Positions 1 to 64,000 of a stretch of DNA of 64,000 nt are shown here, one piece after another. Origin of the DNA: Escherichia phage EJP2. Positions within the stretch are counted from its first letter, which is position 1, and each line of letters starts with the position of its first letter. Location: the sequence record OQ411014.1; one strand, given 5' to 3'. The notes below the pieces were generated by a model. That model saw nothing but the letters and a program-made list of their open reading frames with translations. It had not been told where the DNA came from and made no database searches. The position numbers were made by a program, and so were the translations under genes.

Positions 1-10
1 TGATTCTTAC

Positions 11-517
11 ATGGCTAAAGCAATGGCTAAATCACAGCGTTATAACAACATGCTGAATGGTCGTAAAGCTCCTTACGGTCAGAACCACCCACACAGCCAC
101 TACGTTGGTATGGTTGCTGAACACGCTACTTTAGTACTGATGGAAGAAATCGAACAGCTTCTGAACATTGATATGAAAATCGATGCAGTGTTCCTGGACG
201 ACAAGCGTGACAAAGAATGTGATATCGTTGTGAATGGTCTGCGTATTGAAGTAAAATGCATCAAGTACGGTTCATGGGTAAAATTCGGCCCTTGCATTAC
301 TGCCGCTCAACGTAAGAACATTGAACGCAAAGCTGATGTAGTACTGTGGGCTGTATACAACGAACGTAAACAATCCTTTACGTTTGAAGGTTTCAACCGT
401 GTAGAAGACATTGCTAACATCCCAACTGAAATGACTGGTGTCCAAGGTCGTGAGAAGATCGAAAACCATCCAGTAATGAGTATCATCAAACCTTTACAGG
501 AGATGCAATTTTGCTAA
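11..517 (+). CDS. hypothetical protein; start may lie upstream of window
   Basis: 168-aa ORF; high-expression-type codon choice (cgt/ctg/ggt); weak D-x8-E-x-K nuclease-like motif (CDIVVNGLRIEVK), unverified. Confidence 0.55.
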   Translation: MAKAMAKSQRYNNMLNGRKAPYGQNHPHSHYVGMVAEHATLVLMEEIEQLLNIDMKIDAVFLDDKRDKECDIVVNGLRIEVKCIKYGSWVKFGPCITAAQRKNIERKADVVLWAVYNERKQSFTFEGFNRVEDIANIPTEMTGVQGREKIENHPVMSIIKPLQEMQFC

Positions 518-720
518 AATATTTCTTACACTTCGAAGATGATGATGAGTTTATTGTGGTACGTGAATTTACATTACCACATAAACCACAGAAAGGTGAT
601 TTCATTACAATTGGAACTGAATACCATTCAGTACAATATGTAGTTCAAGAAGTCGATACGTTCCTTGATATTGAAAGTGCAGCGTATAGTGTGAATGTTC
701 ATTTGGAAAAACGAAAATAA
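511..720 (+). CDS. hypothetical small protein
   Basis: 69-aa ORF; start overlaps end of upstream ORF. Confidence 0.45.
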   Translation: MLKYFLHFEDDDEFIVVREFTLPHKPQKGDFITIGTEYHSVQYVVQEVDTFLDIESAAYSVNVHLEKRK

Positions 721-1067
721 TGAAAATTGTATCAGTACTGGCTGGGTTGATTTTATGTAGTACTCAAGTATTGGCTAGTACAGTCGATACTGATGTGAAT
801 TATAAGAAAGAGTACAAGACTGGTATTGCATCTGACCCATCATATTGTATTGGTTATGCGGATGCAAAGATGTTCCAGACAGGGAATCAGCAGTACTACG
901 AATGGATGAAACAATGGTACGAGGATCAAACTAGTAATACTGATTTGGTCATGAAGCCATTCAATCATCGTTCGTACGTTAACGGTACTGAAATGAATAA
1001 TAACGATTTGACCGTTGAATGTGTAATGGAATTTGATTTCATTATCACTGACGAGGTACAACAGTGA
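720..1067 (+). CDS. putative secreted protein
   Basis: 115 aa; N-terminal signal-like segment MKIVSVLAGLILCSTQVLA; ATGA overlap with upstream stop. Confidence 0.6.
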   Translation: MKIVSVLAGLILCSTQVLASTVDTDVNYKKEYKTGIASDPSYCIGYADAKMFQTGNQQYYEWMKQWYEDQTSNTDLVMKPFNHRSYVNGTEMNNNDLTVECVMEFDFIITDEVQQ

Positions 1068-1073
1068 GGCTCT

Positions 1074-1538
1074 ATGAGTGTATTTGATTTGGTATCTAGT
1101 ATTTCGTGGATTGAAGTAATAATCTTTATTGTACTTAGTGCAGTACTGTTCATGTTCATGTTCAACGATGATTACACGTACTGTAAAAAGATTCATAAAG
1201 CATGTGCAGAACCAGTATGGAAATCATTTTGGTATATGCAGTTCATCCCGAATAAGTTCATACGACCGTTTGAAAGCTGGTGTGATGTTTCAACCAGAAC
1301 AGTCCCCACGATTGAAACGATTTTATCTCTCTATGAAGATAATCGAGATTCGTTGATTATCAAACTTATACCTACATTAGATGATGATACAATCGAATTC
1401 ATATGCAAGAGATTACCATCCGTATCAATTAGGGTTAGTAACAAAATGGTTGTGAACTACAGGACTGAGCATGTGATTCCACCACGAGTTCTTGTGGGTT
1501 TGTTGAATATGTACGAAATAGAACGAAAGAAAATCTAG
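1074..1538 (+). CDS. hypothetical membrane-anchored protein
   Basis: 154 aa; single N-terminal hydrophobic helix. Confidence 0.55.
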   Translation: MSVFDLVSSISWIEVIIFIVLSAVLFMFMFNDDYTYCKKIHKACAEPVWKSFWYMQFIPNKFIRPFESWCDVSTRTVPTIETILSLYEDNRDSLIIKLIPTLDDDTIEFICKRLPSVSIRVSNKMVVNYRTEHVIPPRVLVGLLNMYEIERKKI

Positions 1539-1595
1539 ACATATACTTTGAGTGTGTTATAATACAGTCATCAAATAACAAGAAGAGAGGTTTAT

Positions 1596-2045
1596 ATGAA
1601 CGTACTAGGAACGAAGTTCAGTACTGCAATGGGTGCACGTAATGGTTGGTTTACTATCAATGAAGTACTGGACGATACTTTCAAACATTACACGTTCAAT
1701 CAGTGCCTAAAACTCAAAGTAACTCCAGAAACTAAAGATGACATGAACTTCATCGAGTGGGTTATGTATTGGGAAGGTTCACCCGTTGCAGTGCATTTAC
1801 ACGTTCTAACTACAGTATTGAGTACTGGTTATGTGAAAGCAACTGTCATCTCTAAGCGTCATGTATTCACTGATGAAATTGGTGAATTCCCAGGTAAACA
1901 AGCAATCATTGATGGTTACATGATTGATGGGAAATTCATGGATAAGAAGGGTGCAGAGGCATATCATACTCGTAAGCTAATGAACGGGAACTTCCGTCCA
2001 GCAGCTAAGATCCCTGATGCAGTCATTCAACCTAAACGTAAGTAA
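1596..2045 (+). CDS. hypothetical protein
   Basis: 149 aa; RBS gagagg upstream of ATG. Confidence 0.6.
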   Translation: MNVLGTKFSTAMGARNGWFTINEVLDDTFKHYTFNQCLKLKVTPETKDDMNFIEWVMYWEGSPVAVHLHVLTTVLSTGYVKATVISKRHVFTDEIGEFPGKQAIIDGYMIDGKFMDKKGAEAYHTRKLMNGNFRPAAKIPDAVIQPKRK

Positions 2046-2094
2046 TGTAGTCCCTCCTTAACTGGGGGGATTTAAACACATAAGGACAAAATAA

Positions 2095-2520
2095 ATGTTC
2101 AAATATTGTTTCCGTACGTATGTAGTACTGTTCTTAGTACCAGCACTGTACTTGATTACTGCACAACTTAGTAAAATCTTCGAAAGTCTTAGCTTTTTGA
2201 ATTTTACTGCACCAGAACAGTACAAAATTCTATTGACAATAATGTACGTTTTTTCTTTCATATTGTCAGTACTGATCATTTTCAATTCAGGATGTGACTA
2301 CCGAGAGTTTCATATTTTCAGAAACTTCAAGAACGTAACGTACTCAAAGTTCTGGAGTTATATACTCGCAGTCCCTGTTGTATTGAATTTCCATATTGAG
2401 GGCTTCTCGTTCACAACTTTTATGCTCTTCATTGAACCAATTGCAATCTATATGTACATCCATCAACATAACCGATTCGTATTGAGTCATAATCTAGTCC
2501 ACGTAGAGGAACAACCATGA
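2095..2520 (+). CDS. hypothetical integral membrane protein
   Basis: 141 aa; several hydrophobic helices. Confidence 0.55.
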   Translation: MFKYCFRTYVVLFLVPALYLITAQLSKIFESLSFLNFTAPEQYKILLTIMYVFSFILSVLIIFNSGCDYREFHIFRNFKNVTYSKFWSYILAVPVVLNFHIEGFSFTTFMLFIEPIAIYMYIHQHNRFVLSHNLVHVEEQP

Positions 2521-3014
2521 ATACGTATATCAGTGGGTTTTACAAGTACTACCTATCGTTCATAACTATATTTGCTATTCTGTTATTGAATGAAACAGAA
2601 CAATTTGGATCAAAATTCCTATCAGAAGGACTAGGAATCTTCCTTCAGGTTATCTTTGCACTGATGGCTGCTATATCAATGCCAGTACTGATCTATGGTA
2701 TTCATCTTGTTGCGAGCGATGACCAGGATAGTAAGGACTCGTGTATCCGTGAGTACTGCCAAGCAGCAAAATACAGTACTATAAGTTCTATGATACCGTT
2801 TAGTCTAATTATTGTGTCCATCGCTATGTTCCAATGGAATCTGTGGTTCTTGGGTACGTTTGGATTTATTATGGGTTGTAGTATGTACGTGTATACTAAA
2901 GTACTATACAGAGGTGAGAAACTATTCACTGAAATGGAAGCCCGTAAAGGAACCAAAGCACCAGTTCAACGAGAAGAGCGAGATTATTTCGCACCAGACG
3001 ATGAGTTACCTTGA
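2517..3014 (+). CDS. hypothetical integral membrane protein
   Basis: 165 aa; about four hydrophobic segments; 4-nt overlap with upstream gene. Confidence 0.55.
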   Translation: MNTYISGFYKYYLSFITIFAILLLNETEQFGSKFLSEGLGIFLQVIFALMAAISMPVLIYGIHLVASDDQDSKDSCIREYCQAAKYSTISSMIPFSLIIVSIAMFQWNLWFLGTFGFIMGCSMYVYTKVLYRGEKLFTEMEARKGTKAPVQREERDYFAPDDELP

Positions 3015-3074
3015 CACGTACCTGAAGAGTAGCTATAATACTTTCATTGAAGCGAAACTAACAAAGGAAACATA

Positions 3075-3329
3075 ATGGATACCGTACAGATTGAATCTTT
3101 GACTTCACTTGTTCTTGATAATGTAAAAGCTGAAGAAGAAATTTCAGTACAAATCAAAGCAGAGTATCAGTGCATTACTGAAAAGCTCCAAGATGCGAAG
3201 TACACTGTAACGAAAGAAATTGAAGAGCATTATAAGAACATTGAACGTCTGTTCCGTGTCAAGCAAGAACACATTGTTCGTCAGAATAACGCTAAGACTG
3301 CAATCAATAAACTTCTGGGAATCGCATAA
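3075..3329 (+). CDS. hypothetical protein
   Basis: 84 aa; RBS aaggaaa. Confidence 0.55.
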   Translation: MDTVQIESLTSLVLDNVKAEEEISVQIKAEYQCITEKLQDAKYTVTKEIEEHYKNIERLFRVKQEHIVRQNNAKTAINKLLGIA

Positions 3330-3808
3330 TGAAAAACGTACAACAATACATTCAGAACTTCACCGCATATCCAGTATCAGTAATGTTCGGACATATCGAT
3401 ACACCTACTCCTAAGCAGAAGAAAGCGGAGAAACGTGTAGCAGAAATCTGTGAAGAACTGTATCGTTTTGATTGTACAGTACTATCAGATGTGCGAGCAG
3501 CATTCCGCGAGTTAGATGTTCTTATCTCCTTGAGTGATGATAAGTTCCGCATCAAGCAAGTGCGTCTAACTCGTATGACTGGTCGTTTGGCATATTTTGT
3601 TGACAAAGCGGTTGTAATGCTCGATAATATGCACAAGAAAGACCAGCAACTTCAGCAGTACTGGCAACCGCTGTCAATGAAAGCTAAAGTACTGAAGGAT
3701 GAAATCAAATCATTCCTTATCCAGTACGATACTTCAGTTGATAAGATTGTATTACTGTCTGAATTTGACAATGCATACAAAGAAGCCCAAGAGGAAGATA
3801 AGAAATGA
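3329..3808 (+). CDS. hypothetical protein
   Basis: 159 aa; TAATG-type coupling with upstream gene. Confidence 0.6.
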   Translation: MKNVQQYIQNFTAYPVSVMFGHIDTPTPKQKKAEKRVAEICEELYRFDCTVLSDVRAAFRELDVLISLSDDKFRIKQVRLTRMTGRLAYFVDKAVVMLDNMHKKDQQLQQYWQPLSMKAKVLKDEIKSFLIQYDTSVDKIVLLSEFDNAYKEAQEEDKK

Positions 3809-4305
3809 CAACTGTTTTCGTGAGTAAAGAATTAGGAATTGCTATTACTGACTCACGAGCCACGTTTCAAGAGTCCAGGAAGTTTCTTGGGCTTTTTAAC
3901 TTGACTCCATTACCATCGTATAAAGTTGTGAATCAAAAGGCTTTGTATGTTCATGACCGTTTATTCTTAGCATGTGGAAGTGTAGATACTATTGATAAAG
4001 TATTGCAATATTTCATCGACGGTACTAAGTTCAAGATAAACAAGAAAACTCCAAGCTGTGAGTGTCTTCTTCTTGGTAAAGAATACGGTGTACACTTGTA
4101 CGTGTGGAATGGTAAGATTCATAAGAAGACTATCTTCTTGGCGTATAATTTTGTACACTTCATGGGGTCTGGTAGTTCTGCCCTACTCAGAAAGTACTAC
4201 AAGACTTTAGAACGTAATACACCAGATGAAGTTATTGATATTTTCAAGACTGTACATTTGGATGATAGCTTCACTGACGATAACGTAAATTTATACAGAA
4301 TCTAG
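3805..4305 (+). CDS. hypothetical protein
   Basis: 166 aa; ATGA overlap with upstream gene. Confidence 0.6.
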   Translation: MTTVFVSKELGIAITDSRATFQESRKFLGLFNLTPLPSYKVVNQKALYVHDRLFLACGSVDTIDKVLQYFIDGTKFKINKKTPSCECLLLGKEYGVHLYVWNGKIHKKTIFLAYNFVHFMGSGSSALLRKYYKTLERNTPDEVIDIFKTVHLDDSFTDDNVNLYRI

Positions 4306-4334
4306 TTGACAGTCTAAAAGAGATATCATATAAT
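4306..4334 (+). promoter_or_regulatory. sigma70-type promoter
   Basis: TTGACA-N17-TATAAT (ttgacagtctaaaagagatatcatataat). Confidence 0.65.
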
Positions 4335-4364
4335 CATTGCATACCACAACGAGAGAGAAACAAA

Positions 4365-4511
4365 ATGAGTACATTCATCGTAGAATATGTTCTGACTGGT
4401 CAAAGCATCTGGCAGGTACAAATGGTAAAAGCATGTAATAAAGAGCAAGCCCAGAGCACGCTCAAGAAAATGATTTCTGGTGTAGTAACCACCAAAGCAT
4501 ACCCAGCATAA
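4365..4511 (+). CDS. hypothetical small protein (48 aa), below ORF-track cutoff
   Basis: ATG with RBS gagagag upstream, flanked by promoter 4306-4334 and terminator 4526-4554; preferred over the antisense 4326-4562 ORF. Confidence 0.4.
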   Translation: MSTFIVEYVLTGQSIWQVQMVKACNKEQAQSTLKKMISGVVTTKAYPA

Positions 4512-4525
4512 TTTAGAGCTATAAT

Positions 4526-4554
4526 GAATCCGCTCTGTGCGGATTCTTTTTTTT
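4526..4554 (+). terminator. rho-independent terminator
   Basis: hairpin gaatccgc-tctgt-gcggattc followed by T8. Confidence 0.7.
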
Positions 4555-4573
4555 AATATCAAAGGAGAAAGTA

Positions 4574-5566
4574 ATGACTGTAAAACAACTCAATCTAGAA
4601 TCTATTCAAGACGATATCATGGATGAATGTTTTGTAAATGAAAACAATACGTTCGAGCGTATTAGTGAACAGTCACATGACAGTACTGAAGAAGTAGAAG
4701 AAAGTACTGATGACGTAGGTTCTTTCAAGACTTACAACACATCTAGCGTTTTACCAGAAGGTGAGACGAATGAATCTATTATTCGTTTAATCCGTGACGG
4801 TATCAATGTGAAGCGTAACATTGACCTTATCGTACGTAACAACGTAGGCTTAGTATATAGCCAAGCACGTCAGTGTACTTGTAATATCCCATTCCAAGAT
4901 AAAGCACAGTACGCTTTTGAAGGTCTAATGCGTGCAATCCATCGTTATGATGTGAATCAGAATATTCTTTTCAGTACTTACGCTACTGTGTCTATTCGCC
5001 AAACACTCTATAACTTTGGTAATGATGAAGTTCGTCTAATCAGTATTCCACGTCACTTGTCAGTGGATAACATCAAGATTCAGAACTACATTGAGAAGCA
5101 TCGTTCTAAGTTCGGTCGTACCCCAAGTGAAGATGAAATCAGTACTGCTACTGGCATCAAGTTATCCGCAGTGAAACGTGTAGTGCAGTACATGAACAGT
5201 AAGCCAATGAGTTTCGATACTCCAATGGGTTCTGACAGTACTGAAAACGATATGAGCTTAGTGGATGTAATCCCAGGAACTTCCAATGATTACACACTAA
5301 GTGCAGATACAGTTCAGAAAGCACCACTAGATGTAATTGCATTGGTCATGTCTGAACTACCAGAAGAAGAGCAGTTGCTGATCAATAAGATTCACGGCTT
5401 GAATGGACATGAAGAAAGTACTTTTATTGCTCTAGAGACTGCTGGATTGGTAGATGCGAAGGGTAAGAAGCTAACTAACCGTTGCACTATTCATCGTCGT
5501 TACAATGCAATACTGGATAAGATTCGTAATATTCTAAAAGCACGTGACATTTCATTCGATGACTGA
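4574..5566 (+). CDS. sigma-70 family RNA polymerase sigma factor (phage-encoded)
   Basis: 330 aa; region-2-like FSTYATVSIRQTLYNF (compare FSTYATWWIRQ of sigma70) and a C-terminal HTH-like region-4 segment; acidic N-terminus. Confidence 0.65.
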   Translation: MTVKQLNLESIQDDIMDECFVNENNTFERISEQSHDSTEEVEESTDDVGSFKTYNTSSVLPEGETNESIIRLIRDGINVKRNIDLIVRNNVGLVYSQARQCTCNIPFQDKAQYAFEGLMRAIHRYDVNQNILFSTYATVSIRQTLYNFGNDEVRLISIPRHLSVDNIKIQNYIEKHRSKFGRTPSEDEISTATGIKLSAVKRVVQYMNSKPMSFDTPMGSDSTENDMSLVDVIPGTSNDYTLSADTVQKAPLDVIALVMSELPEEEQLLINKIHGLNGHEESTFIALETAGLVDAKGKKLTNRCTIHRRYNAILDKIRNILKARDISFDD

Positions 5567-5726
5567 TATGATTCGTTACAAGGCAAACAAAGTACAAGGA
5601 ACTGCTGTTGTAGTTTTCTTGTACTGGACTGAGAATCCGGTCTATGTTCTGGCAGAGAACAGTACTGTATCGCTGTCGGAGTTCATTGATATAGCAATTG
5701 AAGAATTCAAATCATTAGAGGAATAA
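5544..5726 (+). CDS. hypothetical small protein
   Basis: 60-aa ORF overlapping 3' end of sigma gene; start uncertain (internal ATG at 5568). Confidence 0.35.
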   Translation: MTFHSMTDMIRYKANKVQGTAVVVFLYWTENPVYVLAENSTVSLSEFIDIAIEEFKSLEE

Positions 5727-5730
5727 TACT

Positions 5731-6102
5731 ATGTTGCACAAAGTTGAAGGTTCAAAGCACAATTGGATTGACGAATACGATATCTATGTTGGGTATGATA
5801 CTTCCCCGTGTTGTTGTGAATATGCGGATTACTTCTTGAGTTATGAGATTGAGAGGAATGGAGTACCAGACGAAGAACTAATTGATAAAAGTACTTTCAA
5901 ATGGGAAGAATACGACTTCTATCCATTCGCATCTGCACTGATCGAAAACGTCCCAGGACTTGATGAAGGTGCTATTGCGATGTTCCCAATGATCCACAAA
6001 ACGACTTCCCGTATGGTGTACTTGCACTTGTTTAACGCTCACAATGGTTATTACAGCCACGGGTTCGAAAGCAATACATTCATTGGTAACGGTTCTTTAT
6101 AA
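5731..6102 (+). CDS. hypothetical protein
   Basis: 123 aa; RBS aggaa upstream. Confidence 0.6.
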   Translation: MLHKVEGSKHNWIDEYDIYVGYDTSPCCCEYADYFLSYEIERNGVPDEELIDKSTFKWEEYDFYPFASALIENVPGLDEGAIAMFPMIHKTTSRMVYLHLFNAHNGYYSHGFESNTFIGNGSL

Positions 6103-6111
6103 GGAATTTTT

Positions 6112-6285
6112 GTGAAAACTAAAAACTCAAAATCTTTAGGTACATATGTGAATGGTAATCGCTATGCGAAAATCAGTACATGTATTGATTGCAGTACTGG
6201 AAATACTTTATACTATTACTGTATTCCTGGTGAGCGGGTGTATATCAGTTCAGAAGAATTCAAGAATGAATGGGTAAAAAACTAA
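6112..6285 (+). CDS. hypothetical Cys-rich small protein (57 aa), GTG start
   Basis: GTG 9 nt after RBS aaggaa; CxxC...C pattern (STCIDCSTG...YYCIPG); not in ORF track. Confidence 0.35.
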   Translation: MKTKNSKSLGTYVNGNRYAKISTCIDCSTGNTLYYYCIPGERVYISSEEFKNEWVKN

Positions 6286-6290
6286 AACAA

Positions 6291-6320
6291 AATGCTTGAC
6301 TTCGGTCGAGCATTCTTTTA
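6291..6320 (+). terminator. rho-independent terminator
   Basis: hairpin aatgcttgac-ttcg-gtcgagcatt followed by T-rich run. Confidence 0.55.
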
Positions 6321-6364
6321 ATATAATTGCATCAACTACACTACTACACTTGAGGATAACAATC

Positions 6365-6805
6365 ATGGCTTGGATTCACAGCAATCATTCTGAACTGAAC
6401 AATTTCGATATCTTTGCATTCGTGAACATGCAAGAGAAGATCTTCATCAAAGGACGTCTCTGCACGCTCTCTGACGGCTCACGGGCCATCTGTAACATGA
6501 ACAACAAGGGTGAAGTACTGGATATCGTTGCTCTTCCTGCGTGGGCTACTGTGCAGCCTGAAGAGGCACTTATGCGTCTACTCTTTGAAGAGATTGGTAA
6601 ACTTCCAGGTACTGATGTGGAGAACAAACTCTTCAACATCAAACACTCCAAGTACAGTGCTGACCAATTATCTGGTTTAACTGATACAGTACTGAAAGAA
6701 GTTGTAAGTAATCAATGTAACGTAATTCTTAAGTACGTTCCTGAACTGGAACTGACTGAAGAAATGCTAGTGGAATTTGACATCAACGCTAAGGGTTCTC
6801 TATGA
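6365..6805 (+). CDS. hypothetical protein
   Basis: track ORF 6296-6805 begins at a TTG inside the terminator; first ATG with RBS gaggataa is at 6365 (146 aa). Confidence 0.55.
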   Translation: MAWIHSNHSELNNFDIFAFVNMQEKIFIKGRLCTLSDGSRAICNMNNKGEVLDIVALPAWATVQPEEALMRLLFEEIGKLPGTDVENKLFNIKHSKYSADQLSGLTDTVLKEVVSNQCNVILKYVPELELTEEMLVEFDINAKGSL

Positions 6806-7164
6806 GACTAATCCTGTTACTGATTTTGTTAGTAACTGCACAGACGATACCATCTGATTCATATATCGATATAAATCCAGCACGTGAGTTCATTATTTGT
6901 ACAGACAGAGTAGACAGTACTAAAAAGATTGAAGTCCTCTTCGATTCAAGTACTCCAGAATATGTAGTGACGAACAAAGTACAGTACAAATTCATTTCTC
7001 ACGAAGTTATTGGGGATGTAGATGTACTTCAATATAAGTTCGGTTCAAAGACTATGAATTTTGAATTTATTATGCAAGGTGATAAAGTATCTTCTATTCG
7101 ATTGGAAGTACTTGGTGCTATCCCTGGTATGGAATTCATGGATGGGGAGTGTAAACTGCTATGA
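6802..7164 (+). CDS. putative secreted protein
   Basis: 120 aa; N-terminal hydrophobic segment MRLILLLILLVTAQT. Confidence 0.55.
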   Translation: MRLILLLILLVTAQTIPSDSYIDINPAREFIICTDRVDSTKKIEVLFDSSTPEYVVTNKVQYKFISHEVIGDVDVLQYKFGSKTMNFEFIMQGDKVSSIRLEVLGAIPGMEFMDGECKLL

Positions 7165-7505
7165 TTTCAGTACTGAATAGTATTAGTATTGTTGTTATGA
7201 TTTTAGCCTGTACCTACGCTATCCTAGCTGGGGTGCTCATCTTCTACAAGAAGACTAAGTTCTTGGGGTGGTTACAGATAAGTAAAACTGGCTATTGTTT
7301 TGTGTACGGAATAAGTGCCTTTTGTATATACAGGGATTTATTTTTAGGAGTACTTCCTCCTGATTTCAATGGGTACAACTTTAGTGCAGTGTTCTTATTG
7401 TTTTATATTGTACTTATTGTGCTTGGTCTTTGTATACCGTATGTACTTATAGTTGGTGTTTCAAAGGTACTTGAGTACCGTAAACGTATTCCTGATGAGG
7501 ATTGA
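7161..7505 (+). CDS. hypothetical integral membrane protein
   Basis: 114 aa; three hydrophobic helices. Confidence 0.55.
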   Translation: MISVLNSISIVVMILACTYAILAGVLIFYKKTKFLGWLQISKTGYCFVYGISAFCIYRDLFLGVLPPDFNGYNFSAVFLLFYIVLIVLGLCIPYVLIVGVSKVLEYRKRIPDED

Positions 7506-7508
7506 TAA

Positions 7509-7838
7509 ATGAAGATGGAAGACTTAGTAGAACTATTACAGCCGTACGCTACAGTACTATTTTTGATTGCTTCAATGTATACTGTTGTAACTCTAGTACT
7601 TGGATTCTTCAAGTATCGAACACTAGCTAAACGCTTAGACGAGAACTTATGGCTCTCTGTTCCTAGTATCTTTAGTGTAGCTATTAGTATTGCAAACTAT
7701 TTTATTGAAGATCGTATGTTCGCTGCTATTATGTTATTATTTGTTTTGGTTGGGGTAACATTTGTAGGTACTATCTATGCAATGTGTAAAGGATTTGTGT
7801 ACGTTCGTTCCAAGATACCAGATCCAGAACAAGAATAA
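7509..7838 (+). CDS. hypothetical integral membrane protein
   Basis: 109 aa; three hydrophobic helices. Confidence 0.55.
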   Translation: MKMEDLVELLQPYATVLFLIASMYTVVTLVLGFFKYRTLAKRLDENLWLSVPSIFSVAISIANYFIEDRMFAAIMLLFVLVGVTFVGTIYAMCKGFVYVRSKIPDPEQE

Positions 7839-7846
7839 TTCTAATT

Positions 7847-7876
7847 AATGCTCACTTCGGTGAGCATTTTTTTTAT
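7847..7876 (+). terminator. rho-independent terminator
   Basis: hairpin aatgctcac-ttcg-gtgagcatt followed by T8. Confidence 0.7.
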
Positions 7877-7880
7877 TTTG

Positions 7881-7889
7881 TGATATAAT
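7881..7889 (+). promoter_or_regulatory. extended -10 promoter candidate
   Basis: TG-a-TATAAT immediately after the terminator; a second TATAAT lies 6 nt downstream. Confidence 0.4.
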
Positions 7890-8469
7890 TAAGCTATAAT
7901 CTCGATTAACCATTATGGTATAAAGAAACCTAATCCACTCGAAAATGTAGAGGGTAGATGAGTTGAGTAATCGCAACGAAGTGCAAATGAAACCCGTTAG
8001 GTGAAGGCATAGTTAGTACCTCCCACGGCGACGCGGCACTATAAATGAGCATGGTAAGATGATATTGCTCACTCGATAGACGTATAGGATGAACACCTAC
8101 CAAATATCTAAGGGAGTTCATCAAAAAGGCTGGCTATAGATCCGTCCAGAATTTGATGAACACAGTACTGAATTGACTGTATAGTTCAGTACTGAAGTGT
8201 AGTAAGACTACGACCGTTGCAGAACAGAGATAGGGAGAAACAGGGCAACCCGCTTCCGTATCGTAAGATAATTCTCTATACAGTACTCCGATGCTATCAG
8301 CGTCAGATTGTCGTCCCTCCCTTGTGGGGGGATGAAATTTCCTCAACAAATCTCGTCAGGATTGATTCAGTACTATTGATATTAAATGAATATTCAGTTA
8401 TGATACGAAGTATCTAACGAATACCAGACTTCTCATAAGAGAAGGATGTGATGACCCAAAGGAGATATA
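7890..8469 (+). other. ~580-bp untranslated region with GC-rich inverted repeats (candidate structured ncRNA)
   Basis: no convincing ORF on either strand; local stems (gttcatcaaa...tttgatgaac; cagtactgaa-N12-ttcagtactg; ccctccc-ttgt-gggggg). Confidence 0.3.
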
Positions 8470-8718
8470 ATGAAGATTTTCAAATTTATTGCTGCTTCAG
8501 TACTAGCACTTTCCCTAAGTGCGTGTGATCGCGTAACAGAAGAACGTTCGCATGAGTTCGCACTTCCTTCTGAGTTAGTTCAAGCAGGATGTAAGATTTA
8601 TCGTATGCGAGCTGAAAGTGGTGTAACTCTATATGCTTTGTATTGTCCTAATTCCACAACCACAACAAGCTACACCAGTGGTAAACAAACTCATCATGTC
8701 ACTACGTACAGTAACTAA
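8470..8718 (+). CDS. putative lipoprotein
   Basis: 82 aa; signal peptide with lipobox LSLSAC; RBS aaggag. Confidence 0.6.
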   Translation: MKIFKFIAASVLALSLSACDRVTEERSHEFALPSELVQAGCKIYRMRAESGVTLYALYCPNSTTTTSYTSGKQTHHVTTYSN

Positions 8719-8720
8719 CT

Positions 8721-9491
8721 ATGTTCAAAATATCATACTACTCACCTAAGTGTATAACTGAGCTTACACAGTCAGAGATTGATGGTATTGACTGGACTGA
8801 AATAGATCCACCAACAATGGATTCTATCCCAGAGGATTATCTACATCACGTCAAGAATCTTCCGATTCTCTTTGAAAAGAGAACACCTGGTACGGTCAGT
8901 GATGCGTGTCTTCGTAAGTTACTTCTCAAAAGCATGAAAGGACGTAGTACGTACTATCGTGATAGTATTTGTGAAAGTCTCTGTGACTGGGCTGGGCCAG
9001 AATTTAGTGCTAGAAATGTGACAATGTTTGCACGTTTCATGCGAACTGGACCAATGTGGAGAACTAAACTCTACCTTATGAAACATAACATCATTAGCCT
9101 AAATGTTTACAGAAGTACCAAATCATTGAGTTCTGCAAACATGGAAGAAGTGCTGAGTTCTGTACATGTCCCAGTGCAGGAAAAGTTTGAGTACTTACTG
9201 CATTCGAATTACATTTTCGACAAGTACAATATCATTGACGAATCGTGCTTATTCGTTCATAATAAGTATCTCATAGATTTGGGCCTACCACCAATAGTGG
9301 TTAACCCTAACTCCATGAACGAATATGAAGTACAAGAATGGAGTAATCTCGGATGTCTACAATGGGATGTTCTCCTTGATGCGTACCTTCGTGGAGAAAT
9401 CGCTCCAGAATATCTGTATGACATTCATATGATGTTCTTTGATGAAAATAGCATGAAAGATAGAACCTTCTATTTTCGTGATAATGAATAG
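8721..9491 (+). CDS. hypothetical protein
   Basis: 256-aa ORF. Confidence 0.6.
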   Translation: MFKISYYSPKCITELTQSEIDGIDWTEIDPPTMDSIPEDYLHHVKNLPILFEKRTPGTVSDACLRKLLLKSMKGRSTYYRDSICESLCDWAGPEFSARNVTMFARFMRTGPMWRTKLYLMKHNIISLNVYRSTKSLSSANMEEVLSSVHVPVQEKFEYLLHSNYIFDKYNIIDESCLFVHNKYLIDLGLPPIVVNPNSMNEYEVQEWSNLGCLQWDVLLDAYLRGEIAPEYLYDIHMMFFDENSMKDRTFYFRDNE

Positions 9492-9498
9492 AATAATA

Positions 9499-9526
9499 CA
9501 GTACAGAAACTTTTCTGTACTTTTTA
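9499..9526 (+). terminator. rho-independent terminator
   Basis: hairpin gtacag-N8-ctgtac followed by T5. Confidence 0.5.
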
Positions 9527-9537
9527 AGAAAAAAGAG

Positions 9538-9565
9538 TTGACACAGATTTCAGTACTGATATAAT
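9538..9565 (+). promoter_or_regulatory. sigma70-type promoter
   Basis: TTGACA-N16-TATAAT with AGTACTG in spacer. Confidence 0.65.
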
Positions 9566-9616
9566 TACTACATCAAGAACGAACTAACTAAAACACTCAA
9601 ACATAGGATTAAAAAT

Positions 9617-9775
9617 ATGCCATATCTTCTGATTATTATCATTTCTTTCGGTGCAGGTATCTACAGTGGTAAAGTGATGTTTGAAAAAGAAATCACTGCT
9701 GGTGCTTGTTTGGACAACAGTACTAAGTCCATCGGAGAGAAGTATGATGATATTATGAAAATCATCAAAGAATAA
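9617..9775 (+). CDS. hypothetical small membrane protein (52 aa)
   Basis: ATG downstream of promoter 9538-9565; hydrophobic N-terminus; not in ORF track; preferred over antisense ORF 9584-9790. Confidence 0.4.
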   Translation: MPYLLIIIISFGAGIYSGKVMFEKEITAGACLDNSTKSIGEKYDDIMKIIKE

Positions 9776-9802
9776 TTCTACACTATACAAAAGGAAACAA
9801 CT

Positions 9803-10126
9803 ATGAAAGCTCTACGTAACATTATCGCTTATGCAGTAATCTCTATGGGTATGACCTTTGCAGCACATGCAAACAGTTCTATCCTATGTGAATCGGAAAA
9901 TGGCAAACAGCACGTTATGAAACATAACAGTACTGTTATGACTGTTCACGGTGAAAACTTCAACTTTGAACAAACTGGCACTCTCAAGAGCGGTGCGGAT
10001 GTATTTGTTTACTGGAACCAAGAGCGTACTAAACTATTGGCGGTAACTTCTGCTGATAAGCAAACTATTGTTTATCAAATCATGGATAAGCGTCAACGTG
10101 TACTTGACATGGGTACTTGTAACTAA
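9803..10126 (+). CDS. putative secreted protein
   Basis: 107 aa; signal peptide MKALRNIIAYAVISMGMTFAAHA; RBS aaggaaa. Confidence 0.65.
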   Translation: MKALRNIIAYAVISMGMTFAAHANSSILCESENGKQHVMKHNSTVMTVHGENFNFEQTGTLKSGADVFVYWNQERTKLLAVTSADKQTIVYQIMDKRQRVLDMGTCN

Positions 10127-10186
10127 TATACTTTATGGGTGCATTAATATTGATGCACCTAAAACAACTAGCTCTGGAGTTTAGAT

Positions 10187-10492
10187 ATGATTGGTGTAAA
10201 TTGGAATATCATTGTATTATGTGTACCGTTGTTATTCATGACTATTGCAATGCTTGTCCGAATGTGGAAGCCCAGCATCACTGAAAAGGATATCGGATTC
10301 AATCCGCTGATTCAGCTACTCGACAATGTTTTATGTATGTGGGTAGTACTGGCATTCGTTTGGCTCTATGTATTCAATGAAGATTATCTAAACGCCAGAG
10401 CAGCACTGTATTCAATGATTGCACTTGGGTGGTTGTGGTTGACGTGCTTCACTATTCAAACTACAGTAAAGTTCTTTCAAAATAAGGGTTGA
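10187..10492 (+). CDS. hypothetical integral membrane protein
   Basis: 101 aa; three hydrophobic helices; stop codon inside terminator stem. Confidence 0.6.
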   Translation: MIGVNWNIIVLCVPLLFMTIAMLVRMWKPSITEKDIGFNPLIQLLDNVLCMWVVLAFVWLYVFNEDYLNARAALYSMIALGWLWLTCFTIQTTVKFFQNKG

Positions 10493-10511
10493 CTTCGGTC
10501 AACCTTTTTTG
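10485..10511 (+). terminator. rho-independent terminator (GGTTGAC-TTCG cassette family)
   Basis: agggttgac-ttcg-gtcaaccttttttg. Confidence 0.7.
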
Positions 10512-10557
10512 AGCCTAATTTTGGGAACTTGATCTAGATCAATGTACAGGAGTAGTA

Positions 10558-10884
10558 ATGAAAAAGATATTTTTCAGCACTTTAGTAGTACTGAGTTTGT
10601 TGTCTTTCAATGTTAGTGCTTTAGAGTGCATAGATGATGCCGATAATCATTACATCATTGAGCCAGGAGAAGAAGATTCAGTACTGATCAATAACACAGA
10701 GTTTTATAAACTCAATACGGAGGAATTCAAAGATACAGAGACAACCATTCATGATACTTGGTTACAGGATGAATCTGGAACCATTGCATTACTATCAGTA
10801 ATAACAACAAAGAAATCAAAAGAAGTTCAAACTAAACTGCACTTCGTCCAGGGAGATGAAATGTATAAGGGGATTTGTAAGTGA
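10558..10884 (+). CDS. putative secreted protein
   Basis: 108 aa; signal peptide MKKIFFSTLVVLSLLSFNVSA. Confidence 0.6.
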   Translation: MKKIFFSTLVVLSLLSFNVSALECIDDADNHYIIEPGEEDSVLINNTEFYKLNTEEFKDTETTIHDTWLQDESGTIALLSVITTKKSKEVQTKLHFVQGDEMYKGICK

Positions 10885-11186
10885 ATACAACACGCGTCAT
10901 AAACTATGTCATGGCAGACATGAAACAAGCGTACGAAGATGCATACGTACGTTACTTAGGGAAAGAGGAAGTTATTGCGACGCGAGTATACCTTGCATAT
11001 GAGATGAGTTGTTCTACACACCCTTCACTGAATAGCAAAGAAAACGCTAAGTTATTTCGTAAAGTAATTATTGACCACTACCGTAAAAACGGGTATCATA
11101 TCCCTAGTGTTATGAAACTCTTCATGAATGTGATTCCTTCTAAGTATTCAGTTCATGGGGACTACGAGCCATTAACCTTAGAGTGA
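10881..11186 (+). CDS. hypothetical protein
   Basis: 101 aa; 4-nt overlap with upstream gene. Confidence 0.6.
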   Translation: MNTTRVINYVMADMKQAYEDAYVRYLGKEEVIATRVYLAYEMSCSTHPSLNSKENAKLFRKVIIDHYRKNGYHIPSVMKLFMNVIPSKYSVHGDYEPLTLE

Positions 11187-11192
11187 TAAACC

Positions 11193-11525
11193 ATGCAACT
11201 AAGAGAAGTACCATTAGTCCTGCCAGTACTGGCAAATTGTGTAGTACTGTTGATATTTGTATACGCATTCTTTGAATGTTTGTGTCACTTATATGTAACA
11301 GGAAGATACAGAAACAAGTTCTTTGAGTACTCAAGAGTAGACGTAATTGCTTCAACATATTGTACGTTACTGTCGAGTACTTTGGTATGTGCTTTCTGTG
11401 TTTATATATTACCGGACACATATTTCGCATTGACTATGTGGGCTATGATATCTAATGGTGCTGCTTTGATGTACCTGATATACATCGTGGACTACTGGAA
11501 TCTAAAAAGAACTAAACGTATATGA
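11193..11525 (+). CDS. hypothetical integral membrane protein
   Basis: 110 aa; hydrophobic helices. Confidence 0.55.
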   Translation: MQLREVPLVLPVLANCVVLLIFVYAFFECLCHLYVTGRYRNKFFEYSRVDVIASTYCTLLSSTLVCAFCVYILPDTYFALTMWAMISNGAALMYLIYIVDYWNLKRTKRI

Positions 11526-11647
11526 TTTTATTCTTTATTTTATGTAGTACTGTAGTGTATACTCTCTTCGCTCCAAAGAAATCTACTATACAGATCTTGA
11601 GCGAAGAGATTAATAAATCCAAATCTAAATCCAATAAGGAGAAGTAA

Positions 11648-11899
11648 ATGTCACTACTTGCTTTTGTAGTACAAATGCTCATTGCAGTTTTAGTCGTACT
11701 TCCAGTACTGATCGCGTTATTCCGTGCTAAACAGGGTGTGTTCTTCGCAACAATGGGCTTGACATTTGTTATCCCAGTTGGACACCAAATCATCTTTGGT
11801 TCTTACGCAAACATGAGCAATACTGTACTAATTGTATATGGTGTATGTTATGTTACAGCACTAGCCCTCGCAATCTTCACTGAAGCAGATAAAGGATAA
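11648..11899 (+). CDS. hypothetical integral membrane protein
   Basis: 83 aa; two or three hydrophobic helices; RBS aaggagaag. Confidence 0.55.
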   Translation: MSLLAFVVQMLIAVLVVLPVLIALFRAKQGVFFATMGLTFVIPVGHQIIFGSYANMSNTVLIVYGVCYVTALALAIFTEADKG

Positions 11900-11903
11900 G
11901 AAC

Positions 11904-12407
11904 ATGCAACTAGAAAATTGGTTAGGATGGACTATCGTAGTAATATGTGTAGTACTGATGTATGCCCCACTAGTGCTGGTATTCGTCAAAACTAAAACAA
12001 TCTCAATGCTGCTTCTGTCAATGGCAATCATTGCTGGTGCAGTAGGTGCACTCTTCGGTCAAGCATCTCCTAAAATCAGTGCAGTATTGATGGTAATGAT
12101 TTGGGTAGTGATGTTGTTCGTTTCTCTCAAACTCATTTGGGCTGAGAAGGCTCCAATGTTTGAAGCTGATGAAAAGGGTAAGCGATGGTTCCTGTACTGC
12201 TTGAGTCATGATTTACGTGTACGCATTACTGACGGAAAGATTGAGTACTATCTAGGTGAAGTAGTAACGCTTGACGAAATTCTAAAAGTGTATAAACTAT
12301 CAGAACAGAATCATAATGCATTACTTGACCAGATTGAAGCTGAAGAGTTCGCAGAACATCGTGAACAAATCAAGAAGGACTTAGCTGATTTGCGTTGTGC
12401 AAACTAA
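11904..12407 (+). CDS. hypothetical membrane-anchored protein
   Basis: 167 aa; N-terminal hydrophobic helices, charged C-terminal half. Confidence 0.6.
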   Translation: MQLENWLGWTIVVICVVLMYAPLVLVFVKTKTISMLLLSMAIIAGAVGALFGQASPKISAVLMVMIWVVMLFVSLKLIWAEKAPMFEADEKGKRWFLYCLSHDLRVRITDGKIEYYLGEVVTLDEILKVYKLSEQNHNALLDQIEAEEFAEHREQIKKDLADLRCAN

Positions 12408-12413
12408 ACACTA

Positions 12414-12437
12414 GGGAACCGATGGGTTCCCTTTATT
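12414..12437 (+). terminator. rho-independent terminator
   Basis: gggaacc-gatg-ggttccc followed by tttatt. Confidence 0.65.
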
Positions 12438-12461
12438 AATCCAACACACATAGAGAACAAA

Positions 12462-12761
12462 ATGAATTACATCTTATCTGTCATCTTCTTCAGTACTCTA
12501 ATTGCGTATTCAGTCAATTCTTATAAAGAGAACATTGCACCAGATATGTATGAGTGTACAATAAATGTACAGTACGATACAGTACTGAAGACTAAGAAAG
12601 ATACGTTCACATCCACACGTCTGAACGAGATTGTAGACCACGGTGGTGCAATGCTGGGTGTTCATGTAGAAGATATGAAAGAAGATTCAGATTCATATAA
12701 AGGTGTAGTACTGAAATATGAAGACGTAGTTGGTGGTAGTGTAGTGTGTAACAGAATATAA
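12462..12761 (+). CDS. putative secreted protein
   Basis: 99 aa; signal-like N-terminus. Confidence 0.55.
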   Translation: MNYILSVIFFSTLIAYSVNSYKENIAPDMYECTINVQYDTVLKTKKDTFTSTRLNEIVDHGGAMLGVHVEDMKEDSDSYKGVVLKYEDVVGGSVVCNRI

Positions 12762-12776
12762 AAAGAGGTACGAGTG

Positions 12777-12950
12777 ATGAAAAAATGTACACTTTATGTA
12801 TTGGCTTTTAGTATCTTTGCTGTACTGACATATTTTTCATTTTCTATCAAAGAAAGTTCTTCCCTTTGGGTATTCGTTGTGTTAGAATTCTTTTCGTTGG
12901 CAGTGACAATGTTGTTCATCGAACTATATTGTCGTTACATTAAAACTTAA
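12777..12950 (+). CDS. hypothetical small membrane protein (57 aa)
   Basis: ATG after RBS aagagg; two hydrophobic helices; not in ORF track. Confidence 0.35.
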   Translation: MKKCTLYVLAFSIFAVLTYFSFSIKESSSLWVFVVLEFFSLAVTMLFIELYCRYIKT

Positions 12951-12964
12951 ATGAGATACTAACC

Positions 12965-13600
12965 ATGACTAAACAAGATATTTTCAAAACTGTAATCAAT
13001 GCTCTTCGGTCTGAAGAAGTTCGTTGTATGATGGAATACAACATCAATAAAGCCACTGACGCTATCGTTCCTGTTATTGAAGCTGCTGGCCTGGTGTTCG
13101 TTGGTATTGGTATGTATTCTGTCGTTGTGGAGCATCCTAAGTACCCTGGACGTGTGTTTAAGGTTAGTACTTCACGTTGGGATGGTTTCCGTGAGTACGC
13201 TAAGTACTGCAAAGATAACAGCAACAAACCATTTGTACCTGCTATCTATAGTGCTGAAGTTAAAGGTAACTTCGCATGGTATGAGATGGACAAATACTTC
13301 TCAATCATGAAGGCTGATGAATCTGATTTCGTAAGCAACAAAGCAGATGAAATGTATTCCTTTGCTAATGCTGGTCAGTACGGTTCATCTCTTCGTGAAG
13401 AGATGGATGTACAACAGGATCGTATGGATATCTACAACTTCGCTAAGGAGTTAGAAAGTGCATACGGTTCGCGTTTCACGCTGGACATTCACACTGGCAA
13501 TATCATGATGGATGTATTCGGTAACTTCTTTATCACTGACCCACTTGCTGGTGATTTACGCCGCGAGATTCCAGTACTGGAAGAAGATCCAGTATTCTAA
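12965..13600 (+). CDS. hypothetical protein with protein-kinase-like motifs
   Basis: 211 aa; Gly-loop-like GIGMYSV, Lys in VFKV ~15 aa later, catalytic-loop-like DIHTGNIMMD, DFG-like ITDP; unverified. Confidence 0.55.
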   Translation: MTKQDIFKTVINALRSEEVRCMMEYNINKATDAIVPVIEAAGLVFVGIGMYSVVVEHPKYPGRVFKVSTSRWDGFREYAKYCKDNSNKPFVPAIYSAEVKGNFAWYEMDKYFSIMKADESDFVSNKADEMYSFANAGQYGSSLREEMDVQQDRMDIYNFAKELESAYGSRFTLDIHTGNIMMDVFGNFFITDPLAGDLRREIPVLEEDPVF

Positions 13601-13609
13601 GGAGATATA

Positions 13610-13903
13610 ATGAAAGGTGCATTATTAGTAATTTTTGGAATGATTTTGATTTATTTTAGTGTTGACAAGTACACACAAAAGTCTGTACAATCAGTACCAG
13701 AAGCCCAAGAGACTTCACCAGTTCAGGAGCCACCAGCACCGGAACCTAAGTCCCAAGAGCAAGTACAAAACGAATACTACGCACATCACGTGTATCGTTT
13801 TAAAGATGACAAGTACAAAGTTATTTGCTGGCGTATCATGAATATGAACCATGCAGGTTTATCTTGTCTCCCTGAACATTTGGTAAACGAAAGGACCGAA
13901 TAA
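13610..13903 (+). CDS. hypothetical membrane-anchored, Pro/Gln-rich protein
   Basis: 97 aa; N-terminal TM helix then PEAQETSPVQEPPAPEP. Confidence 0.55.
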   Translation: MKGALLVIFGMILIYFSVDKYTQKSVQSVPEAQETSPVQEPPAPEPKSQEQVQNEYYAHHVYRFKDDKYKVICWRIMNMNHAGLSCLPEHLVNERTE

Positions 13904-14235
13904 TGAATATCATTTATCCTAACACAAGCACCAATTTTGATGACGTTGTAAGTGTTCTGAACAATAACAGTACTGTAACAATTCAGTTTCAGTTATCACC
14001 AAGTACTGGTCTTCTTGTGAAGAAAGAAGTATCCAAATACGTTGGCTATGAAAACCAAACTGTAATTGAAGTTTCGTTCTATGAAGATGATGCATCTGTG
14101 TTCGGTCGCATGTCATCTGGTACTGAAATTCATGCAGCAGATGAAGCACTATTAGTAGTGCGTGCACTAAAGGAACGCTTGGCTTCAACGTCACCAAGCG
14201 ATGTCAGTTCTATCTCTCTAGCTCGCGTGTGGTAA
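13903..14235 (+). CDS. hypothetical protein
   Basis: 110 aa; TAATG coupling. Confidence 0.55.
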   Translation: MNIIYPNTSTNFDDVVSVLNNNSTVTIQFQLSPSTGLLVKKEVSKYVGYENQTVIEVSFYEDDASVFGRMSSGTEIHAADEALLVVRALKERLASTSPSDVSSISLARVW

Positions 14236-14543
14236 ACGAAATGAAACAGGTTATTATTGCAACGTTTGTATTTTTACTATTCACTCCAGTAACTTATGCT
14301 GGTATCAATCTGGATTGTGTACTCACTAATTCATCTGGTGCAAAGATGCAGATCAATACCAGACAGACCTTTGGTGAATCTTATATTGAGTCAGATGCTT
14401 ATATCAACTTCAAAGCAGTGGACTTTGTTGAAGGCTCGTTCATCAACTCCAACATGGTACTGGATAAGATTACTCTCAAGGGAGTGTTCAGTACTCAAAA
14501 GGATAACGGTAAAACCCATCACGCAATGGTAGATTGTAACTAA
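14229..14543 (+). CDS. putative secreted protein
   Basis: 104 aa; signal peptide ...FTPVTYA. Confidence 0.55.
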   Translation: MVNEMKQVIIATFVFLLFTPVTYAGINLDCVLTNSSGAKMQINTRQTFGESYIESDAYINFKAVDFVEGSFINSNMVLDKITLKGVFSTQKDNGKTHHAMVDCN

Positions 14544-14638
14544 GAGGAAAGCTAAGTTATGACGTACTTATCTATTGCAGTTGTTGTATTTTTAGTTTTA
14601 GTCGTTTGTGCATTTGGGTATCTCATGACTAAAGGTGA

Positions 14639-14833
14639 TTGAATGTGAAATACATATTAGTCCTACTAGTATTATTCACTACATGCACAAATGCTAGTGC
14701 ATTGAAGGAGCAGAAATTCTTTGTATCCTTCTTTGCACCAGTACAAACGAAGCACATTAAATGGACGTATAATTCAAATCTACTAGAGTTGAATGAGCAC
14801 AGGATTGGATTCGTTATCAATTACGTGTGGTGA
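14639..14833 (+). CDS. putative secreted small protein
   Basis: 64 aa; signal-like N-terminus. Confidence 0.45.
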   Translation: MNVKYILVLLVLFTTCTNASALKEQKFFVSFFAPVQTKHIKWTYNSNLLELNEHRIGFVINYVW

Positions 14834-14856
14834 ATAACAATTCAGTACTGAAGAAT

Positions 14857-14882
14857 GGGTTGACTTAGGTCAGCCCTTTTGT
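14857..14882 (+). terminator. rho-independent terminator with embedded promoter elements (cassette family)
   Basis: gggttgac-ttag-gtcagccc + T-run; TTGACT then ttataaat 17-18 nt downstream. Confidence 0.65.
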
Positions 14883-14935
14883 TATAAATAACGGTATAGA
14901 AAAACACTATATGAAATCTATGGAGAGAAATCAAA

Positions 14936-16456
14936 ATGCCAAATGATATGAAACACAAGAATGGTGCATTAGTACAACACTCTGACAAATGGAGTGAAGC
15001 TAATCGTCGTAAGAATTCACACAACGCAGGCCAAGGATCTCGTGGCTCTCGCAATCAGGGGACTGGTGAAGCTGGTAAAGCTAATACAGTTGCTTCTGGT
15101 GGTATGGACACTTCCAATATGTCTCAACATGAGAAACTAAAGTACTTCAACAGTTTAGGACTCCTAAACCCTACACAGAAGAAGCAATTACAAGACATGG
15201 ACGCTGCTGCATCTGCACCAAAAGAACAGCCACAGCAAGCTCCTAAAGCTGCTCCTGCTGGTAATCCTGTCAAAGAGCTATCTGATAACTTAGGTCGTAT
15301 CTTTGCACAGAAGCCTAATCTAATTCAAGGTATTGTAAAAGAACTACAAGCAGTACCGAAGGAAGAGCTAAAGAGTAAAGCACAAGCTGTACTTGATGCT
15401 ATGAAAGGCAATCGCAGTACTGAACCAACCGAAGTATTCAGTACTATCATGCGTGCACTTCAAGCTAAACCACAAGCTGCTCCAGCACAGAAAGCACCTA
15501 AGATGGACAGTGCACAGGACATGTCAGATTTGTTTGGTAAAGTTGGTGCTGAAGGTAAGAACAACGCACAACAAGTCAAGAACGTCCAAGCTAAGATTAT
15601 TGATCGTTTAGGTGATAATCAAGACAAGACTAAGCGGGCATTTGACGCATTGAACAAAGCACTTGAATCTTATGTTCCTGGTGAGAAAGACAAGTTCCAG
15701 ACCATCATGAACGCAGTCTTTGGTGAAATGAAGAAGTACGAAGCAGAGCACGGTGAGAAGGTATCATCTGATGGCTATATGATTCGTAAAGACGAAGAAG
15801 GTGCAGTAGACCAGAAAGATGCTCCTAAAGAGCAAGAAGACCTACCTGATACAGTTGATATGGATGGTTACATTTCTCGTCCAGATGAATATGACTTCGG
15901 TTCAGACAAAGAAGGTTATGAGTATGCTATGGACATTTATCGTTTCCTAGCTAAGAACTATGATTATGCTAACAAGTACGTAGATCAGTTTGTCAGTGCT
16001 TGGGATAATTACAAAGATAAAGGTTATGACTTCCCTGCGGAAGCTGCATTCTTTGAGTTAGGTAAACTACTCCAGAAAGATGGTGTAGAGATTGGCTCGA
16101 AAGAAGATACTTCTAGTCTAGATGCAGAATTGGCAAAAGACCGTCAAATGACACCAGGTTCTAAAGCTGAATTGAATAAGCTCCTATCATGGATTGTTGA
16201 CATTGGTAAAAATGCTGGTAAAGATAACAAGAGTATCAACCGCAGTATTTCTTGGATCAATAATAAAATTGATAACAACGGGCGTAAGCTACAGAAAGCA
16301 TGGAGTGATTTAGTCAATGGTGCAGATGAGATCGATATTGATTCTCCTGAAGCATATGAGTATGCGATGACGACTCTAGACAATTCCTTCCAGGACTATG
16401 AAAATGGTAATCTAACTGCTAGTGAACAAGACATCATGCGTTCACACGGAAAATAA
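14936..16456 (+). CDS. hypothetical protein, low-complexity Lys/Ala/Gln-rich
   Basis: 506 aa, largest plus-strand ORF; repetitive PKxxxxAPA segments; acidic C-terminal part; RBS gagag. Confidence 0.65.
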   Translation: MPNDMKHKNGALVQHSDKWSEANRRKNSHNAGQGSRGSRNQGTGEAGKANTVASGGMDTSNMSQHEKLKYFNSLGLLNPTQKKQLQDMDAAASAPKEQPQQAPKAAPAGNPVKELSDNLGRIFAQKPNLIQGIVKELQAVPKEELKSKAQAVLDAMKGNRSTEPTEVFSTIMRALQAKPQAAPAQKAPKMDSAQDMSDLFGKVGAEGKNNAQQVKNVQAKIIDRLGDNQDKTKRAFDALNKALESYVPGEKDKFQTIMNAVFGEMKKYEAEHGEKVSSDGYMIRKDEEGAVDQKDAPKEQEDLPDTVDMDGYISRPDEYDFGSDKEGYEYAMDIYRFLAKNYDYANKYVDQFVSAWDNYKDKGYDFPAEAAFFELGKLLQKDGVEIGSKEDTSSLDAELAKDRQMTPGSKAELNKLLSWIVDIGKNAGKDNKSINRSISWINNKIDNNGRKLQKAWSDLVNGADEIDIDSPEAYEYAMTTLDNSFQDYENGNLTASEQDIMRSHGK

Positions 16457-16466
16457 GTAAAAATAA

Positions 16467-16491
16467 GGGTTGACATATGTCATCCCTTTTT
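16467..16491 (+). terminator. rho-independent terminator (cassette variant)
   Basis: gggttgaca-tatg-tcatccc followed by T5. Confidence 0.6.
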
Positions 16492-16535
16492 GTATCCTAT
16501 CAGTACTGAATTAATCCCAACTAAGGTGACAAAAC

Positions 16536-16856
16536 ATGGAACTCAAACAATACGACGCAGCAATCGAATTTATGGGTTATACTGAAGAGTACCCAAATGA
16601 CTTCATCTATAAGCACGATGTAGGGCGTGATCATTCAATTTATTTCATTCAGCATAAACAAACTGGTGTACGCATTGGTGTGAATGATACATATTCTGTA
16701 GCGAAGAACTTTTCTTCCTTCAATCATGTAAATTCAACTGTAGCAAAGAATGTTGTTGACACAGTACGCAAATTCATAGAGAATGAACGTCATCAGGAAT
16801 CAGTTTCCTCCGACAACGCAAGCCTTATGAAAGTGTTTGCTCACTATAAACTCTAA
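16536..16856 (+). CDS. hypothetical protein
   Basis: 106 aa; RBS aaggtga. Confidence 0.6.
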   Translation: MELKQYDAAIEFMGYTEEYPNDFIYKHDVGRDHSIYFIQHKQTGVRIGVNDTYSVAKNFSSFNHVNSTVAKNVVDTVRKFIENERHQESVSSDNASLMKVFAHYKL

Positions 16857-17170
16857 TGCTGAGACTAATCATGACTAATCCACAATCTGATTTTGATATT
16901 GAAGTGTATGTAGGTTCTAATGTGTACCCTGAAATCTTGTCAGATGTACAGGAACTGAAAGGTACAAGTTCAGTACTGCACTTTGAAGAACTTTGCGTGA
17001 AGTACGGTTCTATGGGTGATAAAGAGTTTATTGCATTCTACATGGAAGCGAGAAACTTGAAGTTTTTAGATGGTTCATATTTCAAAGTACAAGAAACAGT
17101 CGCAGCAGACTATTCAAAGAAATATGAAAGTTCAATCATTGACTTGTATAAAAAGTACGGAATCTTATAA
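16856..17170 (+). CDS. hypothetical protein
   Basis: 104 aa; TAATG coupling; alternative ATG at 16871. Confidence 0.5.
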   Translation: MLRLIMTNPQSDFDIEVYVGSNVYPEILSDVQELKGTSSVLHFEELCVKYGSMGDKEFIAFYMEARNLKFLDGSYFKVQETVAADYSKKYESSIIDLYKKYGIL

Positions 17171-17179
17171 GGAACTCCA

Positions 17180-17557
17180 ATGCGTGTATCATATAAAGTA
17201 ACTGAATTCAACAAAGATTTGTTAGTACGTTCTATGTTTGAAGATGCGAAATCATTCAAGTACTTCAAAATTGGATTAGATGCGTGTATTGAGATTCAGA
17301 AGTTGATAGATGCTGGATATATCATCATGGATAATGGTGAACCTATTCCACGGCATTATGAGTTCAAGATTGCATTTGACTCATTCGATTCAGTGCTTAG
17401 TATGCCGCGACTGGGACCAGATGGGGTTATGTGGTTAGGTTCAACTATGGGTAACATTGAAGATACTGTGTTTGTGTATAAGAAAGAACTCAACGAAGCA
17501 TTTGGTAAACTTTCTTACATCAAGCCAGAAGACCAATGTAAACTGAAATTTATTTGA
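17180..17557 (+). CDS. hypothetical protein
   Basis: 125 aa; RBS aaggaa. Confidence 0.6.
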   Translation: MRVSYKVTEFNKDLLVRSMFEDAKSFKYFKIGLDACIEIQKLIDAGYIIMDNGEPIPRHYEFKIAFDSFDSVLSMPRLGPDGVMWLGSTMGNIEDTVFVYKKELNEAFGKLSYIKPEDQCKLKFI

Positions 17558-17564
17558 GGTATGT

Positions 17565-17897
17565 ATGTTAGTATATAATTACTTCAGTTTTATAATCTTC
17601 ATGATGTTTTCGCTTTATATCATCATGGGTAACGTTGCGTGTTTCTTGAAGCATTATAAACTCGCAAACAGATGGTTTATGATGACAAATCCTTGCTTCC
17701 CGAATTTCTGTGCATTTATATCTGGGATTTTAGTACTGGTAGATTTGTTCTTGGGTATCTCATCGGAACAACCATGCTTCTCTGCGGTAGCGATGACATT
17801 TTTGCTCGTTGCAACAGTCCTGGGTATTGTGTTTATCATCTGTACAGTACTGATAGAGTTGATTAGTGATTGGCGACGAAAGTGGCCTGAACAATAA
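17565..17897 (+). CDS. hypothetical integral membrane protein
   Basis: 110 aa; hydrophobic helices. Confidence 0.55.
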   Translation: MLVYNYFSFIIFMMFSLYIIMGNVACFLKHYKLANRWFMMTNPCFPNFCAFISGILVLVDLFLGISSEQPCFSAVAMTFLLVATVLGIVFIICTVLIELISDWRRKWPEQ

Positions 17898-17907
17898 CAT
17901 CATAAAA

Positions 17908-17932
17908 GGGTTGACTTCGGTCAGCCCTTTCT
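17908..17932 (+). terminator. rho-independent terminator with embedded promoter elements (cassette family)
   Basis: gggttgac-ttcg-gtcagccc + tttct; TTGACT ... TATTAT downstream. Confidence 0.65.
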
Positions 17933-17966
17933 GTATTATACATACATCAACTGAGAGGATAATTAA

Positions 17967-18395
17967 ATGCGTGTATTTCGTTTTGAATTAAAATATTCTA
18001 TTCTTGAAGGTAAGTACAACTCTATCATTACTGGTATGGGACCATTCACATGGTACTACAAAGATTACAGTACTGAAGCTGGCTACCGTGCACTTGAAAT
18101 GAAAACGCTTGAAGAGTGTCAACCAGAGCCAGAGGATGATGGTATTCATGCTATTAAGAACGGATGGGCTTTTGGGTGTGACTCACTGGAATCGCTGTAT
18201 GAGTTCTTTAATGCTGATATCCAGGCTTTGAGTGCTGCTGGGTTTGCAGTGTCTGAATATGAAGTTCCTTATCAGCACGTAGACATTGGTCTACATCAAG
18301 TACAGTACTACAAAAAGAGTGCACAATTGCTAGCTATCCATGATGTGAATGAAATATTCAAATCAGTACTTGACAATTGTACTGTTCAGTACTAA
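17967..18395 (+). CDS. hypothetical protein
   Basis: 142 aa; RBS gagagga. Confidence 0.6.
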   Translation: MRVFRFELKYSILEGKYNSIITGMGPFTWYYKDYSTEAGYRALEMKTLEECQPEPEDDGIHAIKNGWAFGCDSLESLYEFFNADIQALSAAGFAVSEYEVPYQHVDIGLHQVQYYKKSAQLLAIHDVNEIFKSVLDNCTVQY

Positions 18396-18427
18396 ACTAT
18401 ATCTAACTTAACAGAGGAATCAAACAA

Positions 18428-19039
18428 ATGACTAAATGTGCTTACGGTCTGGACTATTCCATCAATGGTAAATTCACATCTCTCGGCACTTCTAACGATT
18501 GGCGTGCCATTTTTGAGACATTCATTAATGATGTTATTAGCACATCAGTTGAAAGTGTTGAATATGCAATCCTCACGTTCAACGATGAACCGATTGTAAA
18601 TTCAGTACTGGACGTTATTCTTTTTGGGATGGTAGAACACAAATATCGTGTAGTTCTTTTGAATAAAGAACGTGACACTATTATTTCATGTGCTTCTTAC
18701 AACGAAACATATAACATGCGTGAATGTAATTTATGCTCTGGTATTATTGAAGTAAAAGCAGTAAATCAAAACAACTTATGTTTTTCATTGGGTAAGGACT
18801 TTTCATTTAGTAGTGCTGATTTTGAAGTGTTCATGAATGATTGGAATACTATGCATCTCAAGACTAAAACTAAAATTTCTAGCTTACAACGCCCTACTGA
18901 AGTTGCAAAAAACGAGAATACTATTCAGTACCATGTCAGTACTGAATTAGAGAAAGCAATCAAAGTAATTGATTCTAATCCAGAAGAAGCAAAGCGTATT
19001 CTTAACGTAATGCAATATATGTTCACTAACAAAGGATAA
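18428..19039 (+). CDS. hypothetical protein
   Basis: 203 aa; RBS agagga. Confidence 0.6.
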   Translation: MTKCAYGLDYSINGKFTSLGTSNDWRAIFETFINDVISTSVESVEYAILTFNDEPIVNSVLDVILFGMVEHKYRVVLLNKERDTIISCASYNETYNMRECNLCSGIIEVKAVNQNNLCFSLGKDFSFSSADFEVFMNDWNTMHLKTKTKISSLQRPTEVAKNENTIQYHVSTELEKAIKVIDSNPEEAKRILNVMQYMFTNKG

Positions 19040-19044
19040 TTGAA

Positions 19045-19641
19045 ATGCTATTCAATAAAAGTAATTATTTTTCAGTACCGAAGGTTTCTGGCAAACCGCT
19101 CCAAATGACTTTTGATATGAATATCAGTACTATATTCTATAATTTGCTTCGCATTCAAAATAATGATAAAGAGTTCGTCTTGGGTAAAGCAGCAATTTAC
19201 AATTCAGATGATATTCCTTTGATTTGTGATTTTGATAAAATTCTTGAAGCAGCACGTTCAGCCACCAGTAGAGTATATAAATTCACTGTTTGTGATTTGT
19301 CACAGAAGGTACTTGATTATAGTTTCTATATGGATGAAGAAAGTTTGAAGGTAAGTATCACAAATATCATCAATGCAGACATTACCCTTGATAAGAAACC
19401 GCACCTTTCGATCACAGATAATGAGACTGGGGAAACTCGAAGTGGTACTGTGAATGAAATTTATGATCATTACTTCCATGCACAGATTGCACCTAAAAAT
19501 GATTCTACTATGTCTGTAGTACTGGACATGGAAGAAGTACTGAATGAAATGCGTCCTATTATTCAGAATGGTACTGACGTAGAAAAGTCCAACGCAAAAG
19601 CAATCCTGGCGTATGTTGCAGCTAAATTGGCTAAACAATAA
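19045..19641 (+). CDS. hypothetical protein; C-terminus paralogous to 24117-24779
   Basis: 198 aa; C-terminal EEVLNEMRPIIQNGTDVEKSNAKAILAYVAAKLAKQ resembles DEVVNDMREQIKSGTDKEKIEAKAVLSYIATKIALKQ. Confidence 0.6.
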   Translation: MLFNKSNYFSVPKVSGKPLQMTFDMNISTIFYNLLRIQNNDKEFVLGKAAIYNSDDIPLICDFDKILEAARSATSRVYKFTVCDLSQKVLDYSFYMDEESLKVSITNIINADITLDKKPHLSITDNETGETRSGTVNEIYDHYFHAQIAPKNDSTMSVVLDMEEVLNEMRPIIQNGTDVEKSNAKAILAYVAAKLAKQ

Positions 19642-19677
19642 AAGAAAAAAGGAGACTTTGTAGTCTCCTTTCTTTTT
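19641..19677. terminator. bidirectional rho-independent terminator between convergent genes
   Basis: A-run, hairpin aaaggagact-ttgt-agtctccttt, T-run. Confidence 0.7.
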
Positions 19678-20854
19678 ATGGTAAATCAAATTCCGTATAT
19701 GAATATTTGTATACACCATCTGGTCCACGACCTGAGTATCGTAATTTACCAGAAGTAGTTATATATGCTGAAGTAATATTACTAGTACTGAATATGTTAA
19801 ACACTGACTTCATATCATTCACTGTACCGTTACCGAATGGTATCAGGTTAAGTTCATTGCCGTTGACACCAGTACTCAATCTTCCTGAAGAATTTGCTCC
19901 ACAACCATATGCATTTGATGGGCTAAGAGCAACGTAACCAGTATTACTAGTATAATAACTTAGTAAACCAATAAAATTCTCTGTAGTGGCTATTTCAGTA
20001 AAGACTCTAATATTGACAGAACTATTCACTCCATTACCTAAGTTTCCAGCATTCTGGCTTCCCGCAGCATATAGATGTGTTTTACCAGTACCGTCACTGT
20101 ACAATATTGTGAATGCTGATTCAGTTAGACCAATATCAAAAACACTAAGACCTGGGTCTGGTAGTGGTACTTGTGTTAGCACATTTATTCTTGTATCTGG
20201 ATGACCAATACCGAGTTGACCAAATGAGTTTGAACCTGAAACCCAAACACTTAAATCATTTTTTAATATCAGTACTGATGAATTAACAAATTCAACTTTT
20301 TGAACATCTGATGTAAGTTTTGAGAAAGTAGTTAGTGCAAGATAATTACCAGTTGCTAGTTGGCCTTGGTTATTAAAACCGCTTCTATAAAGATCACCAT
20401 TGTTCATTAATATATATAATGCATATACACCAGCATGAACAGATGTTATTTGATTAAGATTCCCTGTACCTATACCAGCTTCAATAAATGGGGTACAATC
20501 AGTATATGATGTCACAACTTCAGTAGATGATGTATTGCCAGTTTGAAAGCTACGGCGACCAGTATATAATAATTTTCCATCCATAGTTTTAATGATAACA
20601 AAACTTGTGTTTGTACACCAAACATCTTGAACATCATCTCTGATTAAAGTCCACTCTAGCTTTTGTTCTGTTGGCTTTCCATCCCCATAGATATAATTAT
20701 CAACTGTTCCTCCACCGATACCATACAATCTGTTATCATCATATAATACCATAAATGCCGGACGAGACGATGCATAAGGTACTAATATTTTTGTAATTTC
20801 AGGTAATGAAGGTGCTTTATTACCATAATTAAGCATTCGTACAAAAGGTAACAT
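19676..20854 (-). CDS. RCC1-like beta-propeller protein, N-terminal MLPFVRMLNYGN (distal member of paralog family)
   Basis: 392 aa; motifs WVSGSNSFGQLGIGH and YRSGFNNQGQLATGN; conserved leader/N-terminus shared with array at 33.4-50.4 kb. Confidence 0.8.
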   Translation of the reverse strand: MLPFVRMLNYGNKAPSLPEITKILVPYASSRPAFMVLYDDNRLYGIGGGTVDNYIYGDGKPTEQKLEWTLIRDDVQDVWCTNTSFVIIKTMDGKLLYTGRRSFQTGNTSSTEVVTSYTDCTPFIEAGIGTGNLNQITSVHAGVYALYILMNNGDLYRSGFNNQGQLATGNYLALTTFSKLTSDVQKVEFVNSSVLILKNDLSVWVSGSNSFGQLGIGHPDTRINVLTQVPLPDPGLSVFDIGLTESAFTILYSDGTGKTHLYAAGSQNAGNLGNGVNSSVNIRVFTEIATTENFIGLLSYYTSNTGYVALSPSNAYGCGANSSGRLSTGVNGNELNLIPFGNGTVNDMKSVFNIFSTSNITSAYITTSGKLRYSGRGPDGVYKYSYTEFDLP

Positions 20855-20900
20855 AATTAAATCTCCGTCTAATAATTATAATGTATTTACCAAAAAGGAC

Positions 20901-20929
20901 TTGACAGTACTGAACAGTACTAGTAGAAT
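20901..20929 (+). promoter_or_regulatory. sigma70-type promoter
   Basis: TTGACA-N17-TAGAAT with two AGTACT copies in spacer. Confidence 0.55.
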
Positions 20930-20963
20930 TGTATCCAAGATAACTCACTAAGGAATATCCAAA

Positions 20964-21254
20964 ATGACAACTGTTACTTATTATCAAACACGCCGCCTTT
21001 TTGACATGACTGAAGGGCGTGGCCCAATGATCAATGATTTGGCATTCACTGAGTACCGCCATGCTGAAGCATACATCAACTCCCAACCTGGTGTTATGGG
21101 TCGTCGCTGTAACTGGACACAAGAGCGTCATGCGTCTGACTGGGACATTCAAACAGTACACGCCAGGACTGAAGCCTATGATCCACAAGAAGAAGCACGT
21201 CAGCGTGCATTAGCTAAACTAACCAAAGAAGAACGTAAACTACTAGGACTCTAA
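20964..21254 (+). CDS. hypothetical protein
   Basis: 96 aa; RBS aaggaa. Confidence 0.55.
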   Translation: MTTVTYYQTRRLFDMTEGRGPMINDLAFTEYRHAEAYINSQPGVMGRRCNWTQERHASDWDIQTVHARTEAYDPQEEARQRALAKLTKEERKLLGL

Positions 21255-21255
21255 T

Positions 21256-21468
21256 ATGACAGTACAACTAAAAACTTATAAAGAAGATGATAAAACATAT
21301 GTAGCTACTGGTTTTATCAAAGACAATGGCTTCCATCGTGCACACGATCAACGTCAATACACAGCAGAACGTGCTGGCGGTGAAGTACTCAACACTGACA
21401 GCTATGATGATGCATTAGCTTTCATTGCTGCCGGACTAGGTAAACCAGAGCGGTTATATACGTTATGA
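21256..21468 (+). CDS. hypothetical protein
   Basis: 70 aa; TAATATG spacing. Confidence 0.5.
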   Translation: MTVQLKTYKEDDKTYVATGFIKDNGFHRAHDQRQYTAERAGGEVLNTDSYDDALAFIAAGLGKPERLYTL

Positions 21469-21731
21469 AATACATTCTAGTACTTCTAAGTATCTTCTTT
21501 CTTACGGCATGTGAACCGGAAGAAGAACGTGAAGAACGTATTGATGCGAAGTATCTGGTGGCGAATGATTGTAAGTACACTGGCGAATCCTTTATAAACG
21601 AAGAAACCATTATGGTGGGTCCAGCCCGTTTCTCTAGGCCAGAGGTCGTTGAGAAGCGTTATTACGTGTATAAATGCAGTCAAGAGCGGAAGGTTCTCGC
21701 TACAGTTCGATTTGAAATTGAAAAAGAATAG
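21465..21731 (+). CDS. putative lipoprotein
   Basis: 88 aa; signal peptide with lipobox FFLTAC. Confidence 0.55.
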   Translation: MKYILVLLSIFFLTACEPEEEREERIDAKYLVANDCKYTGESFINEETIMVGPARFSRPEVVEKRYYVYKCSQERKVLATVRFEIEKE

Positions 21732-21759
21732 TTGACACACAATGGGAGTACTGTATAAT
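21732..21759 (+). promoter_or_regulatory. sigma70-type promoter
   Basis: TTGACA-N16-TATAAT. Confidence 0.65.
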
Positions 21760-21791
21760 ACTCCCATCTTAACGACAAAAGAGGAATTGAA

Positions 21792-21941
21792 ATGGAACGT
21801 GTATACTTGAACGTAATCACTGGTGCTAAACGTAAGTTCATCGGCAAAGAAGGATATTTCTGGATGAACAATAAGCAGTGGGTTCCTAATGGTACATCAG
21901 AAGAACTCATCAAAGCATTACCATATTACAAAGTACTCTAA
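21792..21941 (+). CDS. hypothetical small protein (49 aa)
   Basis: ATG 7 nt after RBS gaggaa, downstream of promoter; not in ORF track. Confidence 0.4.
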   Translation: MERVYLNVITGAKRKFIGKEGYFWMNNKQWVPNGTSEELIKALPYYKVL

Positions 21942-21958
21942 CTATAGGAATCAATCCC

Positions 21959-22606
21959 ATGCTCAAAGATATATCAATTGATGTAGATGCACTGAATGAA
22001 GAGTACAAAGATAAAGGGATTGATTTTTTTGAAACCGTAAGGGAAAACCCAATTAATGGTTCAAAACTACAAGTTACAATGGGAGTTGTTAATCCATTAC
22101 ATCCAGCAATACAGGCAAAGAAACTACCTATTAGTACTAAACCAATACGCCTTATGCTCGCGGCACATTGTAGTACTGGTATCTATATGGGATTCCCATT
22201 ACATGAAACTATTCGCAAGTACAGCAAAAGCGAAGTTGTTTCTCGTATGGTTGAGTTTGATTTGAGTACTGGAATGTGGTATGATTCTCATGAAGTGGCA
22301 CAGTCCTTCAATGAGAAGGAATTACCTTCTGGAAAGGCTCCTGCCGATATTACTCGCTTGAGTAGTTCTTATGGTTTAGCTGATAACATCAAGCAAATCA
22401 TCAAGCACTACAGAAAAGTAATTAACAGGAGTGACTTCAATGTAGTGCTGCATATTACGTACAACAATGAAAAGCAACTGGCTGGATTGCGTTGGCATAA
22501 ATGCGGGAAGTACTTGGGTAAGCATAAACAGAAGCACGAATACTTAGAAGAAGATAATATAAAGAGTATTCTACAATTCCACCTTTATGTACTGAAGGAG
22601 GACTAA
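21959..22606 (+). CDS. hypothetical protein
   Basis: 215-aa ORF. Confidence 0.6.
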   Translation: MLKDISIDVDALNEEYKDKGIDFFETVRENPINGSKLQVTMGVVNPLHPAIQAKKLPISTKPIRLMLAAHCSTGIYMGFPLHETIRKYSKSEVVSRMVEFDLSTGMWYDSHEVAQSFNEKELPSGKAPADITRLSSSYGLADNIKQIIKHYRKVINRSDFNVVLHITYNNEKQLAGLRWHKCGKYLGKHKQKHEYLEEDNIKSILQFHLYVLKED

Positions 22607-22765
22607 ATGAATCATGATAAGATTCAAGAAATTGAAGAGAAGCGTAATCACTTAAACGCACTCACGTATGAAATGACACAGACTGCTGATGTGGTGATGG
22701 GAGTATTATCAACATCCGCAGTTCTTTCAGTACTGATAGCGATTTATATATTTTTCTTGTCATGA
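22607..22765 (+). CDS. hypothetical small protein with C-terminal TM helix (52 aa)
   Basis: ATG directly after upstream stop with RBS aaggagg; not in ORF track. Confidence 0.4.
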   Translation: MNHDKIQEIEEKRNHLNALTYEMTQTADVVMGVLSTSAVLSVLIAIYIFFLS

Positions 22766-22831
22766 AGTGTTTGACAATCTTAGTATCATCTAGTATGATG
22801 TTTGTACTATAATGATATAAGGAAATACAAA

Positions 22832-23077
22832 ATGAAATTTATTAGTGCAATTATTCTTTCGATGACTTTATTGGTTGGATGTTCAACTGATTTCATGAAA
22901 GAAGCATACGTTGGTGAAGTGAATGGACGTACAATCGTCTTCTTCAAAGATATCCAACGTAACGGTATGCAGTACTACACTCCGCAGTTTGCATCTGTAT
23001 GCCGTGATATGTTCGGGGTAAGTTCACCATGTAGGATAAAAGAAACTGCAATCAAAAACATTCGTCCATACAAATAA
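22832..23077 (+). CDS. putative lipoprotein
   Basis: track ORF starts at TTG 22802; ATG at 22832 follows RBS aaggaaa; signal peptide with lipobox LLVGC. Confidence 0.55.
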   Translation: MKFISAIILSMTLLVGCSTDFMKEAYVGEVNGRTIVFFKDIQRNGMQYYTPQFASVCRDMFGVSSPCRIKETAIKNIRPYK

Positions 23078-23088
23078 GGAAACACAAT

Positions 23089-23412
23089 ATGTTTATTCTT
23101 TCTTTCCCACTGTTCGTTCTGCTTATCTGTTATATTGCAGTAGTAGCAGTAGGTTCTAAGTACAAAGATCTCCCTGAATATCTGAACATTGGTGACGGTC
23201 AAACAAATTCGCTACGCTTTGTTCTGGGTGCAACGTTTGTATCATTAGGGTTCCAAATTCTTGGTCTGTTCTTTGCGTTTGCAATTAGTCTAGGACTGTT
23301 GTTTTCAACTATTGCTTCAGTCCTTGCGTGGTGGTGGTTGTTTGAAACATTCCAGTCTGGTAAGATCAAGATCTGGTACAAAGATGCTAAAGCATATTTC
23401 GATCAGGACTAA
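23089..23412 (+). CDS. hypothetical integral membrane protein
   Basis: 107 aa; three hydrophobic helices. Confidence 0.6.
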   Translation: MFILSFPLFVLLICYIAVVAVGSKYKDLPEYLNIGDGQTNSLRFVLGATFVSLGFQILGLFFAFAISLGLLFSTIASVLAWWWLFETFQSGKIKIWYKDAKAYFDQD

Positions 23413-23467
23413 TTGATTCATTGTTTCATCGGGGTTAACATGTGTTAGCCCTTTTTTGTAGGTAATA

Positions 23468-23851
23468 ATGCGAGCGATGATTAGTATAGATAAGAAAGGT
23501 GCAACTCGGATTGTATTCTTGACGAAGAGATACGCAATCAAGATACCATCTTTCTATTCGTGGAAAATGTTCTTACATGGATTGATTGCTAATCTAAATG
23601 AAAGAGCATTCAAAGAGTACTCATGTTCTCCTGGTTCTGGATTATGCCCTACTGTATATGCGTCAGGAACGGGTCTAATAAGCATTCAGAAGAGATGTTT
23701 ACCAGTACAGCACAGAGGTATGTTCTGGGTGGAATTGGCTCACCTAGCGTGCAGTACTGTACTACATGAGGACTTCTTTTATTCGGATGCGAAGCCTGAG
23801 AACTTCGGGTATATAGATGGGAAGTTAGTAAAATTGGATTACGGAGATTGA
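23468..23851 (+). CDS. hypothetical protein
   Basis: 127-aa ORF. Confidence 0.5.
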   Translation: MRAMISIDKKGATRIVFLTKRYAIKIPSFYSWKMFLHGLIANLNERAFKEYSCSPGSGLCPTVYASGTGLISIQKRCLPVQHRGMFWVELAHLACSTVLHEDFFYSDAKPENFGYIDGKLVKLDYGD

Positions 23852-23852
23852 T

Positions 23853-24041
23853 ATGCTAATTTACAATAACAATGGTATTAGAGTACTTCAGCATGAATAC
23901 TTACAAGTGTTTCATGTACAGAAGTTCATGGAGGGTGATAATCCTCGGAGCTATGGTCGTACGATGGATTACTTCACTGTAAAGGAATGCTATAGTATTC
24001 AAGAAGTTCGTGAAGTTGTATCTGAATTACTTGAAGAATAA
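23853..24041 (+). CDS. hypothetical protein
   Basis: 62-aa ORF. Confidence 0.5.
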   Translation: MLIYNNNGIRVLQHEYLQVFHVQKFMEGDNPRSYGRTMDYFTVKECYSIQEVREVVSELLEE

Positions 24042-24050
24042 TATTAGAAA

Positions 24051-24076
24051 GGGGTTGACTTCGGTCGGCCCTTTTT
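24051..24076 (+). terminator. terminator-promoter cassette
   Basis: ggggttgac-ttcg-gtcggccc + T5; TTGACT then TTATAAT ~18 nt downstream. Confidence 0.65.
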
Positions 24077-24116
24077 GTTATAATCATTACATCGACAACC
24101 AATAGGAAATCTAAAA

Positions 24117-24779
24117 ATGCCAATTCCATTGTTTCATGAAAGTAATACATTCACTATCTACAAAAATAATGGCGAACTGAAGACTATTCACTTCACTGGT
24201 CACAAAGTAGGTTTGTATTACAAGTTGTATTCAATCCTACGTAAGAGTCACAACTTCAATATGCCTTCAGTAACTGTACGTGATATTACAGGGCGGGTAT
24301 TATCCAATGGAAACTTCTTGGATATCTATTTTGAGTTGATTGATGTATTGAAAGCAGAACACAAGTACTCAATCATGACGACCAATAGTGTTGGTGAAGA
24401 TCTATATCACTTCCGTGATGAACCTGAAGGTGTACTGCAACAACTGAAGCATCTGAGAGATACATATACTAAAAATGGTGATCCGCGTCGTTTTGAATAT
24501 CACACAGTAGTACGAAGAGATGACTCATCGTTTATTCGTAACAAGTTGGATTATTTGATTATAGAATACCAGAAAATTGCTGATGCAGAGAACTCAGAGA
24601 AAGCTGGCGAAACCGACTGCATTGGTGAAACTGGCGAAATGGGGTTAGGTGTGTACCTGGAGTTCGATGAAGTAGTGAACGATATGCGTGAGCAAATCAA
24701 ATCAGGTACTGACAAAGAGAAGATTGAAGCTAAAGCAGTACTGTCATATATCGCTACTAAAATAGCACTGAAACAGTAA
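24117..24779 (+). CDS. hypothetical protein; C-terminus paralogous to 19045-19641
   Basis: 220 aa; RBS aggaaa. Confidence 0.6.
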   Translation: MPIPLFHESNTFTIYKNNGELKTIHFTGHKVGLYYKLYSILRKSHNFNMPSVTVRDITGRVLSNGNFLDIYFELIDVLKAEHKYSIMTTNSVGEDLYHFRDEPEGVLQQLKHLRDTYTKNGDPRRFEYHTVVRRDDSSFIRNKLDYLIIEYQKIADAENSEKAGETDCIGETGEMGLGVYLEFDEVVNDMREQIKSGTDKEKIEAKAVLSYIATKIALKQ

Positions 24780-24785
24780 AATAAA

Positions 24786-24811
24786 AGGGTTGACTTCGGT
24801 CGGCCCTTTTT
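24786..24811 (+). terminator. terminator-promoter cassette
   Basis: gggttgac-ttcg-gtcggccc + T5 then TATAAT. Confidence 0.65.
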
Positions 24812-24849
24812 GCTATAATCATTTCAACTTCTGATGAAAGGAAAATTAT

Positions 24850-25098
24850 ATGTTCGCACTACGCCACAAAGAAACAAAGAACTTCATGTGTATTGATACA
24901 CAGTGGGATTGCTTTGGTAGTACTGAAGTATTGGAAGAACACGCTGAGAACGTCTTTGTTGTTAGTGAACGTTCATTGTTGGAAGCACTAATTGAGGACT
25001 TCAATGCTGGTACTAATGCATTCTCTCTGAACTTTCCGGTTGTTGCAGATCCAGAAGCATTTGTTATGTACGAAATTGTAGAACTTACTGTGAAATAG
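24850..25098 (+). CDS. hypothetical protein
   Basis: 82 aa; RBS aaggaaa. Confidence 0.55.
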   Translation: MFALRHKETKNFMCIDTQWDCFGSTEVLEEHAENVFVVSERSLLEALIEDFNAGTNAFSLNFPVVADPEAFVMYEIVELTVK

Positions 25099-25115
25099 TA
25101 TCATTGGAGATAACC

Positions 25116-25412
25116 ATGAAAGCACTGACCGCCGTAGAAATCAAAGAGCAATACAAAGATTTATTCGAGTTTAAACACAACGGTGAAGAATTCAAACGTA
25201 GTAGTACTGTACGTGACTTCTTGAACAAACTCTTCTGTACTAAGTTCAAAGCTGCGTACATTACTATGCCTGAGCGTACTTCAAGTGCAGAAGATATCAA
25301 GAAGTTCGGTTTAGGTTGGGATGCACAATCAATCATCCTGGTGAATGCAGATGAAGAGCTAGTGTACTTGACTAACTCCGAGTGGGCTTCTTTCATGTAT
25401 CTTCGTAAATAA
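25116..25412 (+). CDS. hypothetical protein
   Basis: track ORF starts at TTG 25104; ATG at 25116 follows RBS ggagataa (98 aa). Confidence 0.55.
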   Translation: MKALTAVEIKEQYKDLFEFKHNGEEFKRSSTVRDFLNKLFCTKFKAAYITMPERTSSAEDIKKFGLGWDAQSIILVNADEELVYLTNSEWASFMYLRK

Positions 25413-25421
25413 GGAACTATA

Positions 25422-25604
25422 ATGAAACTGAAACGTTATGACCGCAATCGTATTATGGATGCTTTGTATCGTGAAGAAATTTCACTCAATAAGGTGAAAG
25501 TGTACTTTATGTTAGAAGGACGGCTTCCAGCACGTAAAGCTAAACAGTTAGCTATTGAACTGTTGAACGAAGGTATTGAGTACTGGCATTATGACGGATA
25601 TTGA
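25422..25604 (+). CDS. hypothetical small protein
   Basis: 60 aa; RBS aaggaa. Confidence 0.5.
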   Translation: MKLKRYDRNRIMDALYREEISLNKVKVYFMLEGRLPARKAKQLAIELLNEGIEYWHYDGY

Positions 25605-25616
25605 TTTGTGAAATAA

Positions 25617-25645
25617 AAGGTTGACTTCGGTCAGCCTTTTTCGTA
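25617..25645 (+). terminator. terminator-promoter cassette (near-identical copies at 27457 and 27751)
   Basis: aaaggttgac-ttcg-gtcagccttttt then cgTATTATgtactcatcgaaacgaaggag. Confidence 0.7.
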
Positions 25646-25680
25646 TTATGTACTCATCGAAACGAAGGAGATATAAAAAA

Positions 25681-25917
25681 ATGAAACTATCTTTTATACG
25701 ATTGGGTCAATTCTTCGGTACTAATGTTATAACTTTACAACAAATTGCAGATAATACATCTCTAACGATTCAAGAAGTACTTGACTTGGATGACATAAAT
25801 TACGATACTACATGTATCGAGTACAAAGAAGGTCTTATCGAAAAGGATAAGATTCAGGCTAAAATTAATGGTGCTGGAAAAGTTCAGTACTGGAAGGGAG
25901 TGTTAAGTAATGTGTAA
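25681..25917 (+). CDS. hypothetical protein
   Basis: track ORF starts at TTG in terminator (25621); ATG at 25681 follows RBS aaggag (78 aa). Confidence 0.5.
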   Translation: MKLSFIRLGQFFGTNVITLQQIADNTSLTIQEVLDLDDINYDTTCIEYKEGLIEKDKIQAKINGAGKVQYWKGVLSNV

Positions 25918-27007
25918 CTTTGATGTTTTAGATTGTTTTTCTGTAGATGAAATTATTTATGAACCCAAATCACATAATTCAGTATCCCCAGGGCAATATG
26001 AAAAGAAAATAACAGAGTTATTTTCATTAAATGATCATAATGTTGTTTTTATCGGATTCAATATGAAAACCGCCAATGAATGGCAAGCGGGTGATACTAA
26101 AGTACATTTTAAACTCGTCAACAAATATTACGAGGATATTTTTTCTGATGTGACAATAGAAAAGATTATCAAAAAATTTAAGAAAAAAACCTACAAACCT
26201 AAACATAAAAAATTAACAATGGAAATTATTGAATATCAGGCCAAGGCTGTATCTTACTTAAAAGGCCATCGGATTATATCATTTGGTCCATTTGATGGTG
26301 CACTCACTAAAATTGAGATGGAATGTCTAATGGATTCACATACGTGGTCTACCAGTTACAATTCATATGTGACAAATGACAAAGGTTGTGTTAAATGTGG
26401 AATTGTAGTGACCTCTGAGTTTCACCGGACAAATCACGATGATGTGAACTTGTTCTTAAAAGAAAATGGAGATATTAACAATTATGATTTATATGAAGAA
26501 TTCATATATTCTAATAATTTAACAATAATAAAAAGAATTTGCAAAATATGTAATCATGGTAAATGTGGAGAATGGAAAACGTCTTATGAATGCATTAAGA
26601 ATCGTGATCATCAGTGTCCAGTATGTAAGACAACTGAAGCTCGGTGCATCAAACGTGATCTAGATCCGATTTTTAGTGGGTTCGGTGTGGTAGAATGTGA
26701 AAAAAAATATGATGATTGTAGGATGATTAATCATTTACGCTACGACCGCTTCATCCCGAAACTCAACATGTTATTTGAATATGATGGAGAGCAACATTTC
26801 AATAAGAGGAACATTCGTTGGCATGGTGAAAGTGGTGAAAAACGTGATCAAATAAAAACAGAGTTCGCAATCAACAACGGTTACAACTTCATTAGGATTG
26901 CATACTATGAAGACCACGTTGCAGTACTGGAATCTTTCCTTAAACTCATAGAAGAGAACCCAGGAAAGCAAATCGTACAGATCTATGGTGATGTGAAAAT
27001 TATCTAA
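25910..27007 (+). CDS. Cys-rich zinc-finger protein with C-terminal DUF559/Vsr-like endonuclease-fold motif
   Basis: 365 aa; CxxC clusters (CKICNHGKCGEW, CPVCKTTEARC); C-terminal FEYDGEQHF...RDQIKTEF...GYNFIRIAYYE resembles the EVDGxQH motif of DUF559 proteins. Confidence 0.6.
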   Translation: MCNFDVLDCFSVDEIIYEPKSHNSVSPGQYEKKITELFSLNDHNVVFIGFNMKTANEWQAGDTKVHFKLVNKYYEDIFSDVTIEKIIKKFKKKTYKPKHKKLTMEIIEYQAKAVSYLKGHRIISFGPFDGALTKIEMECLMDSHTWSTSYNSYVTNDKGCVKCGIVVTSEFHRTNHDDVNLFLKENGDINNYDLYEEFIYSNNLTIIKRICKICNHGKCGEWKTSYECIKNRDHQCPVCKTTEARCIKRDLDPIFSGFGVVECEKKYDDCRMINHLRYDRFIPKLNMLFEYDGEQHFNKRNIRWHGESGEKRDQIKTEFAINNGYNFIRIAYYEDHVAVLESFLKLIEENPGKQIVQIYGDVKII

Positions 27008-27013
27008 AATAAA

Positions 27014-27038
27014 AGGTTGACTTCGGTCAGCCTTTTTG
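27014..27038 (+). terminator. terminator-promoter cassette
   Basis: aggttgac-ttcg-gtcagcct + T5 then TATTAT. Confidence 0.65.
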
Positions 27039-27181
27039 CTATTATATCAGTACTATCAATGTGAAAGAGTTCGATAAACATCTGAAGAAGAATGGCTTCG
27101 ATACGAACAACTTTGCTATCAGTAGTATTACTGAAATCATGATTCAATACAACATTATTGTAGATACATTACGAGGGTAAA

Positions 27182-27448
27182 ATGAAACCAATCACAACAA
27201 CACAGAGTACTAACCTAACGGTTTTACATGATGGTTTAAAAGGTACAGTACGTGATCTTCTGAACTTCATTGATAGTATTCAAGGTGATACCGGATACTG
27301 CATTTATACTACTATCATTCCTGGTGGTACAGAACTGTACTTCACCAATATGGAAGTATCGGAATCGGGTGAAACTGATGATTCATTCCAAGAAGCCATC
27401 CAACAATTTCAGGAATCCTTAGAGGATTTAGGTTTTACGGTACAATGA
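27182..27448 (+). CDS. hypothetical acidic protein
   Basis: 88-aa ORF. Confidence 0.55.
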   Translation: MKPITTTQSTNLTVLHDGLKGTVRDLLNFIDSIQGDTGYCIYTTIIPGGTELYFTNMEVSESGETDDSFQEAIQQFQESLEDLGFTVQ

Positions 27449-27456
27449 CGAAAAAA

Positions 27457-27481
27457 AGGTTGACTTCGGTCAGCCTTTTTC
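27457..27481 (+). terminator. terminator-promoter cassette
   Basis: ggttgac-ttcg-gtcagcc + T5 then cgtattatgtactcatcgaaacgaaggag. Confidence 0.65.
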
Positions 27482-27750
27482 GTATTATGTACTCATCGAA
27501 ACGAAGGAGATTATTATGTATATTTTAATAGTGGAGTACTGCTTCTATACTCTATGGATTTACTTAGGTTGTCGATATGGCTTACCTTTATTTGGTAAGT
27601 ACTTCTTAGATTCTGGTTCAGACAAATATGGCGAGAGAAATGACTAAAGGAATGCAGAAGTTAAACTGTTCGTGAAAACTCAAGACTGGCCTGAAGTTGT
27701 ACAGCAAGTAATATGTTCATTCACTAAGACTGAACTAATATAAGAAAAAA

Positions 27751-27775
27751 TGGTTGACTTCGGTCAGCCTTTTTC
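27751..27775 (+). terminator. terminator-promoter cassette
   Basis: ggttgac-ttcg-gtcagcc + T5 then cgtattatgtactcatcgaaacgaaacg. Confidence 0.65.
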
Positions 27776-27819
27776 GTATTATGTACTCATCGAAACGAAA
27801 CGTACTAAGGATTAAGAAA

Positions 27820-28590
27820 ATGAACCGCACAGAAAAAGCAATGCAAATCGAAAAGAACTTCAACTCCATGATGGCTGCTCTTGAATGTCTTCTGGATACC
27901 CAAGCTAACTCAATCAACTCTCTGATTGTTTCTGGTAAAGGTGGTGTTGGTAAAACTTATAACGTAGACAAACGTCTGCAACAAGCAGATAACAACTACG
28001 AAATCGACTACAAAAAGATTTCTGGTAAAGTAACTACTATGGGTCTGTACGAAGCACTGTATCACTCTCGCCACGCTGCTTCAGTACTGTTACTCGATGA
28101 CGTTGATATCTTCGGTGACGAAACTAATATCGACCTCCTTAAAGCAGTACTGGATACTTCCGATAAGCGTGTTGTTTCTTATGCAACTTCCGGTAAGCAC
28201 TTGGACGCGATGGGTATTCCTAAGCAGTTCGAGTTCCGTGGTAAAGTGATCTTCCTGACGAACAAAAACCTGTCACAGATTGCTAAAGGTAAAAGCAGTT
28301 TAGCACCACACATCGATGCTCTGATTACTCGTAGTATCTTCGTGGACCTGCAACTGTTCAGCAACGAAGAAGTAATGATTCACATCGAAAACGTTATGTC
28401 CAAAACTAACATTCTGGAAAACCAGTTCGTTAGTCCAGAAGGTGCAGGTCACATTCTGAACTTCATGCTCAAGAATGAAGATCGTCTGCGTAGTCCTTCT
28501 CTGCGTATGCCAGTACTGATCGCTGGCTTGTATAATAAGTTCCCGTTTGATTGGGAATCAATGGCTGAAAACATGTTCCTGGAGAAATAA
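27820..28590 (+). CDS. P-loop NTPase (Walker A GKGGVGKT, Walker B LLLDDVD)
   Basis: track ORF starts at TTG in terminator (27754); ATG at 27820 (256 aa); markedly high-expression codon usage. Confidence 0.7.
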   Translation: MNRTEKAMQIEKNFNSMMAALECLLDTQANSINSLIVSGKGGVGKTYNVDKRLQQADNNYEIDYKKISGKVTTMGLYEALYHSRHAASVLLLDDVDIFGDETNIDLLKAVLDTSDKRVVSYATSGKHLDAMGIPKQFEFRGKVIFLTNKNLSQIAKGKSSLAPHIDALITRSIFVDLQLFSNEEVMIHIENVMSKTNILENQFVSPEGAGHILNFMLKNEDRLRSPSLRMPVLIAGLYNKFPFDWESMAENMFLEK

Positions 28591-28591
28591 T

Positions 28592-28969
28592 ATGCAAATG
28601 TTCTTGACACCTTTTGGTTCAATCTGTTTAGTACTGGAAACTTTCCTATCTGTTGCAGTACTATGTATGCTGATTGGGAAGTTCTTTAATGCTCGCCCAT
28701 TCAATAAGTACTATGATGCAATTTATGATCAAAGTGAAAGTGAAGGCGTAGCTATCTTTCAATTGCTGGTGGCTATCGTAATCGCTACTATCCTTGCATG
28801 GATTGGTATCATCGGGGAATTCGAACTCCTAACAGAATTTTCAGTTGTAGCAGCTTCTGTGTGTACTGCCTTTACAATTCTGTACTTTACAATCTGTGCA
28901 GTGGATGCTATTATTCCTTATATCAAAAACGTGCACCACAAAATCGTAAAGAAAACCAACGGGGAATAA
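28592..28969 (+). CDS. small integral membrane protein, member of tandem paralog family
   Basis: track ORF from 28547; ATG at 28592 follows RBS ggagaaa; resembles 30140-30496 (PF.KFYD, HKKIV.KK). Confidence 0.55.
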   Translation: MQMFLTPFGSICLVLETFLSVAVLCMLIGKFFNARPFNKYYDAIYDQSESEGVAIFQLLVAIVIATILAWIGIIGEFELLTEFSVVAASVCTAFTILYFTICAVDAIIPYIKNVHHKIVKKTNGE

Positions 28970-28970
28970 A

Positions 28971-29099
28971 ATGAAACCTGAGCAGTGGATTATTGATGAC
29001 ATGCGTTCTATGCGAGCAATTAAAGAACGCACATACGTACAAGAACAATATCTCGAACTCTTGATGTGGTACGTAAAAGTACTGAACTCTAAGGAATAA
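28971..29099 (+). CDS. hypothetical small protein (42 aa)
   Basis: ATG 1 nt after upstream stop; not in ORF track. Confidence 0.3.
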   Translation: MKPEQWIIDDMRSMRAIKERTYVQEQYLELLMWYVKVLNSKE

Positions 29100-29101
29100 T
29101 T

Positions 29102-29449
29102 ATGTCTGCATATACTATGATTACATGTTCTAATCTTGTTAGTATTGCGTACTTTATGTACGTCGCACTTATGGTTGTATGTTGGTACTTTCGCTTGTCA
29201 AAGGTTTATTGTGCAATTGTCCCAAGTTCTGAATTTGGGATGTTCTTTATAAAATTCATGTTCATTGTTACATCAGTAACGAACTTCCTACAACTTATGG
29301 ACTCCTTCTTCCCAGGTACTGGTGAGCCAGTAGCGTTTGCATTCTATATGAACGTTGCAATTGCCGGAGCTTTATTAGGTTGGTTCTTACTGTGTAAAGT
29401 AGTGAATTACCTTTTGTACATCCGAGCAGAACATATTCCACGGAGATAA
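29102..29449 (+). CDS. small integral membrane protein (tandem family)
   Basis: 115 aa; 3-4 hydrophobic helices; basic C-terminus. Confidence 0.6.
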   Translation: MSAYTMITCSNLVSIAYFMYVALMVVCWYFRLSKVYCAIVPSSEFGMFFIKFMFIVTSVTNFLQLMDSFFPGTGEPVAFAFYMNVAIAGALLGWFLLCKVVNYLLYIRAEHIPRR

Positions 29450-29452
29450 TAA

Positions 29453-29800
29453 ATGAATTCGTTCTTTTCTTCATTAGCAGCATTAGCAACAGAAAACACA
29501 CTATACACCATCTTCATTTGTACTCTATCATTATGTTATGGTGCAATGTGGTTCACTAATCATCGCTGGTTCCATGTTATTGATAAGAAGTTCGGTATAG
29601 TAGTATTTGCAATACATTTAGCAACACTAGTAGCAGTACTGACGTGGGTGATTGATACTCTAGCTCCAGGAAAGCCCGTTGGGATGGTTATCAACTTCAT
29701 GTATTGGGTTGTGATGGGTGTATTTGTTGGTGGTGTATTCATCTTTGAATATATGTCAAAGATTCGTAAAAAATATTTTATTGATAAAGGAAACTACTAA
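29453..29800 (+). CDS. small integral membrane protein (tandem family)
   Basis: 115 aa; 3-4 hydrophobic helices; basic C-terminus. Confidence 0.6.
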   Translation: MNSFFSSLAALATENTLYTIFICTLSLCYGAMWFTNHRWFHVIDKKFGIVVFAIHLATLVAVLTWVIDTLAPGKPVGMVINFMYWVVMGVFVGGVFIFEYMSKIRKKYFIDKGNY

Positions 29801-30138
29801 TGTTTTATTTCTGTTCAGCAGTAATGCTATTGTGGATCTTCACATGGGTTAGTTGGATCTTCTGTCTAGATATCGCCAAATGGTTCGACAAACAACTCAA
29901 ATACACTACATATGACTTTGATGGTAAGATCTTTATCATAATCGTTTCGGTTTTTGCTGTCATCGCTGAAGTTCTTGCGTGTCTTGGTATCTTTGTGATG
30001 CACGGTAAGGACTCAACGGTACTATTGGTAATTGCTACACTAATTACTAGTACTACCTTGATATCTTATGTAGTTTCGTTTATAATCTTTTGTGTCGTCC
30101 CCTGGAGGGATAAACTAGCACGTAAGAAAGGATATTAG
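29800..30138 (+). CDS. small integral membrane protein (tandem family)
   Basis: 112 aa; hydrophobic helices; basic C-terminus RDKLARKKGY. Confidence 0.6.
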   Translation: MFYFCSAVMLLWIFTWVSWIFCLDIAKWFDKQLKYTTYDFDGKIFIIIVSVFAVIAEVLACLGIFVMHGKDSTVLLVIATLITSTTLISYVVSFIIFCVVPWRDKLARKKGY

Positions 30139-30139
30139 T

Positions 30140-30496
30140 ATGGAATCATTATCACCGTTCGGGTTAGGTATTTGGTACATGAACGTAGTCATTTCAGTAC
30201 TGATAGTGTTGTTGTTCGTACTGAAGTTCTTCCATGTATCACCGTTTTATAAGTTCTATGACTCAATGATAGAAACTGCTGTTATTGTTCCTATTCTGTC
30301 TGTGGTATATGTAATATGCACATTGATTCTAGTGCCATCAAATATCAATACGTTCTGGACTATTTTTGGGATGATGATCCCAACGTTGTATGATATTTGT
30401 TTAGTAGTTTTCTTATTCATTTTAGGACTACTCGGTGCATATCAAGGCTTAGAGAATCTTCACAAGAAAATCGTTGATAAAAAGGTAAATCGATAA
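30140..30496 (+). CDS. small integral membrane protein (tandem family)
   Basis: 118 aa; hydrophobic helices; C-terminus NLHKKIVDKKVNR. Confidence 0.6.
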   Translation: MESLSPFGLGIWYMNVVISVLIVLLFVLKFFHVSPFYKFYDSMIETAVIVPILSVVYVICTLILVPSNINTFWTIFGMMIPTLYDICLVVFLFILGLLGAYQGLENLHKKIVDKKVNR

Positions 30497-30834
30497 TGAA
30501 TATTTCACCTGACTTCATCGTACTAGTGAACTGCATGAGTATCTTTGTATGTGCATGTTCACTGTTCCTTGCTGTTATCTGGTTCTTTGACACTCCATTA
30601 TGGAACCATTTTACCAGTACTGATGGATGTACCTTCATTGTTATTCCAGTGCAATTGTTCCTTACTGTTCTAGTACTTACAGGTCAGTACGCAACAACTG
30701 GTGGTAATATGAAGCCATACGAAATATTATTCCTAGGTATTCTTCTCGGAATGGCAGTAAACATCGGTTCAGTACTAGTAGCTTTAGTAATGTACTGGAG
30801 AACAAAGATGCTAGAACGTCGTGATAGACGATAA
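30496..30834 (+). CDS. small integral membrane protein (tandem family)
   Basis: 112 aa; hydrophobic helices; C-terminus MLERRDRR. Confidence 0.6.
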   Translation: MNISPDFIVLVNCMSIFVCACSLFLAVIWFFDTPLWNHFTSTDGCTFIVIPVQLFLTVLVLTGQYATTGGNMKPYEILFLGILLGMAVNIGSVLVALVMYWRTKMLERRDRR

Positions 30835-30850
30835 AAAATAGTTTCAAATA

Positions 30851-30876
30851 ACCCAGTCCTAATGGCTGGGTTTTGC
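30851..30876 (+). terminator. rho-independent terminator
   Basis: acccag-N9-ctgggt followed by tttt. Confidence 0.55.
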
Positions 30877-30989
30877 TCTTGAATGTATTAAATACATTTT
30901 TAGACAATATCTTTCTTGTCTAATGCTTAAAAAAACAAGAGGAAATAAATGATAAATTTTGACTTCTATTTGATTGTTGAGGACTGTAT

Positions 30990-31292
30990 ATGCTAATTTA
31001 TATATTGACCTCGATTGTTGTGTATTATCACGTATGTATACTATTAGGTACTTCGCTGTTGTTGCTAGACTATGCTTTGGATGTAAACTATCTCGAAGGT
31101 TATAGATGGATTGCGGACGAGCCTCTCTTTATAATGTTGTGGTTCGTTGAGATCCCAATGATTATAGGATATGCATTGTCTTTCTACATGAACAGTACTT
31201 TAATATTAAGCATCTTATGGGTTAGTACTTTCATAGTACTAATAACTATCTTATTAACGTTAATTGGATATTATATACATAAAAATGTATAA
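30990..31292 (+). CDS. small integral membrane protein
   Basis: 100 aa; three hydrophobic helices. Confidence 0.5.
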   Translation: MLIYILTSIVVYYHVCILLGTSLLLLDYALDVNYLEGYRWIADEPLFIMLWFVEIPMIIGYALSFYMNSTLILSILWVSTFIVLITILLTLIGYYIHKNV

Positions 31293-31296
31293 CATA

Positions 31297-31324
31297 AAGC
31301 CCCTCAATCGAGGGGCTTTTTTTA
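31297..31324 (+). terminator. rho-independent terminator
   Basis: aaagcccctc-aat-cgaggggcttt followed by T-run. Confidence 0.7.
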
Positions 31325-31380
31325 TTGACACAATCCCTTAGACTATGCTATGATGTATCAAATTCATTGGAGACGCAACG

Positions 31381-32058
31381 ATGCATAAGAAGACACAAAA
31401 GAAGAAATCCCGTACATTCAAACATTACTTACACAGTTTTAAGTTCTGGCGGTACAGGTCTAAGTTATATGAGAAGATGTATGATGTTGGGCGTGAACCT
31501 TGGCAGTACTATTCGACTTACTCATTGGCAGTTCGAGAAAACGATTATGGCATTTCTAAGAAAGTACATAAGCTATTAGAAGCCTGTAATGTACGTTTGG
31601 ACTATGCAGAAGTACTACATGACTTTGTGTACATGTACATGGCAAAACCAAATGACCAAATGCACTACACAAGTGGTGAATTTATACACAGCAATACACA
31701 GTACGAATTCAATATCATGGGGGATAAATCCTTTATGATCCGTGAGTACAATCGTGCTGATCCACAGGTGTATATTTCGTACAAGAAAGGTTCAGTAAAG
31801 GTAGAACTAAAGTACGCATACAGTGCTAGACCTAAAAATAATGATGAGCTACAAGAAGCTCTCACTAAGCACGTACAATCTGAACTAACCGAAGCGGAGT
31901 TATTTCAGTACACAATTATGTACGAACAGTTCGAGAGACTCATTTTCATGTTGAATCTGCTTAAACCTTTATGTATATTCAAAGATACTAAAGTAAATGC
32001 CTATTCGTTGTACACACTATTCAGTACTCACGAGACTTACAAAGGACAATTACAATGA
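31381..32058 (+). CDS. basic protein, LQKHY/LTEAELFQY family (copy 1)
   Basis: 225 aa; shares LTKHVQSELTEAELFQYTIMY-type segment with 32055-32675 and 32672-33346. Confidence 0.6.
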   Translation: MHKKTQKKKSRTFKHYLHSFKFWRYRSKLYEKMYDVGREPWQYYSTYSLAVRENDYGISKKVHKLLEACNVRLDYAEVLHDFVYMYMAKPNDQMHYTSGEFIHSNTQYEFNIMGDKSFMIREYNRADPQVYISYKKGSVKVELKYAYSARPKNNDELQEALTKHVQSELTEAELFQYTIMYEQFERLIFMLNLLKPLCIFKDTKVNAYSLYTLFSTHETYKGQLQ

Positions 32059-32675
32059 AGCTAACAGCCTTACAGAAGCACTATCAACAAACGTTCAATT
32101 TCTACCGAACTCGATATCATCGCACACACGGAGCAACAATCTATCGCCCTCGTAGATTGGGACGTGTACGTAAAGGAGGTAAGTTCTTCAAAAAGATCTG
32201 TAACGAACTGAACATCAAATGTCATGGACTGTACGGTTCTAATTCTAATGGCAAAGTAAACGTAAATGAAAACCTTCGCAGTGGTACACGTATTGATACG
32301 GTTGCTGGGAATATCTACACATCCGAAAGCCGGATGTATTTCCCTAAAGGTAAGTCCGAAGATTCTCGCTATGTATTGTGTTATGATTCTTGTGAGTCAC
32401 CGCTTAGTATCGAAGATATCATGGTACTTGATTATAAGTTCGAATACCAGGATGATTCGGTCACTAGTGAAGAACTAACCGACATCGTTCAGAAGCACCT
32501 AAAAGGTACTCTAACGGAGGCAGAACTATTTGTAGCCCTACTATACCATGAAGAGGTAATGCAGCTTCTGGCTGGTGCTGAGATGCTTTATAAGCTATTT
32601 GGATACGTACACAAAGAGCAAGTATCACTCATTGACATTTATGTTTCAGTACTGAAGAGTGAGCAATCTAAATGA
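32055..32675 (+). CDS. basic protein, LQKHY/LTEAELF family (copy 2)
   Basis: 206 aa; N-terminus MKLTALQKHYQQ matches MKLSKLQKHY of 50502-51194. Confidence 0.6.
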   Translation: MKLTALQKHYQQTFNFYRTRYHRTHGATIYRPRRLGRVRKGGKFFKKICNELNIKCHGLYGSNSNGKVNVNENLRSGTRIDTVAGNIYTSESRMYFPKGKSEDSRYVLCYDSCESPLSIEDIMVLDYKFEYQDDSVTSEELTDIVQKHLKGTLTEAELFVALLYHEEVMQLLAGAEMLYKLFGYVHKEQVSLIDIYVSVLKSEQSK

Positions 32676-33346
32676 AGATGAACCGTTTTGGGAATCACTA
32701 CAACAAGTACTTCAAACATATGCACTACGTACAAGCAGAATCTACTACTTCTGCGTATGTATATAACCGTAATGCAACCAGACGGACTCATATGCGTAGG
32801 TCGTTTTCTGCTGTACTGAAGAAGTTCATGCGAGCTAAAGGATTTATGTTCAAAAAAGATACACGGTCTGGATGGTCTTGGGAGAACCATAACACATCAC
32901 CATCATCTGTGTATAATATAGGTCTAACATATTTCAGTTTTATGATTGATGATATTCCTTGTTTGGTTTCGTATTATACATATCCATATACCTACAATGT
33001 CACTGTATATGTGAATTATATATCAGTCGATGATGATGAAAAATTACTGAAACAAAACGTTATTCAAGTTGGTATATCAAATGAAGTATACGCCGCCCAG
33101 GATAAAGAGTTGGAGGATATTCTTAGGAAAAAGTTACCAAAGTACCATGAAGTACTGACGGATGAAAAGATGTTTCAGTACAGTACAATGATACCGAATG
33201 CAGATGTATATTGGAAAGCTAACAATATATATCATAATATTACACAAATGATAATGAGTAGTTATCATGAGAACATACATCACCCATACAATAAAAAGAA
33301 TAAAACAATCATTCATTTATTGAATTGTATCTTGAAGGAATTATAA
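32672..33346 (+). CDS. basic protein, LTDEKMFQY family (copy 3)
   Basis: 224 aa; LPKYHEVLTDEKMFQYSTMIPNADVY resembles LHTTYKNYTEEEIFQQSLVLPNAELY of 50502-51194. Confidence 0.6.
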   Translation: MKMNRFGNHYNKYFKHMHYVQAESTTSAYVYNRNATRRTHMRRSFSAVLKKFMRAKGFMFKKDTRSGWSWENHNTSPSSVYNIGLTYFSFMIDDIPCLVSYYTYPYTYNVTVYVNYISVDDDEKLLKQNVIQVGISNEVYAAQDKELEDILRKKLPKYHEVLTDEKMFQYSTMIPNADVYWKANNIYHNITQMIMSSYHENIHHPYNKKNKTIIHLLNCILKEL

Positions 33347-33382
33347 AAGAAAAATGCCAGTACATATTTTAGTACTGGCATT
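33347..33382. terminator. bidirectional terminator at strand switch
   Basis: A-run, gccagtac-N8-gtactggc, T-run. Confidence 0.65.
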
Positions 33383-33385
33383 TTG

Positions 33386-34516
33386 TTAAAATGGTAAATC
33401 TATTTGTTTGGTAATCGTCATACCTAAAGGTATTGAACACATTGACATATTTTTCCCATTTAGATTGGAAGGCGGCTGTCCGTTCATCCATATATTGGTA
33501 TCGTCATAGAATGTACTCCACCACGTAGAACCACCTTCTATGTGAATATTTTGATTAAAATCAGCGAATTGGCATTCTTGAAAAACTTCAAAAAACGGAA
33601 TAGATGATAAACTACTACTAGTAAATGGTGTATATCCTGTTGCCATTAACTTATTCGTATCTGAATTTACTAAAAAGATAACATTACCTGCATTGTATGG
33701 TACATATTTGGGATATAAATTACTCATATCACCAATAGGGAAGTTAATATTAAATATTTTACTATGCGTACCCGTTCCTGAAAGTGTAGTACCAGTTACG
33801 TATATTTTATTATCAGTTGTACCCATAATAAACCCAATACCAAACCCAGAACAAAATGTAATGTCGTATGAAACATTATCAAATAGTTGAACAAACGTAG
33901 TTACATCACCTGCTGGACTTTGTATTTGTAAACTATTGTTTGCACCTGCTCCCCAAACAGTTCCGTTACTTTTCACTTTGAATAAAGTATCTCCTATATA
34001 GTGACCATATATGCTATCAACTTCAGTATCAAGTTCTGTCCATTGTGACACAAAGTTTTTATGCCCTAAACCTAAACACCCATTACGATTAAGCCCTCTA
34101 CCGTACAATGTACCATCATTCATCAATACAAATACTGTATATCCACATAACATTTTTTTAATTTGTGTAACGTCGATACCATTAAAATACCCACTCCAAT
34201 CTGCATAACCTTGTTGCATTGTCGAAGAATTTGTAAATGCTTGTGTTGGCCCTGAACCATATATTTTACCACCTTTAATAATGACTGAAAACGATCCCAA
34301 CCACACATCTTGAACATCCTGAGCAATTGTTTTCAATTCACCATATGCAGTTAAGGGAGTACTTTGCCCTGAACTATATGTTGAATCTTCTCCGTGTGCA
34401 TATAATGTTCCATCTTGTGTTAGAATCATTTCTAAGTAAACAGCACTTACACTTTTCTTTATTTTATTAACTTCTATTTTATTTCCGTACTTCAACATCC
34501 TTGCAAAAGGTAACAT
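33386..34516 (-). CDS. RCC1-like beta-propeller paralog, N-terminal MLPFARMLKYGN
   Basis: 376 aa; YGRGLNRNGCLGLGHK-type repeats; 9 bp downstream of preceding paralog (likely co-transcribed). Confidence 0.8.
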   Translation of the reverse strand: MLPFARMLKYGNKIEVNKIKKSVSAVYLEMILTQDGTLYAHGEDSTYSSGQSTPLTAYGELKTIAQDVQDVWLGSFSVIIKGGKIYGSGPTQAFTNSSTMQQGYADWSGYFNGIDVTQIKKMLCGYTVFVLMNDGTLYGRGLNRNGCLGLGHKNFVSQWTELDTEVDSIYGHYIGDTLFKVKSNGTVWGAGANNSLQIQSPAGDVTTFVQLFDNVSYDITFCSGFGIGFIMGTTDNKIYVTGTTLSGTGTHSKIFNINFPIGDMSNLYPKYVPYNAGNVIFLVNSDTNKLMATGYTPFTSSSLSSIPFFEVFQECQFADFNQNIHIEGGSTWWSTFYDDTNIWMNGQPPSNLNGKNMSMCSIPLGMTITKQIDLPF

Positions 34517-34525
34517 GATAATCTC

Positions 34526-35704
34526 CTATCGATCAAATTTAAAATCTGTTATGTGTGTCCAAACATGTGGTAATGGTGTACTCAATGGTGTAAATCCAGC
34601 AGGGTCTGACAAAGTACTACCACATGCGTACATAAATTGATTACCAGTACAATCCATTATAGCATAAGAACGTGTAGCTGTACCACATTTGAATCCAACT
34701 GCACTGCTTGGTGTTGGTAATACTTCAAATGTTAGTGCATTTGATGAACCACCACCATCCTTTGTACCTGCGATGTATAGTACTCCATTATTATCAATGA
34801 TTAAGTTGGTCCAATATGCTTGTTCTCTCCCAGCAAGGAAATATGATAAATCACCTGGTACAAATGGTAATGTTCCTTTATACATGGTAGTATTAACATT
34901 CACTGGTGCTCCAGATACACCCCAAGCACTCATGAAGTTTCTTCCACTTGCGTAGAATGTAGTTCCTTTACCGTAAAGTATTAACGTCGCTTGACTTGTA
35001 CGCATTGCATTGTATTCAAACTCAGGATCATCAGTTGCGTTCTTAAAAATCTGTGTCCATGATGTGATATTTCCAGCAGTTGTTACGCCCATTTGATAAT
35101 AATAATTATCACCAGTAGCATAGAATTCTTTTGGTCCAGTTTGCACAACTGCATTACTATTAGTGAGCCAAAAATTCAAAGTTCCAGTTCTTACTATAGT
35201 TGGTGTAAAATTACCGACTGTGTTTCCTTTACCGAAATAACCATTCGCGTTATCCCCATGACCCCACACATCACCATTTGTTGTACGTATGAATAATGTA
35301 CCAGTATTGAAAGCAACTTTTTCTATAGTACTGATATCAATACCAGCCGAAGTGTACTTCGATGTGAAATCTTGAAAAGTACCCCAATAATTAGATGAAC
35401 CATTAAACATTGCTTGTCTACCAGTGTACTTCACTTTATTATCATTAGTTATAAGTAACGTCCCCCACACTGACGCGAACATCAACTTAACATTTTCCAT
35501 AACGAAATATGGTTTACCATATGCCGCAGCGGTAGAGTTCCTCCCTAAAAGTTGACCATTATTACTACAACCCCATACTTCGCCATTATCCAATAGCATT
35601 AACATTGTAGGCTTACCCGATGACACATCCAAGAAGAAATCCACGGGTGTTGCACCTTTCGGTATCACATTTCCATATTCTAACATCCTTACAAAAGGTA
35701 ACAT
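34526..35704 (-). CDS. beta-propeller-like paralog, N-terminal MLPFVRMLEYGN
   Basis: track ORF extends to TTG at 35710; ATG at 35704 follows GGAGA; Gly/Thr/Asn-rich repeat body. Confidence 0.8.
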   Translation of the reverse strand: MLPFVRMLEYGNVIPKGATPVDFFLDVSSGKPTMLMLLDNGEVWGCSNNGQLLGRNSTAAAYGKPYFVMENVKLMFASVWGTLLITNDNKVKYTGRQAMFNGSSNYWGTFQDFTSKYTSAGIDISTIEKVAFNTGTLFIRTTNGDVWGHGDNANGYFGKGNTVGNFTPTIVRTGTLNFWLTNSNAVVQTGPKEFYATGDNYYYQMGVTTAGNITSWTQIFKNATDDPEFEYNAMRTSQATLILYGKGTTFYASGRNFMSAWGVSGAPVNVNTTMYKGTLPFVPGDLSYFLAGREQAYWTNLIIDNNGVLYIAGTKDGGGSSNALTFEVLPTPSSAVGFKCGTATRSYAIMDCTGNQFMYACGSTLSDPAGFTPLSTPLPHVWTHITDFKFDR

Positions 35705-35740
35705 AATCAAATCTCCGTAATTAAATCATACAGTATTTAC

Positions 35741-35771
35741 AAAAAAAATGCCAGTACATATTTCAGTACTA
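35741..35771 (-). terminator. rho-independent terminator within paralog array (example)
   Basis: minus strand: agtactgaaatatgtactggc followed by T8. Confidence 0.6.
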
Positions 35772-35775
35772 TATA

Positions 35776-36942
35776 TTATTGGGGAAAGCGTGGATCGTCA
35801 AGAATAAATTCAGTACTGCTAGTTCCACCATCTGTGATATATGTTCCAGTACTATAGATGTAGTTTCCATCAGTTAGATACGTTCTGAAATTCGTACCAA
35901 TAACCTTAACATTAGGCATATCAGTTACTTCAGATGGTAAAATACATTTTGTATAGAATAGTTTATTTCCACTTGAACCTACACCTAAACAAACATAGTT
36001 GCTGGTATTATAACCACTACCATATACACCATCGGTTGTAACAACAAATGATTTATAATATTCGTATCCCAAATTGACACTTAAACGTTCACCTGCGGGT
36101 TGTTGTCCAGCCGAAATAGTACTATAAGCCTTATAAGTACCAGCCGAATCCTGACCATTACCAAGTGCACCAAATCGAGCAGCACCACCATTATATACGT
36201 TTTTAACTAATGAAGAATTTTGGTTTATACCAATAGCAACAAATTCGTTATTACTATACGCTATATTTGGACTTCCAACAGAAGTTGAATTTAACGTATA
36301 AATGGTTACTCTAGCACTAACATCATTATTATTATACCCAACAATTGTTCCAGTGTAATATAATTTACCGTCTTCTGTATTAAATCCATGCATGGTGCTA
36401 TTTGCGAATATTTTATGTGGGATAATACCATCTGGTATGGTGGCTTTAACAAAAGAACCAGTAATATTCGCTGTAGTATTATTTCCTAATTCACCATAGC
36501 TGCCGTACCCAGTTGACCATATAGTATCATTGGATAATAAAACACTTAGAGAGAATTTTGATGTTACGATATCTTTAATATCTGCCTCTAACAACGCAAA
36601 CAATGAAGAACAATCTGTCCATTGATTAACTGAACCACCAGGAACGCCAATATATGAGTTATTACCACTGAACCAGAACTCCCCATTGAACTTTTGAACT
36701 AATATAGTTTCCGCAGTAACCCATACCTTTTGTACGGAATCCAACGTCGGTGTCCATACAGTAACTTTAGTACCACTGGCATTACCCATACCAAACGCAC
36801 CCGATTGGTCACGCCCACGAACAAATAACTCACCAGATGTCATTAGAACAACCGTGAAATACATAGAGCATTTAATATCTTTTATTGGTGCTGGTGTTGG
36901 GGCTTTATTCCCATAATTTATCATCCTCACAAAAGGTAACAT
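35776..36942 (-). CDS. RCC1-like beta-propeller paralog, N-terminal MLPFVRMINYGN
   Basis: 388 aa; YGSGYNTSNYVCLGVG-type repeats. Confidence 0.8.
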   Translation of the reverse strand: MLPFVRMINYGNKAPTPAPIKDIKCSMYFTVVLMTSGELFVRGRDQSGAFGMGNASGTKVTVWTPTLDSVQKVWVTAETILVQKFNGEFWFSGNNSYIGVPGGSVNQWTDCSSLFALLEADIKDIVTSKFSLSVLLSNDTIWSTGYGSYGELGNNTTANITGSFVKATIPDGIIPHKIFANSTMHGFNTEDGKLYYTGTIVGYNNNDVSARVTIYTLNSTSVGSPNIAYSNNEFVAIGINQNSSLVKNVYNGGAARFGALGNGQDSAGTYKAYSTISAGQQPAGERLSVNLGYEYYKSFVVTTDGVYGSGYNTSNYVCLGVGSSGNKLFYTKCILPSEVTDMPNVKVIGTNFRTYLTDGNYIYSTGTYITDGGTSSTEFILDDPRFPQ

Positions 36943-37019
36943 AATTAATTCTCCAAAATTAAAATAATTATAAGGTATTTAATAAAAAAATACCAGCACC
37001 TTTCAGTACTGGTATTATA

Positions 37020-38402
37020 TTACATACTAGTTAATTGTATTTCTGTTAATGTCGCATAAGTTACGCCTTTGTAAATCCCACGCCAATAAATTTTCCCATC
37101 AGTTCCCATAACTACTAATCCATAGGACAAATGAGCACCAGCATCGTTATAGAGTGTTCCACCAACGTACATAGCATCATATACATCAATGCCAATATCT
37201 TCTGGTGTGAAATTCGCCACCGCCCCAGTAGACCATGTTGGACTTGCAAAATAATCACTATATACACCATGTGCTACTGTTATAACACTTGATCCTCGTT
37301 CATACAACACAGTACCACAAAAACTCATGTGGATACGCGTCGTCTGCGTCGTCGGTATATCAACCAATCCAGCACCTGGGTAAGACCCTGTAGTAATCTT
37401 CTTGTAATCACCACCAGTTGTGTTCAAGCTATTGACAGATGTACTACTCATACCAACGTTGTAGTTCTGGTAGTAATAGAAATTACCACTTATATATACT
37501 GAATACCCACCACCAGTACCATTACGTAATAATTTACCACCGGAAGTGAATAATATACCCTCATTACATGAATCAAAATGATATGTATCAGTTGTTGGAG
37601 CAACAATCTCAGTCCATGCTGTTAGGTTCTGATACGCCCCAGGTGTGTTCGTTAAGCATCTATTACTGTTTGTTCCTTTACCAACCAACGAGCCATCTTC
37701 TAATTGTGCATAAATTGCTTGATAACCATCAGTGTAATAAGTTGAGTTGTGAGCGAAACCAAGAATACCACTTATCTTTTTGACTTTTTGTGTTAATTTG
37801 GTATCTTTAACAAAACCAACAGTCCATTGACCATATGATACAATCTCGTTTATCATACCTAACCCATATGGGCCATTGTACCATATCTCACCCGCATCGT
37901 TAAGTACTACAACTAATCCTTCGTACTTACTTGTAAATGTCCCACTATTCCATGTTACTGGTCCGTTATTATATGCACTTACAACAATCGCATCAACTAT
38001 AGTCCCAACTTTGGTCAAAAATGCACTTACATCAACCCATTGGTAATCAGTCGTGAAAGGTGCACTAGTAGTACTCGCGTTAGTGAACAAACCAGTACTG
38101 TACTGTCCACAGAAGAAATATTTTCCGTTATTATCCAGTACTAAACATCCAATGTTTAATAACCAGAAATCCTTTACATTAGTACGGATAGCTTCTAAAC
38201 CAGAATCAACTGGAGTTTGTACACCAAAGGCAACCTTCTTCGTGTTACCCATTCCATAAAGAGTACCATCATTTCCTAAAATAGCACCCGCCCAGTTCCC
38301 ACCGCCATTTGAGTTTCGTCCTCTACCTACAGTTTGCATCTTTGTACCTTTAGGCACTTCAACTGTATTTCCATAATTTAACATCCTCACAAAAGGTAAC
38401 AT
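37020..38402 (-). CDS. beta-propeller-like paralog, N-terminal MLPFVRMLNYGN
   Basis: track ORF extends to TTG at 38417; ATG at 38402 (460 aa); Gly/Thr/Tyr-rich repeats. Confidence 0.8.
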   Translation of the reverse strand: MLPFVRMLNYGNTVEVPKGTKMQTVGRGRNSNGGGNWAGAILGNDGTLYGMGNTKKVAFGVQTPVDSGLEAIRTNVKDFWLLNIGCLVLDNNGKYFFCGQYSTGLFTNASTTSAPFTTDYQWVDVSAFLTKVGTIVDAIVVSAYNNGPVTWNSGTFTSKYEGLVVVLNDAGEIWYNGPYGLGMINEIVSYGQWTVGFVKDTKLTQKVKKISGILGFAHNSTYYTDGYQAIYAQLEDGSLVGKGTNSNRCLTNTPGAYQNLTAWTEIVAPTTDTYHFDSCNEGILFTSGGKLLRNGTGGGYSVYISGNFYYYQNYNVGMSSTSVNSLNTTGGDYKKITTGSYPGAGLVDIPTTQTTRIHMSFCGTVLYERGSSVITVAHGVYSDYFASPTWSTGAVANFTPEDIGIDVYDAMYVGGTLYNDAGAHLSYGLVVMGTDGKIYWRGIYKGVTYATLTEIQLTSM

Positions 38403-38443
38403 AACTAAATTCTCCAAAATTAAAATAATTATAATGTATTTAC
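38403..38443 (-). promoter_or_regulatory. conserved upstream leader/promoter module of paralog array (example)
   Basis: minus strand gtaaatacattataattattttaattttggagaatttagtt-ATG; near-identical upstream of at least 10 paralogs. Confidence 0.5.
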
Positions 38444-38474
38444 AAAAAAATACCAGTACGTATTTCAGTACTGG
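38444..38474 (-). terminator. rho-independent terminator within array
   Basis: minus strand: ccagtac-tgaaatac-gtactgg followed by T7. Confidence 0.65.
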
Positions 38475-38482
38475 CTTTTTAA

Positions 38483-39652
38483 TTAAGAAGGTAATAGAAA
38501 ATTAGCAAATCCACCCATCCCCAATGTGGGTACTAATCCAGCTACAGTTGGTGCTCTATTTGATGGTGAGCTAACAGCAATTCGACCATCTTTATATACC
38601 AATGAATTAGAACTGCCTGTGCATAAGTATCCACCTGAATATGGTACTGTACTTTGTTTACATTTGGTGAAAATTCCAATGGAAGACGATGCATTTATTA
38701 AATTTACACCATCATATCCACAACTATATATCCACCCATCTTCCCCTATGTATAAAGAAGAACTTGCATTTGCCGAACTAACGAACTTTCTGAATATTCG
38801 CTGATCCATAGGAGCAACTGACAATGTACCGGAATAGAATTTATTATTAATACCACTAGTAACACCGTCACCAAATACACCATAAGAACCTGAACCAGTT
38901 GCATAGTATCGTTTATCTCCCAAGAAAATCATACAGTTGTTATTGCATATTTTATATTGATATATTAAAGTAGTATCAATTCCTGGGAAAGATTCAGTAA
39001 ATGATAGAACATTAGCAATTGTACTTGCGTTGCATTGATGACTTGCATTTTGTCCTGATGATAAAATTGTTCCATCTTGTAGTAATATTCGAGATGTACC
39101 AGTACCACTAAAAACTCTTAATGCTGGTTTTGTATTATATATTTGTTTAAATGAAAAGAAACCAACAGACATTATTCCCTGACCACTCCATCCAGTATTG
39201 TCAGTTCCAATAGCCCATACTGAATCGTCTTCAGCGATAACCATAACACCATAGCGGTCAATGCTAATATCTTTAATTTTGGACATATCAATTGCATTGA
39301 ACCTTGAACTAATATCCTTCCATGTTGTTGTGCTTGCAGTAGGACTTACAGTTATATCATTCCCTGCTATATAAACACTCCCACTTATTGTAACATAAAT
39401 CGTTTGGGAATACCCAGTACTGCATAATAATACATTTTCTGAACTTGGAACCTTAATCCATTCGTTGTAAACTCCAGTTTGGGGCGTAATACCTAACTGA
39501 TAAAAATCATTTGACCCAGTAAGATATAGTTTTCCATCCTTAACAAAACTGAAATTAGAACTGTAATCACTGGATGTAAGTCTTGGTTCAATTGGTACTG
39601 GTGGTACTGGTGCATTATTCCCATATTCTAACATCCTCACAAAAGGTAACAT
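38483..39652 (-). CDS. RCC1-like beta-propeller paralog, N-terminal MLPFVRMLEYGN
   Basis: track ORF to 39667 (TTG); ATG at 39652; resembles 43486-44658. Confidence 0.8.
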   Translation of the reverse strand: MLPFVRMLEYGNNAPVPPVPIEPRLTSSDYSSNFSFVKDGKLYLTGSNDFYQLGITPQTGVYNEWIKVPSSENVLLCSTGYSQTIYVTISGSVYIAGNDITVSPTASTTTWKDISSRFNAIDMSKIKDISIDRYGVMVIAEDDSVWAIGTDNTGWSGQGIMSVGFFSFKQIYNTKPALRVFSGTGTSRILLQDGTILSSGQNASHQCNASTIANVLSFTESFPGIDTTLIYQYKICNNNCMIFLGDKRYYATGSGSYGVFGDGVTSGINNKFYSGTLSVAPMDQRIFRKFVSSANASSSLYIGEDGWIYSCGYDGVNLINASSSIGIFTKCKQSTVPYSGGYLCTGSSNSLVYKDGRIAVSSPSNRAPTVAGLVPTLGMGGFANFLLPS

Positions 39653-39739
39653 AACTAAATTCTCCAAAATTAAAATAATTATAATGTATTTACAAAAAAA
39701 TACCAGTACGTATTTCAGTACTGGTATTGTGGTATTGTA

Positions 39740-40846
39740 TCATTTCGGCATTGTAATTGCAGACCATGAATTTGAAGTAATTGGACCTGGTACGAACACT
39801 GTTGAACCACATGCATAAATTTGTCTATCCCCATCATACACAACACTAAAGCTAGTACAAGTAAACAATGACGAATTTAATGGATTGTAAGTATCTAATG
39901 TTAGTGTATTCTCCCACTGACTTGAACCTAGACCACCTGACCTACCAAATGCACCAGTACTGTATATCTTACCTTCAGTTGTTGCATATATATTAACATA
40001 TGAAGTTGAACTGGATTTAGATATTTTATGTATCTTATTATCAATTGCACTAGGGTTAAATGTAAATGGATATATTTGTACGTTAGTTCTTGAACCATTA
40101 CCAAGTTGACCATCATACTGCCAGCCAGCAACGTATGTACTACTACCTGAATATGCTATAGTACTAGTACTGTTACCGCCCAGTATTTTAACACTAGTTA
40201 AACGACTTACTAAAGTAATGTACTGCCCTTGACTCACACCCAGTGAACCATAACTACTAGTCCCACATCCAATAAGGTCACCGTTGGATGTTAAGATTAA
40301 TGTGTTGTTTTGCGTACCATATATATCAGCAACTTCATTTGTACCAGTATTCAGTACTAACACAAAAGCACTCTGTGAACTTGGATATCCACCACCGAGT
40401 GAATAGTTACCGTTCATGCCTCTTCCATAAACCTTTGTACCACTAGCATCTACGTAGTGCATCGTATCTGAACCAATTGATATCATTTTAATATTAGATA
40501 TGTGTGGGAATGAAGAAGTAACATCTAAACCACCCAAGGGGATTGCAGTATTACCCGTACCTAACTGAGAAGTAACTCCGTGTATTCTGAACTCTTCTCC
40601 TTTGAGATACAGAAGACTGTACCCACCAGCCCATGCATCAGAAACACCCTCTGCAACTAATATCCAAGTATTTTTTGCTGCTGTACCAAAGACATTCAAC
40701 TGCAAATATGAATTATCTCCACATCCATATAATGTCCCATCACTATATAGTACGTACAAATTATTGGTTCCACAAAATACTTTCTTGATCGTTATACCTT
40801 CTGGGGCTATATTTCCATAGGTCATTATTCTTGCAAAAGGTAACAT
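39740..40846 (-). CDS. RCC1-like beta-propeller paralog, N-terminal MLPFARIMTYGN
   Basis: 368 aa; LYGCGDNSYLQLNVFG and related repeats. Confidence 0.8.
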   Translation of the reverse strand: MLPFARIMTYGNIAPEGITIKKVFCGTNNLYVLYSDGTLYGCGDNSYLQLNVFGTAAKNTWILVAEGVSDAWAGGYSLLYLKGEEFRIHGVTSQLGTGNTAIPLGGLDVTSSFPHISNIKMISIGSDTMHYVDASGTKVYGRGMNGNYSLGGGYPSSQSAFVLVLNTGTNEVADIYGTQNNTLILTSNGDLIGCGTSSYGSLGVSQGQYITLVSRLTSVKILGGNSTSTIAYSGSSTYVAGWQYDGQLGNGSRTNVQIYPFTFNPSAIDNKIHKISKSSSTSYVNIYATTEGKIYSTGAFGRSGGLGSSQWENTLTLDTYNPLNSSLFTCTSFSVVYDGDRQIYACGSTVFVPGPITSNSWSAITMPK

Positions 40847-40937
40847 AATTAAATCTCCATATAATAATTATAATGTATTTACAAAAAAAGCCAGTACGTA
40901 TTTCAGTACTGGTATTGTGGTATTGTGGTATTGTGAT

Positions 40938-42128
40938 TTAAGGCTTCGGCACTGGCGGTGTTACCAGTTGATATGTGTTCTGAATTGTATTGTTCGAGAA
41001 TGAACGTCCAGTGTAGTATACGTCACCAGCTTTCGTCAAATAAGCAACGCCGAAATCAGCACCAACATATGTTTCCATGCTGCTAATATTAGGTGGATTC
41101 ACTGGCGGCGTAAATCTAGCCTTGTTACTATTAGTACCATTACCAAACCGACCATAAGTACCATTACCTGTAGTATATAATGTACCATTAGTACTAATAA
41201 CGCAACCAATGTCTGAACCATCACCATTGGTGTTAAGTGTTACTGGAGAAGTTATTACAGTACTGCTATCAGTAAGGAATAGTAAGTTATTATTAATACT
41301 TACAGCATTACTTAAACTACCTGTTCCTAAGTTTCCATTAATACTGTTACCACTTACAATTAAGTACCAAGCGTCAGTTGTTGTATTGTTTATCAATATG
41401 AATGAACCATCTGTGTTCATTGCAACATCATGTGGAATTAGGTTAGTAGCTAAATTGTACTTAGTCCATGAATATATGTTATTCGTTGTTGCCGTAATAC
41501 CCAAGATCCCAGAACTATTCTGACCAGTTCTCCAGAGTGAATTATCATTCTTGATAATCCACGTGGTATTAATGCGATGTGTTAATTTTTTTACATCAGT
41601 ATTCAATTTAGTAAAAGTACTAACCATAGTGTTACTACCAAGTCCTAATGTCCCTCCTAGGTTTCTACCCATACCATATAGATCACCATTTTCTAAGTGC
41701 ACTAAAATATGACTCCACGAAACCTGAATATCAATTATACTGTCTATTTGTGTAGGTGTAAAAACACTCGTAAACAAAGTCGTTATATCAGTCCACGTGG
41801 TACTAAACCCAGTACCAGCAACAATATCATTTGCTCCGGTGTAATAAAATTTATTATCAATAGTCTGAATCAATGCGAACTCAACAAGTGAACATGCAAA
41901 TCTTTTAACATCATGATGTACTAAAACCCAATTCGGATAATTTGTACCACCTGAATCACCTTGTCCGAAGCAGTAGTTCCTTGAAGTTCCACCACCAATC
42001 CCATATAGTGTGTTGTCCTTGTACAATATAAACAAACAACCACTATTACCCGATGGCATATAAATTGTTTCTATTGGTGAAGTAGGTAACTTATTCCCGT
42101 ACTCCAAAATTCTTGCAAAAGGTAACAT
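40938..42128 (-). CDS. beta-propeller-like paralog, N-terminal MLPFARILEYGN
   Basis: track ORF to 42188; conserved ATG at 42128 (396 aa). Confidence 0.75.
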   Translation of the reverse strand: MLPFARILEYGNKLPTSPIETIYMPSGNSGCLFILYKDNTLYGIGGGTSRNYCFGQGDSGGTNYPNWVLVHHDVKRFACSLVEFALIQTIDNKFYYTGANDIVAGTGFSTTWTDITTLFTSVFTPTQIDSIIDIQVSWSHILVHLENGDLYGMGRNLGGTLGLGSNTMVSTFTKLNTDVKKLTHRINTTWIIKNDNSLWRTGQNSSGILGITATTNNIYSWTKYNLATNLIPHDVAMNTDGSFILINNTTTDAWYLIVSGNSINGNLGTGSLSNAVSINNNLLFLTDSSTVITSPVTLNTNGDGSDIGCVISTNGTLYTTGNGTYGRFGNGTNSNKARFTPPVNPPNISSMETYVGADFGVAYLTKAGDVYYTGRSFSNNTIQNTYQLVTPPVPKP

Positions 42129-42215
42129 AACTAAATTCTCCAAAATTAAAATAATTATATTGTATTTACAAAAAAAATACCAGCACATATTTCAGTACTG
42201 GTATTGTTTCTTATT

Positions 42216-43406
42216 TTATTGCCATAACTGTGTTGGCATTAGGGTTAGTGTAGTAACAACAGACGCACCATTAGGTAAGTTACCACCAGAACCATTAAAA
42301 CCACCACACGCATATAATTTATAATCTTTAGTAACAATTAATGTCCTGGACCAGTCTTTAGATGCCATAAGAACATTGTCATATCCACCAGGTATAGCAG
42401 TTAATTTAAACAACGCCCACGAATTAACTAGAGTTGTATTTCCTGTTCCTTGTTGACCATATGAATTGACACCACCACTCCTAACATATGATGGGTATTG
42501 AGCCATAGGTGTACCAATTGATGCGTTACCCATAGAACTAGGACATAAGAAAGCATCACTAATATTCACTGTAACTTGTGAATTTTTAACTGGAGTGAGT
42601 TGGTTTGTAGATGAAGTAGTACCATTCCCAGCTTGTCCAGTATTGTTGTAACCACTCCAATACACACTACCAGCAGTGAACCACCAAGTAACATCATAGG
42701 TAGCACTTATATAATCGACGTTCGTTCGTATTAATTTATTAGTATAAACGAATGAGCTAGTCCCACCCCCACTTTCACCAAAGTTATCCTTACCACAAAA
42801 CCATGCTTCTTTATTTGTTTTGAGATAGTGTGTACCCTGTAATGAACATGCGAGTTGAGAAACTTCACCCATATTAGTCATAACTGTTAGTACTGGAATA
42901 GCATTTTTATTCCCTGAACCACATTCAGCATTTGTATTGTTACCACAAGCAATGACTCTTCCATCGTGTAGTAATATTCTAGTACTTTCACCTATATGTA
43001 CACTCTTGATTAAATTAGCGTGCACATTAATTTTGTCAAAGGAAGCAGTAACATCAGTCCATGTTAAGAAATATCCATTAACAGGAGTTGCGGCTCCATA
43101 ATCAGGAAATGCACCTATCGACCCAGTGTAGTATATTCTATTATCCAGATCAATCATCAATGATCCATGAACACCTACCCAAAACGCCGCACAGTGCATT
43201 GCGAGTACAGTAAAAGTAGAAACTGTTGATCTATTCCCTAGACCTAATTGGCCCAAGTTATTACTACCATATCCGTATAATGTATTCGTGGGCTTATGTA
43301 GATACATAGCATTGGTGTATTGTTGCTGTAAAACATCAGTAAACTCTACTGGATCAGGAGGGGCAATCGTATTCCCATAAGTCATTATTCTTGCAAAAGG
43401 TAACAT
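42216..43406 (-). CDS. RCC1-like beta-propeller paralog, N-terminal MLPFARIMTYGN
   Basis: track ORF to 43421; ATG at 43406; clear repeats LYGYGSNNLGQLGLGN, WYSGYNNTGQAGNG, VNSYGQQGTGN. Confidence 0.85.
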   Translation of the reverse strand: MLPFARIMTYGNTIAPPDPVEFTDVLQQQYTNAMYLHKPTNTLYGYGSNNLGQLGLGNRSTVSTFTVLAMHCAAFWVGVHGSLMIDLDNRIYYTGSIGAFPDYGAATPVNGYFLTWTDVTASFDKINVHANLIKSVHIGESTRILLHDGRVIACGNNTNAECGSGNKNAIPVLTVMTNMGEVSQLACSLQGTHYLKTNKEAWFCGKDNFGESGGGTSSFVYTNKLIRTNVDYISATYDVTWWFTAGSVYWSGYNNTGQAGNGTTSSTNQLTPVKNSQVTVNISDAFLCPSSMGNASIGTPMAQYPSYVRSGGVNSYGQQGTGNTTLVNSWALFKLTAIPGGYDNVLMASKDWSRTLIVTKDYKLYACGGFNGSGGNLPNGASVVTTLTLMPTQLWQ

Positions 43407-43447
43407 AACTAAATTCTCCAAAATTAAAATAATTATAATGTATTTAC

Positions 43448-43481
43448 AAAAAAATACCAGTACGTATTTCAGTACTGGTAT
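43448..43481 (-). terminator. rho-independent terminator within array
   Basis: minus strand: taccagtac-N8-gtactggta followed by T7. Confidence 0.65.
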
Positions 43482-43485
43482 AATG

Positions 43486-44658
43486 TTATGGTAAAATAAT
43501 AGCTTGTAACGAACTCATACCCAATTCTGGAACACTCGCCTGTGGTGCTGGTGCATTCACTTTTGGTGATGAAACCGCATAAGTCATTCCTGTACCCAAA
43601 TCTGGATCAAAAACTACAGAACAATAATCCCCATTGTATATAAGTCCATTAGTATATCCTTGTGCACTTTGAATGCATTTCGTGAACGTACCAATGTCAG
43701 TAGTGGCATTTATTAAGTTCCTCCCACGGTAGCCACAGGTGTATATGAAATTATCAACACCTATGTACATACTCGCATTCCCAGAAGAACTACATAGATA
43801 AGACATATAAGCACGCATGTTTTTAGGAGCAACTGACAATGTACCAGCATAGAATTTATTATTCGAACCCGAAATATCACCATCACCCAAAGCACCAAAA
43901 CTCCCCCAACCAGTACCATAATATCTCTTATCACTCAAGAATATAATACAGTTGTTATTACACATCTTGATTTGATATATCAATGAAGGATCAACCCCAG
44001 GGAATGATTCAGTGTATGTTAGAACAGCCAGATCAGTACTAGCATTACATTGATGATATGTATTAGTACCAGCGGACAATATTGTACCATTAGCTAATAG
44101 AATCCTCGAAGTGCCAGTACCAGCAGTACAAGCAACAGCATTACCTGTATATATTTGTCTGAAAGTAAAGAAACCAACAGTTTTACTCCCCTGTCCACTC
44201 CAACCAGTATTATCAACACCACATGCCCATACTGAACCATCTTGCATGATCATCATTACACCATAGCGTTCTATCGAAATATAGACAATCTTCGTAGTAT
44301 CAACTGCACTAAATCTAGAAGTTATATCAGTCCAAACCTTTACACTCACCGCCGTCGCACCGAAAGTAGGATCTTCCCCTGCTATCATTATCCTACCATT
44401 GTTAGTCAGATACATTGTCTGACCATAACCAGTACTACAAAACTTAACACTATCAGTCTCTGGAACTTTTAACCACTCGTTGTAACGTGTTACGTTAGTG
44501 TTATTACCTAACTGATAATAGTTATTCATCCCAGATACATATAACACACCATCCTTTATTAAACTATAAGTCGCACTATAGTCACTACAGGTATAACGTG
44601 TACCCACAGGCCGCTCAACGACGTTCCCATATTCTAACATCCTTACAAAAGGTAACAT
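43486..44658 (-). CDS. RCC1-like beta-propeller paralog, N-terminal MLPFVRMLEYGN
   Basis: track ORF to 44664; ATG at 44658; LYVSGMNNYYQLGNNT repeat. Confidence 0.8.
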   Translation of the reverse strand: MLPFVRMLEYGNVVERPVGTRYTCSDYSATYSLIKDGVLYVSGMNNYYQLGNNTNVTRYNEWLKVPETDSVKFCSTGYGQTMYLTNNGRIMIAGEDPTFGATAVSVKVWTDITSRFSAVDTTKIVYISIERYGVMMIMQDGSVWACGVDNTGWSGQGSKTVGFFTFRQIYTGNAVACTAGTGTSRILLANGTILSAGTNTYHQCNASTDLAVLTYTESFPGVDPSLIYQIKMCNNNCIIFLSDKRYYGTGWGSFGALGDGDISGSNNKFYAGTLSVAPKNMRAYMSYLCSSSGNASMYIGVDNFIYTCGYRGRNLINATTDIGTFTKCIQSAQGYTNGLIYNGDYCSVVFDPDLGTGMTYAVSSPKVNAPAPQASVPELGMSSLQAIILP

Positions 44659-44732
44659 AATCAAATCTCCGTAATTAAATCATACAGTATTTACAAAAAA
44701 ATACCAGTACATATTCCAGTACTGGCCTATTA

Positions 44733-45854
44733 TTAAAAGGGCAACGGTAACTCAGTAAAAGTACTTACGTTCGGTAAACCATACATTAAATTAGCATCAC
44801 CACAGTAATACCACTTCGTAGAATCATGTACCACCGATAAACGCTGTGCACATAACACTTCCTGTATGTCATTAAACACCATCGGGACTAACTCATATGT
44901 ATCCGCATATGAAGATTCACCACCACTCGCATGAAAAGTATTCATCCCAGCATAAAATAACTGATTAGTGTTCTTACCCACAGCAAATGTCATCAATATC
45001 CCATCATTCTCCCATAAAGAAGAAAACTTATCAACACTACCAGAAAGCTCTGTGTAAGTACTCGTAATGGCACTCGCAGCCGCCGCATTACCCATCTGTT
45101 TATTCAAGTTCTGTCCAGCAATAAAATATCTCGTGCGTGCACTAGAATCAGTATATAATAACCCAGTGTTCGTAGTCATCATTCCAATGTCCTTAATCGT
45201 CATACCAGTCTGTGAATAACTTAGATACGAAGTTAAACTACCATTATTACCCAACGAACCGTTATCACTCATGCCACAACGATGTAATATACCACTTGTA
45301 TCAACGTAGATAGTACTAACTAAACTCGTATACAACTCTTGTACATTATTCGCAATAAACACAGCAGTCGCCTTATTAGTAACCCCACCAAATGATAGGT
45401 TATTATCAAATCCCTTAGCGTATAATTGATTATTAGTAGTAACTAACCCAATCGCGTAATAAGATATTTTCATATCCCTTACAGTACTCAAATCTACTAC
45501 CCCAAATTGATGCGTAACATCTGTCCATGTGAAAATCTGTGCACTACCAACACCACCCGTTTCAAACCATTTGTCACCACAGTACAATATGCGATTATCC
45601 TTAGTAAAGATAACTGTTACCAATCCACTACCACACGCAAACTTTACATCACTTCTAACCTTCGTCCAATCAAGTACATAGGTAGTGGTGTTATTACCTA
45701 TACCTAACTTACCATAACGGTTATAACCACGCACCCACAAATCACCACTCTCAGTAATTAATAGTAATGCGTCTCCTGTACTTATTATTCGAAATCCCGA
45801 ACTAGGATCGGGTGCTATATTCCCATAAGTCATCATTCTTGCAAAAGGCAACAT
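44733..45854 (-). CDS. beta-propeller-like paralog, N-terminal MLPFARMMTYGN
   Basis: 373 aa; WVRGYNRYGKLGIGNN repeat. Confidence 0.8.
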   Translation of the reverse strand: MLPFARMMTYGNIAPDPSSGFRIISTGDALLLITESGDLWVRGYNRYGKLGIGNNTTTYVLDWTKVRSDVKFACGSGLVTVIFTKDNRILYCGDKWFETGGVGSAQIFTWTDVTHQFGVVDLSTVRDMKISYYAIGLVTTNNQLYAKGFDNNLSFGGVTNKATAVFIANNVQELYTSLVSTIYVDTSGILHRCGMSDNGSLGNNGSLTSYLSYSQTGMTIKDIGMMTTNTGLLYTDSSARTRYFIAGQNLNKQMGNAAAASAITSTYTELSGSVDKFSSLWENDGILMTFAVGKNTNQLFYAGMNTFHASGGESSYADTYELVPMVFNDIQEVLCAQRLSVVHDSTKWYYCGDANLMYGLPNVSTFTELPLPF

Positions 45855-45935
45855 AATAAAATCTCCGTAATTAAATCATACAGTATTTACAAAATACCAG
45901 CACATATTTCAGTACTGGTATAGTGGTATATTAAA

Positions 45936-47084
45936 TCACTGCACAAATGACATATCAACTTCTGTGTAACTAGGCACGCTCTGTGTAGAAAGACCACCCA
46001 TTGCTACCATCGCAATTCCACAATAATATAACTTCCCTTTGTCATCGAGTAACAATGTCCCAGATGGTGTTGTTACTAAATTACACGAAGTATTAAAAGA
46101 AGTATATGAAGGAGTATAGTAGTACTGATTAATGGTATTACCTACACCTAATTTTCCATACCCATTGCCGCCAGATGCGTAAAGTACTTCATCTGCTTTG
46201 ACAATATGTGATGCCATGTTACTAACACACGTATATACAGCACTAACTCCTGTACTCAATAATGTAGGAGTCTTGTATTGGAGATCAGTACTGGAAGATG
46301 TTCCACCTGTACCAAATTCATTACCGTATTGTGCACCGTATTGTTTACCACATCCGTACAAATTACCATCACTCTTAATAAAAAACGTACTCTGGTAACT
46401 TACATTAAAATCAATAACATCTGATGCAATCTGCTTTACTCCAGTGATAGAAACCTGATCCCCTGTACCTAACTGATAGTAATAGTTAAATCCACATCCC
46501 CATAAGGTATTGTCTGTACGCAAATAAATGTTACCAACAGCCTTTTTAACAGACGTTATAGTACTGACCTTCTTGAATGTATTAAATGAACTAATGTTTG
46601 TACCATCTCCAAAGGATGTTATATTAGATATGTTATTAGCACCACAACAATATAATGTACCGTCATTTGTTACCAAATTCACCTTCATATTATTAAAACT
46701 ACTCATGTACGCAATATCCGAAACAGTAATACCACTGGATGTTATCCACGTAGTACAATCCGTCCATAACGTCTTTCTATCAGTTACACCAGTGAATGCA
46801 TTTGTGTTTCCAGTCATAAACACTTTCCCTGTGCCCTCTTCTTCATACAACTGACAATCACTGCTGTTATCTTCCAATAGAACTCTTTTAACGTTCTCTG
46901 CACATAGAATAAATTTACTCGCAGCTACTCCAGTTCCCGTACCATAAATGCTTCCAGATGATGCATACAACTTTTTAGTGAAAGTATCATGTAAGTATAC
47001 AGACATACTAGAATATATTTTAAAACGATCATCGTTAGTAGGAGCAACATTACTGTACTCCAATATCCTCGCAAAAGGTAACAT
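45936..47084 (-). CDS. beta-propeller-like paralog, N-terminal MLPFARILEYSN
   Basis: track ORF to 47099; ATG at 47084; Gly/Thr/Asn-rich repeats. Confidence 0.75.
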   Translation of the reverse strand: MLPFARILEYSNVAPTNDDRFKIYSSMSVYLHDTFTKKLYASSGSIYGTGTGVAASKFILCAENVKRVLLEDNSSDCQLYEEEGTGKVFMTGNTNAFTGVTDRKTLWTDCTTWITSSGITVSDIAYMSSFNNMKVNLVTNDGTLYCCGANNISNITSFGDGTNISSFNTFKKVSTITSVKKAVGNIYLRTDNTLWGCGFNYYYQLGTGDQVSITGVKQIASDVIDFNVSYQSTFFIKSDGNLYGCGKQYGAQYGNEFGTGGTSSSTDLQYKTPTLLSTGVSAVYTCVSNMASHIVKADEVLYASGGNGYGKLGVGNTINQYYYTPSYTSFNTSCNLVTTPSGTLLLDDKGKLYYCGIAMVAMGGLSTQSVPSYTEVDMSFVQ

Positions 47085-47123
47085 AACTAAATTCTCCATA
47101 CAATAATTATAATGTATTTAACC

Positions 47124-47153
47124 AAAAAAAGCCAGCACCTTTCAGTACTGGTA
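47124..47153 (-). terminator. rho-independent terminator within array
   Basis: minus strand: accagtactgaaaggtgctggc followed by T7. Confidence 0.6.
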
Positions 47154-47162
47154 TCTATAATC

Positions 47163-48059
47163 CTATGTAAAAACATACTGCGTGTTAACACGTGTACCAT
47201 TGTCAAAACCAAGCACATAAAATATCTCAGGACTATTATTAGAACCAAATAACGCTCCAGTACTACTACTCAAAGTACTATTAACCGCTAACGCAATCCA
47301 TTCGTTTTGTTCTTGGTCGTATCTCAATAAATTTAATGCACCAAATGATACTGCATATATTTGTTTATCATATGTATTGTAAATTATTTTACTAGGGTTA
47401 GAACCACCAACACCAGCAATGTTAGACCACACAGCACTCTGTATATGATATTTTTGTGCAGTACTCACACCTTGGCCTGTAATATATATGTAAGTACCAT
47501 CTGTACACATATCACCACCACCATTGTTATTTGTACCATCACTCGTACCTAATGATGCCCAGGTATTAGTACTAGGAGTATAACTGTATAACGAATTATT
47601 AGTAGGAGATCCCCACAAATATATCTTATCACCAGCAGTAATCATCTTACTATACGCCAGTTGATTAGGCTTCCCAATACTGTTAGTGTTCAGAATCCAG
47701 GTATTTGTACTTATATTATATACATAAAAATTATTAGCACCATTACCAGTACCACCAAACAAATATATTTTCCCCTCATAAAAACATAACGCACTACCAA
47801 ATGTAGATACAGGTGCATTGGCTAATTGTAACCACGTTCTAGTACTTAAATTAAAACTCCATAACTGATTATCCCCCATCACCGCATTCTGTATACCACC
47901 AAATATATAAGCAGTATTACTTTTCGCATCATACGTATAACCAAAGTTATTTTTAGCAGGAGGTACAGGTGATGTCGTAAATGCAGAACGTATTCCCCTA
48001 TTGGTAGCAAACACCTCTGCAACATTCCCGTACTCCAACATCCTTACAAAAGGTAACAT
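47163..48059 (-). CDS. Kelch-like beta-propeller paralog, N-terminal MLPFVRMLEYGN (short member)
   Basis: 298 aa; Kelch-type spacing: AYIFGG...WSFNLSTRTW...KIYLFGG...YVYNISTNTW. Confidence 0.75.
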   Translation of the reverse strand: MLPFVRMLEYGNVAEVFATNRGIRSAFTTSPVPPAKNNFGYTYDAKSNTAYIFGGIQNAVMGDNQLWSFNLSTRTWLQLANAPVSTFGSALCFYEGKIYLFGGTGNGANNFYVYNISTNTWILNTNSIGKPNQLAYSKMITAGDKIYLWGSPTNNSLYSYTPSTNTWASLGTSDGTNNNGGGDMCTDGTYIYITGQGVSTAQKYHIQSAVWSNIAGVGGSNPSKIIYNTYDKQIYAVSFGALNLLRYDQEQNEWIALAVNSTLSSSTGALFGSNNSPEIFYVLGFDNGTRVNTQYVFT

Positions 48060-48136
48060 AACTAATTCTCCAAAATTAAAATAATTATAATGTATTTACA
48101 AAAATACCAGCACCTTTCAGTACTGGTATAGTAGTA

Positions 48137-49246
48137 TTATATCGGTAAATCTATCTTAGTGAAAATACCAACATCTTCACTCGCTCCAGGTATTGCATAA
48201 TATGTCCCAGTACTGTACACTTCACCATCTTTTGTTAATATAGATGTTAAACCATCACTATAAAGAACATCCCTGATATCACTAACTCCAACTGGTAACT
48301 GCAAATTCGTTGCACTATAAACCGCTCCAGTCTGAGAATTGTTTAATCCTAAACCACGGTTTGAACCTACACCCTTCTGATATGTACTAGTAATTATAAT
48401 TTGTGTAGCAGTATTTAATGCAGGTGAATTCGTCATAAACAACGGAGAACTATTAGGCAAAGAACTTGCAGGAACTGCACGAAATGTAGTTGCATCTGAA
48501 CTAAGAAAGTTTGGCGTTTGACCACATACGAAATATGATGTACCATTATAGTAATTAAATGCATTACCACCTATAGCTGCATCTATTACTCCAGTACTAC
48601 GTAATCCCCACGTGTTAATTTGTGTTCGGTTCCCCGTACCATGCTGACCCCTGTCATTCCACCCAGAACTATATAACTTATTATCTAATGTAATATACAT
48701 ACTGTCATTTGCATTCGTCATTACTTTACGCACATTAGTAGCACATTGAGTTAATGTGTAAATTGATGATGAACCAATACCTAAAGCACCACGATATCCA
48801 TTAGCCCCTGCACCATAGAGTACTGAACTAGTGCTAAGTACAAATATTAAACCATACGAACATACTATATCAGCAATTTCATTTACCGATAGTACACTAG
48901 TAAACCACGCAGTCCTATCAACTAATACAGTACTGTAAGAAGTCCCAGTAGAAGACGAAAACCAATAAGTCTCACCAGTAGTCCATATAGTATTGTCACT
49001 CTTAATAACAACAACTGTACGATCACCAGCAAAAAAATTAGTAACTCCTGTACTCACTAATGTCCATGAAGATACAGTGTTCGTATTGTTATTACCCGAT
49101 TCCCCACCCTGATTCCTACCTATGTAATATAATTCATTCGTGTCAGTCAACACATACTGCCCCTGCGTCGATGCCCCAACCTTAATTATATTTTTAGGAC
49201 CGGGTGCAACATTCCCGTACTCCAACATCCTTACAAAAGGTAACAT
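48137..49246 (-). CDS. RCC1-like beta-propeller paralog, N-terminal MLPFVRMLEYGN
   Basis: 369 aa; LYSSGWNDRGQHGTGN, LYGAGANGYRGALGIG; 10 bp downstream of 49257-50387. Confidence 0.8.
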   Translation of the reverse strand: MLPFVRMLEYGNVAPGPKNIIKVGASTQGQYVLTDTNELYYIGRNQGGESGNNNTNTVSSWTLVSTGVTNFFAGDRTVVVIKSDNTIWTTGETYWFSSSTGTSYSTVLVDRTAWFTSVLSVNEIADIVCSYGLIFVLSTSSVLYGAGANGYRGALGIGSSSIYTLTQCATNVRKVMTNANDSMYITLDNKLYSSGWNDRGQHGTGNRTQINTWGLRSTGVIDAAIGGNAFNYYNGTSYFVCGQTPNFLSSDATTFRAVPASSLPNSSPLFMTNSPALNTATQIIITSTYQKGVGSNRGLGLNNSQTGAVYSATNLQLPVGVSDIRDVLYSDGLTSILTKDGEVYSTGTYYAIPGASEDVGIFTKIDLPI

Positions 49247-49256
49247 ATTTCTCTCC

Positions 49257-50387
49257 TTAATTTAATAATGCCCCTGGCAAATCCACTTTGACGAATTGTG
49301 CATATGCTGTGGAATTTTGATCAAAGTTTGGTCCCAATCCATAAAATGAGCTAATGCCGTCTTCATTTGTGTATATGATATAAACGTTCTTTACATCATT
49401 TCCGCATATAAATCGAATGTCTTTCGTTTGTGTTCCCGCTGGAACATTACGAAGGCTCACAACGCCATTACTTGCATTGTTATCAGCCGACGCAATTGGT
49501 AATTGATTTTGACCATATTGACCACGCATATTTTTTGCATCTAAACCAAACACAGTATTTGATACCGCACCAACTTTCAAAAATGAACCAAAACTATCAT
49601 TGAATGACTTTGGAAATGTACCACTATAAACACTTCTCCCATCTGATAATACCGCTGAACTGAATTTCCCGCTATTCGATATGGCAAATTCATTGTAAGG
49701 AAGTGTACCCATTTTGGTATATACAGAATATGAATTAGTGGAAGTATTATCAATAATCTTATTACCATTATATCCAATACCATACTGGTATCCGTCTGCA
49801 TCTTGAACTATACACAAAGGACCACTTGGGGTTTGTGTCAACGAAACAACACGTTCAACTTGTATATCACCAAATGTATTTCTTCGCCATGTTCTATCTA
49901 TTATAGTACTAGTATTACCCAAAGATAATGCCACACTATATAATAGATTGTTTTCAGTAAAAATGGCAACATAATATGCGTGGTTAATAACTTGCTTCAT
50001 CCCAGCATCAATAACTTCCTGTGGAATATGATCAGTAACATCCAACCAATCAAGGTTAGATGATGCAATATCTGGAGTACTGAATTTGTCAAATCTAGTT
50101 GAGCCACAAACTAGCACTCTATCATCATTTGTCAAAGCCACTGTGCTAGTCTGCATATTAGAACTGAATGATTTAACATTACTAATGTTAGACTTGTACC
50201 AACCCTTATCAGCAGCACCCACCGTGAATCCGGTTCCCATTGATCCACTTGTACTTGTACCATAAGCCCACATCTCACCACTATATGTTAGTGCCATACA
50301 GTGGCTTCCATTTGCTTGGAAATCCTTTATACCAGTGGGAGCAGCCACTGTATTCCCATAATTAAACATTCTAACAAAAGGTAACAT
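49257..50387 (-). CDS. beta-propeller-like paralog, N-terminal MLPFVRMFNYGN (first gene of array)
   Basis: track ORF to 50396; conserved ATG at 50387; upstream conserved gtaaatactatataat motif. Confidence 0.75.
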   Translation of the reverse strand: MLPFVRMFNYGNTVAAPTGIKDFQANGSHCMALTYSGEMWAYGTSTSGSMGTGFTVGAADKGWYKSNISNVKSFSSNMQTSTVALTNDDRVLVCGSTRFDKFSTPDIASSNLDWLDVTDHIPQEVIDAGMKQVINHAYYVAIFTENNLLYSVALSLGNTSTIIDRTWRRNTFGDIQVERVVSLTQTPSGPLCIVQDADGYQYGIGYNGNKIIDNTSTNSYSVYTKMGTLPYNEFAISNSGKFSSAVLSDGRSVYSGTFPKSFNDSFGSFLKVGAVSNTVFGLDAKNMRGQYGQNQLPIASADNNASNGVVSLRNVPAGTQTKDIRFICGNDVKNVYIIYTNEDGISSFYGLGPNFDQNSTAYAQFVKVDLPGALLN

Positions 50388-50501
50388 AATAATCATCCCT
50401 ATACAATAAAATTATATAGTATTTACCAAAACAACTATTGACAACACAATAGCAGTACTGTATAGTATAGCAATAAAATTCCCACATAAAGGCCCAACAA
50501 C

Positions 50502-51194
50502 ATGAAACTCTCTAAACTACAAAAGCACTACAATTCAGTACTGAAAGCTACTAAAGCAGCTAATACACTACTATTCAATGAACCCCCAAAAAATATATTC
50601 AAACATATACCCAAAATGTATATAACAAAATCCCCAAATAAAATCCTTAAAAAGATTTCACAAAAATATAACATAACAATTGCTCACGTAGGTAAGTCCA
50701 AATCAAACCATAAACTATCATTCAGTACTAAAGCTAATGAAAGAACTACATTCATAGAATTTTCACTGTACAATATCCCGTGCGTTCTTTGGATCTCACC
50801 AGCAGTATACTTCGATGCTACATCTAAAGTGCATATAAACAATTCGTACAAAAACTTATTCTCATTCAATAATATCGACGACACACAACAACCAAGAGTC
50901 TCACTAGCAAATTCCGGCGATTCATACTTATCAGATAAAATACAAAACTCTAAACTAATCGTAACTACACCTAATAAAGAACTACAAAAAGTACTAGCTA
51001 AAAATCTGCACACAACCTATAAGAACTATACAGAAGAAGAAATCTTCCAACAATCTCTAGTACTACCTAATGCAGAACTCTATATAGCAGCACAAAACAT
51101 AAACATAAAAATAGCAGAACTAATCTCTAATAACAACTGTACTATAAAAGATATTATATACACTATAGCTAATGAAACTATTCATAACATATAA
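50502..51194 (+). CDS. basic protein, LQKHY family (copy 4, right flank of array)
   Basis: 230 aa; MKLSKLQKHY N-terminus and EEEIFQQSLVLPNAELY segment match the 31381-33346 family. Confidence 0.6.
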   Translation: MKLSKLQKHYNSVLKATKAANTLLFNEPPKNIFKHIPKMYITKSPNKILKKISQKYNITIAHVGKSKSNHKLSFSTKANERTTFIEFSLYNIPCVLWISPAVYFDATSKVHINNSYKNLFSFNNIDDTQQPRVSLANSGDSYLSDKIQNSKLIVTTPNKELQKVLAKNLHTTYKNYTEEEIFQQSLVLPNAELYIAAQNINIKIAELISNNNCTIKDIIYTIANETIHNI

Positions 51195-51292
51195 AAGTAT
51201 ATAGGAAGAGAATACTATATAGATATCTATACTATTACTATAGGGAGAGAAAACTATATAGGCTATACTTCAGTACTATACTATATAGGAAC
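51195..51292. repeat. cluster of CTATATAGG/CTATAGGGAGA iteron-like motifs
   Basis: about five copies of actatatagg/ctataggg within ~100 bp; one copy is ttactatagggagaga. Confidence 0.5.
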
Positions 51293-51300
51293 AGAAAACA

Positions 51301-51328
51301 CAGTAAGAACAGTAAGAACAGTAAGCAC
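51301..51328. repeat. tandem 9-bp repeat (cagtaagaa x3)
   Basis: cagtaagaacagtaagaacagtaagcac. Confidence 0.6.
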
Positions 51329-51756
51329 TATTACAGTACTATAAGCACTAAGGGTGTTTGCTCCGTAGAGAGAACGTTCTCCTATATAGGGGGATGGCCT
51401 TTAGATAATCCCCCTGGACAAAACGTTATCGAACGGATTCAACACCCCGTCCAGGGGGCATTTATTAATATACAGTCCTAGATGAATTAATATAAAAAGT
51501 ACGATATAACATTACATACACGATGGCAGTACTAGAGTTCATGGGACGATTGTGTATAAGACTTCAGTACTATAGACAATACTTCAGTACTGACCCCCTT
51601 GCACTATATCTTCTTAGTACGTAAGAGTACAAGAAGTATTTTTCAGAGCCTGTACTTTTTTGTCAAAGCCTTTCCCTTCCCCAGCGTAAAAGTACTTTTC
51701 AGTACTGTCAAAATTACCTTCCACCCTCCAGCAAAAAGTTGGTTAGTACTCCATCC

Positions 51757-51848
51757 TAAATCCCGATCCTAAAAATTTTGGAGTACCAACGAAATTAAAT
51801 CCCGATCCTAAAAATTTTGGAGTACCAACGAAATTAAATCCCGATCAT
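51757..51848. repeat. tandem direct repeat, 39-bp unit x2.3
   Basis: taaatcccgatcctaaaaattttggagtaccaacgaaat repeated exactly, then a partial third copy. Confidence 0.75.
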
Positions 51849-52380
51849 CAAAAGTTCAAATTTACCTTGACGTGTTCATGATTTCTCTCTATAGTACTGG
51901 CTAATGTTCAGTACTGAATGATGTTTTTCACTATAGGGTAAATTAATCTCCTATATAGTAGAAATTAGGGCTTGACTAAATCTTTCAGTACTGTATAATG
52001 ATTTGCATAGGGAGAGAAATCACCGCAAAAGATTTTGAACCTTATGCCTCCTGTCGTGAGACAGTACCGAAGAGATTGACCCTCCTATGCTGGTGGTCAT
52101 CTTGGACAACTAGTTTTCTCTATTCATCCTAAACAGTACTGTTACATCCCTCTGAGCAATCAGGTGACAGTACTGATATTAATCCACCAGCGTCGTTCTA
52201 ACGATGCTAATGATAAACAACGTATATAGTACTACATGATAGTCTTTGTATCTTCTGGGTGAGTTATGAGGGTTATGATGGCAGTACTGTATACACTCCT
52301 ATTAAGAAGTTACAGATACACTAAGGGCGTACTATGGGTAAATTTTGGGCGTACTTGTGCTAGGAAGGATTTAGCCGTAG

Positions 52381-52580
52381 AGACACCTAGACCTCCAGAC
52401 TCCTGGATGGATAGATGGATTTCCATCTAGACGGCTAAACGGCTAGATTGCTGGATGGATAGATGGCTAGCCATTTAGACGGCTAAACGGCTAAACGTCC
52501 GAACGTCTAGAAGTCTGGCGGTATGGATGGCTAAACGTCTGGACTGATAAACGTCTAACCATCTGGACGGCTAAAAATCA
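52381..52580. repeat. cluster of short direct repeats and palindromes
   Basis: ctggatggatagatgg x2; tagacggctaaacgg x2; ggctaaacg x4; aaacgtc x3; palindromes agatgga-tt-tccatct and atggct-agccat. Confidence 0.7.
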
Positions 52581-52753
52581 TTAGTGTCATTTTCAAGCAT
52601 TGGCTAGCCTACCGCGTCGGGGTAAATTCCCCAGCAGTATCGAACGTTAGATTTTTCTGAATCTGGAATCATTATCTTATAAACTGGGGGCAATGTCAAC
52701 GGCCTGGACGGATATTTTTAAAATTTTTTTCAGTACTGAATTTTGGGCGTAAC

Positions 52754-53030
52754 TATGCACCCGGTGGGCTTGAGTCTTTCTCGACTTGATGGAACTATTA
52801 TACAGTACTGAATTTTTAAAGCAATACCATAAACGCAAAAAGTTTTAATTAATTTGCTTGCTATCCTGGGCCGGACTATGGTACTATATTTCAGTACTGA
52901 GAAAGTGCGTTTACCTGCTAGGGTGCGGGAGTGTATCCTTTTTTTATATCTTGAATTTTGGGCGTAATTCCGCACCCTCTGGGGTTTCCGCTTTCTCGCG
53001 TCTATGTAGTAATTATACGCTTTTTCAGGA
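52754..53030. repeat. two diverged copies of the tatgcacccggtggg / agggtgcgg inverted-repeat element
   Basis: gaattttgggcgtaa...gcaccc...tttctcg...attata present twice; agggtgcgg ... ccgcaccct inverted repeat. Confidence 0.45.
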
Positions 53031-53298
53031 TCAAGTCAATACCTAAAAACAAAATAATTGAAAATAATTTAACGCGTTTAAACGACCCGTAAAGCCCTGG
53101 AATGGTTGGAATGGTGCAAATGTATAGCTTAGGGGTAATAATGCGTTAGAATGCGTCTGAGGCCGTTTTACGGGGTATAGGGATGATTTAGTGGATTGAT
53201 TCAGTACTGAATGATAGTTCCCCTGGATGGTTGCAGTACTGAATAATAGTTCCCCTATATAGAAAGAAAACTATTTTAAAAGTATTTGTAGAAAGTAC

Positions 53299-53360
53299 TT
53301 GCACCGTACTGATAAAAGCGTATAATGTTTTACATCGAGAGCGGGAACACTTCCCGCTAC
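53299..53360 (+). promoter_or_regulatory. early-type promoter + 5' leader hairpin module
   Basis: TTGCAC-N16-TATAAT then gagagcggga-aca-cttcccgc. Confidence 0.7.
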
Positions 53361-53381
53361 ACTTTAAAAGAGATTAAAACG

Positions 53382-53744
53382 ATGGCAACTCAAATCACCA
53401 AAATTATTGCTAACCTGGTTAACTTCCGCGACGAGATGAAAGATCTTCCGGCGGCGACGGTTAAAACTCACATTGACGCATACCGCGAACTGATTAAAAT
53501 GCTGCCGCTTAAGCGTGAACAATACGCCGCCACCGTGATGCTTGATGCGATGATCCATAAGATGATCGCCAGTGATTTGACGATGGTTTATCAGTACATG
53601 GGCGAAAAATTCTCGGTGTATAGTAAACCAGTCCCAGGCATGGCAACAACTGAGGAATTGCACTGCCTTAACTTAAAGCAAGATGCATGGGATAATATGC
53701 CGCGTTTCATGGTATGGGTAGAAAGTGGTAAAATTTACGAATAA
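53382..53744 (+). CDS. hypothetical small protein
   Basis: track ORF starts at ATG inside the -10 box (53325); ATG at 53382 follows the leader hairpin (120 aa). Confidence 0.6.
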   Translation: MATQITKIIANLVNFRDEMKDLPAATVKTHIDAYRELIKMLPLKREQYAATVMLDAMIHKMIASDLTMVYQYMGEKFSVYSKPVPGMATTEELHCLNLKQDAWDNMPRFMVWVESGKIYE

Positions 53745-53757
53745 GTTAAAAATTAGT

Positions 53758-53819
53758 TTGACAGTACTGAATAAAAGCGTATAATGTTTTATATCGAGAG
53801 CGGGAAGAGTTCCCGCCTC
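53758..53819 (+). promoter_or_regulatory. early-type promoter + leader hairpin
   Basis: TTGACA-N16-TATAAT then gagagcgggaa-gag-ttcccgcctc. Confidence 0.7.
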
Positions 53820-53839
53820 CATTAAAGAGGAATTAAAAA

Positions 53840-54064
53840 ATGACTACTAAAACTTTCAACGGCCATAAAAACTACAACCATTGGAATGTTAGCCTTTGGA
53901 TCAATAACGATGAATCACTGTACCAATTGGCCCTGGAATGTATTAAAAGCACCAACACGCGAGATAAAGCGGTTGAGCGGATGTTACGCCTTTTAGGTAC
54001 TCACACGCCTGATGGGGCACGTTATAGCAAATCAAGCGTTCGTGCGGCAATGGTTGGAATGTAA
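53840..54064 (+). CDS. hypothetical small protein (paralog of 56336-56575)
   Basis: 74 aa; shares HWNVSLWINNDESLY and C-terminal AAMVGM. Confidence 0.6.
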   Translation: MTTKTFNGHKNYNHWNVSLWINNDESLYQLALECIKSTNTRDKAVERMLRLLGTHTPDGARYSKSSVRAAMVGM

Positions 54065-54076
54065 TAGAATATATTT

Positions 54077-54107
54077 AAAGTACTATCATTCTATGCGATA
54101 GTACTTT
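54077..54107 (+). terminator. hairpin, possible terminator
   Basis: aaagtactatc-N9-gatagtacttt (11-bp stem); weak T-run. Confidence 0.4.
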
Positions 54108-54157
54108 ATAATAGTGTTCTAACATACAGTACTCACTTAACTAATAGGATGTATACC

Positions 54158-54535
54158 ATGATCATTAAATTCTACGCTACCCGTGAAATCGCTCGCATCG
54201 TTGCCCGTACCGAAGGAGAAACCTTTAAAGATATGGGAACGAGTGCTGAGAAGGGTAAACGCTGGGCGGTACAGTTCAAAGAATTATCAGATATTATTAA
54301 TTCACCTGAGCCAGTACTGACAGCGGCAGAACAAGCGAAAGCCAATGAGCTGGCGGATCTTCTGAATGGTGTCAATGTGAACGTTAAAGTTAATGCGGCG
54401 GCCTGGTCACATGCTGATGCACTGGCAGCTTTAAAAAGTCCTGATAGTGTATCTCGTCGAGTGGTAGAAATAAAGCACGACCGCAAGGGCAACCGCGTTA
54501 CAGTATACAGTAAGCGTAAAATTGCAGTACTGTAA
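54158..54535 (+). CDS. hypothetical protein
   Basis: ATG at 54158 with RBS tagga 8 nt upstream (alternative ATG at 54149); 125 aa. Confidence 0.55.
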   Translation: MIIKFYATREIARIVARTEGETFKDMGTSAEKGKRWAVQFKELSDIINSPEPVLTAAEQAKANELADLLNGVNVNVKVNAAAWSHADALAALKSPDSVSRRVVEIKHDRKGNRVTVYSKRKIAVL

Positions 54536-54551
54536 TAATTCAAAAAAGTAC

Positions 54552-54614
54552 TTGCACAGTACTGAATAAAGCGTATAATGTTTTATATCGAGAGCGGGAA
54601 GAGTTCCCGCCTCC
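54552..54614 (+). promoter_or_regulatory. early-type promoter + leader hairpin
   Basis: TTGCAC-N16-TATAAT then gagagcgggaa-gag-ttcccgcctc. Confidence 0.7.
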
Positions 54615-54633
54615 ACTTAAGAGGAATTAAAAA

Positions 54634-54864
54634 ATGACTACTATGTATATGATCGAAGTTAAAACCGTAAAAGATACGACCACGAATAAAACTACTTACT
54701 TACAGCGGATCTGCGGTGTCTGGCAACGTATCAGCAAATCAAAGTACTTTAAATTAACATCATATGCAAATCGTTCGGATTCATTCAGTACTGAAATAAA
54801 AGGTAATAAAGTACACCAATACGGCACTTATTATTATTACAGCCTGGACGCGATTGCAGTATAA
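54634..54864 (+). CDS. hypothetical small protein
   Basis: 76 aa; RBS aagaggaa. Confidence 0.6.
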   Translation: MTTMYMIEVKTVKDTTTNKTTYLQRICGVWQRISKSKYFKLTSYANRSDSFSTEIKGNKVHQYGTYYYYSLDAIAV

Positions 54865-54897
54865 TCATATTTTTTGAAAAATTTACAATTGCCGGTA

Positions 54898-54926
54898 TTG
54901 ACTTATTTTGTCAGTACTGGCATAAT
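54898..54926 (+). promoter_or_regulatory. type-II promoter (TTGACT-N17-CATAAT)
   Basis: ttgacttattttgtcagtactggcataat; converges on minus-strand promoter 55049-55077. Confidence 0.55.
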
Positions 54927-55048
54927 GTATTCATTGGCAGATAAGCCGTAGCCCATAGGGTGCGGAGATGTATCTATAGAAAAAGTAGTTTAGTATAGTT
55001 ACAGTTATGCACCCGGTGGGTTAGTGACTTTCTCGTCTTTATGTAGCT

Positions 55049-55077
55049 ATTATGCCAGTACTGGATAGTGCTGTCAA
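55049..55077 (-). promoter_or_regulatory. minus-strand type-II promoter inside repeated element
   Basis: reverse complement reads TTGACA-gcactatccagtactgg-CATAAT. Confidence 0.55.
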
Positions 55078-55121
55078 TACTTTTTTCTATTCAGTACTGA
55101 AAAAGTATTTGTAGAAAGTAC

Positions 55122-55149
55122 TTGCATAGTACTGAATAAAGCGTATAAT
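55122..55149 (+). promoter_or_regulatory. early-type promoter driving structured-RNA element
   Basis: TTGCAT-N16-TATAAT. Confidence 0.65.
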
Positions 55150-55156
55150 GTTTTAT

Positions 55157-55226
55157 ATCAGGACGGGGAAGAGATTCACTGTTAAGTAGTCTAGGTGTAA
55201 GACGTATGAAAAACACCCCTGATAAA
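55157..55226 (+). ncRNA. candidate small structured RNA / leader element (copy 1 of 3)
   Basis: atcaggacgggga ... cccctgat closing helix; conserved core gttaagtagtc.agg.gtaagac.ta.gaaaa; no ORF. Confidence 0.35.
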
Positions 55227-55241
55227 AGAATTAAAAAGTAC

Positions 55242-55305
55242 TAGACAGTAAGAAATAAAAAGCGTATAATGTTTTACATCGAGTAGGGGGAATGGTTCTC
55301 CTACC
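55242..55305 (+). promoter_or_regulatory. promoter + leader hairpin
   Basis: TAGACA-N17-TATAAT then gtaggggga-atgg-ttctcctac. Confidence 0.6.
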
Positions 55306-55324
55306 TAAATTAAGGAATTACAAA

Positions 55325-55924
55325 ATGAATACTATCGTTAAATCTTTCGCAGACCTGGACGCAGAACAGAAGATCGCAGCGGTTGAAATGTATACAGACC
55401 GTGAAAAAGATAGCTCGGAAGATTTCTTTTCCGAAGGTGTAGTGGAATATTACCGTGAAACGGTACTACCTGAATACGGCATAGATGAAGCTGAATTGCA
55501 ATACAGTGGTTTTTGGTCGCAAGGTGACGGTGCATCAATCAGTACTGACAGCGTGGACGCGGAGAAGTTTTTACGCAAGATTAAAGCGTTAACGAAATAT
55601 CGTTCTATCCGTCACTTGTTGAATGAAGATGATTTGGCAATGAGTGTAGAACGTTCACACTCTCGCTACGCACACGAAAACACGGTAAGCGGATACATTG
55701 AAACGGCGTACACTGATTTAACTGTAAAACAAGCGGCACTTGCTGATGACCTGGAAAACGTACTGACCGAAACTATCCGCGAATTGTCTTGTGAACTGTA
55801 CCGTGAACTTGAGAAGGCTTATGATGATTATTACAGTACTGAAAGCATGGTTAATCAAATCGAGGGTAATGGTTACCAGTTTGAAGTAAACGAAGATGGC
55901 GACGTGGTAGGGATTGAATACTAA
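55325..55924 (+). CDS. hypothetical acidic protein
   Basis: track ORF from 55292; ATG at 55325 follows RBS aaggaa (199 aa). Confidence 0.6.
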   Translation: MNTIVKSFADLDAEQKIAAVEMYTDREKDSSEDFFSEGVVEYYRETVLPEYGIDEAELQYSGFWSQGDGASISTDSVDAEKFLRKIKALTKYRSIRHLLNEDDLAMSVERSHSRYAHENTVSGYIETAYTDLTVKQAALADDLENVLTETIRELSCELYRELEKAYDDYYSTESMVNQIEGNGYQFEVNEDGDVVGIEY

Positions 55925-55932
55925 AAAAGTAC

Positions 55933-55994
55933 TTGCATAGTACTGAATAAGGCGTATAATGTTTTATATCGAGAGCGGGAACACTTCCCGCCTC
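55933..55994 (+). promoter_or_regulatory. early-type promoter + leader hairpin
   Basis: TTGCAT-N16-TATAAT then gagagcgggaa-cac-ttcccgcctc. Confidence 0.7.
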
Positions 55995-56017
55995 ACATTA
56001 AGAGGAATTAAAAAAAA

Positions 56018-56251
56018 ATGAGTACTATCTTAACCGTTTCTCAATCTGTTGCCCTGGCTGACTTGTTGAACGCTTTAAGCCGTTGTACTGAGGTTGGCTT
56101 GTTTGATGTGGTTGACGTTGCCCCTGATGTTATCAATCATTTTTGTGATGCAATGGCTGAATGCCAGGAAGATGATCGCCGTATGATGGCGGTAAACTTT
56201 GCGGAAGTCCAGCCGGGAGAGTTAAAAGGTTTACCGGAAGTTAAAAATTAG
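56018..56251 (+). CDS. hypothetical small acidic protein
   Basis: 77-aa ORF. Confidence 0.6.
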   Translation: MSTILTVSQSVALADLLNALSRCTEVGLFDVVDVAPDVINHFCDAMAECQEDDRRMMAVNFAEVQPGELKGLPEVKN

Positions 56252-56252
56252 T

Positions 56253-56314
56253 TTGACAGTACTATCAAATAGTGTATAATGTTTTATATCGAGAGCGGGA
56301 ATGGTTCCCGCCTC
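56253..56314 (+). promoter_or_regulatory. early-type promoter + leader hairpin
   Basis: TTGACA-N16-TATAAT then gagagcgggaa-tgg-ttcccgcctc; overlaps 3' end of upstream gene. Confidence 0.7.
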
Positions 56315-56335
56315 CAATTAAGAGAGATTAATATC

Positions 56336-56575
56336 ATGGCAACTACTAAAACTTACAACGGTTACAAAAACAAAACTCATTGGAACGTTTCTTTGTGGAT
56401 CAATAACGATGAATCATTGTACCGCCTGGCGAAAGAGTTTATCGACGATAACGCTAATCGTGAAGATGCAGCCCGTCAGATGATGCTCTTTCTGGAACAA
56501 ACTGGACAAGATAAAACACCGGACGGCTTTAAGTATAGTACTACTGCGATCCGTGCGGCAATGGTTGGAATGTAA
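56336..56575 (+). CDS. hypothetical small protein (paralog of 53840-54064)
   Basis: track ORF from 56279; ATG at 56336 (79 aa). Confidence 0.6.
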   Translation: MATTKTYNGYKNKTHWNVSLWINNDESLYRLAKEFIDDNANREDAARQMMLFLEQTGQDKTPDGFKYSTTAIRAAMVGM

Positions 56576-56584
56576 AAAAAAGAG

Positions 56585-56645
56585 TAGACAGTACTGAATA
56601 AAAGCGTATAATGTTTTATATCGAGAGCGGGAATGGTTCCCGCTA
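56585..56645 (+). promoter_or_regulatory. early-type promoter + leader hairpin
   Basis: TAGACA-N16-TATAAT then gagagcgggaa-tgg-ttcccgc. Confidence 0.65.
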
Positions 56646-56664
56646 CTAACCTGGAGTAATTGCA

Positions 56665-56850
56665 ATGCTGAATATTTTAATCGTTGATGAACATGGTAAA
56701 GAACTGGAATCATTTGAGTCTATGATCAATCCAATTGGTTCAAAGACTATCACTACTAATCTGGCTGTTTATGAATGTAATGAGTTTTCTGTTGACTTTA
56801 AACGCAATGAGATTGTAGTACACGTTCAAAATGATTTTATGAAATTTTAA
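56665..56850 (+). CDS. hypothetical small protein
   Basis: 61-aa ORF. Confidence 0.55.
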   Translation: MLNILIVDEHGKELESFESMINPIGSKTITTNLAVYECNEFSVDFKRNEIVVHVQNDFMKF

Positions 56851-56858
56851 AATAGTAC

Positions 56859-56920
56859 TTGCATAGTACTGAATAAGGCGTATAATGTTTTATATCGAGA
56901 GCGGGAATGGTTCCCGCCTC
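56859..56920 (+). promoter_or_regulatory. early-type promoter + leader hairpin
   Basis: TTGCAT-N16-TATAAT then gagagcgggaa-tgg-ttcccgcctc. Confidence 0.7.
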
Positions 56921-56939
56921 ACTATTAAGGAATACTACA

Positions 56940-57161
56940 ATGGCTAATATCACTACTCTTTCCCAACTTGAAGCACTGGTTAAATCTATGCGTGACCATG
57001 CCAATAGTATTGGTGTACAAGATCCGGCGGTATGTTTTTGTGACGAATTGAATGATGATACTTTAATCATTGCAGAAGTCCAGGACGTTTCCAACTATTC
57101 ATCGCGTTACACTGGCGACGTAGCAAATAAAGGTGACTTCTGTTTATACCTTACAAAATAA
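56940..57161 (+). CDS. hypothetical small protein
   Basis: track ORF from 56907; ATG at 56940 follows RBS aaggaa (73 aa). Confidence 0.6.
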   Translation: MANITTLSQLEALVKSMRDHANSIGVQDPAVCFCDELNDDTLIIAEVQDVSNYSSRYTGDVANKGDFCLYLTK

Positions 57162-57165
57162 TAAC

Positions 57166-57195
57166 AACGGGGATAATAACTCCCCGTTACTTTTT
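57166..57195 (+). terminator. rho-independent terminator
   Basis: aacgggga-taataac-tccccgtt followed by acttttt. Confidence 0.65.
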
Positions 57196-57266
57196 CAGTA
57201 CTGAATCATTTAATAGACGGATCTATGCACCCGGTGGGTTAGTGACTTTCTCGTCTTTATGTAGCT

Positions 57267-57295
57267 ATTATGCCAGTACTGGATTGTATTGTCAA
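57267..57295 (-). promoter_or_regulatory. minus-strand type-II promoter inside repeated element
   Basis: reverse complement reads TTGACA-atacaatccagtactgg-CATAAT. Confidence 0.55.
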
Positions 57296-57338
57296 GCATT
57301 TAAAGTACATTTATTTTAAAAAGAATATGAAGAAAGTA

Positions 57339-57396
57339 CTATACACGGCTGAATAAAAGCGTATAATGTTTTGCATAGGGGGAAACAACTTCCCCC
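57339..57396 (+). promoter_or_regulatory. promoter (weak -35) + leader hairpin
   Basis: TATAAT at 57362-57367; hairpin agggggaa-acaac-ttccccc. Confidence 0.5.
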
Positions 57397-57418
57397 ACTA
57401 ATTAAGAGAGAAATAAAA

Positions 57419-57625
57419 ATGGCTAAATGTACTATTTGTAATAAAGCAATTGTGCTAGTTCCTTCCGCTAGTGAACGTGCTAAACGTTATGGTGGCAAAG
57501 CGTCAGACTATACAAAAATGTTCACTACTCATACTGAATGTGCTATTAAAAAACGTTCAGAAGAAAGCACTGAATTAATGCGTCGAATTGTCGCGGAATC
57601 AAAAGCTAAAAAAGTACTTGCATAA
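57419..57625 (+). CDS. hypothetical small Cys/His protein
   Basis: track ORF from 57371; ATG at 57419 (68 aa); MAKCTICNK...HTEC. Confidence 0.55.
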   Translation: MAKCTICNKAIVLVPSASERAKRYGGKASDYTKMFTTHTECAIKKRSEESTELMRRIVAESKAKKVLA

Positions 57626-57673
57626 CTTATTCAGTACTGTACAATGTTTTTCAAAGGGGGAACAACTTCCCCC
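57617..57673 (+). promoter_or_regulatory. early-type promoter + leader hairpin
   Basis: TTGCAT-N16-TACAAT then agggggaa-caac-ttccccc; -35 lies in last codons of upstream gene. Confidence 0.65.
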
Positions 57674-57693
57674 GCTAATTAAGGAATAAGAAA

Positions 57694-57930
57694 ATGGCTG
57701 AACAAATTAAATCAACGTCTTCGAATGTGACGGGTACTGTAGCTCACTTTATCGGTGATGAATCGCGTGGTGTTCCCTATTGTGCGGTGCATGTAAACAC
57801 TGAGGGTAACTACTGGTTTACAGTTTACGGATCATATTCATTTGGACGACCTGGACACCAAAAAATCCTGGATAAAGTACAACCAACGGGTAAAAATATC
57901 ACTGCTGAAATGTTTTATAAAAAATCATAA
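57694..57930 (+). CDS. hypothetical small protein
   Basis: 78 aa; RBS aaggaataag. Confidence 0.6.
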   Translation: MAEQIKSTSSNVTGTVAHFIGDESRGVPYCAVHVNTEGNYWFTVYGSYSFGRPGHQKILDKVQPTGKNITAEMFYKKS

Positions 57931-57936
57931 AAGTAC

Positions 57937-57997
57937 TTGCATAACTTATTCAGTACTGTACAATGTTTTATATCGAGAGCGGGGAATACTTCCTCGC
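57937..57997 (+). promoter_or_regulatory. early-type promoter + leader hairpin variant
   Basis: TTGCAT-N16-TACAAT then gagagcggggaatacttcctcgcc. Confidence 0.6.
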
Positions 57998-58018
57998 CTT
58001 AACTAAAAGGATATACTA

Positions 58019-58318
58019 ATGAAAATTGCACTAATCGCCCTGGCCTTGTCTGTTTCCTCTTTCGCCGCTACTGCATCGCGTGATGTACCAACTGAAAAAT
58101 TTATTCAGTGCCAGGTTATCATGACAGACGAAAACACGGGCGGCATGTTTACCAAACCGCTTGAATTAAATCCGGCGATGTTTAAGGCGGGGATGTTCCA
58201 CGAAGAAGACGAAAAAGGCAGTACTACAATCTATTACGACGAACAACGTAAACGCGGCACTGTTACGGTAATGGATGAATCATCAGTTACCTTTACGGGG
58301 ATCATTACCTGTAAGTAA
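58019..58318 (+). CDS. putative secreted protein
   Basis: 99 aa; signal peptide MKIALIALALSVSSFAATA. Confidence 0.6.
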   Translation: MKIALIALALSVSSFAATASRDVPTEKFIQCQVIMTDENTGGMFTKPLELNPAMFKAGMFHEEDEKGSTTIYYDEQRKRGTVTVMDESSVTFTGIITCK

Positions 58319-58367
58319 TAAGGGGAATTATCATCATAACTTTCACTGGCGGTTAACAGTACTGAAT

Positions 58368-58389
58368 CATAGGGGGAATAGTTCCCCCT
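58368..58389 (+). promoter_or_regulatory. leader hairpin without obvious consensus promoter
   Basis: agggggaa-tag-ttccccct upstream of 58421. Confidence 0.35.
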
Positions 58390-58420
58390 TACTATATTAA
58401 ACATCAAAGGAGTAAAGGCA

Positions 58421-58690
58421 ATGGCTATCATCACGGCAAAGACTATCTATACTATTCAACATGGTAATCAGTCCTACCAGGTGGAAGGCGTGGAAGGTTT
58501 AAAACAGTACTGCGACGATATTATGGGCGGCCTGGTTGACCGTATGACGGCGGGGAATGTAGGCCATCATTTAACTGATAAGATGAATCAGCACGCTTTC
58601 TTGATGAAATCATTCGACGAGCTTGATCTAATCGTCGATACCGTTCGCAGTGTAAAACAGTATATTGATGATATAACCAAAGATGATTGA
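58421..58690 (+). CDS. hypothetical small protein (MAII- family)
   Basis: 89 aa; N-terminus MAIITAKTIYTIQ resembles 59639-59818. Confidence 0.55.
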   Translation: MAIITAKTIYTIQHGNQSYQVEGVEGLKQYCDDIMGGLVDRMTAGNVGHHLTDKMNQHAFLMKSFDELDLIVDTVRSVKQYIDDITKDD

Positions 58691-58709
58691 TAGTACTGTA
58701 AACGTGTAT

Positions 58710-58745
58710 AAGCCTGTAGAATCAATTCTACGGGCTTTTTTGTTT
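58710..58745 (+). terminator. rho-independent terminator
   Basis: gcctgtagaat-caa-ttctacgggc followed by T6. Confidence 0.7.
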
Positions 58746-58846
58746 TATATGATGTGTTAGCCTGGCTGGTGGCGTTAAGGCCGTTAGAATGCGATTGAGA
58801 GCGTCGAAAGTATTTTAAAAGTATTTTTAGAAAGTACTTGCACAGT

Positions 58847-58865
58847 ACTGATAAAAGCGTATAAT
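58847..58865 (+). promoter_or_regulatory. early-type promoter driving structured-RNA element
   Basis: TTGCAC-N16-TATAAT. Confidence 0.65.
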
Positions 58866-58872
58866 GTTTTAC

Positions 58873-58948
58873 ATCAGGACGGGGAAGCAAACTAGCTCAA
58901 CCGTTAAGTAGTCCAGGAGTAAGACATACGAAAACCTCCCCTGATAAA
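58873..58948 (+). ncRNA. candidate small structured RNA / leader element (copy 2 of 3)
   Basis: atcaggacgggga ... tcccctgat closing helix; conserved core. Confidence 0.35.
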
Positions 58949-58963
58949 GTACTAAAAAGTAGT

Positions 58964-58991
58964 TTGACAATAGAAAGTAAACGAGTATAAT
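58964..58991 (+). promoter_or_regulatory. sigma70-type promoter
   Basis: TTGACA-N16-TATAAT (tttgacaatagaaagtaaacgagtataat). Confidence 0.65.
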
Positions 58992-59024
58992 ACTCACATC
59001 AACTTAACGAAAGGAATAAAAAAA

Positions 59025-59252
59025 ATGGCTATCATCATCACTCGCGTATCTGGTACAGTTGGCAATGCGGTAGTAGTAGCGGTTATCACTAACAAGAAAG
59101 GTGCGGAACTGCATTTTGCAATGAATAACTGGTCAGTGAATGAGTTCGGGCAGTTCGCTAGTGTAGAATACATTGAAACCTATCAAGTACCGACTATTAG
59201 CTTAACTGATTTAGGTGTCGAGCGTATCCTTTGCCTGGATGAATTAAACTGA
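59025..59252 (+). CDS. hypothetical small protein (MAII- family)
   Basis: 75 aa; RBS aaaggaa. Confidence 0.55.
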   Translation: MAIIITRVSGTVGNAVVVAVITNKKGAELHFAMNNWSVNEFGQFASVEYIETYQVPTISLTDLGVERILCLDELN

Positions 59253-59262
59253 TAAAAAGTAC

Positions 59263-59319
59263 TTGCACAGTACTGAAAAAAGCGTATAATGTTTTATATA
59301 GGGGGAAACAACTTCCCCC
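59263..59319 (+). promoter_or_regulatory. early-type promoter + leader hairpin
   Basis: TTGCAC-N16-TATAAT then agggggaa-acaac-ttccccc. Confidence 0.7.
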
Positions 59320-59339
59320 GCTAATTAAGGAATAAGAAA

Positions 59340-59552
59340 ATGGCTAATATCTGCACTGTACTGAAAAATGCAAAACAAGTTTTATTTTCTGACCATGAAA
59401 ATTTTAATAAAGATATTACAGGCGTTAAGAATATCAAAGATGTAAAAAGTGCAATAGGTATCTATTGCAATATGAAACGTGTTGGAACGTTCGGTGACAA
59501 GGTACTATATCAGGCAGGGGATTACAATTTTACACTGACTATCATTAACTAA
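59340..59552 (+). CDS. hypothetical small protein
   Basis: 70-aa ORF. Confidence 0.55.
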   Translation: MANICTVLKNAKQVLFSDHENFNKDITGVKNIKDVKSAIGIYCNMKRVGTFGDKVLYQAGDYNFTLTIIN

Positions 59553-59571
59553 AAATATTATCACAGTACTA

Positions 59572-59600
59572 TTGACATAATTTGATAGTACTGACATAAT
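59572..59600 (+). promoter_or_regulatory. type-II promoter (TTGACA-N17-CATAAT)
   Basis: ttgacataatttgatagtactgacataat; no leader hairpin. Confidence 0.6.
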
Positions 59601-59638
59601 AACTTTTATCAAGTACATACTATTAAGGAATTTAAAAA

Positions 59639-59818
59639 ATGGCTATCATCGCAAAAACTGAGATTCAAGGCTTAGATTCTATCCTCCTGGCTTATGAGTC
59701 CGAGAAAGGTTTATATGTTGTTTCCTATGGTGATTATATTCGTGACTTTGAAGAAATTGATCAAGCCTTTGAATGCTACATTCGCCAGGTGAATAAAGCA
59801 TACGACGATTACCGGTAA
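59639..59818 (+). CDS. hypothetical small protein (59 aa, MAII- family)
   Basis: ATG after RBS aaggaa; not in ORF track. Confidence 0.45.
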   Translation: MAIIAKTEIQGLDSILLAYESEKGLYVVSYGDYIRDFEEIDQAFECYIRQVNKAYDDYR

Positions 59819-59836
59819 AATATTATCACAGTACTA

Positions 59837-59865
59837 TTGACATAGTTTGATAGTACTGACATAAT
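59837..59865 (+). promoter_or_regulatory. type-II promoter (TTGACA-N17-CATAAT)
   Basis: ttgacatagtttgatagtactgacataat. Confidence 0.6.
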
Positions 59866-59901
59866 AACTTTTATCGAGTGCAACTATTAAGGAATACTAA
59901 A

Positions 59902-60153
59902 ATGCAATCTATCAGTACTTTAATCGATGCAGGTTATGATGTTCGTCGTTCCATGATCGCGGTTAGTTCTTCCCAGGTCGTTCAAAGTGGTTATGTATGT
60001 TTTGTTGTTCGTGGTACATTACAGGAGCGAGCAATAAACCACGATGTAAAGAATAATTGCTCTTACATTGTATTCCGAAAAGTCAAATATAAACTTGATG
60101 TTCCCGTAAAGCCTATTAGCGGGGCGTACAACGTAGAATCATTAAAAGCGTAA
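59902..60153 (+). CDS. hypothetical small protein
   Basis: track ORF from GTG 59878; ATG at 59902 follows RBS aaggaa (83 aa). Confidence 0.55.
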   Translation: MQSISTLIDAGYDVRRSMIAVSSSQVVQSGYVCFVVRGTLQERAINHDVKNNCSYIVFRKVKYKLDVPVKPISGAYNVESLKA

Positions 60154-60221
60154 CAGCATAGCAGTACTGACCATTAACGCCGTAGCGGTCGATTTAGGCC
60201 GCTTATATTGAGGATTTAACT

Positions 60222-60611
60222 ATGAATACTAATCAAGTACTGAACGAAATCGAAAGCATCATTAAGCCGATGAAACGTGTTGATGCAATGCTAACACCGG
60301 AAGAAAGTCGCTTGTATGAGCGATACAGCGTCGAACAAGCCCAGGCGATGGCACGTATTCGCCCCGTTGCCAGTACTGACAAGGAAGATCCAACGTTAGC
60401 CATCCAAAAGAAGATCGACATCTTAGCGGCGAATATGTATATGATTGATGCGTCGCCAGGTAAAGTATTTGCGTATGATGATACAACTGAAAGCGATTTC
60501 TACTATAGCCTGGACGTGGGGGATCTTCCTATCGAGTCAGTGATTGAACATGTTGTAACTGTTGCTTATGATCATTTAGTTAAAAACAATGTTGACAGTA
60601 CTATCAAATAG
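60222..60611 (+). CDS. hypothetical protein
   Basis: 129 aa; RBS gaggat. Confidence 0.6.
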   Translation: MNTNQVLNEIESIIKPMKRVDAMLTPEESRLYERYSVEQAQAMARIRPVASTDKEDPTLAIQKKIDILAANMYMIDASPGKVFAYDDTTESDFYYSLDVGDLPIESVIEHVVTVAYDHLVKNNVDSTIK

Positions 60612-60654
60612 CGTATAATGTTTTACATCGAGAGCGGGAATACTTCCCGCCTCA
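60592..60654 (+). promoter_or_regulatory. early-type promoter + leader hairpin
   Basis: TTGACA-N16-TATAAT then gagagcgggaa-tac-ttcccgcctc; promoter embedded in 3' end of upstream CDS. Confidence 0.7.
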
Positions 60655-60674
60655 CTAATTAAGGAATTAAAATT

Positions 60675-60908
60675 ATGATGCACATCCTTACTCTTACTCT
60701 GAATCACAAAACTTATGAAACTATCCTCGTCATCTCTGAGTCGCAGGAAAAGGTACGTGATCACGCGGCGAAAGTAATGCAGGCATTCAGTGAACGTTAT
60801 CCTACATGGGATCGTGATTATAGTATGTTACACATTGCCGATGGCAACGCGATAATGGTCCAGGACGTGCCAAATCACGGGGCTGAATCAGTACTAGTTT
60901 TATTTTAA
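60675..60908 (+). CDS. hypothetical small protein
   Basis: 77 aa; RBS aaggaa. Confidence 0.6.
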   Translation: MMHILTLTLNHKTYETILVISESQEKVRDHAAKVMQAFSERYPTWDRDYSMLHIADGNAIMVQDVPNHGAESVLVLF

Positions 60909-60916
60909 AATAGTAC

Positions 60917-60978
60917 TTGCATAGTACTGAAAAAAGCGTATAATGTTTTATATCGAGAGCGGGAATAGTTCCCGCCTT
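60917..60978 (+). promoter_or_regulatory. early-type promoter + leader hairpin
   Basis: TTGCAT-N16-TATAAT then gagagcgggaa-tag-ttcccgcc. Confidence 0.7.
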
Positions 60979-60996
60979 AACTAAAAGGGTAACATC

Positions 60997-61209
60997 ATGC
61001 AAGGTCAACTAATCGTTCGTAAATGGTCTGATACTAACGCTAAACCGTGGGATGTACAATACATCGCCCCAAATGGTGAATCCAGATATCAACCAGGTGT
61101 AACGCATAGTACTGAGCAATTCGCCGCCGCTCATCGCGAACGTCTGTTACAATCAATTCAGCAAGGTTCCGGTGAAAAATTCATTCAGGATCATTGGCTG
61201 AAAGATTAA
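60997..61209 (+). CDS. hypothetical small protein
   Basis: 70-aa ORF. Confidence 0.6.
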   Translation: MQGQLIVRKWSDTNAKPWDVQYIAPNGESRYQPGVTHSTEQFAAAHRERLLQSIQQGSGEKFIQDHWLKD

Positions 61210-61227
61210 CAAAAAAAGATTAAAAAA

Positions 61228-61258
61228 GGGATTGACTCCGGTCAGTCCTTTTTGCTAT
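61228..61258 (+). terminator. rho-independent terminator (cassette family)
   Basis: gggattgac-tccg-gtcagtcc followed by T5. Confidence 0.65.
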
Positions 61259-61351
61259 TATATACGCATCGAAACAATCTAGCCCACCGGGTGCATAAAT
61301 GTATCTTTTTTTTGCTGGTGGCTAGTACTGAAAACTATTTTTAAAAAGTAC

Positions 61352-61379
61352 TTGCATTGTACTTAGAATAAAGTATAAT
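61352..61379 (+). promoter_or_regulatory. early-type promoter driving structured-RNA element
   Basis: TTGCAT-N16-TATAAT. Confidence 0.6.
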
Positions 61380-61387
61380 GTTTTACA

Positions 61388-61461
61388 TCAGGACGGGGAA
61401 CGAAACAAGTAACCCCGTTAAGTAGTCCAGGAGTAAGACATACGAAAACCTCCCCTGATAA
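61388..61461 (+). ncRNA. candidate small structured RNA / leader element (copy 3 of 3)
   Basis: atcaggacgggga ... tcccctgat closing helix; inner stem acgggg/ccccgt. Confidence 0.35.
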
Positions 61462-61467
61462 AATAGT

Positions 61468-61495
61468 TTGACAATAGAAATTAAACGAGTATAAT
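61468..61495 (+). promoter_or_regulatory. sigma70-type promoter
   Basis: TTGACA-N16-TATAAT (tttgacaatagaaattaaacgagtataat). Confidence 0.65.
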
Positions 61496-61527
61496 ACTTA
61501 CATCAACTACTGTTAAGGAAACATAAA

Positions 61528-61803
61528 ATGCGGATTCTACTGACAGCTAACGAAATCGAACAAGTACTGACTACTAACCTGGAAGACTGGAAACGTGAAG
61601 CAGATATCCAGGCGGTTCAATTGCTTAACGATAAGTTAACGCCGGATGACTTAAGCAAAATTGTAGATCCTCAATTCTACGAAGATATCCACGACACCGC
61701 GTTAAGCGTCGAGGATGTACTTGATAAGCATTTTATTGATATTGATTTGCAGGTTTACGGTCGTAAAAACTTTATCACTATCCACGACATTTACAATAAT
61801 TAA
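61528..61803 (+). CDS. hypothetical small acidic protein
   Basis: 91-aa ORF. Confidence 0.6.
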   Translation: MRILLTANEIEQVLTTNLEDWKREADIQAVQLLNDKLTPDDLSKIVDPQFYEDIHDTALSVEDVLDKHFIDIDLQVYGRKNFITIHDIYNN

Positions 61804-61805
61804 GT

Positions 61806-61866
61806 ATTGACAAAGTATCTTAGTACTGTATAATAGTTTACATCAAGGGGGGAATGGTTCCCCTCA
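61806..61866 (+). promoter_or_regulatory. promoter + leader hairpin
   Basis: TTGACA-N16-TATAAT then aggggggaa-tgg-ttcccct. Confidence 0.65.
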
Positions 61867-61883
61867 AGTCCAGGAGATACACC

Positions 61884-62147
61884 ATGAACGCTATTGAAAT
61901 CACTATTAATGCACACGTATACGACAACGTAGTACTGCAAACTACTATGACCGCCAATGATAGCAGTACTTTGCGAAATACTGTTATCAGTGCCGTTTGT
62001 GCTGCTGTTGGTGATGTAGCACTGGAGAACGCACAACATATTAACCAGGCCTTTACTATGTGCAAGCGTGATAACTCAAAACATATTATCGTCGAAGGTG
62101 TAGGCGGTGTTGAATTTAACGTATACATGAAAAAGGTAACAGCATGA
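61884..62147 (+). CDS. hypothetical small protein
   Basis: track ORF from 61854; ATG at 61884 follows RBS aggaga (87 aa). Confidence 0.55.
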   Translation: MNAIEITINAHVYDNVVLQTTMTANDSSTLRNTVISAVCAAVGDVALENAQHINQAFTMCKRDNSKHIIVEGVGGVEFNVYMKKVTA

Positions 62148-62335
62148 CCGTCGATGAAGTCCGCAAAGTACTGGCAGCGTTACGCTATCATAATCATAGC
62201 AAGGTCATAAATGATCCTGATTATGTTGATTCAAGCCTGGAGGAAGACACCTTGAACGCGATTAGCTATATGCAAACGTTACTGAAGCGTATGACTGAGA
62301 AGAATAGATCTGATTTCATCGGTGATAAAATTTAA
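62144..62335 (+). CDS. hypothetical small protein
   Basis: 63 aa; ATGA overlap with upstream gene. Confidence 0.55.
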   Translation: MTVDEVRKVLAALRYHNHSKVINDPDYVDSSLEEDTLNAISYMQTLLKRMTEKNRSDFIGDKI

Positions 62336-62342
62336 AAAGTAC

Positions 62343-62405
62343 TTGCACAGTACTGATAAAAGCGTATAATGTTTTATATCGAGAGCGGGAATACTTCCCG
62401 CCTCA
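62343..62405 (+). promoter_or_regulatory. early-type promoter + leader hairpin
   Basis: TTGCAC-N16-TATAAT then gagagcgggaa-tac-ttcccgcctc. Confidence 0.7.
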
Positions 62406-62423
62406 CTATTAAGGGATAACAAA

Positions 62424-62642
62424 ATGAATTTAAATAAAGTCGAAACGAAAACTATGGTTGAAGCTATTAAACACGGTTTCACATTTAGAAATGATTCACA
62501 TTTTATTAATTTTCAACAAGGCCATAGAACTATTAAAAAACTAACAGACAAAGGTTTATTAGTAGAAGTGAATGAAGGGAACGGCGTGGAATATCGCCCT
62601 ACCCATGACGGTATTACATTTATGAAATACAGTGTAAAATAA
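62424..62642 (+). CDS. hypothetical small protein
   Basis: 72-aa ORF. Confidence 0.6.
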   Translation: MNLNKVETKTMVEAIKHGFTFRNDSHFINFQQGHRTIKKLTDKGLLVEVNEGNGVEYRPTHDGITFMKYSVK

Positions 62643-62654
62643 TTCAAAAAGTAC

Positions 62655-62717
62655 TTGCACAGTACTGAGATTCAGGTATAATGTTTTACATAGAGCGGGG
62701 GAATGGTTCTCCCGCCT
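62655..62717 (+). promoter_or_regulatory. early-type promoter + leader hairpin
   Basis: TTGCAC-N16-TATAAT then agagcggggga-atgg-ttctcccgcc. Confidence 0.65.
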
Positions 62718-62735
62718 ACATTAAGGAATAGAATC

Positions 62736-62960
62736 ATGACTACATACGCAGCACTCGAATCAGTAGTATCAGACCTGGCATTTGAATCTAAGCCGTTTGA
62801 TGCGATCTATAGTACTGATTACCGTGATGCCGTCCTGAATAGTACGCAGGAAGAAAAAGATAAACTTATCGCAACATACCATGAAGCATGGAAGTACTAC
62901 CGCCAATGGGAAAAAGAAGAAAGTGAGTCTACCATCGACGGCCTGAATAATTTAATTTAA
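62736..62960 (+). CDS. hypothetical small protein
   Basis: track ORF from 62703; ATG at 62736 follows RBS aaggaa (74 aa). Confidence 0.55.
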   Translation: MTTYAALESVVSDLAFESKPFDAIYSTDYRDAVLNSTQEEKDKLIATYHEAWKYYRQWEKEESESTIDGLNNLI

Positions 62961-62980
62961 AAAGTTTTATTTCAGTACTA

Positions 62981-63009
62981 TTGACATAGCTTGATAGTAC
63001 TGACATAAT
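62981..63009 (+). promoter_or_regulatory. type-II promoter (TTGACA-N17-CATAAT)
   Basis: ttgacatagcttgatagtactgacataat. Confidence 0.6.
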
Positions 63010-63046
63010 AACTTTTATCAAGTACATACTATTAAGGAAACAAATC

Positions 63047-63460
63047 ATGACTTCTCAAGCTCAAAACGTCCTGGCCCAAAATATTCAAGCTGACAAAAAT
63101 CATGCCGCTATGGTTGTTGGTTATATTCAAGCTATGCAATTCAGTACTGTACACAATGAGAACGGCGATTACCTGGAAGATTATGAGCTATCTGATGAAG
63201 CACGTCAAGCGGCGGTGATTGCATGTTCTCGTTTCCTTGAGAAACACGGTAATGATCTGGAAGTAGTTCGCGGCATGTTTATTGACTATAGTTATGAGAA
63301 AGCAGGTAATGATCTGTTTCTTACCCGCGAAGGTCACGGAACTGGTTTTTGGGATCGTGATTTAGGTCACTACAGCGATGTATTCACGAAGTACTGCGAA
63401 AGTATTAATGTTTGTGATCCGTACCTGGGCGATGATAACTTGATCTATATGGGTGAGTAA
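63047..63460 (+). CDS. hypothetical protein
   Basis: 137 aa; RBS aaggaaa. Confidence 0.6.
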   Translation: MTSQAQNVLAQNIQADKNHAAMVVGYIQAMQFSTVHNENGDYLEDYELSDEARQAAVIACSRFLEKHGNDLEVVRGMFIDYSYEKAGNDLFLTREGHGTGFWDRDLGHYSDVFTKYCESINVCDPYLGDDNLIYMGE

Positions 63461-63721
63461 ATGGCTGTAGGATTTGCAAAGGACGGAGCGGAGCAATTAG
63501 AGATTCTGGCGGTCGTGGAGGCCGCTGTACAGCACGCAAGAAATCAGCTAGGGGATAGTACTACTGAATCACTTAAACACTGTCAGGACTGTTTTAAGCC
63601 TATTCCTGAACGTCGTAGAGAACTGGTTAAAGGTTGCAAATATTGTATTGACTGTCAAACGGAATATGATACTATATTTAAACGAGATCCGCGTAATTGC
63701 TGGCATAGGTCGATGAGATAG
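63461..63721 (+). CDS. TraR/DksA-family C4 zinc-finger protein
   Basis: 86 aa; HCQDCFKPIPERRRELVKGCKYCIDCQ matches the CxxC-x-PIPxxRR-x-CxxC pattern of TraR-like proteins; TAAATG coupling. Confidence 0.6.
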   Translation: MAVGFAKDGAEQLEILAVVEAAVQHARNQLGDSTTESLKHCQDCFKPIPERRRELVKGCKYCIDCQTEYDTIFKRDPRNCWHRSMR

Positions 63722-63743
63722 GGGATCACTCCCCTGTTTTATT
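63721..63743 (+). terminator. rho-independent terminator
   Basis: ggggatcactcccc followed by tgttttatt. Confidence 0.55.
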
Positions 63744-63808
63744 ATTTCAGTACTGTAACCTATAGATACATTTATGCACCCGGTGGGTTAGTTGTTGTCA
63801 TGGGATAT

Positions 63809-63837
63809 ATTATGCCAGTACTGGATAAGGTTGTCAA
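63809..63837 (-). promoter_or_regulatory. minus-strand type-II promoter inside repeated element
   Basis: reverse complement reads TTGACA-accttatccagtactgg-CATAAT. Confidence 0.55.
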
Positions 63838-63871
63838 CAATTATTTTGATGTAATTATTTTAAAAAAGTAC

Positions 63872-63933
63872 TTGCACAGTACTGAAAAAGGCGTATAATG
63901 TTTTACATCGAGAGGGGGAATACTTCTCCCTGG
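63872..63933 (+). promoter_or_regulatory. early-type promoter + leader hairpin
   Basis: TTGCAC-N16-TATAAT then gagaggggga-atac-ttctccct. Confidence 0.65.
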
Positions 63934-63951
63934 TACATTAAGGAATAAAAA

Positions 63952-64000
63952 ATGAAAGCATCAAAAAAACGTAATACCAAGAAATCATCTTCAACGTTCG
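63952..64000 (+). CDS. hypothetical basic protein, 3'-truncated by window edge
   Basis: ATG after RBS aaggaa; MKASKKRNTKKSSSTF... Confidence 0.4.
   Translation, partial: MKASKKRNTKKSSSTF

Follow-up and report, generated by a model that had tools for sequence, protein, structure and literature searches.

A dense block of predicted secreted, lipid-anchored and membrane proteins in the putative early region of EJP2, a Rak2-like jumbo phage

Escherichia phage EJP2 is a Rak2-like jumbo phage with E. coli as its host. In the window, by which we mean the whole stretch of 64,000 nucleotides of its record (OQ411014.1) that was analysed, 35 genes by ORF count lie between positions 720 and 14833, all on the plus strand, and an unexpected share of them appears to encode proteins that leave the cytoplasm. 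Is this excess genuine? What kinds of protein make it up? When would they be produced, and what would they do in the envelope? The original prediction named 20 such ORFs, all of which were found in place on the plus strand; an extra candidate, 11522-11647 (41 aa), raises the total to 21.

Export signals and transmembrane helices were assigned gene by gene with home-made heuristic rules. The lenient set accepts a Kyte-Doolittle (KD) value of at least 1.6 in a 19-residue window, a crude -3/-1 signal-peptide rule or a lipobox; the strict set accepts KD of at least 2.2, or K/R in the n-region with an h-region and A/G/S at -1, or a complete lipobox. The lenient rules pick out 21/35 genes in the block vs 19/87 in the remainder of the window (Fisher p=9e-5), with a noise level of 21% positives among random proteins and 37% among non-genic ORFs. 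Under the strict rules the figures are 16/35 (46%) vs 12/87 (p=3e-4); as nulls, random proteins with the composition of the window now pass at 2% and non-genic ORFs at 10% (binomial p=6e-8). Five block members are positive under the lenient rules only, and the positive share of the remainder is 14-22% (12-19/87, strict to lenient). When genes of at least 40 aa are counted, the densest 21-gene and 35-gene runs in the whole window are exactly the block originally proposed, and 6802-14833 holds 12 strict or 17 lenient positives among 21 consecutive genes. In phage T4 the same classifier caught Sp, Imm, rI, holin t, Ac and both spanins and rejected rIII; it scored 8.6% of genes genome-wide, with at most 6 positives per 21 or 35 consecutive ORFs. 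For the relative CBB the genome-wide share is about 10% (50 membrane proteins and 4 lipoproteins in 554 ORFs; PMC5259590). The high density that had been claimed, measured here as 16-21 of 35, is thus non-random against the remainder of the window, T4 and the nulls, and about half to 60% of these 35 small genes are predicted to encode secreted, lipid-anchored or membrane proteins.

The predicted secreted proteins are as follows:

720..1067, plus strand: secreted, 115 aa; signal peptide MKIVSVLAGLILCSTQVLA followed by ST, both rule sets; PHROG 36332
6802..7164, plus strand: secreted, 120 aa; signal peptide MRLILLLILLVTA followed by QT, strict and lenient rules
9803..10126, plus strand: secreted, 107 aa; signal peptide ending AHA, followed by NS
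10558..10884, plus strand: secreted, 108 aa; signal peptide ending VSA, followed by LE
12462..12761, plus strand: probable secreted, 99 aa; lenient rules only, n-region without K/R; terminal Cys pair
14241..14543, plus strand: secreted, 100 aa from ATG; signal peptide ending TYA, followed by GI; terminal Cys pair
14639..14833, plus strand: small secreted, 64 aa, TTG start; signal peptide ending ASA, followed by LK

Two of the starts given by the ORF list were moved, since ATG 14241 is likelier than the GTG that opens the 14229 ORF, and ATG 6365 is the likelier start of the 6296 ORF. Exactly two Cys residues occur in 8/9 exported domains (P=4e-5) vs 5/40 similar-sized cytoplasmic proteins, and their positions are kept in homologues. 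The mature part of 720..1067 has two Cys, and its homologue in phage Hallingskeid is 64.5% identical; 6802..7164 has one near the mature N-terminus and a C-terminal G-E-C, and shares signal peptide and Cys pattern with its Hallingskeid homologue. The 12462..12761 protein has a homologue in phage Munch with a signal peptide and matching Cys pattern. The 14639..14833 gene differs between genomes and has a 9-nt indel that stays in frame. The 10558..10884 protein is identical to EJP02_444 and has a Hallingskeid homologue 46.7% identical.

AF2 models 9803..10126 as an eight-stranded beta-barrel with Cys on the first and last strands (mature-part pLDDT ~85), and 10558..10884 with the same eight-strand layout and terminal Cys pair; mature-part pLDDT is ~85-90 for the two, the second model being confident in one of five runs. 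The MliC/PliC lysozyme inhibitors of the periplasm and other small lipocalin-like (calycin) barrels are, like these models, exported eight-stranded antiparallel barrels of 80-100 aa with a disulfide. However, fold searches with the 9803 model returned generic lipocalin-like barrels only, the 50 best PDB matches of either model include no MliC/PliC structure (best E-values 0.02-0.07), and a Pfam MliC search of the block proteins gave no match. Among the BFVD neighbours of the barrels are a protein of phage Moabite labelled 'putative lysozyme inhibitor' (E=0.057) and a 'lipoprotein' from a phage (TM 0.63, E=1e-3). The resemblance of the modelled barrels to MliC/PliC is at the level of fold class only.

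The block has one predicted lipoprotein:

8470..8718, plus strand: lipoprotein, 82 aa; lipobox L-S-A-C, Asp at +2, two further Cys

By the Lol-avoidance rule of E. coli, Asp at +2 retains a lipoprotein in the inner membrane, where 8470 would accordingly be expected, unlike an outer-membrane receptor blocker such as Llp of phage T5. Its family is PHROG 902 / DUF4884, with 143 cluster representatives, 140 of them of at most 140 aa; 128/140 have a lipobox-like motif, and 106/128 of these exactly two further Cys. Like Llp, 8470 is a small lipoprotein (63-aa mature) of a lytic phage with an internal Cys pair, and its copy in fEgEco12 is annotated 'lytic conversion lipoprotein'. A 50-sequence profile, however, aligns Llp (PDB 8a60_B) over the signal peptide only (E=8.7), so that homology to Llp is unsupported. 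Llp blocks FhuA, T5's own receptor (PMC9586334); the receptor used by EJP2 involves the outer core of LPS (PMC10213699).

The remaining envelope candidates are predicted membrane or membrane-anchored proteins:

1074..1538, plus strand: membrane-anchored, 154 aa; one N-terminal transmembrane helix, residues 12-30, KD 2.62
2095..2520, plus strand: multi-transmembrane, 141 aa; KD 2.78 segment; Hallingskeid homologue annotated 'membrane protein'
2517..3014, plus strand: multi-transmembrane, 165 aa, charged C-terminal tail; strict and lenient rules
7161..7505, plus strand: two to three transmembrane helices, 114 aa; KD 2.75 and 2.91; paralogue of 7509 and 17565
7509..7838, plus strand: two to three transmembrane helices, 109 aa; hydropathy
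9617..9775, plus strand: small protein, 52 aa, N-terminal hydrophobic anchor; KD 1.87, lenient only
10187..10492, plus strand: three transmembrane helices, 101 aa; strict and lenient rules
11193..11525, plus strand: two to three transmembrane helices, 110 aa; Hallingskeid homologue E=2e-10; identical in six genomes
11522..11647, plus strand: 41 aa, N-terminal hydrophobic segment, Lys-rich tail; hydropathy; weakest member
11648..11899, plus strand: three transmembrane helices, 83 aa; KD 2.97
11904..12407, plus strand: three transmembrane helices, 167 aa, soluble C-terminal domain of ~90 aa; strict and lenient rules
12777..12950, plus strand: two transmembrane helices, 57 aa; strict and lenient rules
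13610..13903, plus strand: N-terminally anchored, 97 aa; KD 1.8, lenient only

The N-terminal helix of 1074..1538 is also present in its Hallingskeid homologue, and the K/R residues that follow it place the C-terminal domain probably in the cytoplasm. The 13610..13903 protein continues from its anchor into a Pro-rich linker and a domain with two Cys, and 9617..9775 has homologues in Hallingskeid (61.5% identical, tblastn) and Munch (41.5%). For 2517..3014 none was found in the comparison genomes L001 and L002, and 7509..7838 is hypervariable, with three allele types among otherwise 99% identical EJP2-like genomes. A positive-inside test over the transmembrane proteins was marginal (P=0.07).

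When would these genes be expressed? The following elements and neighbours bear on this:

1536-1563, plus strand: near-consensus sigma-70 promoter, at or between gene boundaries
3011..3039, plus strand: perfect sigma-70 promoter, TTGACA-17-TATAAT, in an intergenic gap
4306-4334 and 9538-9565, plus strand: perfect sigma-70 promoters, at or between gene boundaries
10104-10132, plus strand: near-consensus sigma-70 promoter, straddling the end of 9803-10126
7847..7868, plus strand: intrinsic terminator, 9-bp stem and T run, closing the upstream operon
4574..5566, plus strand: phage sigma-70-family factor; Pfam Sigma70_r2 and r3, PHROG 351
12965..13600, plus strand: T7 gp0.7-like protein kinase; PHROG 15752, Pfam Phage_T7_kinase (precomputed), tblastn matches

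Terminators separate the operons of the block. The sigma factor is 60% identical to a Hallingskeid protein and homologous to that of CBB. A hydrophobic stretch in 12965-13600 that could pass for a transmembrane helix is a false positive, as it belongs to the soluble T7-type kinase. The syntenic region of CBB (CBB_390-546), which includes the sigma factor, was proposed to hold early host-takeover genes, and RpoD-like promoters are concentrated there (PMC5259590); like the EJP2 block it combines a sigma factor with short hypothetical ORFs, in the same Rak2-like lineage. From the sigma-70 promoters and this relative, we infer that the block is an early host-takeover region driven by host RNA polymerase. 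The absence of core replication and morphogenesis genes was correctly predicted, but 'devoted' to the envelope was too strong a description, as the block also holds the sigma factor, the kinase, a gene for a structured RNA and several soluble proteins that are conserved. The CBB paper tallies membrane proteins genome-wide and does not describe a regional concentration, two-Cys exported proteins or the RNA element (PMC5259590), and the EJP2 paper mentions none of the three.

The RNA element is embedded in the block and is separate from the protein finding:

7881..7889, plus strand: extended -10 promoter TGaTATAAT before the RNA element, by sequence reading
about 7929-8366, plus strand: structured RNA, ~440 nt, by covariation; within the 630-bp gap 7838-8470

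It is the sole part of 1-15000 that matches other phages at the DNA level, and its promoter is mostly conserved in an alignment with Hallingskeid and Munch. Copies of it occur in 71 phage records, at 4-5 per record, and every Rak2-like phage carries that number. Its 17 helices comprise 77 pairs, 32 of them with compensatory changes; 97% of cells are paired vs 36-46% in slid controls, and the observed values were reached in 0/500 shuffles. No Rfam family matches it, and it looks more novel than the envelope-protein block.

How constant is the protein block among relatives? Comparison across related genomes, the check proposed with the original prediction, gave a divided answer. Homologues that retain the signal peptide or transmembrane helices exist in Hallingskeid or Munch for 13/21 envelope genes, 10 of the 13 being in syntenic order in Hallingskeid, and 11/21 are without a Hallingskeid homologue. 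'Accessory' is half right, since the 13 are conserved with the same targeting signal in Erwinia or Salmonella phages. Identity to Hallingskeid is ~21-65% (mostly ~30%) for envelope genes and 22-82% (mostly >40%) for soluble genes; judged from these sequences, the envelope genes are the faster-evolving class of the two.

What, then, would the proteins do? The reading we favour, and hold to be rather likely, is that about 21 small, lineage-restricted, fast-evolving early gene products leave the cytoplasm and probably modify or guard the host envelope. The more specific functions originally suggested, superinfection exclusion, receptor masking and lysis timing, found no homology support: searches of the block envelope proteins against Pfam, PHROGs, NCBIfam and PDB matched no characterised exclusion, lysis or inhibitor family, including Imm, Spackle, Llp, Cor, MliC/PliC, holins and spanins, so that an envelope-directed role is argued by analogy. 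Conservation of 13/21 genes across host genera also implies that some serve a general step of the infection cycle rather than strain-specific competition, which speaks against the favoured reading.

That conservation fits a tentative alternative, in which the proteins inhibit or hijack envelope machines of the host for the phage's own cycle, or act as mild membrane toxins for shut-off; targets could be transporters, the divisome, the proton motive force or membrane-bound abortive-infection and defence sensors. The neighbouring sigma factor and gp0.7-like kinase are host-takeover genes, and the charge pattern of 1074, which turns its soluble domain toward the cytoplasm, counts against a purely envelope-directed role. 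Hok toxins bear a weak resemblance to the 11193 N-terminus, but at 19 bits the match is far under the family cut-off of 73. No evidence indicates a host target, it is hard to see how the two-Cys periplasmic barrels would reach cytoplasmic ones, and this alternative overlaps with envelope modification, the target alone differing.

That the block is a cassette for lysis or its timing, built of holins, antiholins and spanins, is improbable. Small proteins with one to three transmembrane helices, the lipoprotein 8470 and 13610 with its N-terminal anchor and periplasmic domain superficially resemble holins, o-spanin and i-spanin, and the T4 spanins and holin fall in the same classifier classes, but the block has no endolysin or muramidase domain, the endolysin of relatives is elsewhere (e.g., CBB_187), the promoters belong to the early sigma-70 class rather than to a late one, 8470 is neither embedded in nor adjoining a gene for a transmembrane protein with a coiled-coil periplasmic domain, and 21 genes far exceed a cassette's needs. 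Membrane-associated assembly factors, such as inner-membrane head-assembly initiators like T4 gp40, or other virion-related proteins are more improbable still: by PHROG, the gene that follows the block (14936-16456) encodes a structural protein of the virion, but none of the envelope genes has a match among structural or assembly PHROGs, the promoters are early-type, and the proteins are too many, small and variable for conserved morphogenesis.

Least credible is an artefact in which T-rich small ORFs of an AT-rich genome, many of them non-genes, mimic hydrophobic proteins, for although the lenient classifier is positive on 37% of non-genic ORFs, several of the ORFs fail a gene caller that was trained on the codon usage of long ORFs and public gene callers skip 11193, 11522 and 14639, the strict rules give 46% vs 2-10% in the nulls, and ribosome-binding sites, purifying selection, intact frames, other-genus homologues and the two-Cys pattern speak for genes. 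Shine-Dalgarno motifs occur at 27/38 starts vs 8.5% of random positions; pN/pS across six 99%-identical metagenomic genomes is 0.23 for envelope and 0.13 for soluble genes; 18/21 envelope genes are publicly called in all or nearly all of six contigs, and the frame of the three skipped ones is intact in six related genomes. This evidence shows that the envelope genes are real, carry export or membrane signals and are under purifying selection, and that their arrangement is conserved in related phages.

An outline of how the block would modify or guard the envelope is as follows. Host RNA polymerase would transcribe it early, the envelope genes being interleaved with those for the sigma factor and gp0.7-type kinase, and about 21 envelope products would leave the cytoplasm soon after infection. 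They would fall into (i) periplasmic proteins exported by Sec, about eight in number and 80-105 aa long, which mostly carry one Cys close to the start of the mature part and another among the final residues, at least two of these proteins being predicted to fold as eight-stranded beta-barrels that a DsbA-made disulfide would clamp shut; (ii) a single lipoprotein of inner-membrane type, from a widespread family of small lipoproteins; and (iii) about twelve inner-membrane proteins with one to three transmembrane helices, several in a ~110-aa family expanded elsewhere in the genome. By analogy, these proteins may bind or block envelope components, and thereby may block further phage entry, shield the infected cell from outside lysis, sense superinfection or alter host membrane machines. 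Such effects are known from Imm, Spackle and rI of T4 and from Llp of T5.

In T4, too, imm, sp, rI, ac and 52.1-ndd.6 are small early genes for signal-peptide, lipoprotein-like or transmembrane proteins, either scattered or in clusters among host-takeover genes; its record places Sp in the periplasm, has Imm act through a change in the membrane, and gives the products of motA.1, 52.1, ac and ndd.2-ndd.6 as predicted proteins of the membrane, periplasm or outer membrane. Spackle is made early and, in the periplasm, inhibits the gp5 lysozyme of an incoming phage (PMC7677548). The T4 set has no sequence or family match to the EJP2 block proteins, and its cluster peptides are of 26-50 aa, whereas the EJP2 proteins are of 50-170 aa with folded periplasmic domains; under the same rules, T4 reaches at most 6/21 consecutive genes against 12-17/21 (at least 40 aa) in EJP2. 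The block is thus an unusually dense case of the small early envelope proteins already known in T4.

All of the ORFs listed in the original prediction were present when the window was checked, and the enrichment of envelope proteins that it had claimed for 720-14833 (the block, plus strand) was borne out: by strict rules, 16 of the 35 genes in the block, against 12/87 elsewhere in the window, encode a protein with a signal peptide, lipobox or transmembrane (TM) helix (p = 3e-4). Genes are named here by their start coordinates. The curated set consists of 38 plus-strand genes in 11-16456, 35 of which lie within 720-14833, and the public gene calls for six near-identical metagenomic contigs match it, minus 11193, 11522 and 14639; a codon-usage gene caller was dropped because of its bias against membrane genes. 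Envelope calls were made with two home-written heuristic rule sets, one lenient and one strict, with the following results.

Envelope-protein calls in the block and in the rest of the window
Lenient rules: block 21/35; rest of window 19/87; null rates 21% (random proteins) and 37% (non-genic ORFs); Fisher p = 9e-5
Strict rules: block 16/35; rest of window 12/87; null rates 2% (random proteins) and 10% (non-genic ORFs); Fisher p = 3e-4, binomial p = 6e-8

The lenient count is unconvincing by itself because its null rates are high; the strict set confirms it. The densest run of 35 genes in the window is 720-14833, exactly the block, and the densest run of 21 genes is 6802-14833 (12 strict and 17 lenient positives). 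As an outside yardstick, the identical classifier code was run on 150 kb of phage T4, where it picked up Sp, Imm, rI, holin t, Ac and both spanins and rejected rIII; 8.6% of T4 ORFs were positive overall, with at most 6 positives in any 21 or 35 consecutive ORFs. In the related jumbo phage CBB, 50 membrane proteins and 4 lipoproteins have been counted among 554 ORFs (PMC5259590). Given the T4 maximum and overall rate and the CBB counts, the density of envelope genes in the block is real and unusual.

The 10558-10884 protein and the lipoprotein at 8470-8718 are 100% identical to EJP02_444 and EJP02_439, respectively, of Escherichia phage EJP2 (contig of 349,185 bp), a published jumbo myovirus infecting antibiotic-resistant E. 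coli, the description of which is silent on membrane proteins and on the region of the block (PMC10213699). At the DNA level, the first 15 kb match the phage collection searched over only ~440 bp. At the protein level, sequence comparison places EJP2 in the Rak2-like jumbo group: the sigma factor is 60% identical to its counterpart in Erwinia phage Hallingskeid and 36-42% identical to those in Munch, BF, GAP32, CBB and several E. coli jumbo phages, and the kinase is 43-56% identical to its counterparts in 121Q, PBECO4, Munch and Hallingskeid. These two proteins and the gene that follows the block are as follows.

4574-5566, plus strand: sigma-70-family factor (Pfam r2 and r3)
12965-13600, plus strand: T7 gp0.7-like kinase (PHROG 15752; Pfam Phage_T7_kinase)
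From 14936, directly after the block: virion structural protein (PHROG)

The block is envelope-rich but, contrary to the original proposal, not devoted to the envelope alone: the sigma factor, the kinase and several conserved soluble proteins belonging to PHROGs with no assigned function (16473, 3576, 24804, 10011 and 37817) also lie inside it. A TM helix called in the kinase was rejected as a false positive in a hydrophobic strand region.

Several lines of evidence show that the small genes are real. A Shine-Dalgarno sequence stands at the right spacing before 27 of 38 starts, compared with 8.5% of positions chosen at random. The six EJP2-like contigs, 99.0-99.7% identical, contain 346 variable sites, and pN/pS is 0.23 for envelope genes and 0.13 for soluble genes, so both classes are under purifying selection; reading frames are intact in all six contigs, even where 14639 has an in-frame 9-nt indel. 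Homologues of 13 of the 21 envelope genes occur in Hallingskeid or in Salmonella phage Munch and are themselves scored as signal-peptide or TM proteins, 10 of them in syntenic order in Hallingskeid. Finally, exactly two Cys residues are found in 8/9 exported domains (Poisson-binomial P = 4e-5), compared with 5/40 non-exported proteins of similar size. For 6802, 9803, 10558, 12462 and 14241 the pair is terminal, with the first Cys close to the start of the mature protein and the second among its last 2-5 residues; the Hallingskeid or Munch homologues keep these positions. Judged by sequence, the two-Cys pattern is a signature of periplasmic, disulfide-bonded proteins. A reading of these genes as chance ORFs is rejected by the four independent lines, namely Shine-Dalgarno sequences, purifying selection, homologues with the same targeting and the two-Cys pattern. 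The longest-ORF start is probably wrong in two cases: for 6296-6805, PHROG 37817 and the public calls start at ATG 6365 (146 aa), and for 14229-14543, ATG 14241 (MKQ..., 100 aa) is the most likely start.

The order of genes in the block is kept in Hallingskeid and Munch. Perfect sigma-70 consensus promoters are found on the plus strand at 3011, 4306 and 9538 and near-perfect ones at 1536 and 10104, all of them intergenic with the sole exception of 10104, and intrinsic terminators lie at 4526, 6291, 7847, 12413 and 14857. In CBB, RpoD-like promoters are concentrated in a short-ORF region that holds the homologous sigma factor, and its authors proposed that region as early, host-takeover genes (PMC5259590). 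The features of this Rak2-like early region are found in EJP2, with a sigma factor 36-60% identical across Rak2-like phages and consensus promoters before short ORFs. From the promoters and terminators, taken with the CBB region, we infer that the block would be read as several short operons transcribed by host RNA polymerase, and the same promoters and the CBB parallel point to early timing.

By heuristic Sec rules (a positive n-region, an uncharged h-region of 8-16 residues, small residues at -3/-1 and a hydrophilic mature part), 720, 6802, 9803, 10558 and 14639 pass at the strict level; 14241, with its MKQ start, shows the same features by reading, outside the strict scoring, and 12462, whose n-region is without K/R, passes the lenient rules only. 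The two-Cys pattern supports predicted export of the signal-peptide proteins independently of these rules. For 9803, 10558 and the lipoprotein 8470, a word-indexed search of 5.8 billion proteins returned nothing but EJP2-like copies, so that deep alignments were impossible. With three-sequence alignments, AlphaFold2 gave 8-stranded all-beta models for 9803 and 10558 with nearly the same strand layout and pLDDT of ~85-90 over the mature parts, the model of 10558 being confident in 1/5 runs only. Among the top 50 Foldseek matches in the PDB, both models met only generic small barrels (E>=0.02), which include lipocalin-like decarboxylases, NanoLuc, avidin and designed barrels. As modelled, 9803 and 10558 fall into the lipocalin-like class as small barrels of the periplasm, and the two models suggest a common fold for the secreted two-Cys proteins. 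A single sequence superfamily of five such proteins was rejected: BLAST revealed no paralogy among them, and hhalign gave one weak full-length match, between 10558 and 6802 (E=0.004).

Among viral models (BFVD), the nearest to 9803 is a phage 'lipoprotein' (TM 0.63, E=1e-3), and a 'putative lysozyme inhibitor' ranks 16th (E=0.057). An MliC/PliC identity, an idea that came from the Cys pattern together with an 'SGA' motif, finds no support in Pfam and PDB fold searches, and the Pfam MliC domain has no match at E<=10 in six secreted proteins scanned singly; a role as MliC-type lysozyme inhibitors may serve as a lead for the modelled barrels, not as a result. A PDB sequence search with the 9803 family gave immunoglobulin matches, which are due to chance.

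The lipoprotein 8470 carries the lipobox L-S-A-C at residues 16-19, after MKIFK and an h-region (the criterion was [LVI][ASTVI][GAS]C ending a signal peptide). It belongs to PHROG 902 (E=1e-9) and Pfam DUF4884 (precomputed PF16225 match), and an exhaustive HMMER search of its family gave 143 cluster representatives at E<=1e-3. Among representatives of <=140 aa, 128 out of 140 bear a lipobox-like motif, exactly two further Cys residues are found in 106 of these 128, and the lipobox Cys is invariant in a 50-sequence alignment. Carriers of the family, by tblastn, are 121Q-like jumbo phages, Cronobacter and Pectobacterium phages of 140-150 kb, and Aeh1; one relative's copy is annotated as 'lytic conversion lipoprotein'. 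Homology to T5 Llp was rejected at the sequence level: the family profile meets PDB 8a60_B at positions 1-19 only (E=8.7), so that its likeness to the solved Llp is confined to the signal peptide; phmmer with the mature 8470 sequence gave no match. Asp at +2 keeps E. coli lipoproteins in the inner membrane, and since 8470 has this residue, inner-membrane retention is predicted.

Of the TM proteins, 7161, 7509 and 17565 are paralogues, and they are like seven 3-TM proteins encoded at 28547-31292 in size and layout. The latter locus is a second envelope-rich cluster on the plus strand, with seven consecutive proteins of ~100-140 aa (five of 112-118 aa), mostly with 3 TM helices and interrupted solely by one 42-aa ORF; its proteins are weakly related to one another and to 17565, 7161 and 7509, with corresponding arrays at L001 34995-39518 in Hallingskeid and at L002 24344-25870 in Munch. 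A variation hotspot coincides with 7509-7838, which has 85 variable sites (44 synonymous and 41 non-synonymous) in three allele types among EJP2-like genomes otherwise 99% identical, with the changes falling mainly at the N-terminus and in the last TM helix; this pattern suggests allele exchange or diversifying pressure. A test of the positive-inside rule on the TM proteins was marginal (P=0.07). Residues 1-34 of 11193-11525 score 19.1 bits (E=8.5e-4) against the Hok toxin model NCBIfam NF007279, far under its cut-off of 73, so 11193 was rejected as a Hok-type membrane toxin; its likeness to Hok-family type I toxins is probably compositional.

What do these proteins do? In Pfam, PHROGs and NCBIfam, the named families among the block proteins are those of the sigma factor, the kinase and the virion protein only, and the rest fall in uncharacterised families; the envelope proteins match no characterised family there, nor in the PDB for the two searched in it. 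None of the 38 proteins matches the T4 Imm or Spackle families (Pfam, PHROG), and the protein that Hallingskeid's record annotates as 'superinfection immunity protein' is without a homologue in the window. The reading with most support is that, shortly after infection, the phage would send varied small proteins into the periplasm and the inner membrane. These proteins may, by analogy, bind envelope components and thereby might block the entry of further phages, guard against lysis from without, sense superinfection or tune host membrane functions. Analogues of such roles are T4 Imm and Spackle (PMC7677548 and the annotation of the T4 record), T4 rI and T5 Llp (PMC9586334). It is by analogy only that envelope targets may be ascribed to the block proteins, and the main rival differs in target only: the proteins would act on host physiology or host defence systems, not on rival phages. 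Roles in assembly are unlikely for the envelope proteins. A lysis cassette of the holin/spanin kind is also unlikely, as the block is without a muramidase or lysozyme domain, its promoters are of the sigma-70 early type, no spanin-like partner encloses or adjoins the lipoprotein gene and the genes are too many.

Delivery of small proteins to the envelope early in infection might be extended as follows, in a proposal that we regard as tentative and rather doubtful. Rak2-like phages would possess a conserved yet fast-diversifying envelope arsenal built from two lineage-specific architectures that act as interchangeable binders: a disulfide-clamped 8-stranded periplasmic beta-barrel, with at least five sequence-unrelated versions in the block, and a ~110-aa 3-TM protein, with at least ten per genome, including the allele-swapping 7509. 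By blocking envelope machines of the host or the apparatus with which rival phages enter, the binders would form the periplasmic equivalent of anti-defence gene islands, which act in the cytoplasm.

The block also contains a candidate structured RNA. Within the block, conservation at the DNA level is confined to a gap of 630 bp without genes, 7838-8470, which is 87% identical to Hallingskeid and ~78-84% identical to 121Q-like and Munch-like phages. The gap holds the following features.

7847-7868, plus strand: terminator before the RNA element
7881-7889, plus strand: extended -10 promoter (TGaTATAAT) before the RNA element
~7929-8366 (core), plus strand: structured RNA candidate of ~440 nt, from covariation

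Nine aligned sequences yield 77 pairs arranged in 17 helices, and at 32 of these pairs compensatory double changes occur. Paired cells make up 97.2% of the total, compared with 36-46% when the partners are slid by 1-3 columns, and 0/500 shuffles reach the observed values. Many pairs are G-U, and therefore the plus strand is the folded strand. Differences between EJP2-like genomes within the element cluster in one hairpin at 8046-8074, helix 6 of the consensus, which also varies by compensatory changes between distant phages. Seven copies have no match in Rfam 15, either at the gathering threshold or at E<=10, and a likeness to RNase P J11/12 seen by eye gains no support from the Rfam RNase P models. 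The element is often mis-annotated as tiny hypothetical proteins: the Hallingskeid region bears four of these on the minus strand, and the gap is unannotated in the curated Munch record.

The element was found at 275 places in 71 phage records, all Rak2-like, with 4-5 diverged copies per genome. It also occurs once each in two E. coli chromosomes (the copy is 70% identical), and is therefore not confined to jumbo phages. The copy of strain LR-29-1 (L015 9001-9545, that is, NZ_AP027515.1 3478972-3479516) lies in a 1.4-kb unannotated gap of a ~10-kb island adjoining ffs, which carries an integrase fragment, IS3 and recombinase, DUF4326, DUF488 and dual-OB genes. Plasmids gave no match, and an exact 23-nt core pattern found nothing in IMG/VR. 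Comparison of neighbours revealed no protein partner conserved beside the element; 8721 shows no relationship to the gene that follows the element in E. coli and was found in Hallingskeid only.

Two other regions of the window were noted. An ORF-poor region of higher GC (0.41) at 51200-53350 shares ~1.6 kb with 121Q-like phages at 79% DNA identity, with 5-16 matching places per genome, and matches the very start of several 121Q-like records, one of which is annotated 'Direct Terminal Repeats'; it is probably a genome-end or terminal-repeat boundary region. On the minus strand, fourteen tandem genes for proteins of ~300-465 aa occupy 33386-50396 and one more lies at 19676-20854; RCC1-like repeat (beta-propeller) domains are found in three of four sampled, and the relatives' copies are annotated as 'DNA condensation protein' or 'regulator of chromosome condensation'.

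T4 has an annotated run of predicted membrane, periplasmic and outer-membrane mini-proteins in its early region (motA.1, 52.1, ac and ndd.2 to ndd.6). In contrast to T4, the EJP2 block has two to three times the maximum density by the same rules, its exported proteins are larger and folded, with a recurring terminal-disulfide barrel predicted, and Rak2-like phages from three host genera share the conserved arrangement just upstream of the kinase. Genes of this kind are familiar, the density is unusual and the concept is unchanged; we found no published description of the block's envelope-gene density, terminal-disulfide barrels or conserved arrangement in the literature. Few phage genes are as poorly understood as those for small early membrane and periplasmic proteins, and the studied cases (T4 Imm, Spackle and rI; T5 Llp) decide who infects an infected cell and when lysis comes. 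The block offers ~21 candidates from a therapeutic-candidate E. coli phage, in one ~14-kb region that is deletable in principle and in which natural allele variation is already visible. It is thus a handy test bed for new exclusion or envelope-targeting mechanisms, and it bears on the possible exclusion of other phages by EJP2 within a cocktail; the structured RNA inside it may be the more important lead.

Follow-up and report, generated by a model that had tools for sequence, protein, structure and literature searches.

In the sigma factor cascade of Bacillus phage SPO1, gp28 is followed by gp33/34. T4 employs gp55 as its late sigma factor; for middle transcription it uses host sigma-70 that AsiA and MotA have remodelled. 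Jumbo phages of about 350 kb that lack an RNA polymerase (RNAP) must time hundreds of genes with the polymerase of their host. According to Iyer et al., all 'group 2' jumbo phages are without an RNAP and encode minimal gp55-like as well as RpoD-like sigma factors (PMC7824862), and a 2026 review states that such sigma factors 'likely' steer host RNAP to phage promoters (PMC13282480). In phage CBB, the sigma-70-like factor CBB_513 is encoded in a presumed early region with a similarly placed promoter, and a 'divergent RpoD-like' promoter class has already been noted in CBB and GAP32 (PMC5259590). Reviews assume that the RpoD-like factors do the timing; our literature search found no report assigning them a promoter, and no functional test or promoter-linking experiment for the sigma family of RaK2-like phages.

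Here we describe a member of this family from Escherichia phage EJP2 (OQ411014.1), of which a stretch of 64,000 nucleotides, referred to as the window, was analyzed. The comparison with related phages provides a concrete pairing of the sigma factor with the promoter class TGRRAY-N12-TRTGnTATAAT, together with a simple cascade model. The best overall explanation, to which we assign a probability of roughly 55%, is that the gene encodes a sigma factor with domains 2, 3 and 4 and a phage-specific N-terminal extension, which would read middle promoters as part of a transcriptional cascade. This proposal is similar to SPO1 and T4 in that an early phage sigma factor would direct the host's core RNAP to promoter classes used later, and a gp55-like late sigma factor together with ATAAATA late promoters, as known from T4, is also found in the RaK2-like relatives. 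SPO1 gp28 and T4 gp55 are small and highly diverged, whereas the protein described here appears as a nearly complete RpoD-like factor comprising domains 2, 3 and 4.

Family identity of the gene product

4574-5566, + strand: sigma-70-family sigma factor gene, 330 aa, stop codon included (ORF listing, profile and fold matches)

The ATG of the open reading frame at position 4574 is preceded by GGAG at 4564-4567, 6 nt upstream. The sequence-only reading had proposed a phage-encoded sigma-70 family factor on the basis of three peptides, all of which are found in the 330-aa product: FSTYATVSIRQTLYNF at aa 133-148, LVYSQARQ...DKAQYAFEGLMRAIHRYD at aa 93-126 and LETAGLVDAKGKKLTNRCTIHRRYNAILDKIRNIL at aa 287-321. 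In a Pfam search with gathering cut-offs of 24 bits for region 2 and 25.3 bits for region 3, Sigma70_r2 (PF04542) matched aa 87-148 with an E-value of 4.8e-9 (36.3 bits), which bears out the proposed FSTYATWWIRQ-like region-2 segment. Sigma70_r3 (PF04539), which had not been proposed, matched aa 168-236 (E-value 2.8e-8, 34.2 bits). The same search gave no region 4 match (PF04545/PF08281) at E<=1, so that regions 2 and 3 are recognized by Pfam and the proposed region 4 is not, and no match to region 1.1/1.2 (PF00140, PF03979).

PHROG 351, 'RNA polymerase sigma factor', covers aa 1-329 of the product with an E-value of 8e-51 and 174.6 bits. All NCBIfam matches were sigma-70 models. The best of them, RpoD_Cterm (TIGR02393, 6.7e-27), reached 94.6 bits and thus stays far under its equivalog cut-off of 354, and the product also fails the threshold of the RpoS model TIGR02394 (75.4 bits versus 378.7). 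An assignment to MzaA, the sigma factor of the anti-phage MZA system, was rejected, as NF041931 reached 78.1 bits where 800 are required, with the generic sigma-70 core alone aligned. A late sigma factor of the T4 gp55 type was rejected as well, since no gp55 family is among the Pfam, PHROG and NCBIfam matches.

Used as a single-sequence query against PDB sequences, the product matched Thermus SigA and other SigA, RpoD and RpoS chains (best E-value 2e-16). With a family profile derived from an alignment of 20 homologues (A1), the E-value for SigA/RpoD/RpoS improved to 1e-28, and the aligned part, starting in region 2.1, extended through region 4.1 to the first region 4.2 helix. A1 also served as input for an AlphaFold model, in which an N-terminus of mostly low confidence precedes three confident helical domains (pLDDT 70-86) joined by segments of low confidence. 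Foldseek matched the full-length prediction to chains of sigma-S and SigA across 260-280 columns. The similarity to sigma factors is far above chance by all of these sequence measures. Taking together the Pfam region 2 and region 3 matches, PHROG 351, RpoD_Cterm, the PDB profile, the predicted fold, annotated orthologues and the conserved residues described below, we regard it as almost certain that the gene encodes a sigma-70-family sigma factor, as the sequence-only reading had claimed.

A megablast search with positions 3800-6200 against 50,697 phage records gave no nucleotide match. At the protein level, Erwinia phage Hallingskeid gave the best tblastn match with its annotated sigma factor (XPP58477, 60% identity), followed by the proteins of the RaK2-like phages of about 350 kb, GAP32, BF, pEa_SNUABM_50, fHe-Yen9-04, 121Q, PBECO4 and RaK2, at 36-42% identity, a group that also includes the CBB protein. 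More than 70 jumbo phages carry an orthologue with a sigma factor annotation, nearly all of the RaK2-like matches being so labelled, and a large protein database contributed 20 further metagenomic homologues. Since the best protein match is 60% identical and no match exists at the DNA level, the phage is, by these comparisons, a new lineage of RaK2/GAP32/121Q-like jumbo phages, related to the known ones at the protein level alone. Its gene is accordingly placed as a new member, at 60% identity or less, of a known and annotated family of jumbo-phage sigma factors. A sigma factor gene is expected in RaK2/GAP32-like phages and is already annotated in the relatives; the finding as such is real but ordinary.

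The sigma factors of the RaK2-like, or group 2, phages (Hallingskeid XPP58477, GAP32 gp490, CBB_513, 121Q gp167 and RaK2; PHROG 351) resemble the protein in length (about 320-335 aa) and domain order. Homology at 36-60% identity extends over the full length, with a query coverage of 82% (aa 61-330) for RaK2. They also share the placement of the gene in an early block behind a sigma-70-type promoter. Unlike in the family members compared, the putative recognition helix here starts with NRCTIH.

Domain architecture and conserved residues

The following parts of the protein were delimited:

4574-4750, + strand: N-terminal extension, aa 1-59 (alignment A1, pLDDT, no match to PF00140/PF03979)
4751-5023, + strand: sigma domain 2 (regions 2.1-2.4), aa 60-150 (PF04542, residue comparison with E. 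coli sigma-70)
5051-5281, + strand: sigma domain 3 (region 3.0/3.1), aa 160-236 (PF04539 at aa 168-236, PDB alignments)
5315-5563, + strand: predicted sigma domain 4, aa 248-330 (AF2 models, Foldseek; with the sequence profile, coverage extends through region 4.1 to the first 4.2 helix)

The N-terminal extension carries the conserved motif LNLESI..(E/D)..DECF with an invariant Cys19, followed by an acidic stretch of low confidence; pLDDT is below 50 at residues 1-6 and 18-58. Domain 2 contains FSTYAT..IRQ and an invariant loop, C101-T-C103-NIPFQDK, between helices 2.1 and 2.2. Domain 3 is directly followed by a region 3.2-like linker, DTPMG....L.D.I. Family-specific invariants in alignment A1 are Cys19, the C101-T-C103-N-I-P-F-Q-D-K loop and H274-G-L.

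For the residue comparison we used what we take to be the C-terminal half of E. coli sigma-70, numbered by counting back from the presumed C-terminal D613. Relative to this reference, N383, L386, D403, Q406, F427-S-T-Y430, R436, Q437 and R448 are conserved. Of these, D403 and Q406 are core-binding positions, and N383, L386, F427-Y430, R436 and Q437 are involved in -10 reading. The W433/W434 pair is replaced by V139/S140 in the protein and by V/T/A/N plus S/A/V across the 20 homologues. T440 of the assumed reference corresponds to an invariant Tyr in the family, the H455 position is occupied by His or Tyr, and in the product Val takes the place of E458, which in E. coli contacts the extended -10 element.

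Compared with RpoD/SigA and RpoS, regions 2.1-2.4, 3.0-3.2 and 4.1 can be aligned, the predicted folds of domains 2, 3 and 4 match, and core-binding and -10-reading residues are partly kept. Identity does not exceed about 31%, and Pfam detects no region 1.1/1.2 in the phage protein. In contrast to RpoD/SigA and RpoS, it has a β-hairpin in the helix-turn-helix (HTH) of region 4.2, the CTCNIPFQDK loop and the phage-specific N-terminal motif.

Region 4

The sequence-only reading had placed an HTH-like segment at the C-terminus in the position of region 4. The predicted model supports the fold; sequence profiles do not detect it, and the turn of the HTH carries an insertion. A stand-alone profile of the last 83 residues aligned with no more of region 4 in PDB sequences than region 4.1 and the first 4.2 helix, at non-significant E-values of 0.4-0.65. 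The AF2 model of aa 248-330 (pLDDT 80) is composed of helix, helix, helix, β-hairpin and a long helix, which correspond to two region 4.1 helices, the first HTH helix at aa 284-290, the conserved hairpin GLVDAKGKK at about aa 292-300 in the position of the normal HTH turn, and the recognition helix at aa 303-323. When this C-terminal model was compared to the PDB with Foldseek, sigma region 4 accounted for all 50 of the 50 best matches at probabilities of 0.85-0.99, although with E-values of only 0.1-0.5. Against isolated sigma-4 domains, target-normalised TM scores ranged from 0.53 to 0.76. Judged from the models, domain 4 is thus present but diverged.

The sigma-4 fold with an invariant Arg and an invariant Tyr in the recognition helix is kept across the 20 homologues, down to 40% identity. 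The start of this helix varies: NRCTIH here stands against SHSTIH, SKATLS and SRSSIH in relatives. When E. coli sigma-70 was aligned by MAFFT, its recognition helix fell on the phage β-hairpin, and this alignment was judged unreliable in region 4.2. Because the hairpin insertion makes the register of the recognition helix uncertain, residue equivalences in region 4.2 are tentative.

Early promoter and operon organization

Three elements precede the sigma factor gene:

4306-4334, + strand: TTGACA-N17-TATAAT, perfect consensus promoter for host sigma-70, early class (pattern search)
4365-4511, + strand: ORF of 48 aa, first gene after the promoter (ORF listing; homologues in Hallingskeid and GAP32)
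4526-4554, + strand: intrinsic terminator separating the 48-aa ORF from the sigma gene (stem 4526-4533/4539-4546, 5-nt loop, eight T at 4547-4554)

The promoter is exactly the one named by the sequence-only reading. It is among 10 perfect TTGACA-N16-18-TATAAT sites in the window, all on the + strand, compared to 0.12 expected from shuffled sequences. Judged from this count, strong early promoters of the host type form a genuine class here. At the equivalent place, Hallingskeid has TTGACA-N17-TAAGAT. The small upstream ORF, likewise pointed out before, was recovered and is conserved: homologues of matching length adjoin the sigma gene on the 5' side in Hallingskeid (CDS0174) and GAP32 (GAP32_489, 49 aa), GAP32_489 sharing with it the N-terminal motif xIVEY. 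Pfam and PHROG searches gave no match for the 48-aa ORF.

The terminator stem consists of 8 GC-rich base pairs (GAATCCGC/GCGGATTC) and is present in both the MFE and the centroid structure of the 71-nt segment 4505-4575, for which, as a whole, -15.8 kcal/mol and a z-score of -2.0 were obtained. A hairpin with a T-run occupies the equivalent position in Hallingskeid and GAP32. As the end of the terminator is separated from the ATG of the sigma gene by 19 nt, there is no room for a further promoter, and we infer that the sigma factor would be made by read-through past the terminator at 4526-4554. Thus, the claim that the gene has its own promoter has to be modified: the promoter exists and would drive the operon that contains the sigma gene, but not this gene exclusively, since the 48-aa ORF comes first and a conserved terminator stands before the sigma gene.

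The gene order around the sigma gene is shared with Hallingskeid, including the adjoining 48-aa ORF. There, the succession is host-type promoter, small ORF, hairpin with T-run and sigma gene; in GAP32 it is small ORF, hairpin with T-run and sigma gene. In 121Q the small ORF is missing, and a neighbour encoding a 166-aa phrog_24804 protein is kept. This protein is an upstream neighbour of the sigma gene here and in the relatives, and matches of other ORFs near the gene were limited to PHROGs of no known function. Rfam and tRNA scans of the window gave no matches, and hence no known leader or riboswitch was detected upstream of the sigma gene.

Promoter classes in related phages

The window consists mostly of an early block on the + strand together with a - strand array of 14 RCC1-like paralogs. 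As it is almost entirely composed of these two parts, 263 kb of the Hallingskeid genome were read for classes of upstream regions, and sharp early, middle and late classes were found. The early class in Hallingskeid is TTGACA-N17-TATAAT without TG. The middle class numbers 24 sites, each on the coding strand; the consensus, tTTTGGGATa-N11-aAAAATGTGATATAATA, equals TGGGAT-N17-TATAAT with an extended -10 element, and TGTGATATAAT occurs 22 times in this phage versus 0.41 times expected. Middle sites lie upstream of the genes for topoisomerase II, DHFR, primase, ssb, exonucleases, Lon and the gp55-like sigma factor. The late class, ATAAATA, precedes the major head protein gene as well as portal-region, tail-fiber and virion genes, and Hallingskeid encodes a separate gp55-like 'sigma factor for late transcription'.

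The middle architecture and its spacing recur in GAP32 (TGAAAC) and 121Q (TGGAAC, TGAGAC, TGAAAT), the general form in the relatives being a T-tract and TGRRAY at -35, N12 and TRTGnTATAAT. It corresponds to the class already noted as 'divergent RpoD-like' in CBB and GAP32. A literature search for CAGTACTG returned primer sequences only. Middle-class sites were found neither in the window nor in the syntenic early region of Hallingskeid. The bipartite pattern TKGRRAY-N16-18-TAYAWT has 0 sites in the window, where about 0.9 would be expected, and no convincing site for the CBB motif 'TGAAACG...TATA' was seen there. A copy of TGTGATATAAT stands at position 7879 of the window.

Proposed assignment of the sigma factor to the middle class

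We infer that the likeliest targets of the sigma factor are 'middle' promoters located outside the window. The phage sigma would be the most economical reader of this class, because the promoters are bipartite with sigma-70-type spacing, because their -35 hexamers are conserved away from TTGACA and vary with the phage lineage although all hosts are Enterobacterales, and because the start of the recognition helix changes in parallel (NRCTIH, SHSTIH, SKATLS, SRSSIH). A factor that possesses regions 2.4, 3.0 and 4.2 would be expected to read promoters combining a spacing of 17 bp with an extended -10 element. In alternative sigma factors, loss of the W433/W434 pair fits the need for near-consensus -10 elements, and the missing pair in the phage sigma favours the assignment in the same way. 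The assignment also draws on reviews according to which group 2 phages use host RNAP with their own sigma factors (PMC7824862, PMC13282480).

Several observations point in the other direction. The middle promoters combine TTG at -35 with a perfect TGnTATAAT, and host sigma-70 could therefore read them unaided. With 0 middle sites in the window, the target class is deduced from relatives whose sigma factors are 36-60% identical. The co-variation between -35 hexamer and recognition helix comprises three lineages only, and the register of the helix is uncertain. Moreover, the Val at the position of E458 speaks against reading of an extended -10 element, and region 4 escapes detection by sequence profiles. 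Weighing both sides, we consider the odds that TGRRAY-N12-TRTGnTATAAT is the class read by this sigma factor to be about even.

The proposed mechanism would operate as follows. The phage, without an RNAP of its own, would rely on that of the host. Host RNAP with sigma-70 would transcribe the sigma gene early from the promoter at 4306, the terminator limiting its level to read-through; early expression is suggested by the perfect promoter and by the similar placement of CBB_513 (PMC5259590). The phage sigma would bind host core RNAP via region 2.2 and domain 4 and redirect the polymerase to the TGRRAY-N12-TRTGnTATAAT promoters of genes for nucleotide metabolism and replication. In Hallingskeid, middle promoters would also turn on the gene for the gp55-like late sigma. 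Because the middle class precedes this gene, a cascade of three steps appears likely, from host sigma-70 via the phage sigma to the gp55-like sigma, which would serve the ATAAATA late promoters. A more specific version is correspondingly more tentative, and we hold it to be somewhat less probable than its negation: as the dedicated middle sigma of RaK2-like phages, the protein would use its hairpin-interrupted sigma-4 domain to read a lineage-specific -35 element (TGGGAT/TGAAAC/TGGAAC) along with the extended -10 element TRTGnTATAAT, directing transcription of replication genes and the gp55-like sigma gene in a three-tier cascade, and Cys19, Cys101-x-Cys103 and His274 could add metal or redox control.

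Alternatively, the phage sigma might be a general substitute for host sigma-70, keeping early and middle promoters active after the host factor has been inactivated or outcompeted, with no new promoter class involved. Its nearest cellular matches are group 1/2 sigma factors, key residues for -10 recognition are kept, and TTG...TATAAT is common to early and middle promoters, all of which would suit such a role. However, conservation is lacking at the positions that align with the -35-reading residues of sigma-70, the HTH has an insertion and the W433/W434 pair is missing. Furthermore, TTGACA-N17 without TG and TGRRAY with TRTGn are each sharply and separately conserved, which argues for two readers. 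An AsiA-like anti-sigma factor was also not found in RaK2-like phages. This last point is a weak negative: 40 tblastn matches of T4 AsiA, sampled across a ranking of 1169, were all from phage records of at most 194 kb, with no RaK2-like genome among them. Altogether, we consider a general substitute improbable.

The module upstream of the RCC1-like array

The sequence-only reading had suggested that the sigma factor recognizes a conserved module upstream of the RCC1-like β-propeller paralogs. This module does exist. In the window it is made up of a hairpin (CCAGTAC...GTACTGG), a T-run, (G/T)TAAATAC-NN-TATAAT and a Shine-Dalgarno sequence, and it stands before 11 of the 14 genes in the array and before a lone paralog at 19676-20854, giving 12 copies. 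Across three phage lineages its form is hairpin, T-run and TAAATA(C/T)-NN-TATAWT, with TAAATAC-NN-TATATT at the RCC1 array of Hallingskeid and TTAAATAT-AG-TATAAT at that of PBECO4. Judged by its sequence, the module is real and ancient, and it belongs to none of the early, middle and late classes; the phage sigma, the gp55-like sigma and host sigma-70 are its candidate readers.

As a target of the phage sigma, the module is unsupported, and the bipartite middle class suits a sigma factor with regions 2, 3 and 4 better. Its conservation in Hallingskeid and PBECO4, its distinctness from the other classes and a good -10 hexamer readable by a region-2 sigma factor are compatible with the suggestion, and in the window and Hallingskeid the 3' arm of the hairpin places CTGG(T/G) at about -35, loosely resembling the middle hexamer TGGGAT. 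The -35 position is not conserved, however: PBECO4 has TTTCTT there, and the first array genes are without the hairpin. The 3' hairpin arm was therefore rejected as a -35 element. In addition, the invariant TAAATA coincides with the late motif, ATAAATA, at 6 of 7 positions, and this motif is what the gp55-like sigma is expected to read; the TRTGn extension, near-invariant in the middle class, is missing; and there is no specific tie between the module and the phage sigma protein. Recognition of the module by this sigma factor is hence doubtful, to a degree similar to the general substitute. At two further sites of the window, 35740 and 44694, TATGAT replaces TATAAT.

Very improbable, finally, is a role as a competitor or decoy that occupies host core RNAP and shuts off host transcription, the middle promoters being read by host sigma-70, possibly with an activator: the highly divergent region 4.2, the loss of the melting tryptophans and middle promoters that look usable by host sigma-70 would fit, but a pure decoy would need neither the strongly conserved DNA-reading parts of region 2.3/2.4 (FSTYAT, R436, Q437) and region 3.2 finger nor a sigma-4 fold with invariant Arg and Tyr across 20 homologues.

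The downstream gene

5559-5726, + strand: small ORF, its ATG at 5559 or 5568 overlapping or abutting the stop codon of the sigma gene (ATGACTGA)

From this arrangement, the downstream ORF is probably translationally coupled to the sigma gene. In Hallingskeid, a CDS of 63 aa begins 7 nt after the sigma gene.

The sigma protein and its upstream neighbour

All 20 homologues aligned, down to 40% identity, retain Cys19, the Cys101-Thr-Cys103 loop and His274 of the phage-encoded sigma-70-family factor without change; nothing equivalent is present in cellular sigma-70 proteins. Cys19, Cys101, Cys103 and His274 could form a putative metal or redox site. The sigma gene also has a conserved neighbour:

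3805-4305, plus strand: 166-aa protein, phrog_24804 (function not annotated), 5' of the sigma gene

This arrangement is common to EJP2, to its closest relative, Erwinia phage Hallingskeid, and to the RaK2-like jumbo phage 121Q. A faint HslV-peptidase-like match was obtained for the phrog_24804 protein.

An over-represented palindrome

By far the most over-represented 8-mer of the window, at about 139-fold, is the palindrome CAGTACTG, which occurs 104 times in the 64 kb as compared to 1.1 expected, with a median distance between copies of 478 bp. Examples are:

733, 1141, 4681, 5140, 5236, 9551 and 53762: copies of CAGTACTG

The copies lie within genes, in the spacers of early promoters and in the arms of the terminator hairpins of the RCC1-like array; three are found in the sigma ORF, where each encodes Ser-Thr. 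The extended consensus around the palindrome is about TTCAGTACTGAA. Hallingskeid contains 281 copies in 263 kb, with the highest density in its early region, whereas copies in GAP32 and 121Q are far fewer. CAGTACTG could be considered a candidate site for binding or modification by a phage protein.

Other promoter-like elements and the RCC1-like array

Middle-type extended -10 elements that lack a TGRRAY -35 element occur twice in the window, and further promoter-like elements include a late-like motif and a near-identical pair within terminator-like hairpins:

1553-1563, plus strand: TGTGTTATAAT, middle-type extended -10, 5' of the gene at 1596
7879 (region 7847-7889), plus strand: TGTGATATAAT, middle-type extended -10, directly 3' of the terminator at 7847-7868
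14883-14890, plus strand: TTATAAATAAC, T4-late-like motif, about 45 nt upstream of ORF 14936-16456
24040-24084 and 24775-24819, plus strand: GGGTTGACTTCGGTCGGCCCTTTTTG(T/C)TATAAT, the hairpin pair

ORF 14936-16456 (506 aa) has as its positional counterpart in Hallingskeid a 'virion structural protein', matched by position alone, and would represent a late gene inside the early block. In the hairpin pair, the stem includes the TTGAC of the -35 element; similar GGTTGACTTCGGTCAGCC hairpins occur elsewhere in the window, e.g. near 14860, 17960, 27060 and 61280.

The beta-propeller paralogs, which are RCC1-like ('regulator of chromosome condensation'), are arranged as follows:

33386-50396, minus strand: 14 paralogs in tandem
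19676-20854, minus strand: one isolated paralog

Most of them are preceded by the same module of terminator hairpin, T-run, (G/T)TAAATAC-NN-TATAAT and SD. Equivalent arrays and modules are found in Hallingskeid (8 genes) and PBECO4.

A repeated early-promoter cassette

An early-promoter cassette is repeated in about 25 copies:

51900-64000, plus strand: cassette region
53758-53830, 56253-56320 and 60592-60660, plus strand: example copies

Each comprises an A-tract, TACTTGCA or TTGACA, CAGTACTGAA, an -AAGCG-TATAAT -10 and GTTTTAYATCGAGAGCGGGAAnnnTTCCCGC; in each transcript, the last of these would fold into a stable 5'-terminal hairpin. Downstream of each copy, only short ORFs are found.

Follow-up and report, generated by a model that had tools for sequence, protein, structure and literature searches.

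The ORF-free gap, its flanks and its promoter

The window analysed here is a stretch of 64,000 nucleotides from Escherichia phage EJP2 (OQ411014.1), in which a gap at positions 7877-8469 lies between the terminator of one gene and a small lipoprotein-like gene that begins at 8470 in the ORF list, as given in the initial annotation. A terminator scan placed the upstream terminator at 7847-7868, as a 9-bp stem with a T-run behind it, and this element is the boundary at which a new transcription unit begins. The earlier observation that the gap contains no convincing ORF also stands, the largest frames encoding 71 aa (8134-8349, minus strand), 66 aa (8217-8417, plus strand) and 64 aa (7930-8124, minus strand). 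The largest internal ORFs of 48 homologues range from 31 to 91 aa and share neither frame nor position. The features of the locus are as follows.

7847-7876, plus strand: intrinsic terminator of the upstream gene (7509-7838), from a terminator scan
7879-7889, plus strand: extended -10 promoter TGTGATATAAT, from the sequence and a comparison of copies
7896-7929, plus strand: 5' leader with the motif CUCGAUUAA (7901-7909; family consensus YCUGAUUGR), hairpin H0 and an A-rich linker, from a comparison of the upstream regions of all copies
7909-7919, plus strand: hairpin H0, ACCA-uua-UGGU, from the same comparison
7930-8116, plus strand: 5' domain, comprising helices H1-H6 and invariant junctions, from RNAalifold and pair counts
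8117-8160, plus strand: H8, a variable peripheral hairpin, from the sequence
8161-8306, plus strand: 3' domain, the universally conserved core with helices H9-H15, from alignment A2 and covariance model R1
8311-8335, plus strand: H16, a C-rich/G-rich hairpin with a conserved 3' arm GGGGGGAUGAAA, from pair variation
8339-8359, plus strand: 3' tail CCUCAACAAAUCUCGUCAG with motif M2 (CGUCAG, 8354-8359) at its end, restricted to copies of the element
8360-8448, plus strand: downstream module of AU-rich linker, AAUGAAU box, H18 and H19, conserved 3' of M2 across paralogues
8376-8404, plus strand: sigma-70-like TTGATA-17-TATGAT, a weak candidate for a separate promoter of the downstream gene, from a consensus scan (10 of 12 positions)
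8458-8718, plus strand: ribosome-binding site AAAGGAG (8458-8464) and 82-aa lipoprotein-like gene (8470-8718), a neighbour outside the RNA, from the ORF list

The gap opens with TGTGATATAAT, and the TG-a-TATAAT sequence that had been read as an extended -10 promoter is present at 7881-7889. The window copy has no -35 element, but the promoter proves to be the conserved one of a sequence family: TGTG(A/G)TATAAT or CTGGTATAAT occurs 45-60 nt upstream of helix H1 in nearly all of 48 paralogues, often with a GGGACA-like -35 element, and a promoter of the TGTG(A/G)TATAAT type also precedes H1 in a copy from an Escherichia coli genomic island described below. The host sigma-70 RNA polymerase would be expected to initiate at 7879-7889, with a start near 7896 judging by the position of the -10 element, and the transcript is predicted to measure about 465 nt up to M2 or about 555 nt up to H19. 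The sequence TGGTATAAA (7914-7922) was considered as a proximal promoter and rejected, since comparison of all copies identifies it as the 3' arm of H0 together with the A-rich linker. Sigma-70-like sites occur in the region at the frequency expected by chance, the site at 8376-8404 being one such match.

The raised GC content reported for the gap is real relative to the sequence immediately upstream (0.42-0.43 versus 0.31-0.35), but it is modest, as the downstream sequence reaches 0.37-0.42. The predicted minimum free energy is -124.3 kcal/mol, compared with -107.6 +/- 6.1 for shuffled sequences (z = -2.72), and none of 100 shuffles was equally stable. Folding energy is nevertheless much weaker evidence than conservation and covariation.

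Helices, pseudoknots and the 3' end

Comparison of homologues revealed compensatory changes in dozens of base pairs, those of three pseudoknots included. This supports the proposal, made from the sequence of this copy, of a structured non-coding RNA or a long regulated leader. The alignments support a predicted fold with at least 15 helices and three pseudoknots, of which the following elements can be listed individually.

7930-7940/7950-7957, plus strand: H1, loop GAAAAUGUA, compensatory changes in 6 of 8 pairs
7962-7964/7975-7977, plus strand: H2, compensatory changes in 2 of 3 pairs
7980-7984/8036-8040, plus strand: H3, compensatory changes in 3 of 5 pairs
7994-7997/8025-8028, plus strand: H4, nearly invariant, around a variable hairpin (8000-8024)
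8046-8051/8066-8071, plus strand: H5, compensatory changes in 6 of 6 pairs
8085-8088/8096-8099, plus strand: H6, compensatory changes in 2 of 4 pairs
8057-8108, plus strand: pseudoknot PK2, formed by the H5 loop (about 8057-8064) and the 4-5 nt directly 5' of UAAGGGAG (8104-8108), from a permutation test
8163-8172/8185-8194, plus strand: H9, from alignment A2
8197-8202/8208-8214, plus strand: H10
8226-8230/8273-8277, plus strand: H12
8233-8237/8253-8257, plus strand: H13, with the invariant loop AAACAG.GCAACCCG
8259-8262/8267-8270, plus strand: H14, GUAA loop
8290-8294/8300-8304, plus strand: H15, whose 3' arm bears motif M1 (CGUCAG, 8301-8306), from cross-subfamily covariation
8176-8284, plus strand: pseudoknot PK1, formed by ACUGUAU in the H9 loop (8176-8182) and AUACAGU (8278-8284), stacking on H12
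8216-8249, plus strand: pseudoknot PK3, formed by GUUGC (8216-8220) and GCAAC in the H13 loop (8245-8249), crossing H12 and H13, from a covariation scan
8402-8414, plus strand: H18, GAUAC-GAA-GUAUC, family loop consensus GAACGAAGUGA, by eye only
8425-8448, plus strand: H19, family form UUGAC-stem-loop-stem-GGCAA, compensatory changes in 7 of 9 pairs

The three inverted repeats of the initial annotation are all present and correspond to helices of this fold: UUCAUCAAA/UUUGAUGAA (8117-8125/8152-8160) forms H8, CAGUACUGAA-N12-UUCAGUACUG (8163-8172/8185-8194) forms H9, and the C-rich/G-rich hairpin (8311-8335) is H16. H8 differs in length and sequence among paralogues, and other copies bear a recurring module UACAAnAnAGAUCCGU.

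In the 3' core (alignment A2) 96.1% of cells pair, compared with 37-44% in slid controls; 30 of 39 pairs show compensatory changes, and on each of five measures none of 500 shuffles matched the observed value. A larger set of 91 pairs gave 84.5% paired cells, compared with 41-43% when slid, with double changes in 54 pairs, and the RNAalifold consensus contains 42 compensatory pairs out of 70. The window copy scores 146.8 bits against covariance model R1. The folded strand is the plus strand only, because H13 contains an invariant G-U pair and H16 changes from C-G to U-G, this being the sole variation among the H16 pairs. On alignment A1 the counts for H9, PK2 and H15 were poor because of one-column register shifts on mapping from the window row; H9 was recovered on alignment A2, PK2 by the permutation test and H15 by covariation between subfamilies, in which the 5' arm of H15 changes with M1 (GACGA/UCGUC versus UUCG/CGAA).

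PK1 is 99.5% paired with compensatory changes in six of its seven pairs (98.5% and six of seven on alignment A2). PK3 emerged from a strict covariation scan, a lenient all-against-all scan having been swamped by G-U pairs and phylogenetic noise; it is 100% paired with three of five pairs compensatory in both alignments, and its variants include GUUAC/GUAAC, GUUGU/ACAAC and GUCAU/AUGAC. The partners of PK2 vary by lineage (AGCA/UGCU, UACAU/AUGUA, AUACC/GGUAU, AUCGU/ACGAU and GCAC/GUGU). Complementarity within a sequence averages 4.34, compared with 3.53 across lineages, and none of 5000 permutations gave as high a value; the exact register in the window copy is ambiguous. The 5' domain also contains invariant junctions (GAUGAG, GAAACCCGU, CACGGC..GCGGC, UAUAAA, GAUAGAC and UAAGGGAG). 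Two long-range pairings suggested by RNAalifold, UGA 7959-7961 with UCA 8356-8358 and GGG 8112-8114 with CUC 8352-8354, were discarded: their bases are invariant and the pairings are not kept in phage RaK2 or in a divergent subfamily (B), where M2 changes and the proposed partners do not.

Conservation continues beyond the core. The H16 motif occurs once in the window and in three of the four copies of phage ECO103, the fourth copy having diverged from the search pattern; a fourth match to the pattern in ECO103 lies outside any copy. M2 is a repeat of M1 and both change together between lineages. In most other loci (II, III and IV) an intrinsic terminator lies just 5' of H16; loci I and V, the window copy included, have no terminator after the core. 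H16 and the tail are conserved although they lie behind this terminator in most copies, so that a simple model in which the RNA ends at the terminator is inadequate. In locus II alone the 5' arm of the terminator is the GUCAGA of M1 and overlaps H15; terminator and H15 are therefore mutually exclusive there. The terminator scan found none between the window copy and the next gene, so the RNA would form the 5' end of the mRNA of the 8470 gene unless it is processed, and whether this copy yields a free-standing RNA or a leader is not fully settled.

Copies in phage genomes and bacterial islands

The window contains one copy of an RNA that we found at 285 homologous places in 72 records of RaK2-like jumbo phages, with three to five dispersed, syntenic copies per genome. 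A 121Q-like genome has four co-oriented, dispersed copies, and those of ECO103 lie at 18, 128, 208 and 262 kb of a genome of about 350 kb. Besides the coliphages 121Q and PBECO4, phages of Klebsiella, Salmonella, Erwinia, Serratia, Yersinia, Pectobacterium and Cronobacter encode the RNA. True matches among phage and metagenome contigs comprise RaK2-like genomes of about 350 kb, shorter contig fragments and contigs of subfamily B, which has the 3' domain alone in common with the other copies. Paralogues are about 30% diverged from one another and their positions are syntenic across genera; the copies are therefore ancient and not recently transposed.

The RNA is far better conserved than the genes around it, and no other feature of the neighbourhood is conserved as well. 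It is 86.9% identical to its counterpart in the closest relative, Hallingskeid, and within 24 kb nothing else matches that genome by megablast. In the same comparison identity falls to 22% for a syntenic protein, and for the small flanking proteins no similarity was detectable. Neighbouring genes differ among the five to six syntenic loci, and include those for a 174-aa unknown protein followed by Dam, a DUF5856 protein, an ADP-ribosylglycohydrolase and the 82-aa lipoprotein-like protein, among others; the RNA is thus not the leader of one gene family. One locus adjoins gp46/gp47, endonuclease VII and baseplate hub genes. In contig L260, from subfamily B, the genes on both sides run antisense to the RNA, and no co-directional gene follows it.

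Copies are also found in bacterial chromosomes. An intact, promoter-bearing copy resides in a 10.5-kb E. coli defence island with flanks that are not phage-like; the segment from H1 to M2 alone is in common with the phage copies and unrelated genes lie behind it, the end of the M2 tail marking the 3' limit of the DNA that it has in common with the window copy. A second intact copy with a promoter is present in an integrative element of Buttiauxella, and both element copies are close to integrase genes. Among the matches listed from the bacterial-genome scan, 119 of 120 were attributable to chance, and a plasmid search gave no match to the RNA. The multi-copy family, the pseudoknots, the filling of the whole gap and the copies in bacterial islands are additions to the initial annotation.

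Relation to known RNAs and possible function

Searches against Rfam 15, which includes RNase P, tmRNA, 6S, group I and II introns, GOLLD, ROOL, OLE, raiA, HEARO and c4, gave, at gathering thresholds, no matches anywhere in the window. In E-value mode the window, 121Q and subfamily-B copies gave only chance-level matches to unrelated families, the best of which (25 bits against a threshold of 80) falls on the upstream terminator. ARAGORN likewise found no tRNA or tmRNA genes within the 64-kb window, in agreement with the initial annotation, which had seen no features of a tRNA, tmRNA, RNase P or group I intron. The sequence ACAG..AACCCGCUU was considered as RNase P CR-IV and rejected, supported neither by a P4-like partner nor by Rfam. 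A group I or II intron is not indicated, the element being intergenic, with its own promoter, behind the terminator of the upstream gene and without a match to intron models; on our reading of the fold, the strand order of its helices is also unlike the P3/P7 topology. The literature searched yielded neither a description of the RNA nor an RNA-seq study of any RaK2-like phage. A catalogue of candidate structured RNAs from IMG/VR, which contains motifs of 29-151 nt only, may hold fragments of it (PMC10690425).

The closest known systems are GOLLD and ROOL, large 'ornate' non-coding RNAs common in phages and prophages, which are likewise several hundred nucleotides long and phage-borne, with many helices and pseudoknots, conserved junctions and no fixed family of neighbouring genes. 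GOLLD is reported to accumulate in lytic growth (PMC7567579, citing Harris and Breaker), and both RNAs form RNA-only homo-oligomers (PMC12286853). The RNA described here matches neither covariance model in sequence or structure; it belongs to jumbo myoviruses of Enterobacterales rather than to Bacillota, rumen or lake phages, is not beside tRNA genes, and has three to five diverged paralogues per genome, each with a promoter. With GOLLD and ROOL as a functional kind of RNA-only assembly it has only size, complexity and phage setting in common.

Long non-coding transcripts from ORF-free gaps are known in other large virulent phages: the RNA of about 800 nt in ICP1 and lncRNAs 001-004 of PA5oct lack ORFs and rank among the most abundant transcripts of these phages (PMC7567579; PMC7318152). 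These RNAs are known by their expression and are without a structure model, whereas the present RNA is known by its structure model. PA5oct is a relative of the RaK2-like phages and also has four such RNAs; homology to them was considered and rejected (best nhmmer E = 0.85; best covariance-model score with filters off 7.3 bits, E = 0.37).

We consider it likely, with a probability of roughly 0.6, that 7877-8469 is the gene for a large structured non-coding RNA of a new class that acts in trans during infection. The product would be the folded RNA itself, in which at least 15 helices and three pseudoknots hold together a variable 5' domain and a 3' domain that is universally conserved. It might form the core of a ribonucleoprotein, might be a decoy that occupies a factor of the host or the phage, or might work as a ribozyme or an RNA-only machine. 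Three to five anciently diverged paralogues could raise the dose or supply variants of the periphery. The analysis identified neither a protein partner nor a ligand nor a catalytic motif. Conservation, structure, the folded strand, promoter conservation, copy number, synteny and the island copies are shown by the data, and transcription, the RNA ends, action in trans and any biochemical activity are inferred. An autonomous RNA is suggested by the promoter-bearing island copies, the antisense arrangement in L260 and the terminator that follows the core in most copies. More specifically, it is possible, although the odds are somewhat against it, that this is a previously undescribed class of large catalytic or self-assembling RNA, such as a ribozyme, a ribonucleoprotein core or an RNA-only multimer, made from host-type promoters as infection begins and central to phage-host conflict, intact copies of which were captured by bacterial defence islands as bait, decoy or countermeasure.

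Conserved structure reaches the ribosome-binding site of the next gene in most loci, the next gene beginning 0-45 nt past H19 in the other loci, and in locus II only a Shine-Dalgarno sequence (GGAG) lies within the H19 loop; this looks like a leader and speaks against a free RNA. The nascent RNA might then control the genes behind it in cis, by processive antitermination that renders RNA polymerase terminator-resistant as in HK022 put, by switching the terminator after the core or by a translational gate at H19. Like put RNA it lies directly behind a strong promoter with terminators downstream, just past the upstream terminator and at the head of a co-oriented gene block, and in the window the RNA and the 8470 gene are necessarily transcribed together. 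In loci II, III and IV the core is followed by a terminator, one that excludes H15 in locus II, and the 5' arm of H15 is complementary to both M1 and M2, a switch layout that recalls seqB with its flanking repeats seqA and seqC in P4 CI RNA (also mentioned in PMC7567579). We nevertheless regard regulation in cis as unlikely. The genes downstream are unrelated between loci, which is not the pattern of a gene-specific leader or riboswitch; loci I and V lack a terminator that could be regulated, L260 has no co-directional gene after the RNA, and the E. coli island shares no more than the stretch from H1 to M2 and has unrelated genes after it. The put, P4 CI and P1 c4 RNAs are 70-80 nt long with two stem-loops, whereas this RNA is at least 400 nt long with three pseudoknots and gave no Rfam c4 match; to our knowledge no antiterminator or riboswitch comes near the size of this core, which measures about 400 nt and has three pseudoknots.

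The well-spaced copies of ECO103 also raise the prospect of R-loop replication origins, at which the transcript, helped by the G6 run of H16, would form a persistent R-loop and be processed into a leading-strand primer. Every unit consists of a promoter, a structured RNA of about 500 nt and a conserved G-run near the 3' end, comparable to the promoter-driven transcripts of ColE1 RNA II, in which fold and G-rich segment determine R-loop formation, and of T4 oriF/oriG. T4 has several origins per genome, a number that the three to five copies resemble; one locus adjoins gp46/gp47, endonuclease VII and baseplate hub genes, and an island with this unit alone could exploit an infecting phage for its replication. 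However, the tertiary structure is much more elaborate than in these systems, and the three pseudoknots, like the invariant junctions, point to an RNA that functions in folded form more than to a primer that forms a hybrid; we know of no requirement for conserved RNA tertiary structure at T4 R-loop origins. The terminator precedes the G-run in most copies and the spacing of the four points is not statistically unusual (p about 0.06 by our own estimate). We consider origin function improbable. It is very unlikely that the RNA is a selfish element, either non-autonomous or serving a transposon or retroelement as its guide or structural RNA, that spreads between phages and bacterial islands. Its dispersed multi-copy state, the short direct repeats M1 and M2, and the occurrence of the same H1-to-M2 segment near integrase genes in E. 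coli and Buttiauxella elements would fit such mobility, but the copies are syntenic across genera and about 30% diverged, terminal inverted repeats and target-site duplications are absent, no adjacent gene encodes a transposase, a reverse transcriptase, IscB or TnpB, and the Rfam searches yielded neither group II introns nor HEARO nor any other omega-RNA family. Least credible of all, to the point of being negligible, is that the region codes for one or more proteins from unusual start codons, is a pseudogene in decay or is an AT-poor gap that arose by chance. Some annotations (e.g. Hallingskeid and PHA46) place three to four small hypothetical proteins here on the opposite strand, but no ORF is conserved, the longest frames differ in frame and strand across homologues, indel lengths are not multiples of three, and base-pairing rather than codon position governs the substitutions.

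Large, highly structured RNAs are rare, and nearly all those with a known function are fundamental (RNase P, the ribosome, self-splicing introns and tmRNA); the orphan classes OLE, GOLLD, ROOL and raiA are under active structural study. The RNA described here would add a new orphan class, about 450 nt in length and with covariation support for three pseudoknots. It is favourable for study, with cultivable coliphages (121Q and PBECO4) and three to five paralogues per genome, and the natural copies in E. coli defence islands offer an immediate genetic handle on its role. A small AUG-led peptide 3' of H16 was also considered; read directly, its frame shifts among copies although the nucleotides are conserved, and it is therefore not coding. 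The three to four 'hypothetical proteins' annotated on the RNA in several deposited genomes are spurious, and those annotations can be corrected.

The RNA of the 7877-8469 gap

Between the gene at 7509-7838, which is closed by a strong intrinsic terminator, and the next gene, which begins at 8470, the sequence is as the initial annotation had described. The interval is occupied by an RNA-level element that carries a promoter, is strand-specific and heavily structured, and is under strong selection. The absence of a convincing open reading frame was confirmed, the longest on either strand being 71, 66 and 64 aa, and no reading frame is conserved among the copies. The parts of the element, with helices and hairpins numbered H0 to H19 from the 5' end, are as follows.

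7847-7868: upstream terminator, followed by a T-run
7881-7889, plus strand: promoter, TG-a-TATAAT
7930-8116, plus strand: 5' domain of the RNA
8117-8125/8152-8160, 8163-8172/8185-8194 and 8311-8335: three inverted repeats
8161-8306, plus strand: 3' domain (core)
8176-8182 (H9 loop) with 8278-8284, plus strand: pseudoknot PK1
8216-8220 with 8245-8249 (H13 loop), plus strand: pseudoknot PK3, formed across H12 and H13
8301-8306, plus strand: motif M1 (CGUCAG), in the 3' arm of H15
H16, plus strand: contains the conserved GGGGGGAUGAAA; the register of H16 is ambiguous in the window copy
8354-8359, plus strand: M2, a second CGUCAG, which ends the tail
Beyond M2, plus strand: an AU-rich stretch, hairpin H18 (loop consensus GAACGAAGUGA, by inspection) and hairpin H19, in that order

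The promoter and the three inverted repeats had all been noted by eye. Comparison of the flanks of all copies revealed TGTG(A/G)TATAAT 45-60 nt upstream of H1 in nearly all paralogues, often with a GGGACA-like -35, so the promoter first noted is the conserved one; on its 3' side a leader motif, YCUGAUUGR, and then the small hairpin H0 are also conserved, and the 5' end of the RNA probably lies at ~7896. TGGTATAAA (7914-7922) was rejected as a promoter in the same comparison, as it belongs to H0. Because conserved parts lie both upstream (promoter, leader and H0) and downstream (H18 and H19, the latter with compensatory changes in seven of nine pairs), the entire gap represents conserved RNA-level sequence. 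The reported rise in GC content is present, although only modest (0.42-0.43 versus 0.31-0.35 just upstream), and the minimum free energy of the 433-nt core, -124.3 kcal/mol, compares with -107.6 +/- 6.1 for shuffles (z = -2.72).

The proposal of a structured RNA is borne out by compensatory changes and three pseudoknots. RNAalifold predicted 70 pairs from 28 sequences, with compensatory double changes in 42. With 91 pairs curated by hand, the proportion of paired cells is 84.5%, versus 41-43% when the 3' partners are slid; double changes occur in 54 pairs, the covariation score is 0.408 versus 0.07-0.13, and none of 500 shuffles reaches the observed value on four of five measures. For the 3' core, analysed as 39 pairs in 19 sequences that include a divergent subfamily, the corresponding figures are 96.1% versus 37-44%, 30 pairs and 0.709 versus at most 0.16, and none of 500 shuffles reaches the observed value on any of the five measures. 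PK1 is 99.5% paired with six of seven pairs compensatory, and PK3 is 100% paired with three of five compensatory. PK2 joins the H5 loop to the bases immediately 5' of UAAGGGAG through at least 10 distinct complementary sequence pairs; its observed complementarity was reached in none of 5000 permutations, and its register in the window copy is ambiguous. That the plus strand, the sense of the flanking genes, is the one that folds is shown by a G-U pair kept without variation in H13 and by changes from C-G to U-G in H16.

A peripheral hairpin with the loop UACAAnAnAGAUCCGU and the stem UUUGG/CCAAA, containing a GATC site, appears in the H8, H14 or H4 region depending on the paralogue (columns ~113-165, 286-330 and 460-492 of alignment A1; e.g. 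L036 4340-4932 and L043 6264-6806), and might serve as a module for tertiary contacts, protein binding or kissing-loop formation.

Paralogues in jumbo phages and copies in bacterial islands

A blastn search with the gap sequence gave matches at ~68-87% identity in 71-72 phage records, with 3-5 places per record, all from ~350-kb RaK2-like jumbo myoviruses of Escherichia, Klebsiella, Salmonella, Erwinia, Yersinia, Serratia, Pectobacterium, Cronobacter and Xanthomonas. There is one copy in the 64-kb window, and an unannotated 121Q-like genome assembled here (ECO103) has four, at 18, 128, 208 and 262 kb on one shared strand. Pattern scans with an nhmmer check added ~140 copies from IMG/VR and JGI/ENA metagenomes, mostly on ~350-370-kb contigs, the remainder being shorter contig fragments and contigs of the divergent subfamily (B). 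The tail sequence is found nowhere else in the genomes outside the copies, and the H16 motif matches three of the four ECO103 copies and one unrelated site.

With near-duplicates removed, 48 sequences (<97% identical) fall into five to six syntenic loci that are kept across genera and have different neighbours: Dam methylase; DUF7325 and DUF5856; gp55/gp47/gp46/endonuclease VII/baseplate hub; ADP-ribosylglycohydrolase; and, at the window's locus (V), a 256-aa protein. The copies are therefore ancient paralogues set in unrelated gene contexts, not recent insertions, and the RNA is not the leader of one gene family. An intrinsic terminator lies between H15 and H16 in loci II, III and IV and is absent from I and V. 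The next gene starts 0-45 nt past H19, and in locus II the Shine-Dalgarno sequence lies within the H19 loop. In several deposited genomes the RNA is annotated as three to four short "hypothetical proteins", for the most part on the other strand (e.g. PQ464590.1, Hallingskeid, 52720-53331), which are almost certainly annotation artefacts.

Within the phage collection the closest relative of the window's phage is Erwinia phage Hallingskeid, a distant one. The RNA (7929-8366) is the sole megablast-level match between them in the first 24 kb (86.9%); downstream, the 256-aa protein in synteny shares 22% identity with its counterpart, and for the small proteins on either side of the RNA no similarity was detectable. 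Compared with 50,697 phage records, positions 1-24000 are almost without similarity at the nucleotide level, coverage by the best places being at most 7% of the 24 kb; the genome appears to belong to an undescribed lineage of RaK2-like jumbo phages.

Subfamily B, represented by seven ENA metagenomic contigs (L287, L247, L285, L252, L297, L260 and L296), retains the 3' domain almost base for base (AAGGGAG, H9 with PK1, H10, PK3, H12 to H16 and the tail) and has a different 5' domain. Here M1 and M2 both read ACGAAG, and the 5' arm of H15 is UUCG in place of GACGA; RaK2 has CUUCAAG for M1 and M2 alike, and one Mimasvirus-type locus has UGUCA(G/A) for both. Since the 5' arm of H15 changes along with M1 between subfamilies, comparative sequence evidence proves the pairing of M1 in H15. 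M2 always copies M1 across the lineages compared, and either competes with it for the 5' arm or is read, together with M1, by one co-evolving factor. In L260 the RNA is antisense to both adjoining ORFs. Subfamily B also has an additional conserved block past M2, GUGUUCGUGCUGCUAAAGCACUC..., and among the products encoded on its contigs are a Thg1-like tRNA-His guanylyltransferase and unknown proteins of large size.

Identical full-length copies are present in two E. coli strains, LR-29-1 and EEC_W5, among 5,426 complete genomes of the species. That of LR-29-1 (L311, NZ_AP027515.1 3473144-3485515; RNA at L311 5910-6546) belongs to an integrative island of ~10.5 kb, located between ffs and ybaA, and scores 125 bits, similar to phage copies, with a home-built covariance model whose E-values are rough. 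From its integrase, which is split by IS3, the island runs through two unknown genes; a 1.4-kb gap free of ORFs, with promoter (aatGTGATATAAT), leader, H1 to M2 and an internal terminator; another three unknown genes; an mSLOG/DUF4326-DUF488-DuOB operon corresponding to the PADLOC candidate defence system PDC-M45; and a resolvase, to PDC-S16, also a candidate defence system. Similarity to phage DNA is confined to the segment from H1 to M2 (80.6% with the type-III copy found in Serratia phage BF and the Erwinia SNUABM phages), its flanks in the island having no match there. A further ~700 nt of ORF-free sequence lies 3' of the RNA (L311 6546-7259). Among the matches listed, a Buttiauxella MAG contig (L164, DAMALH010000023.1) holds a second non-phage copy (2848-3441), between an integrase (896-2167) and an oppositely oriented CI/LexA-like repressor (3878-4504), with a DNA invertase beyond it; the arrangement resembles that of a prophage or satellite-type integrative element. 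There are at least these island copies among the matches listed, and the unit, intact in islands that lack any phage neighbour, is therefore portable.

Relation to known RNAs and possible function

No Rfam 15 family matches the window copy, the 121Q copy or a subfamily-B copy, and ARAGORN, like the earlier inspection by eye, found neither tRNA nor tmRNA. No description of the RNA was found in PMC or bioRxiv; the IMG/VR catalogue of candidate structured RNAs covers motifs of at most 151 nt (PMC10690425). The closest kind is that of the large "ornate" RNAs GOLLD and ROOL, likewise phage-associated and without assigned function, which assemble into RNA-only multimers (PMC12286853). ICP1 and PA5oct, with long non-coding transcripts of very high abundance, offer another comparison (PMC7567579, PMC7318152); PA5oct is a related phage with four lncRNAs defined by RNA-seq (PMC7318152), to which no homology was detectable.

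Given a promoter of the extended -10 type used by host sigma-70, host RNA polymerase would transcribe the RNA from the onset of infection, and the folded product would act in trans. Such a degree of tertiary organisation, with invariant junctions, is met with in ribozymes, ribonucleoprotein cores and RNA-only assemblies and is atypical of leaders. The island copies argue for a role in phage-host or mobile-element conflict, as effector, decoy or bait. We assign a probability of 0.6 to this reading of a trans-acting folded RNA. A role in cis, in antitermination or gating of the downstream gene, would suit the terminator behind the core, the layout of M1 and M2, the placing of H19 at the ribosome-binding site and the window copy with no terminator at all; we regard this as rather unlikely. 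Copy number, spacing and a G-run would be compatible with an R-loop origin-primer, which seems improbable. It is highly improbable that the unit is itself a mobile element, and coding sequence or chance, set beside the covariation and the want of a shared reading frame, is scarcely credible.

Other repeats in the window

The palindrome CAGTACTG is hugely over-represented throughout the window (e.g. 2267, 7168, 8163, 8187, 9551, 53762, 54557 and 62348), lying in promoter spacers, terminator stems and coding regions; if up to one mismatch is allowed, TCAGTACTGA is present 85 times versus 3.2 expected, a count reached in none of 100 shuffles. A strong promoter unit, aaAGTACTTGCACAGTACTGAAtAAAGCGTATAATGTTTTATATCGAGAGCGGGAA..TTCCCGCCTC, in which a TTGCAC -35 and a TATAAT -10 are combined with a conserved hairpin in the 5' transcript, is repeated every 0.3-3 kb over ~53700-63900 (e.g. 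53762, 54557, 56589, 58843, 59268, 62348, 62660 and 63877) and looks like an early-gene promoter cassette. On the minus strand at 37004-48118, a terminator-like unit, AAAAAAATACCAGTAC-gtattt-CAGTACTGGTAT, recurs regularly at about every 1.2 kb, probably following paralogous genes arranged in tandem on that strand. In Hallingskeid, eight RCC1-like genes form an array.
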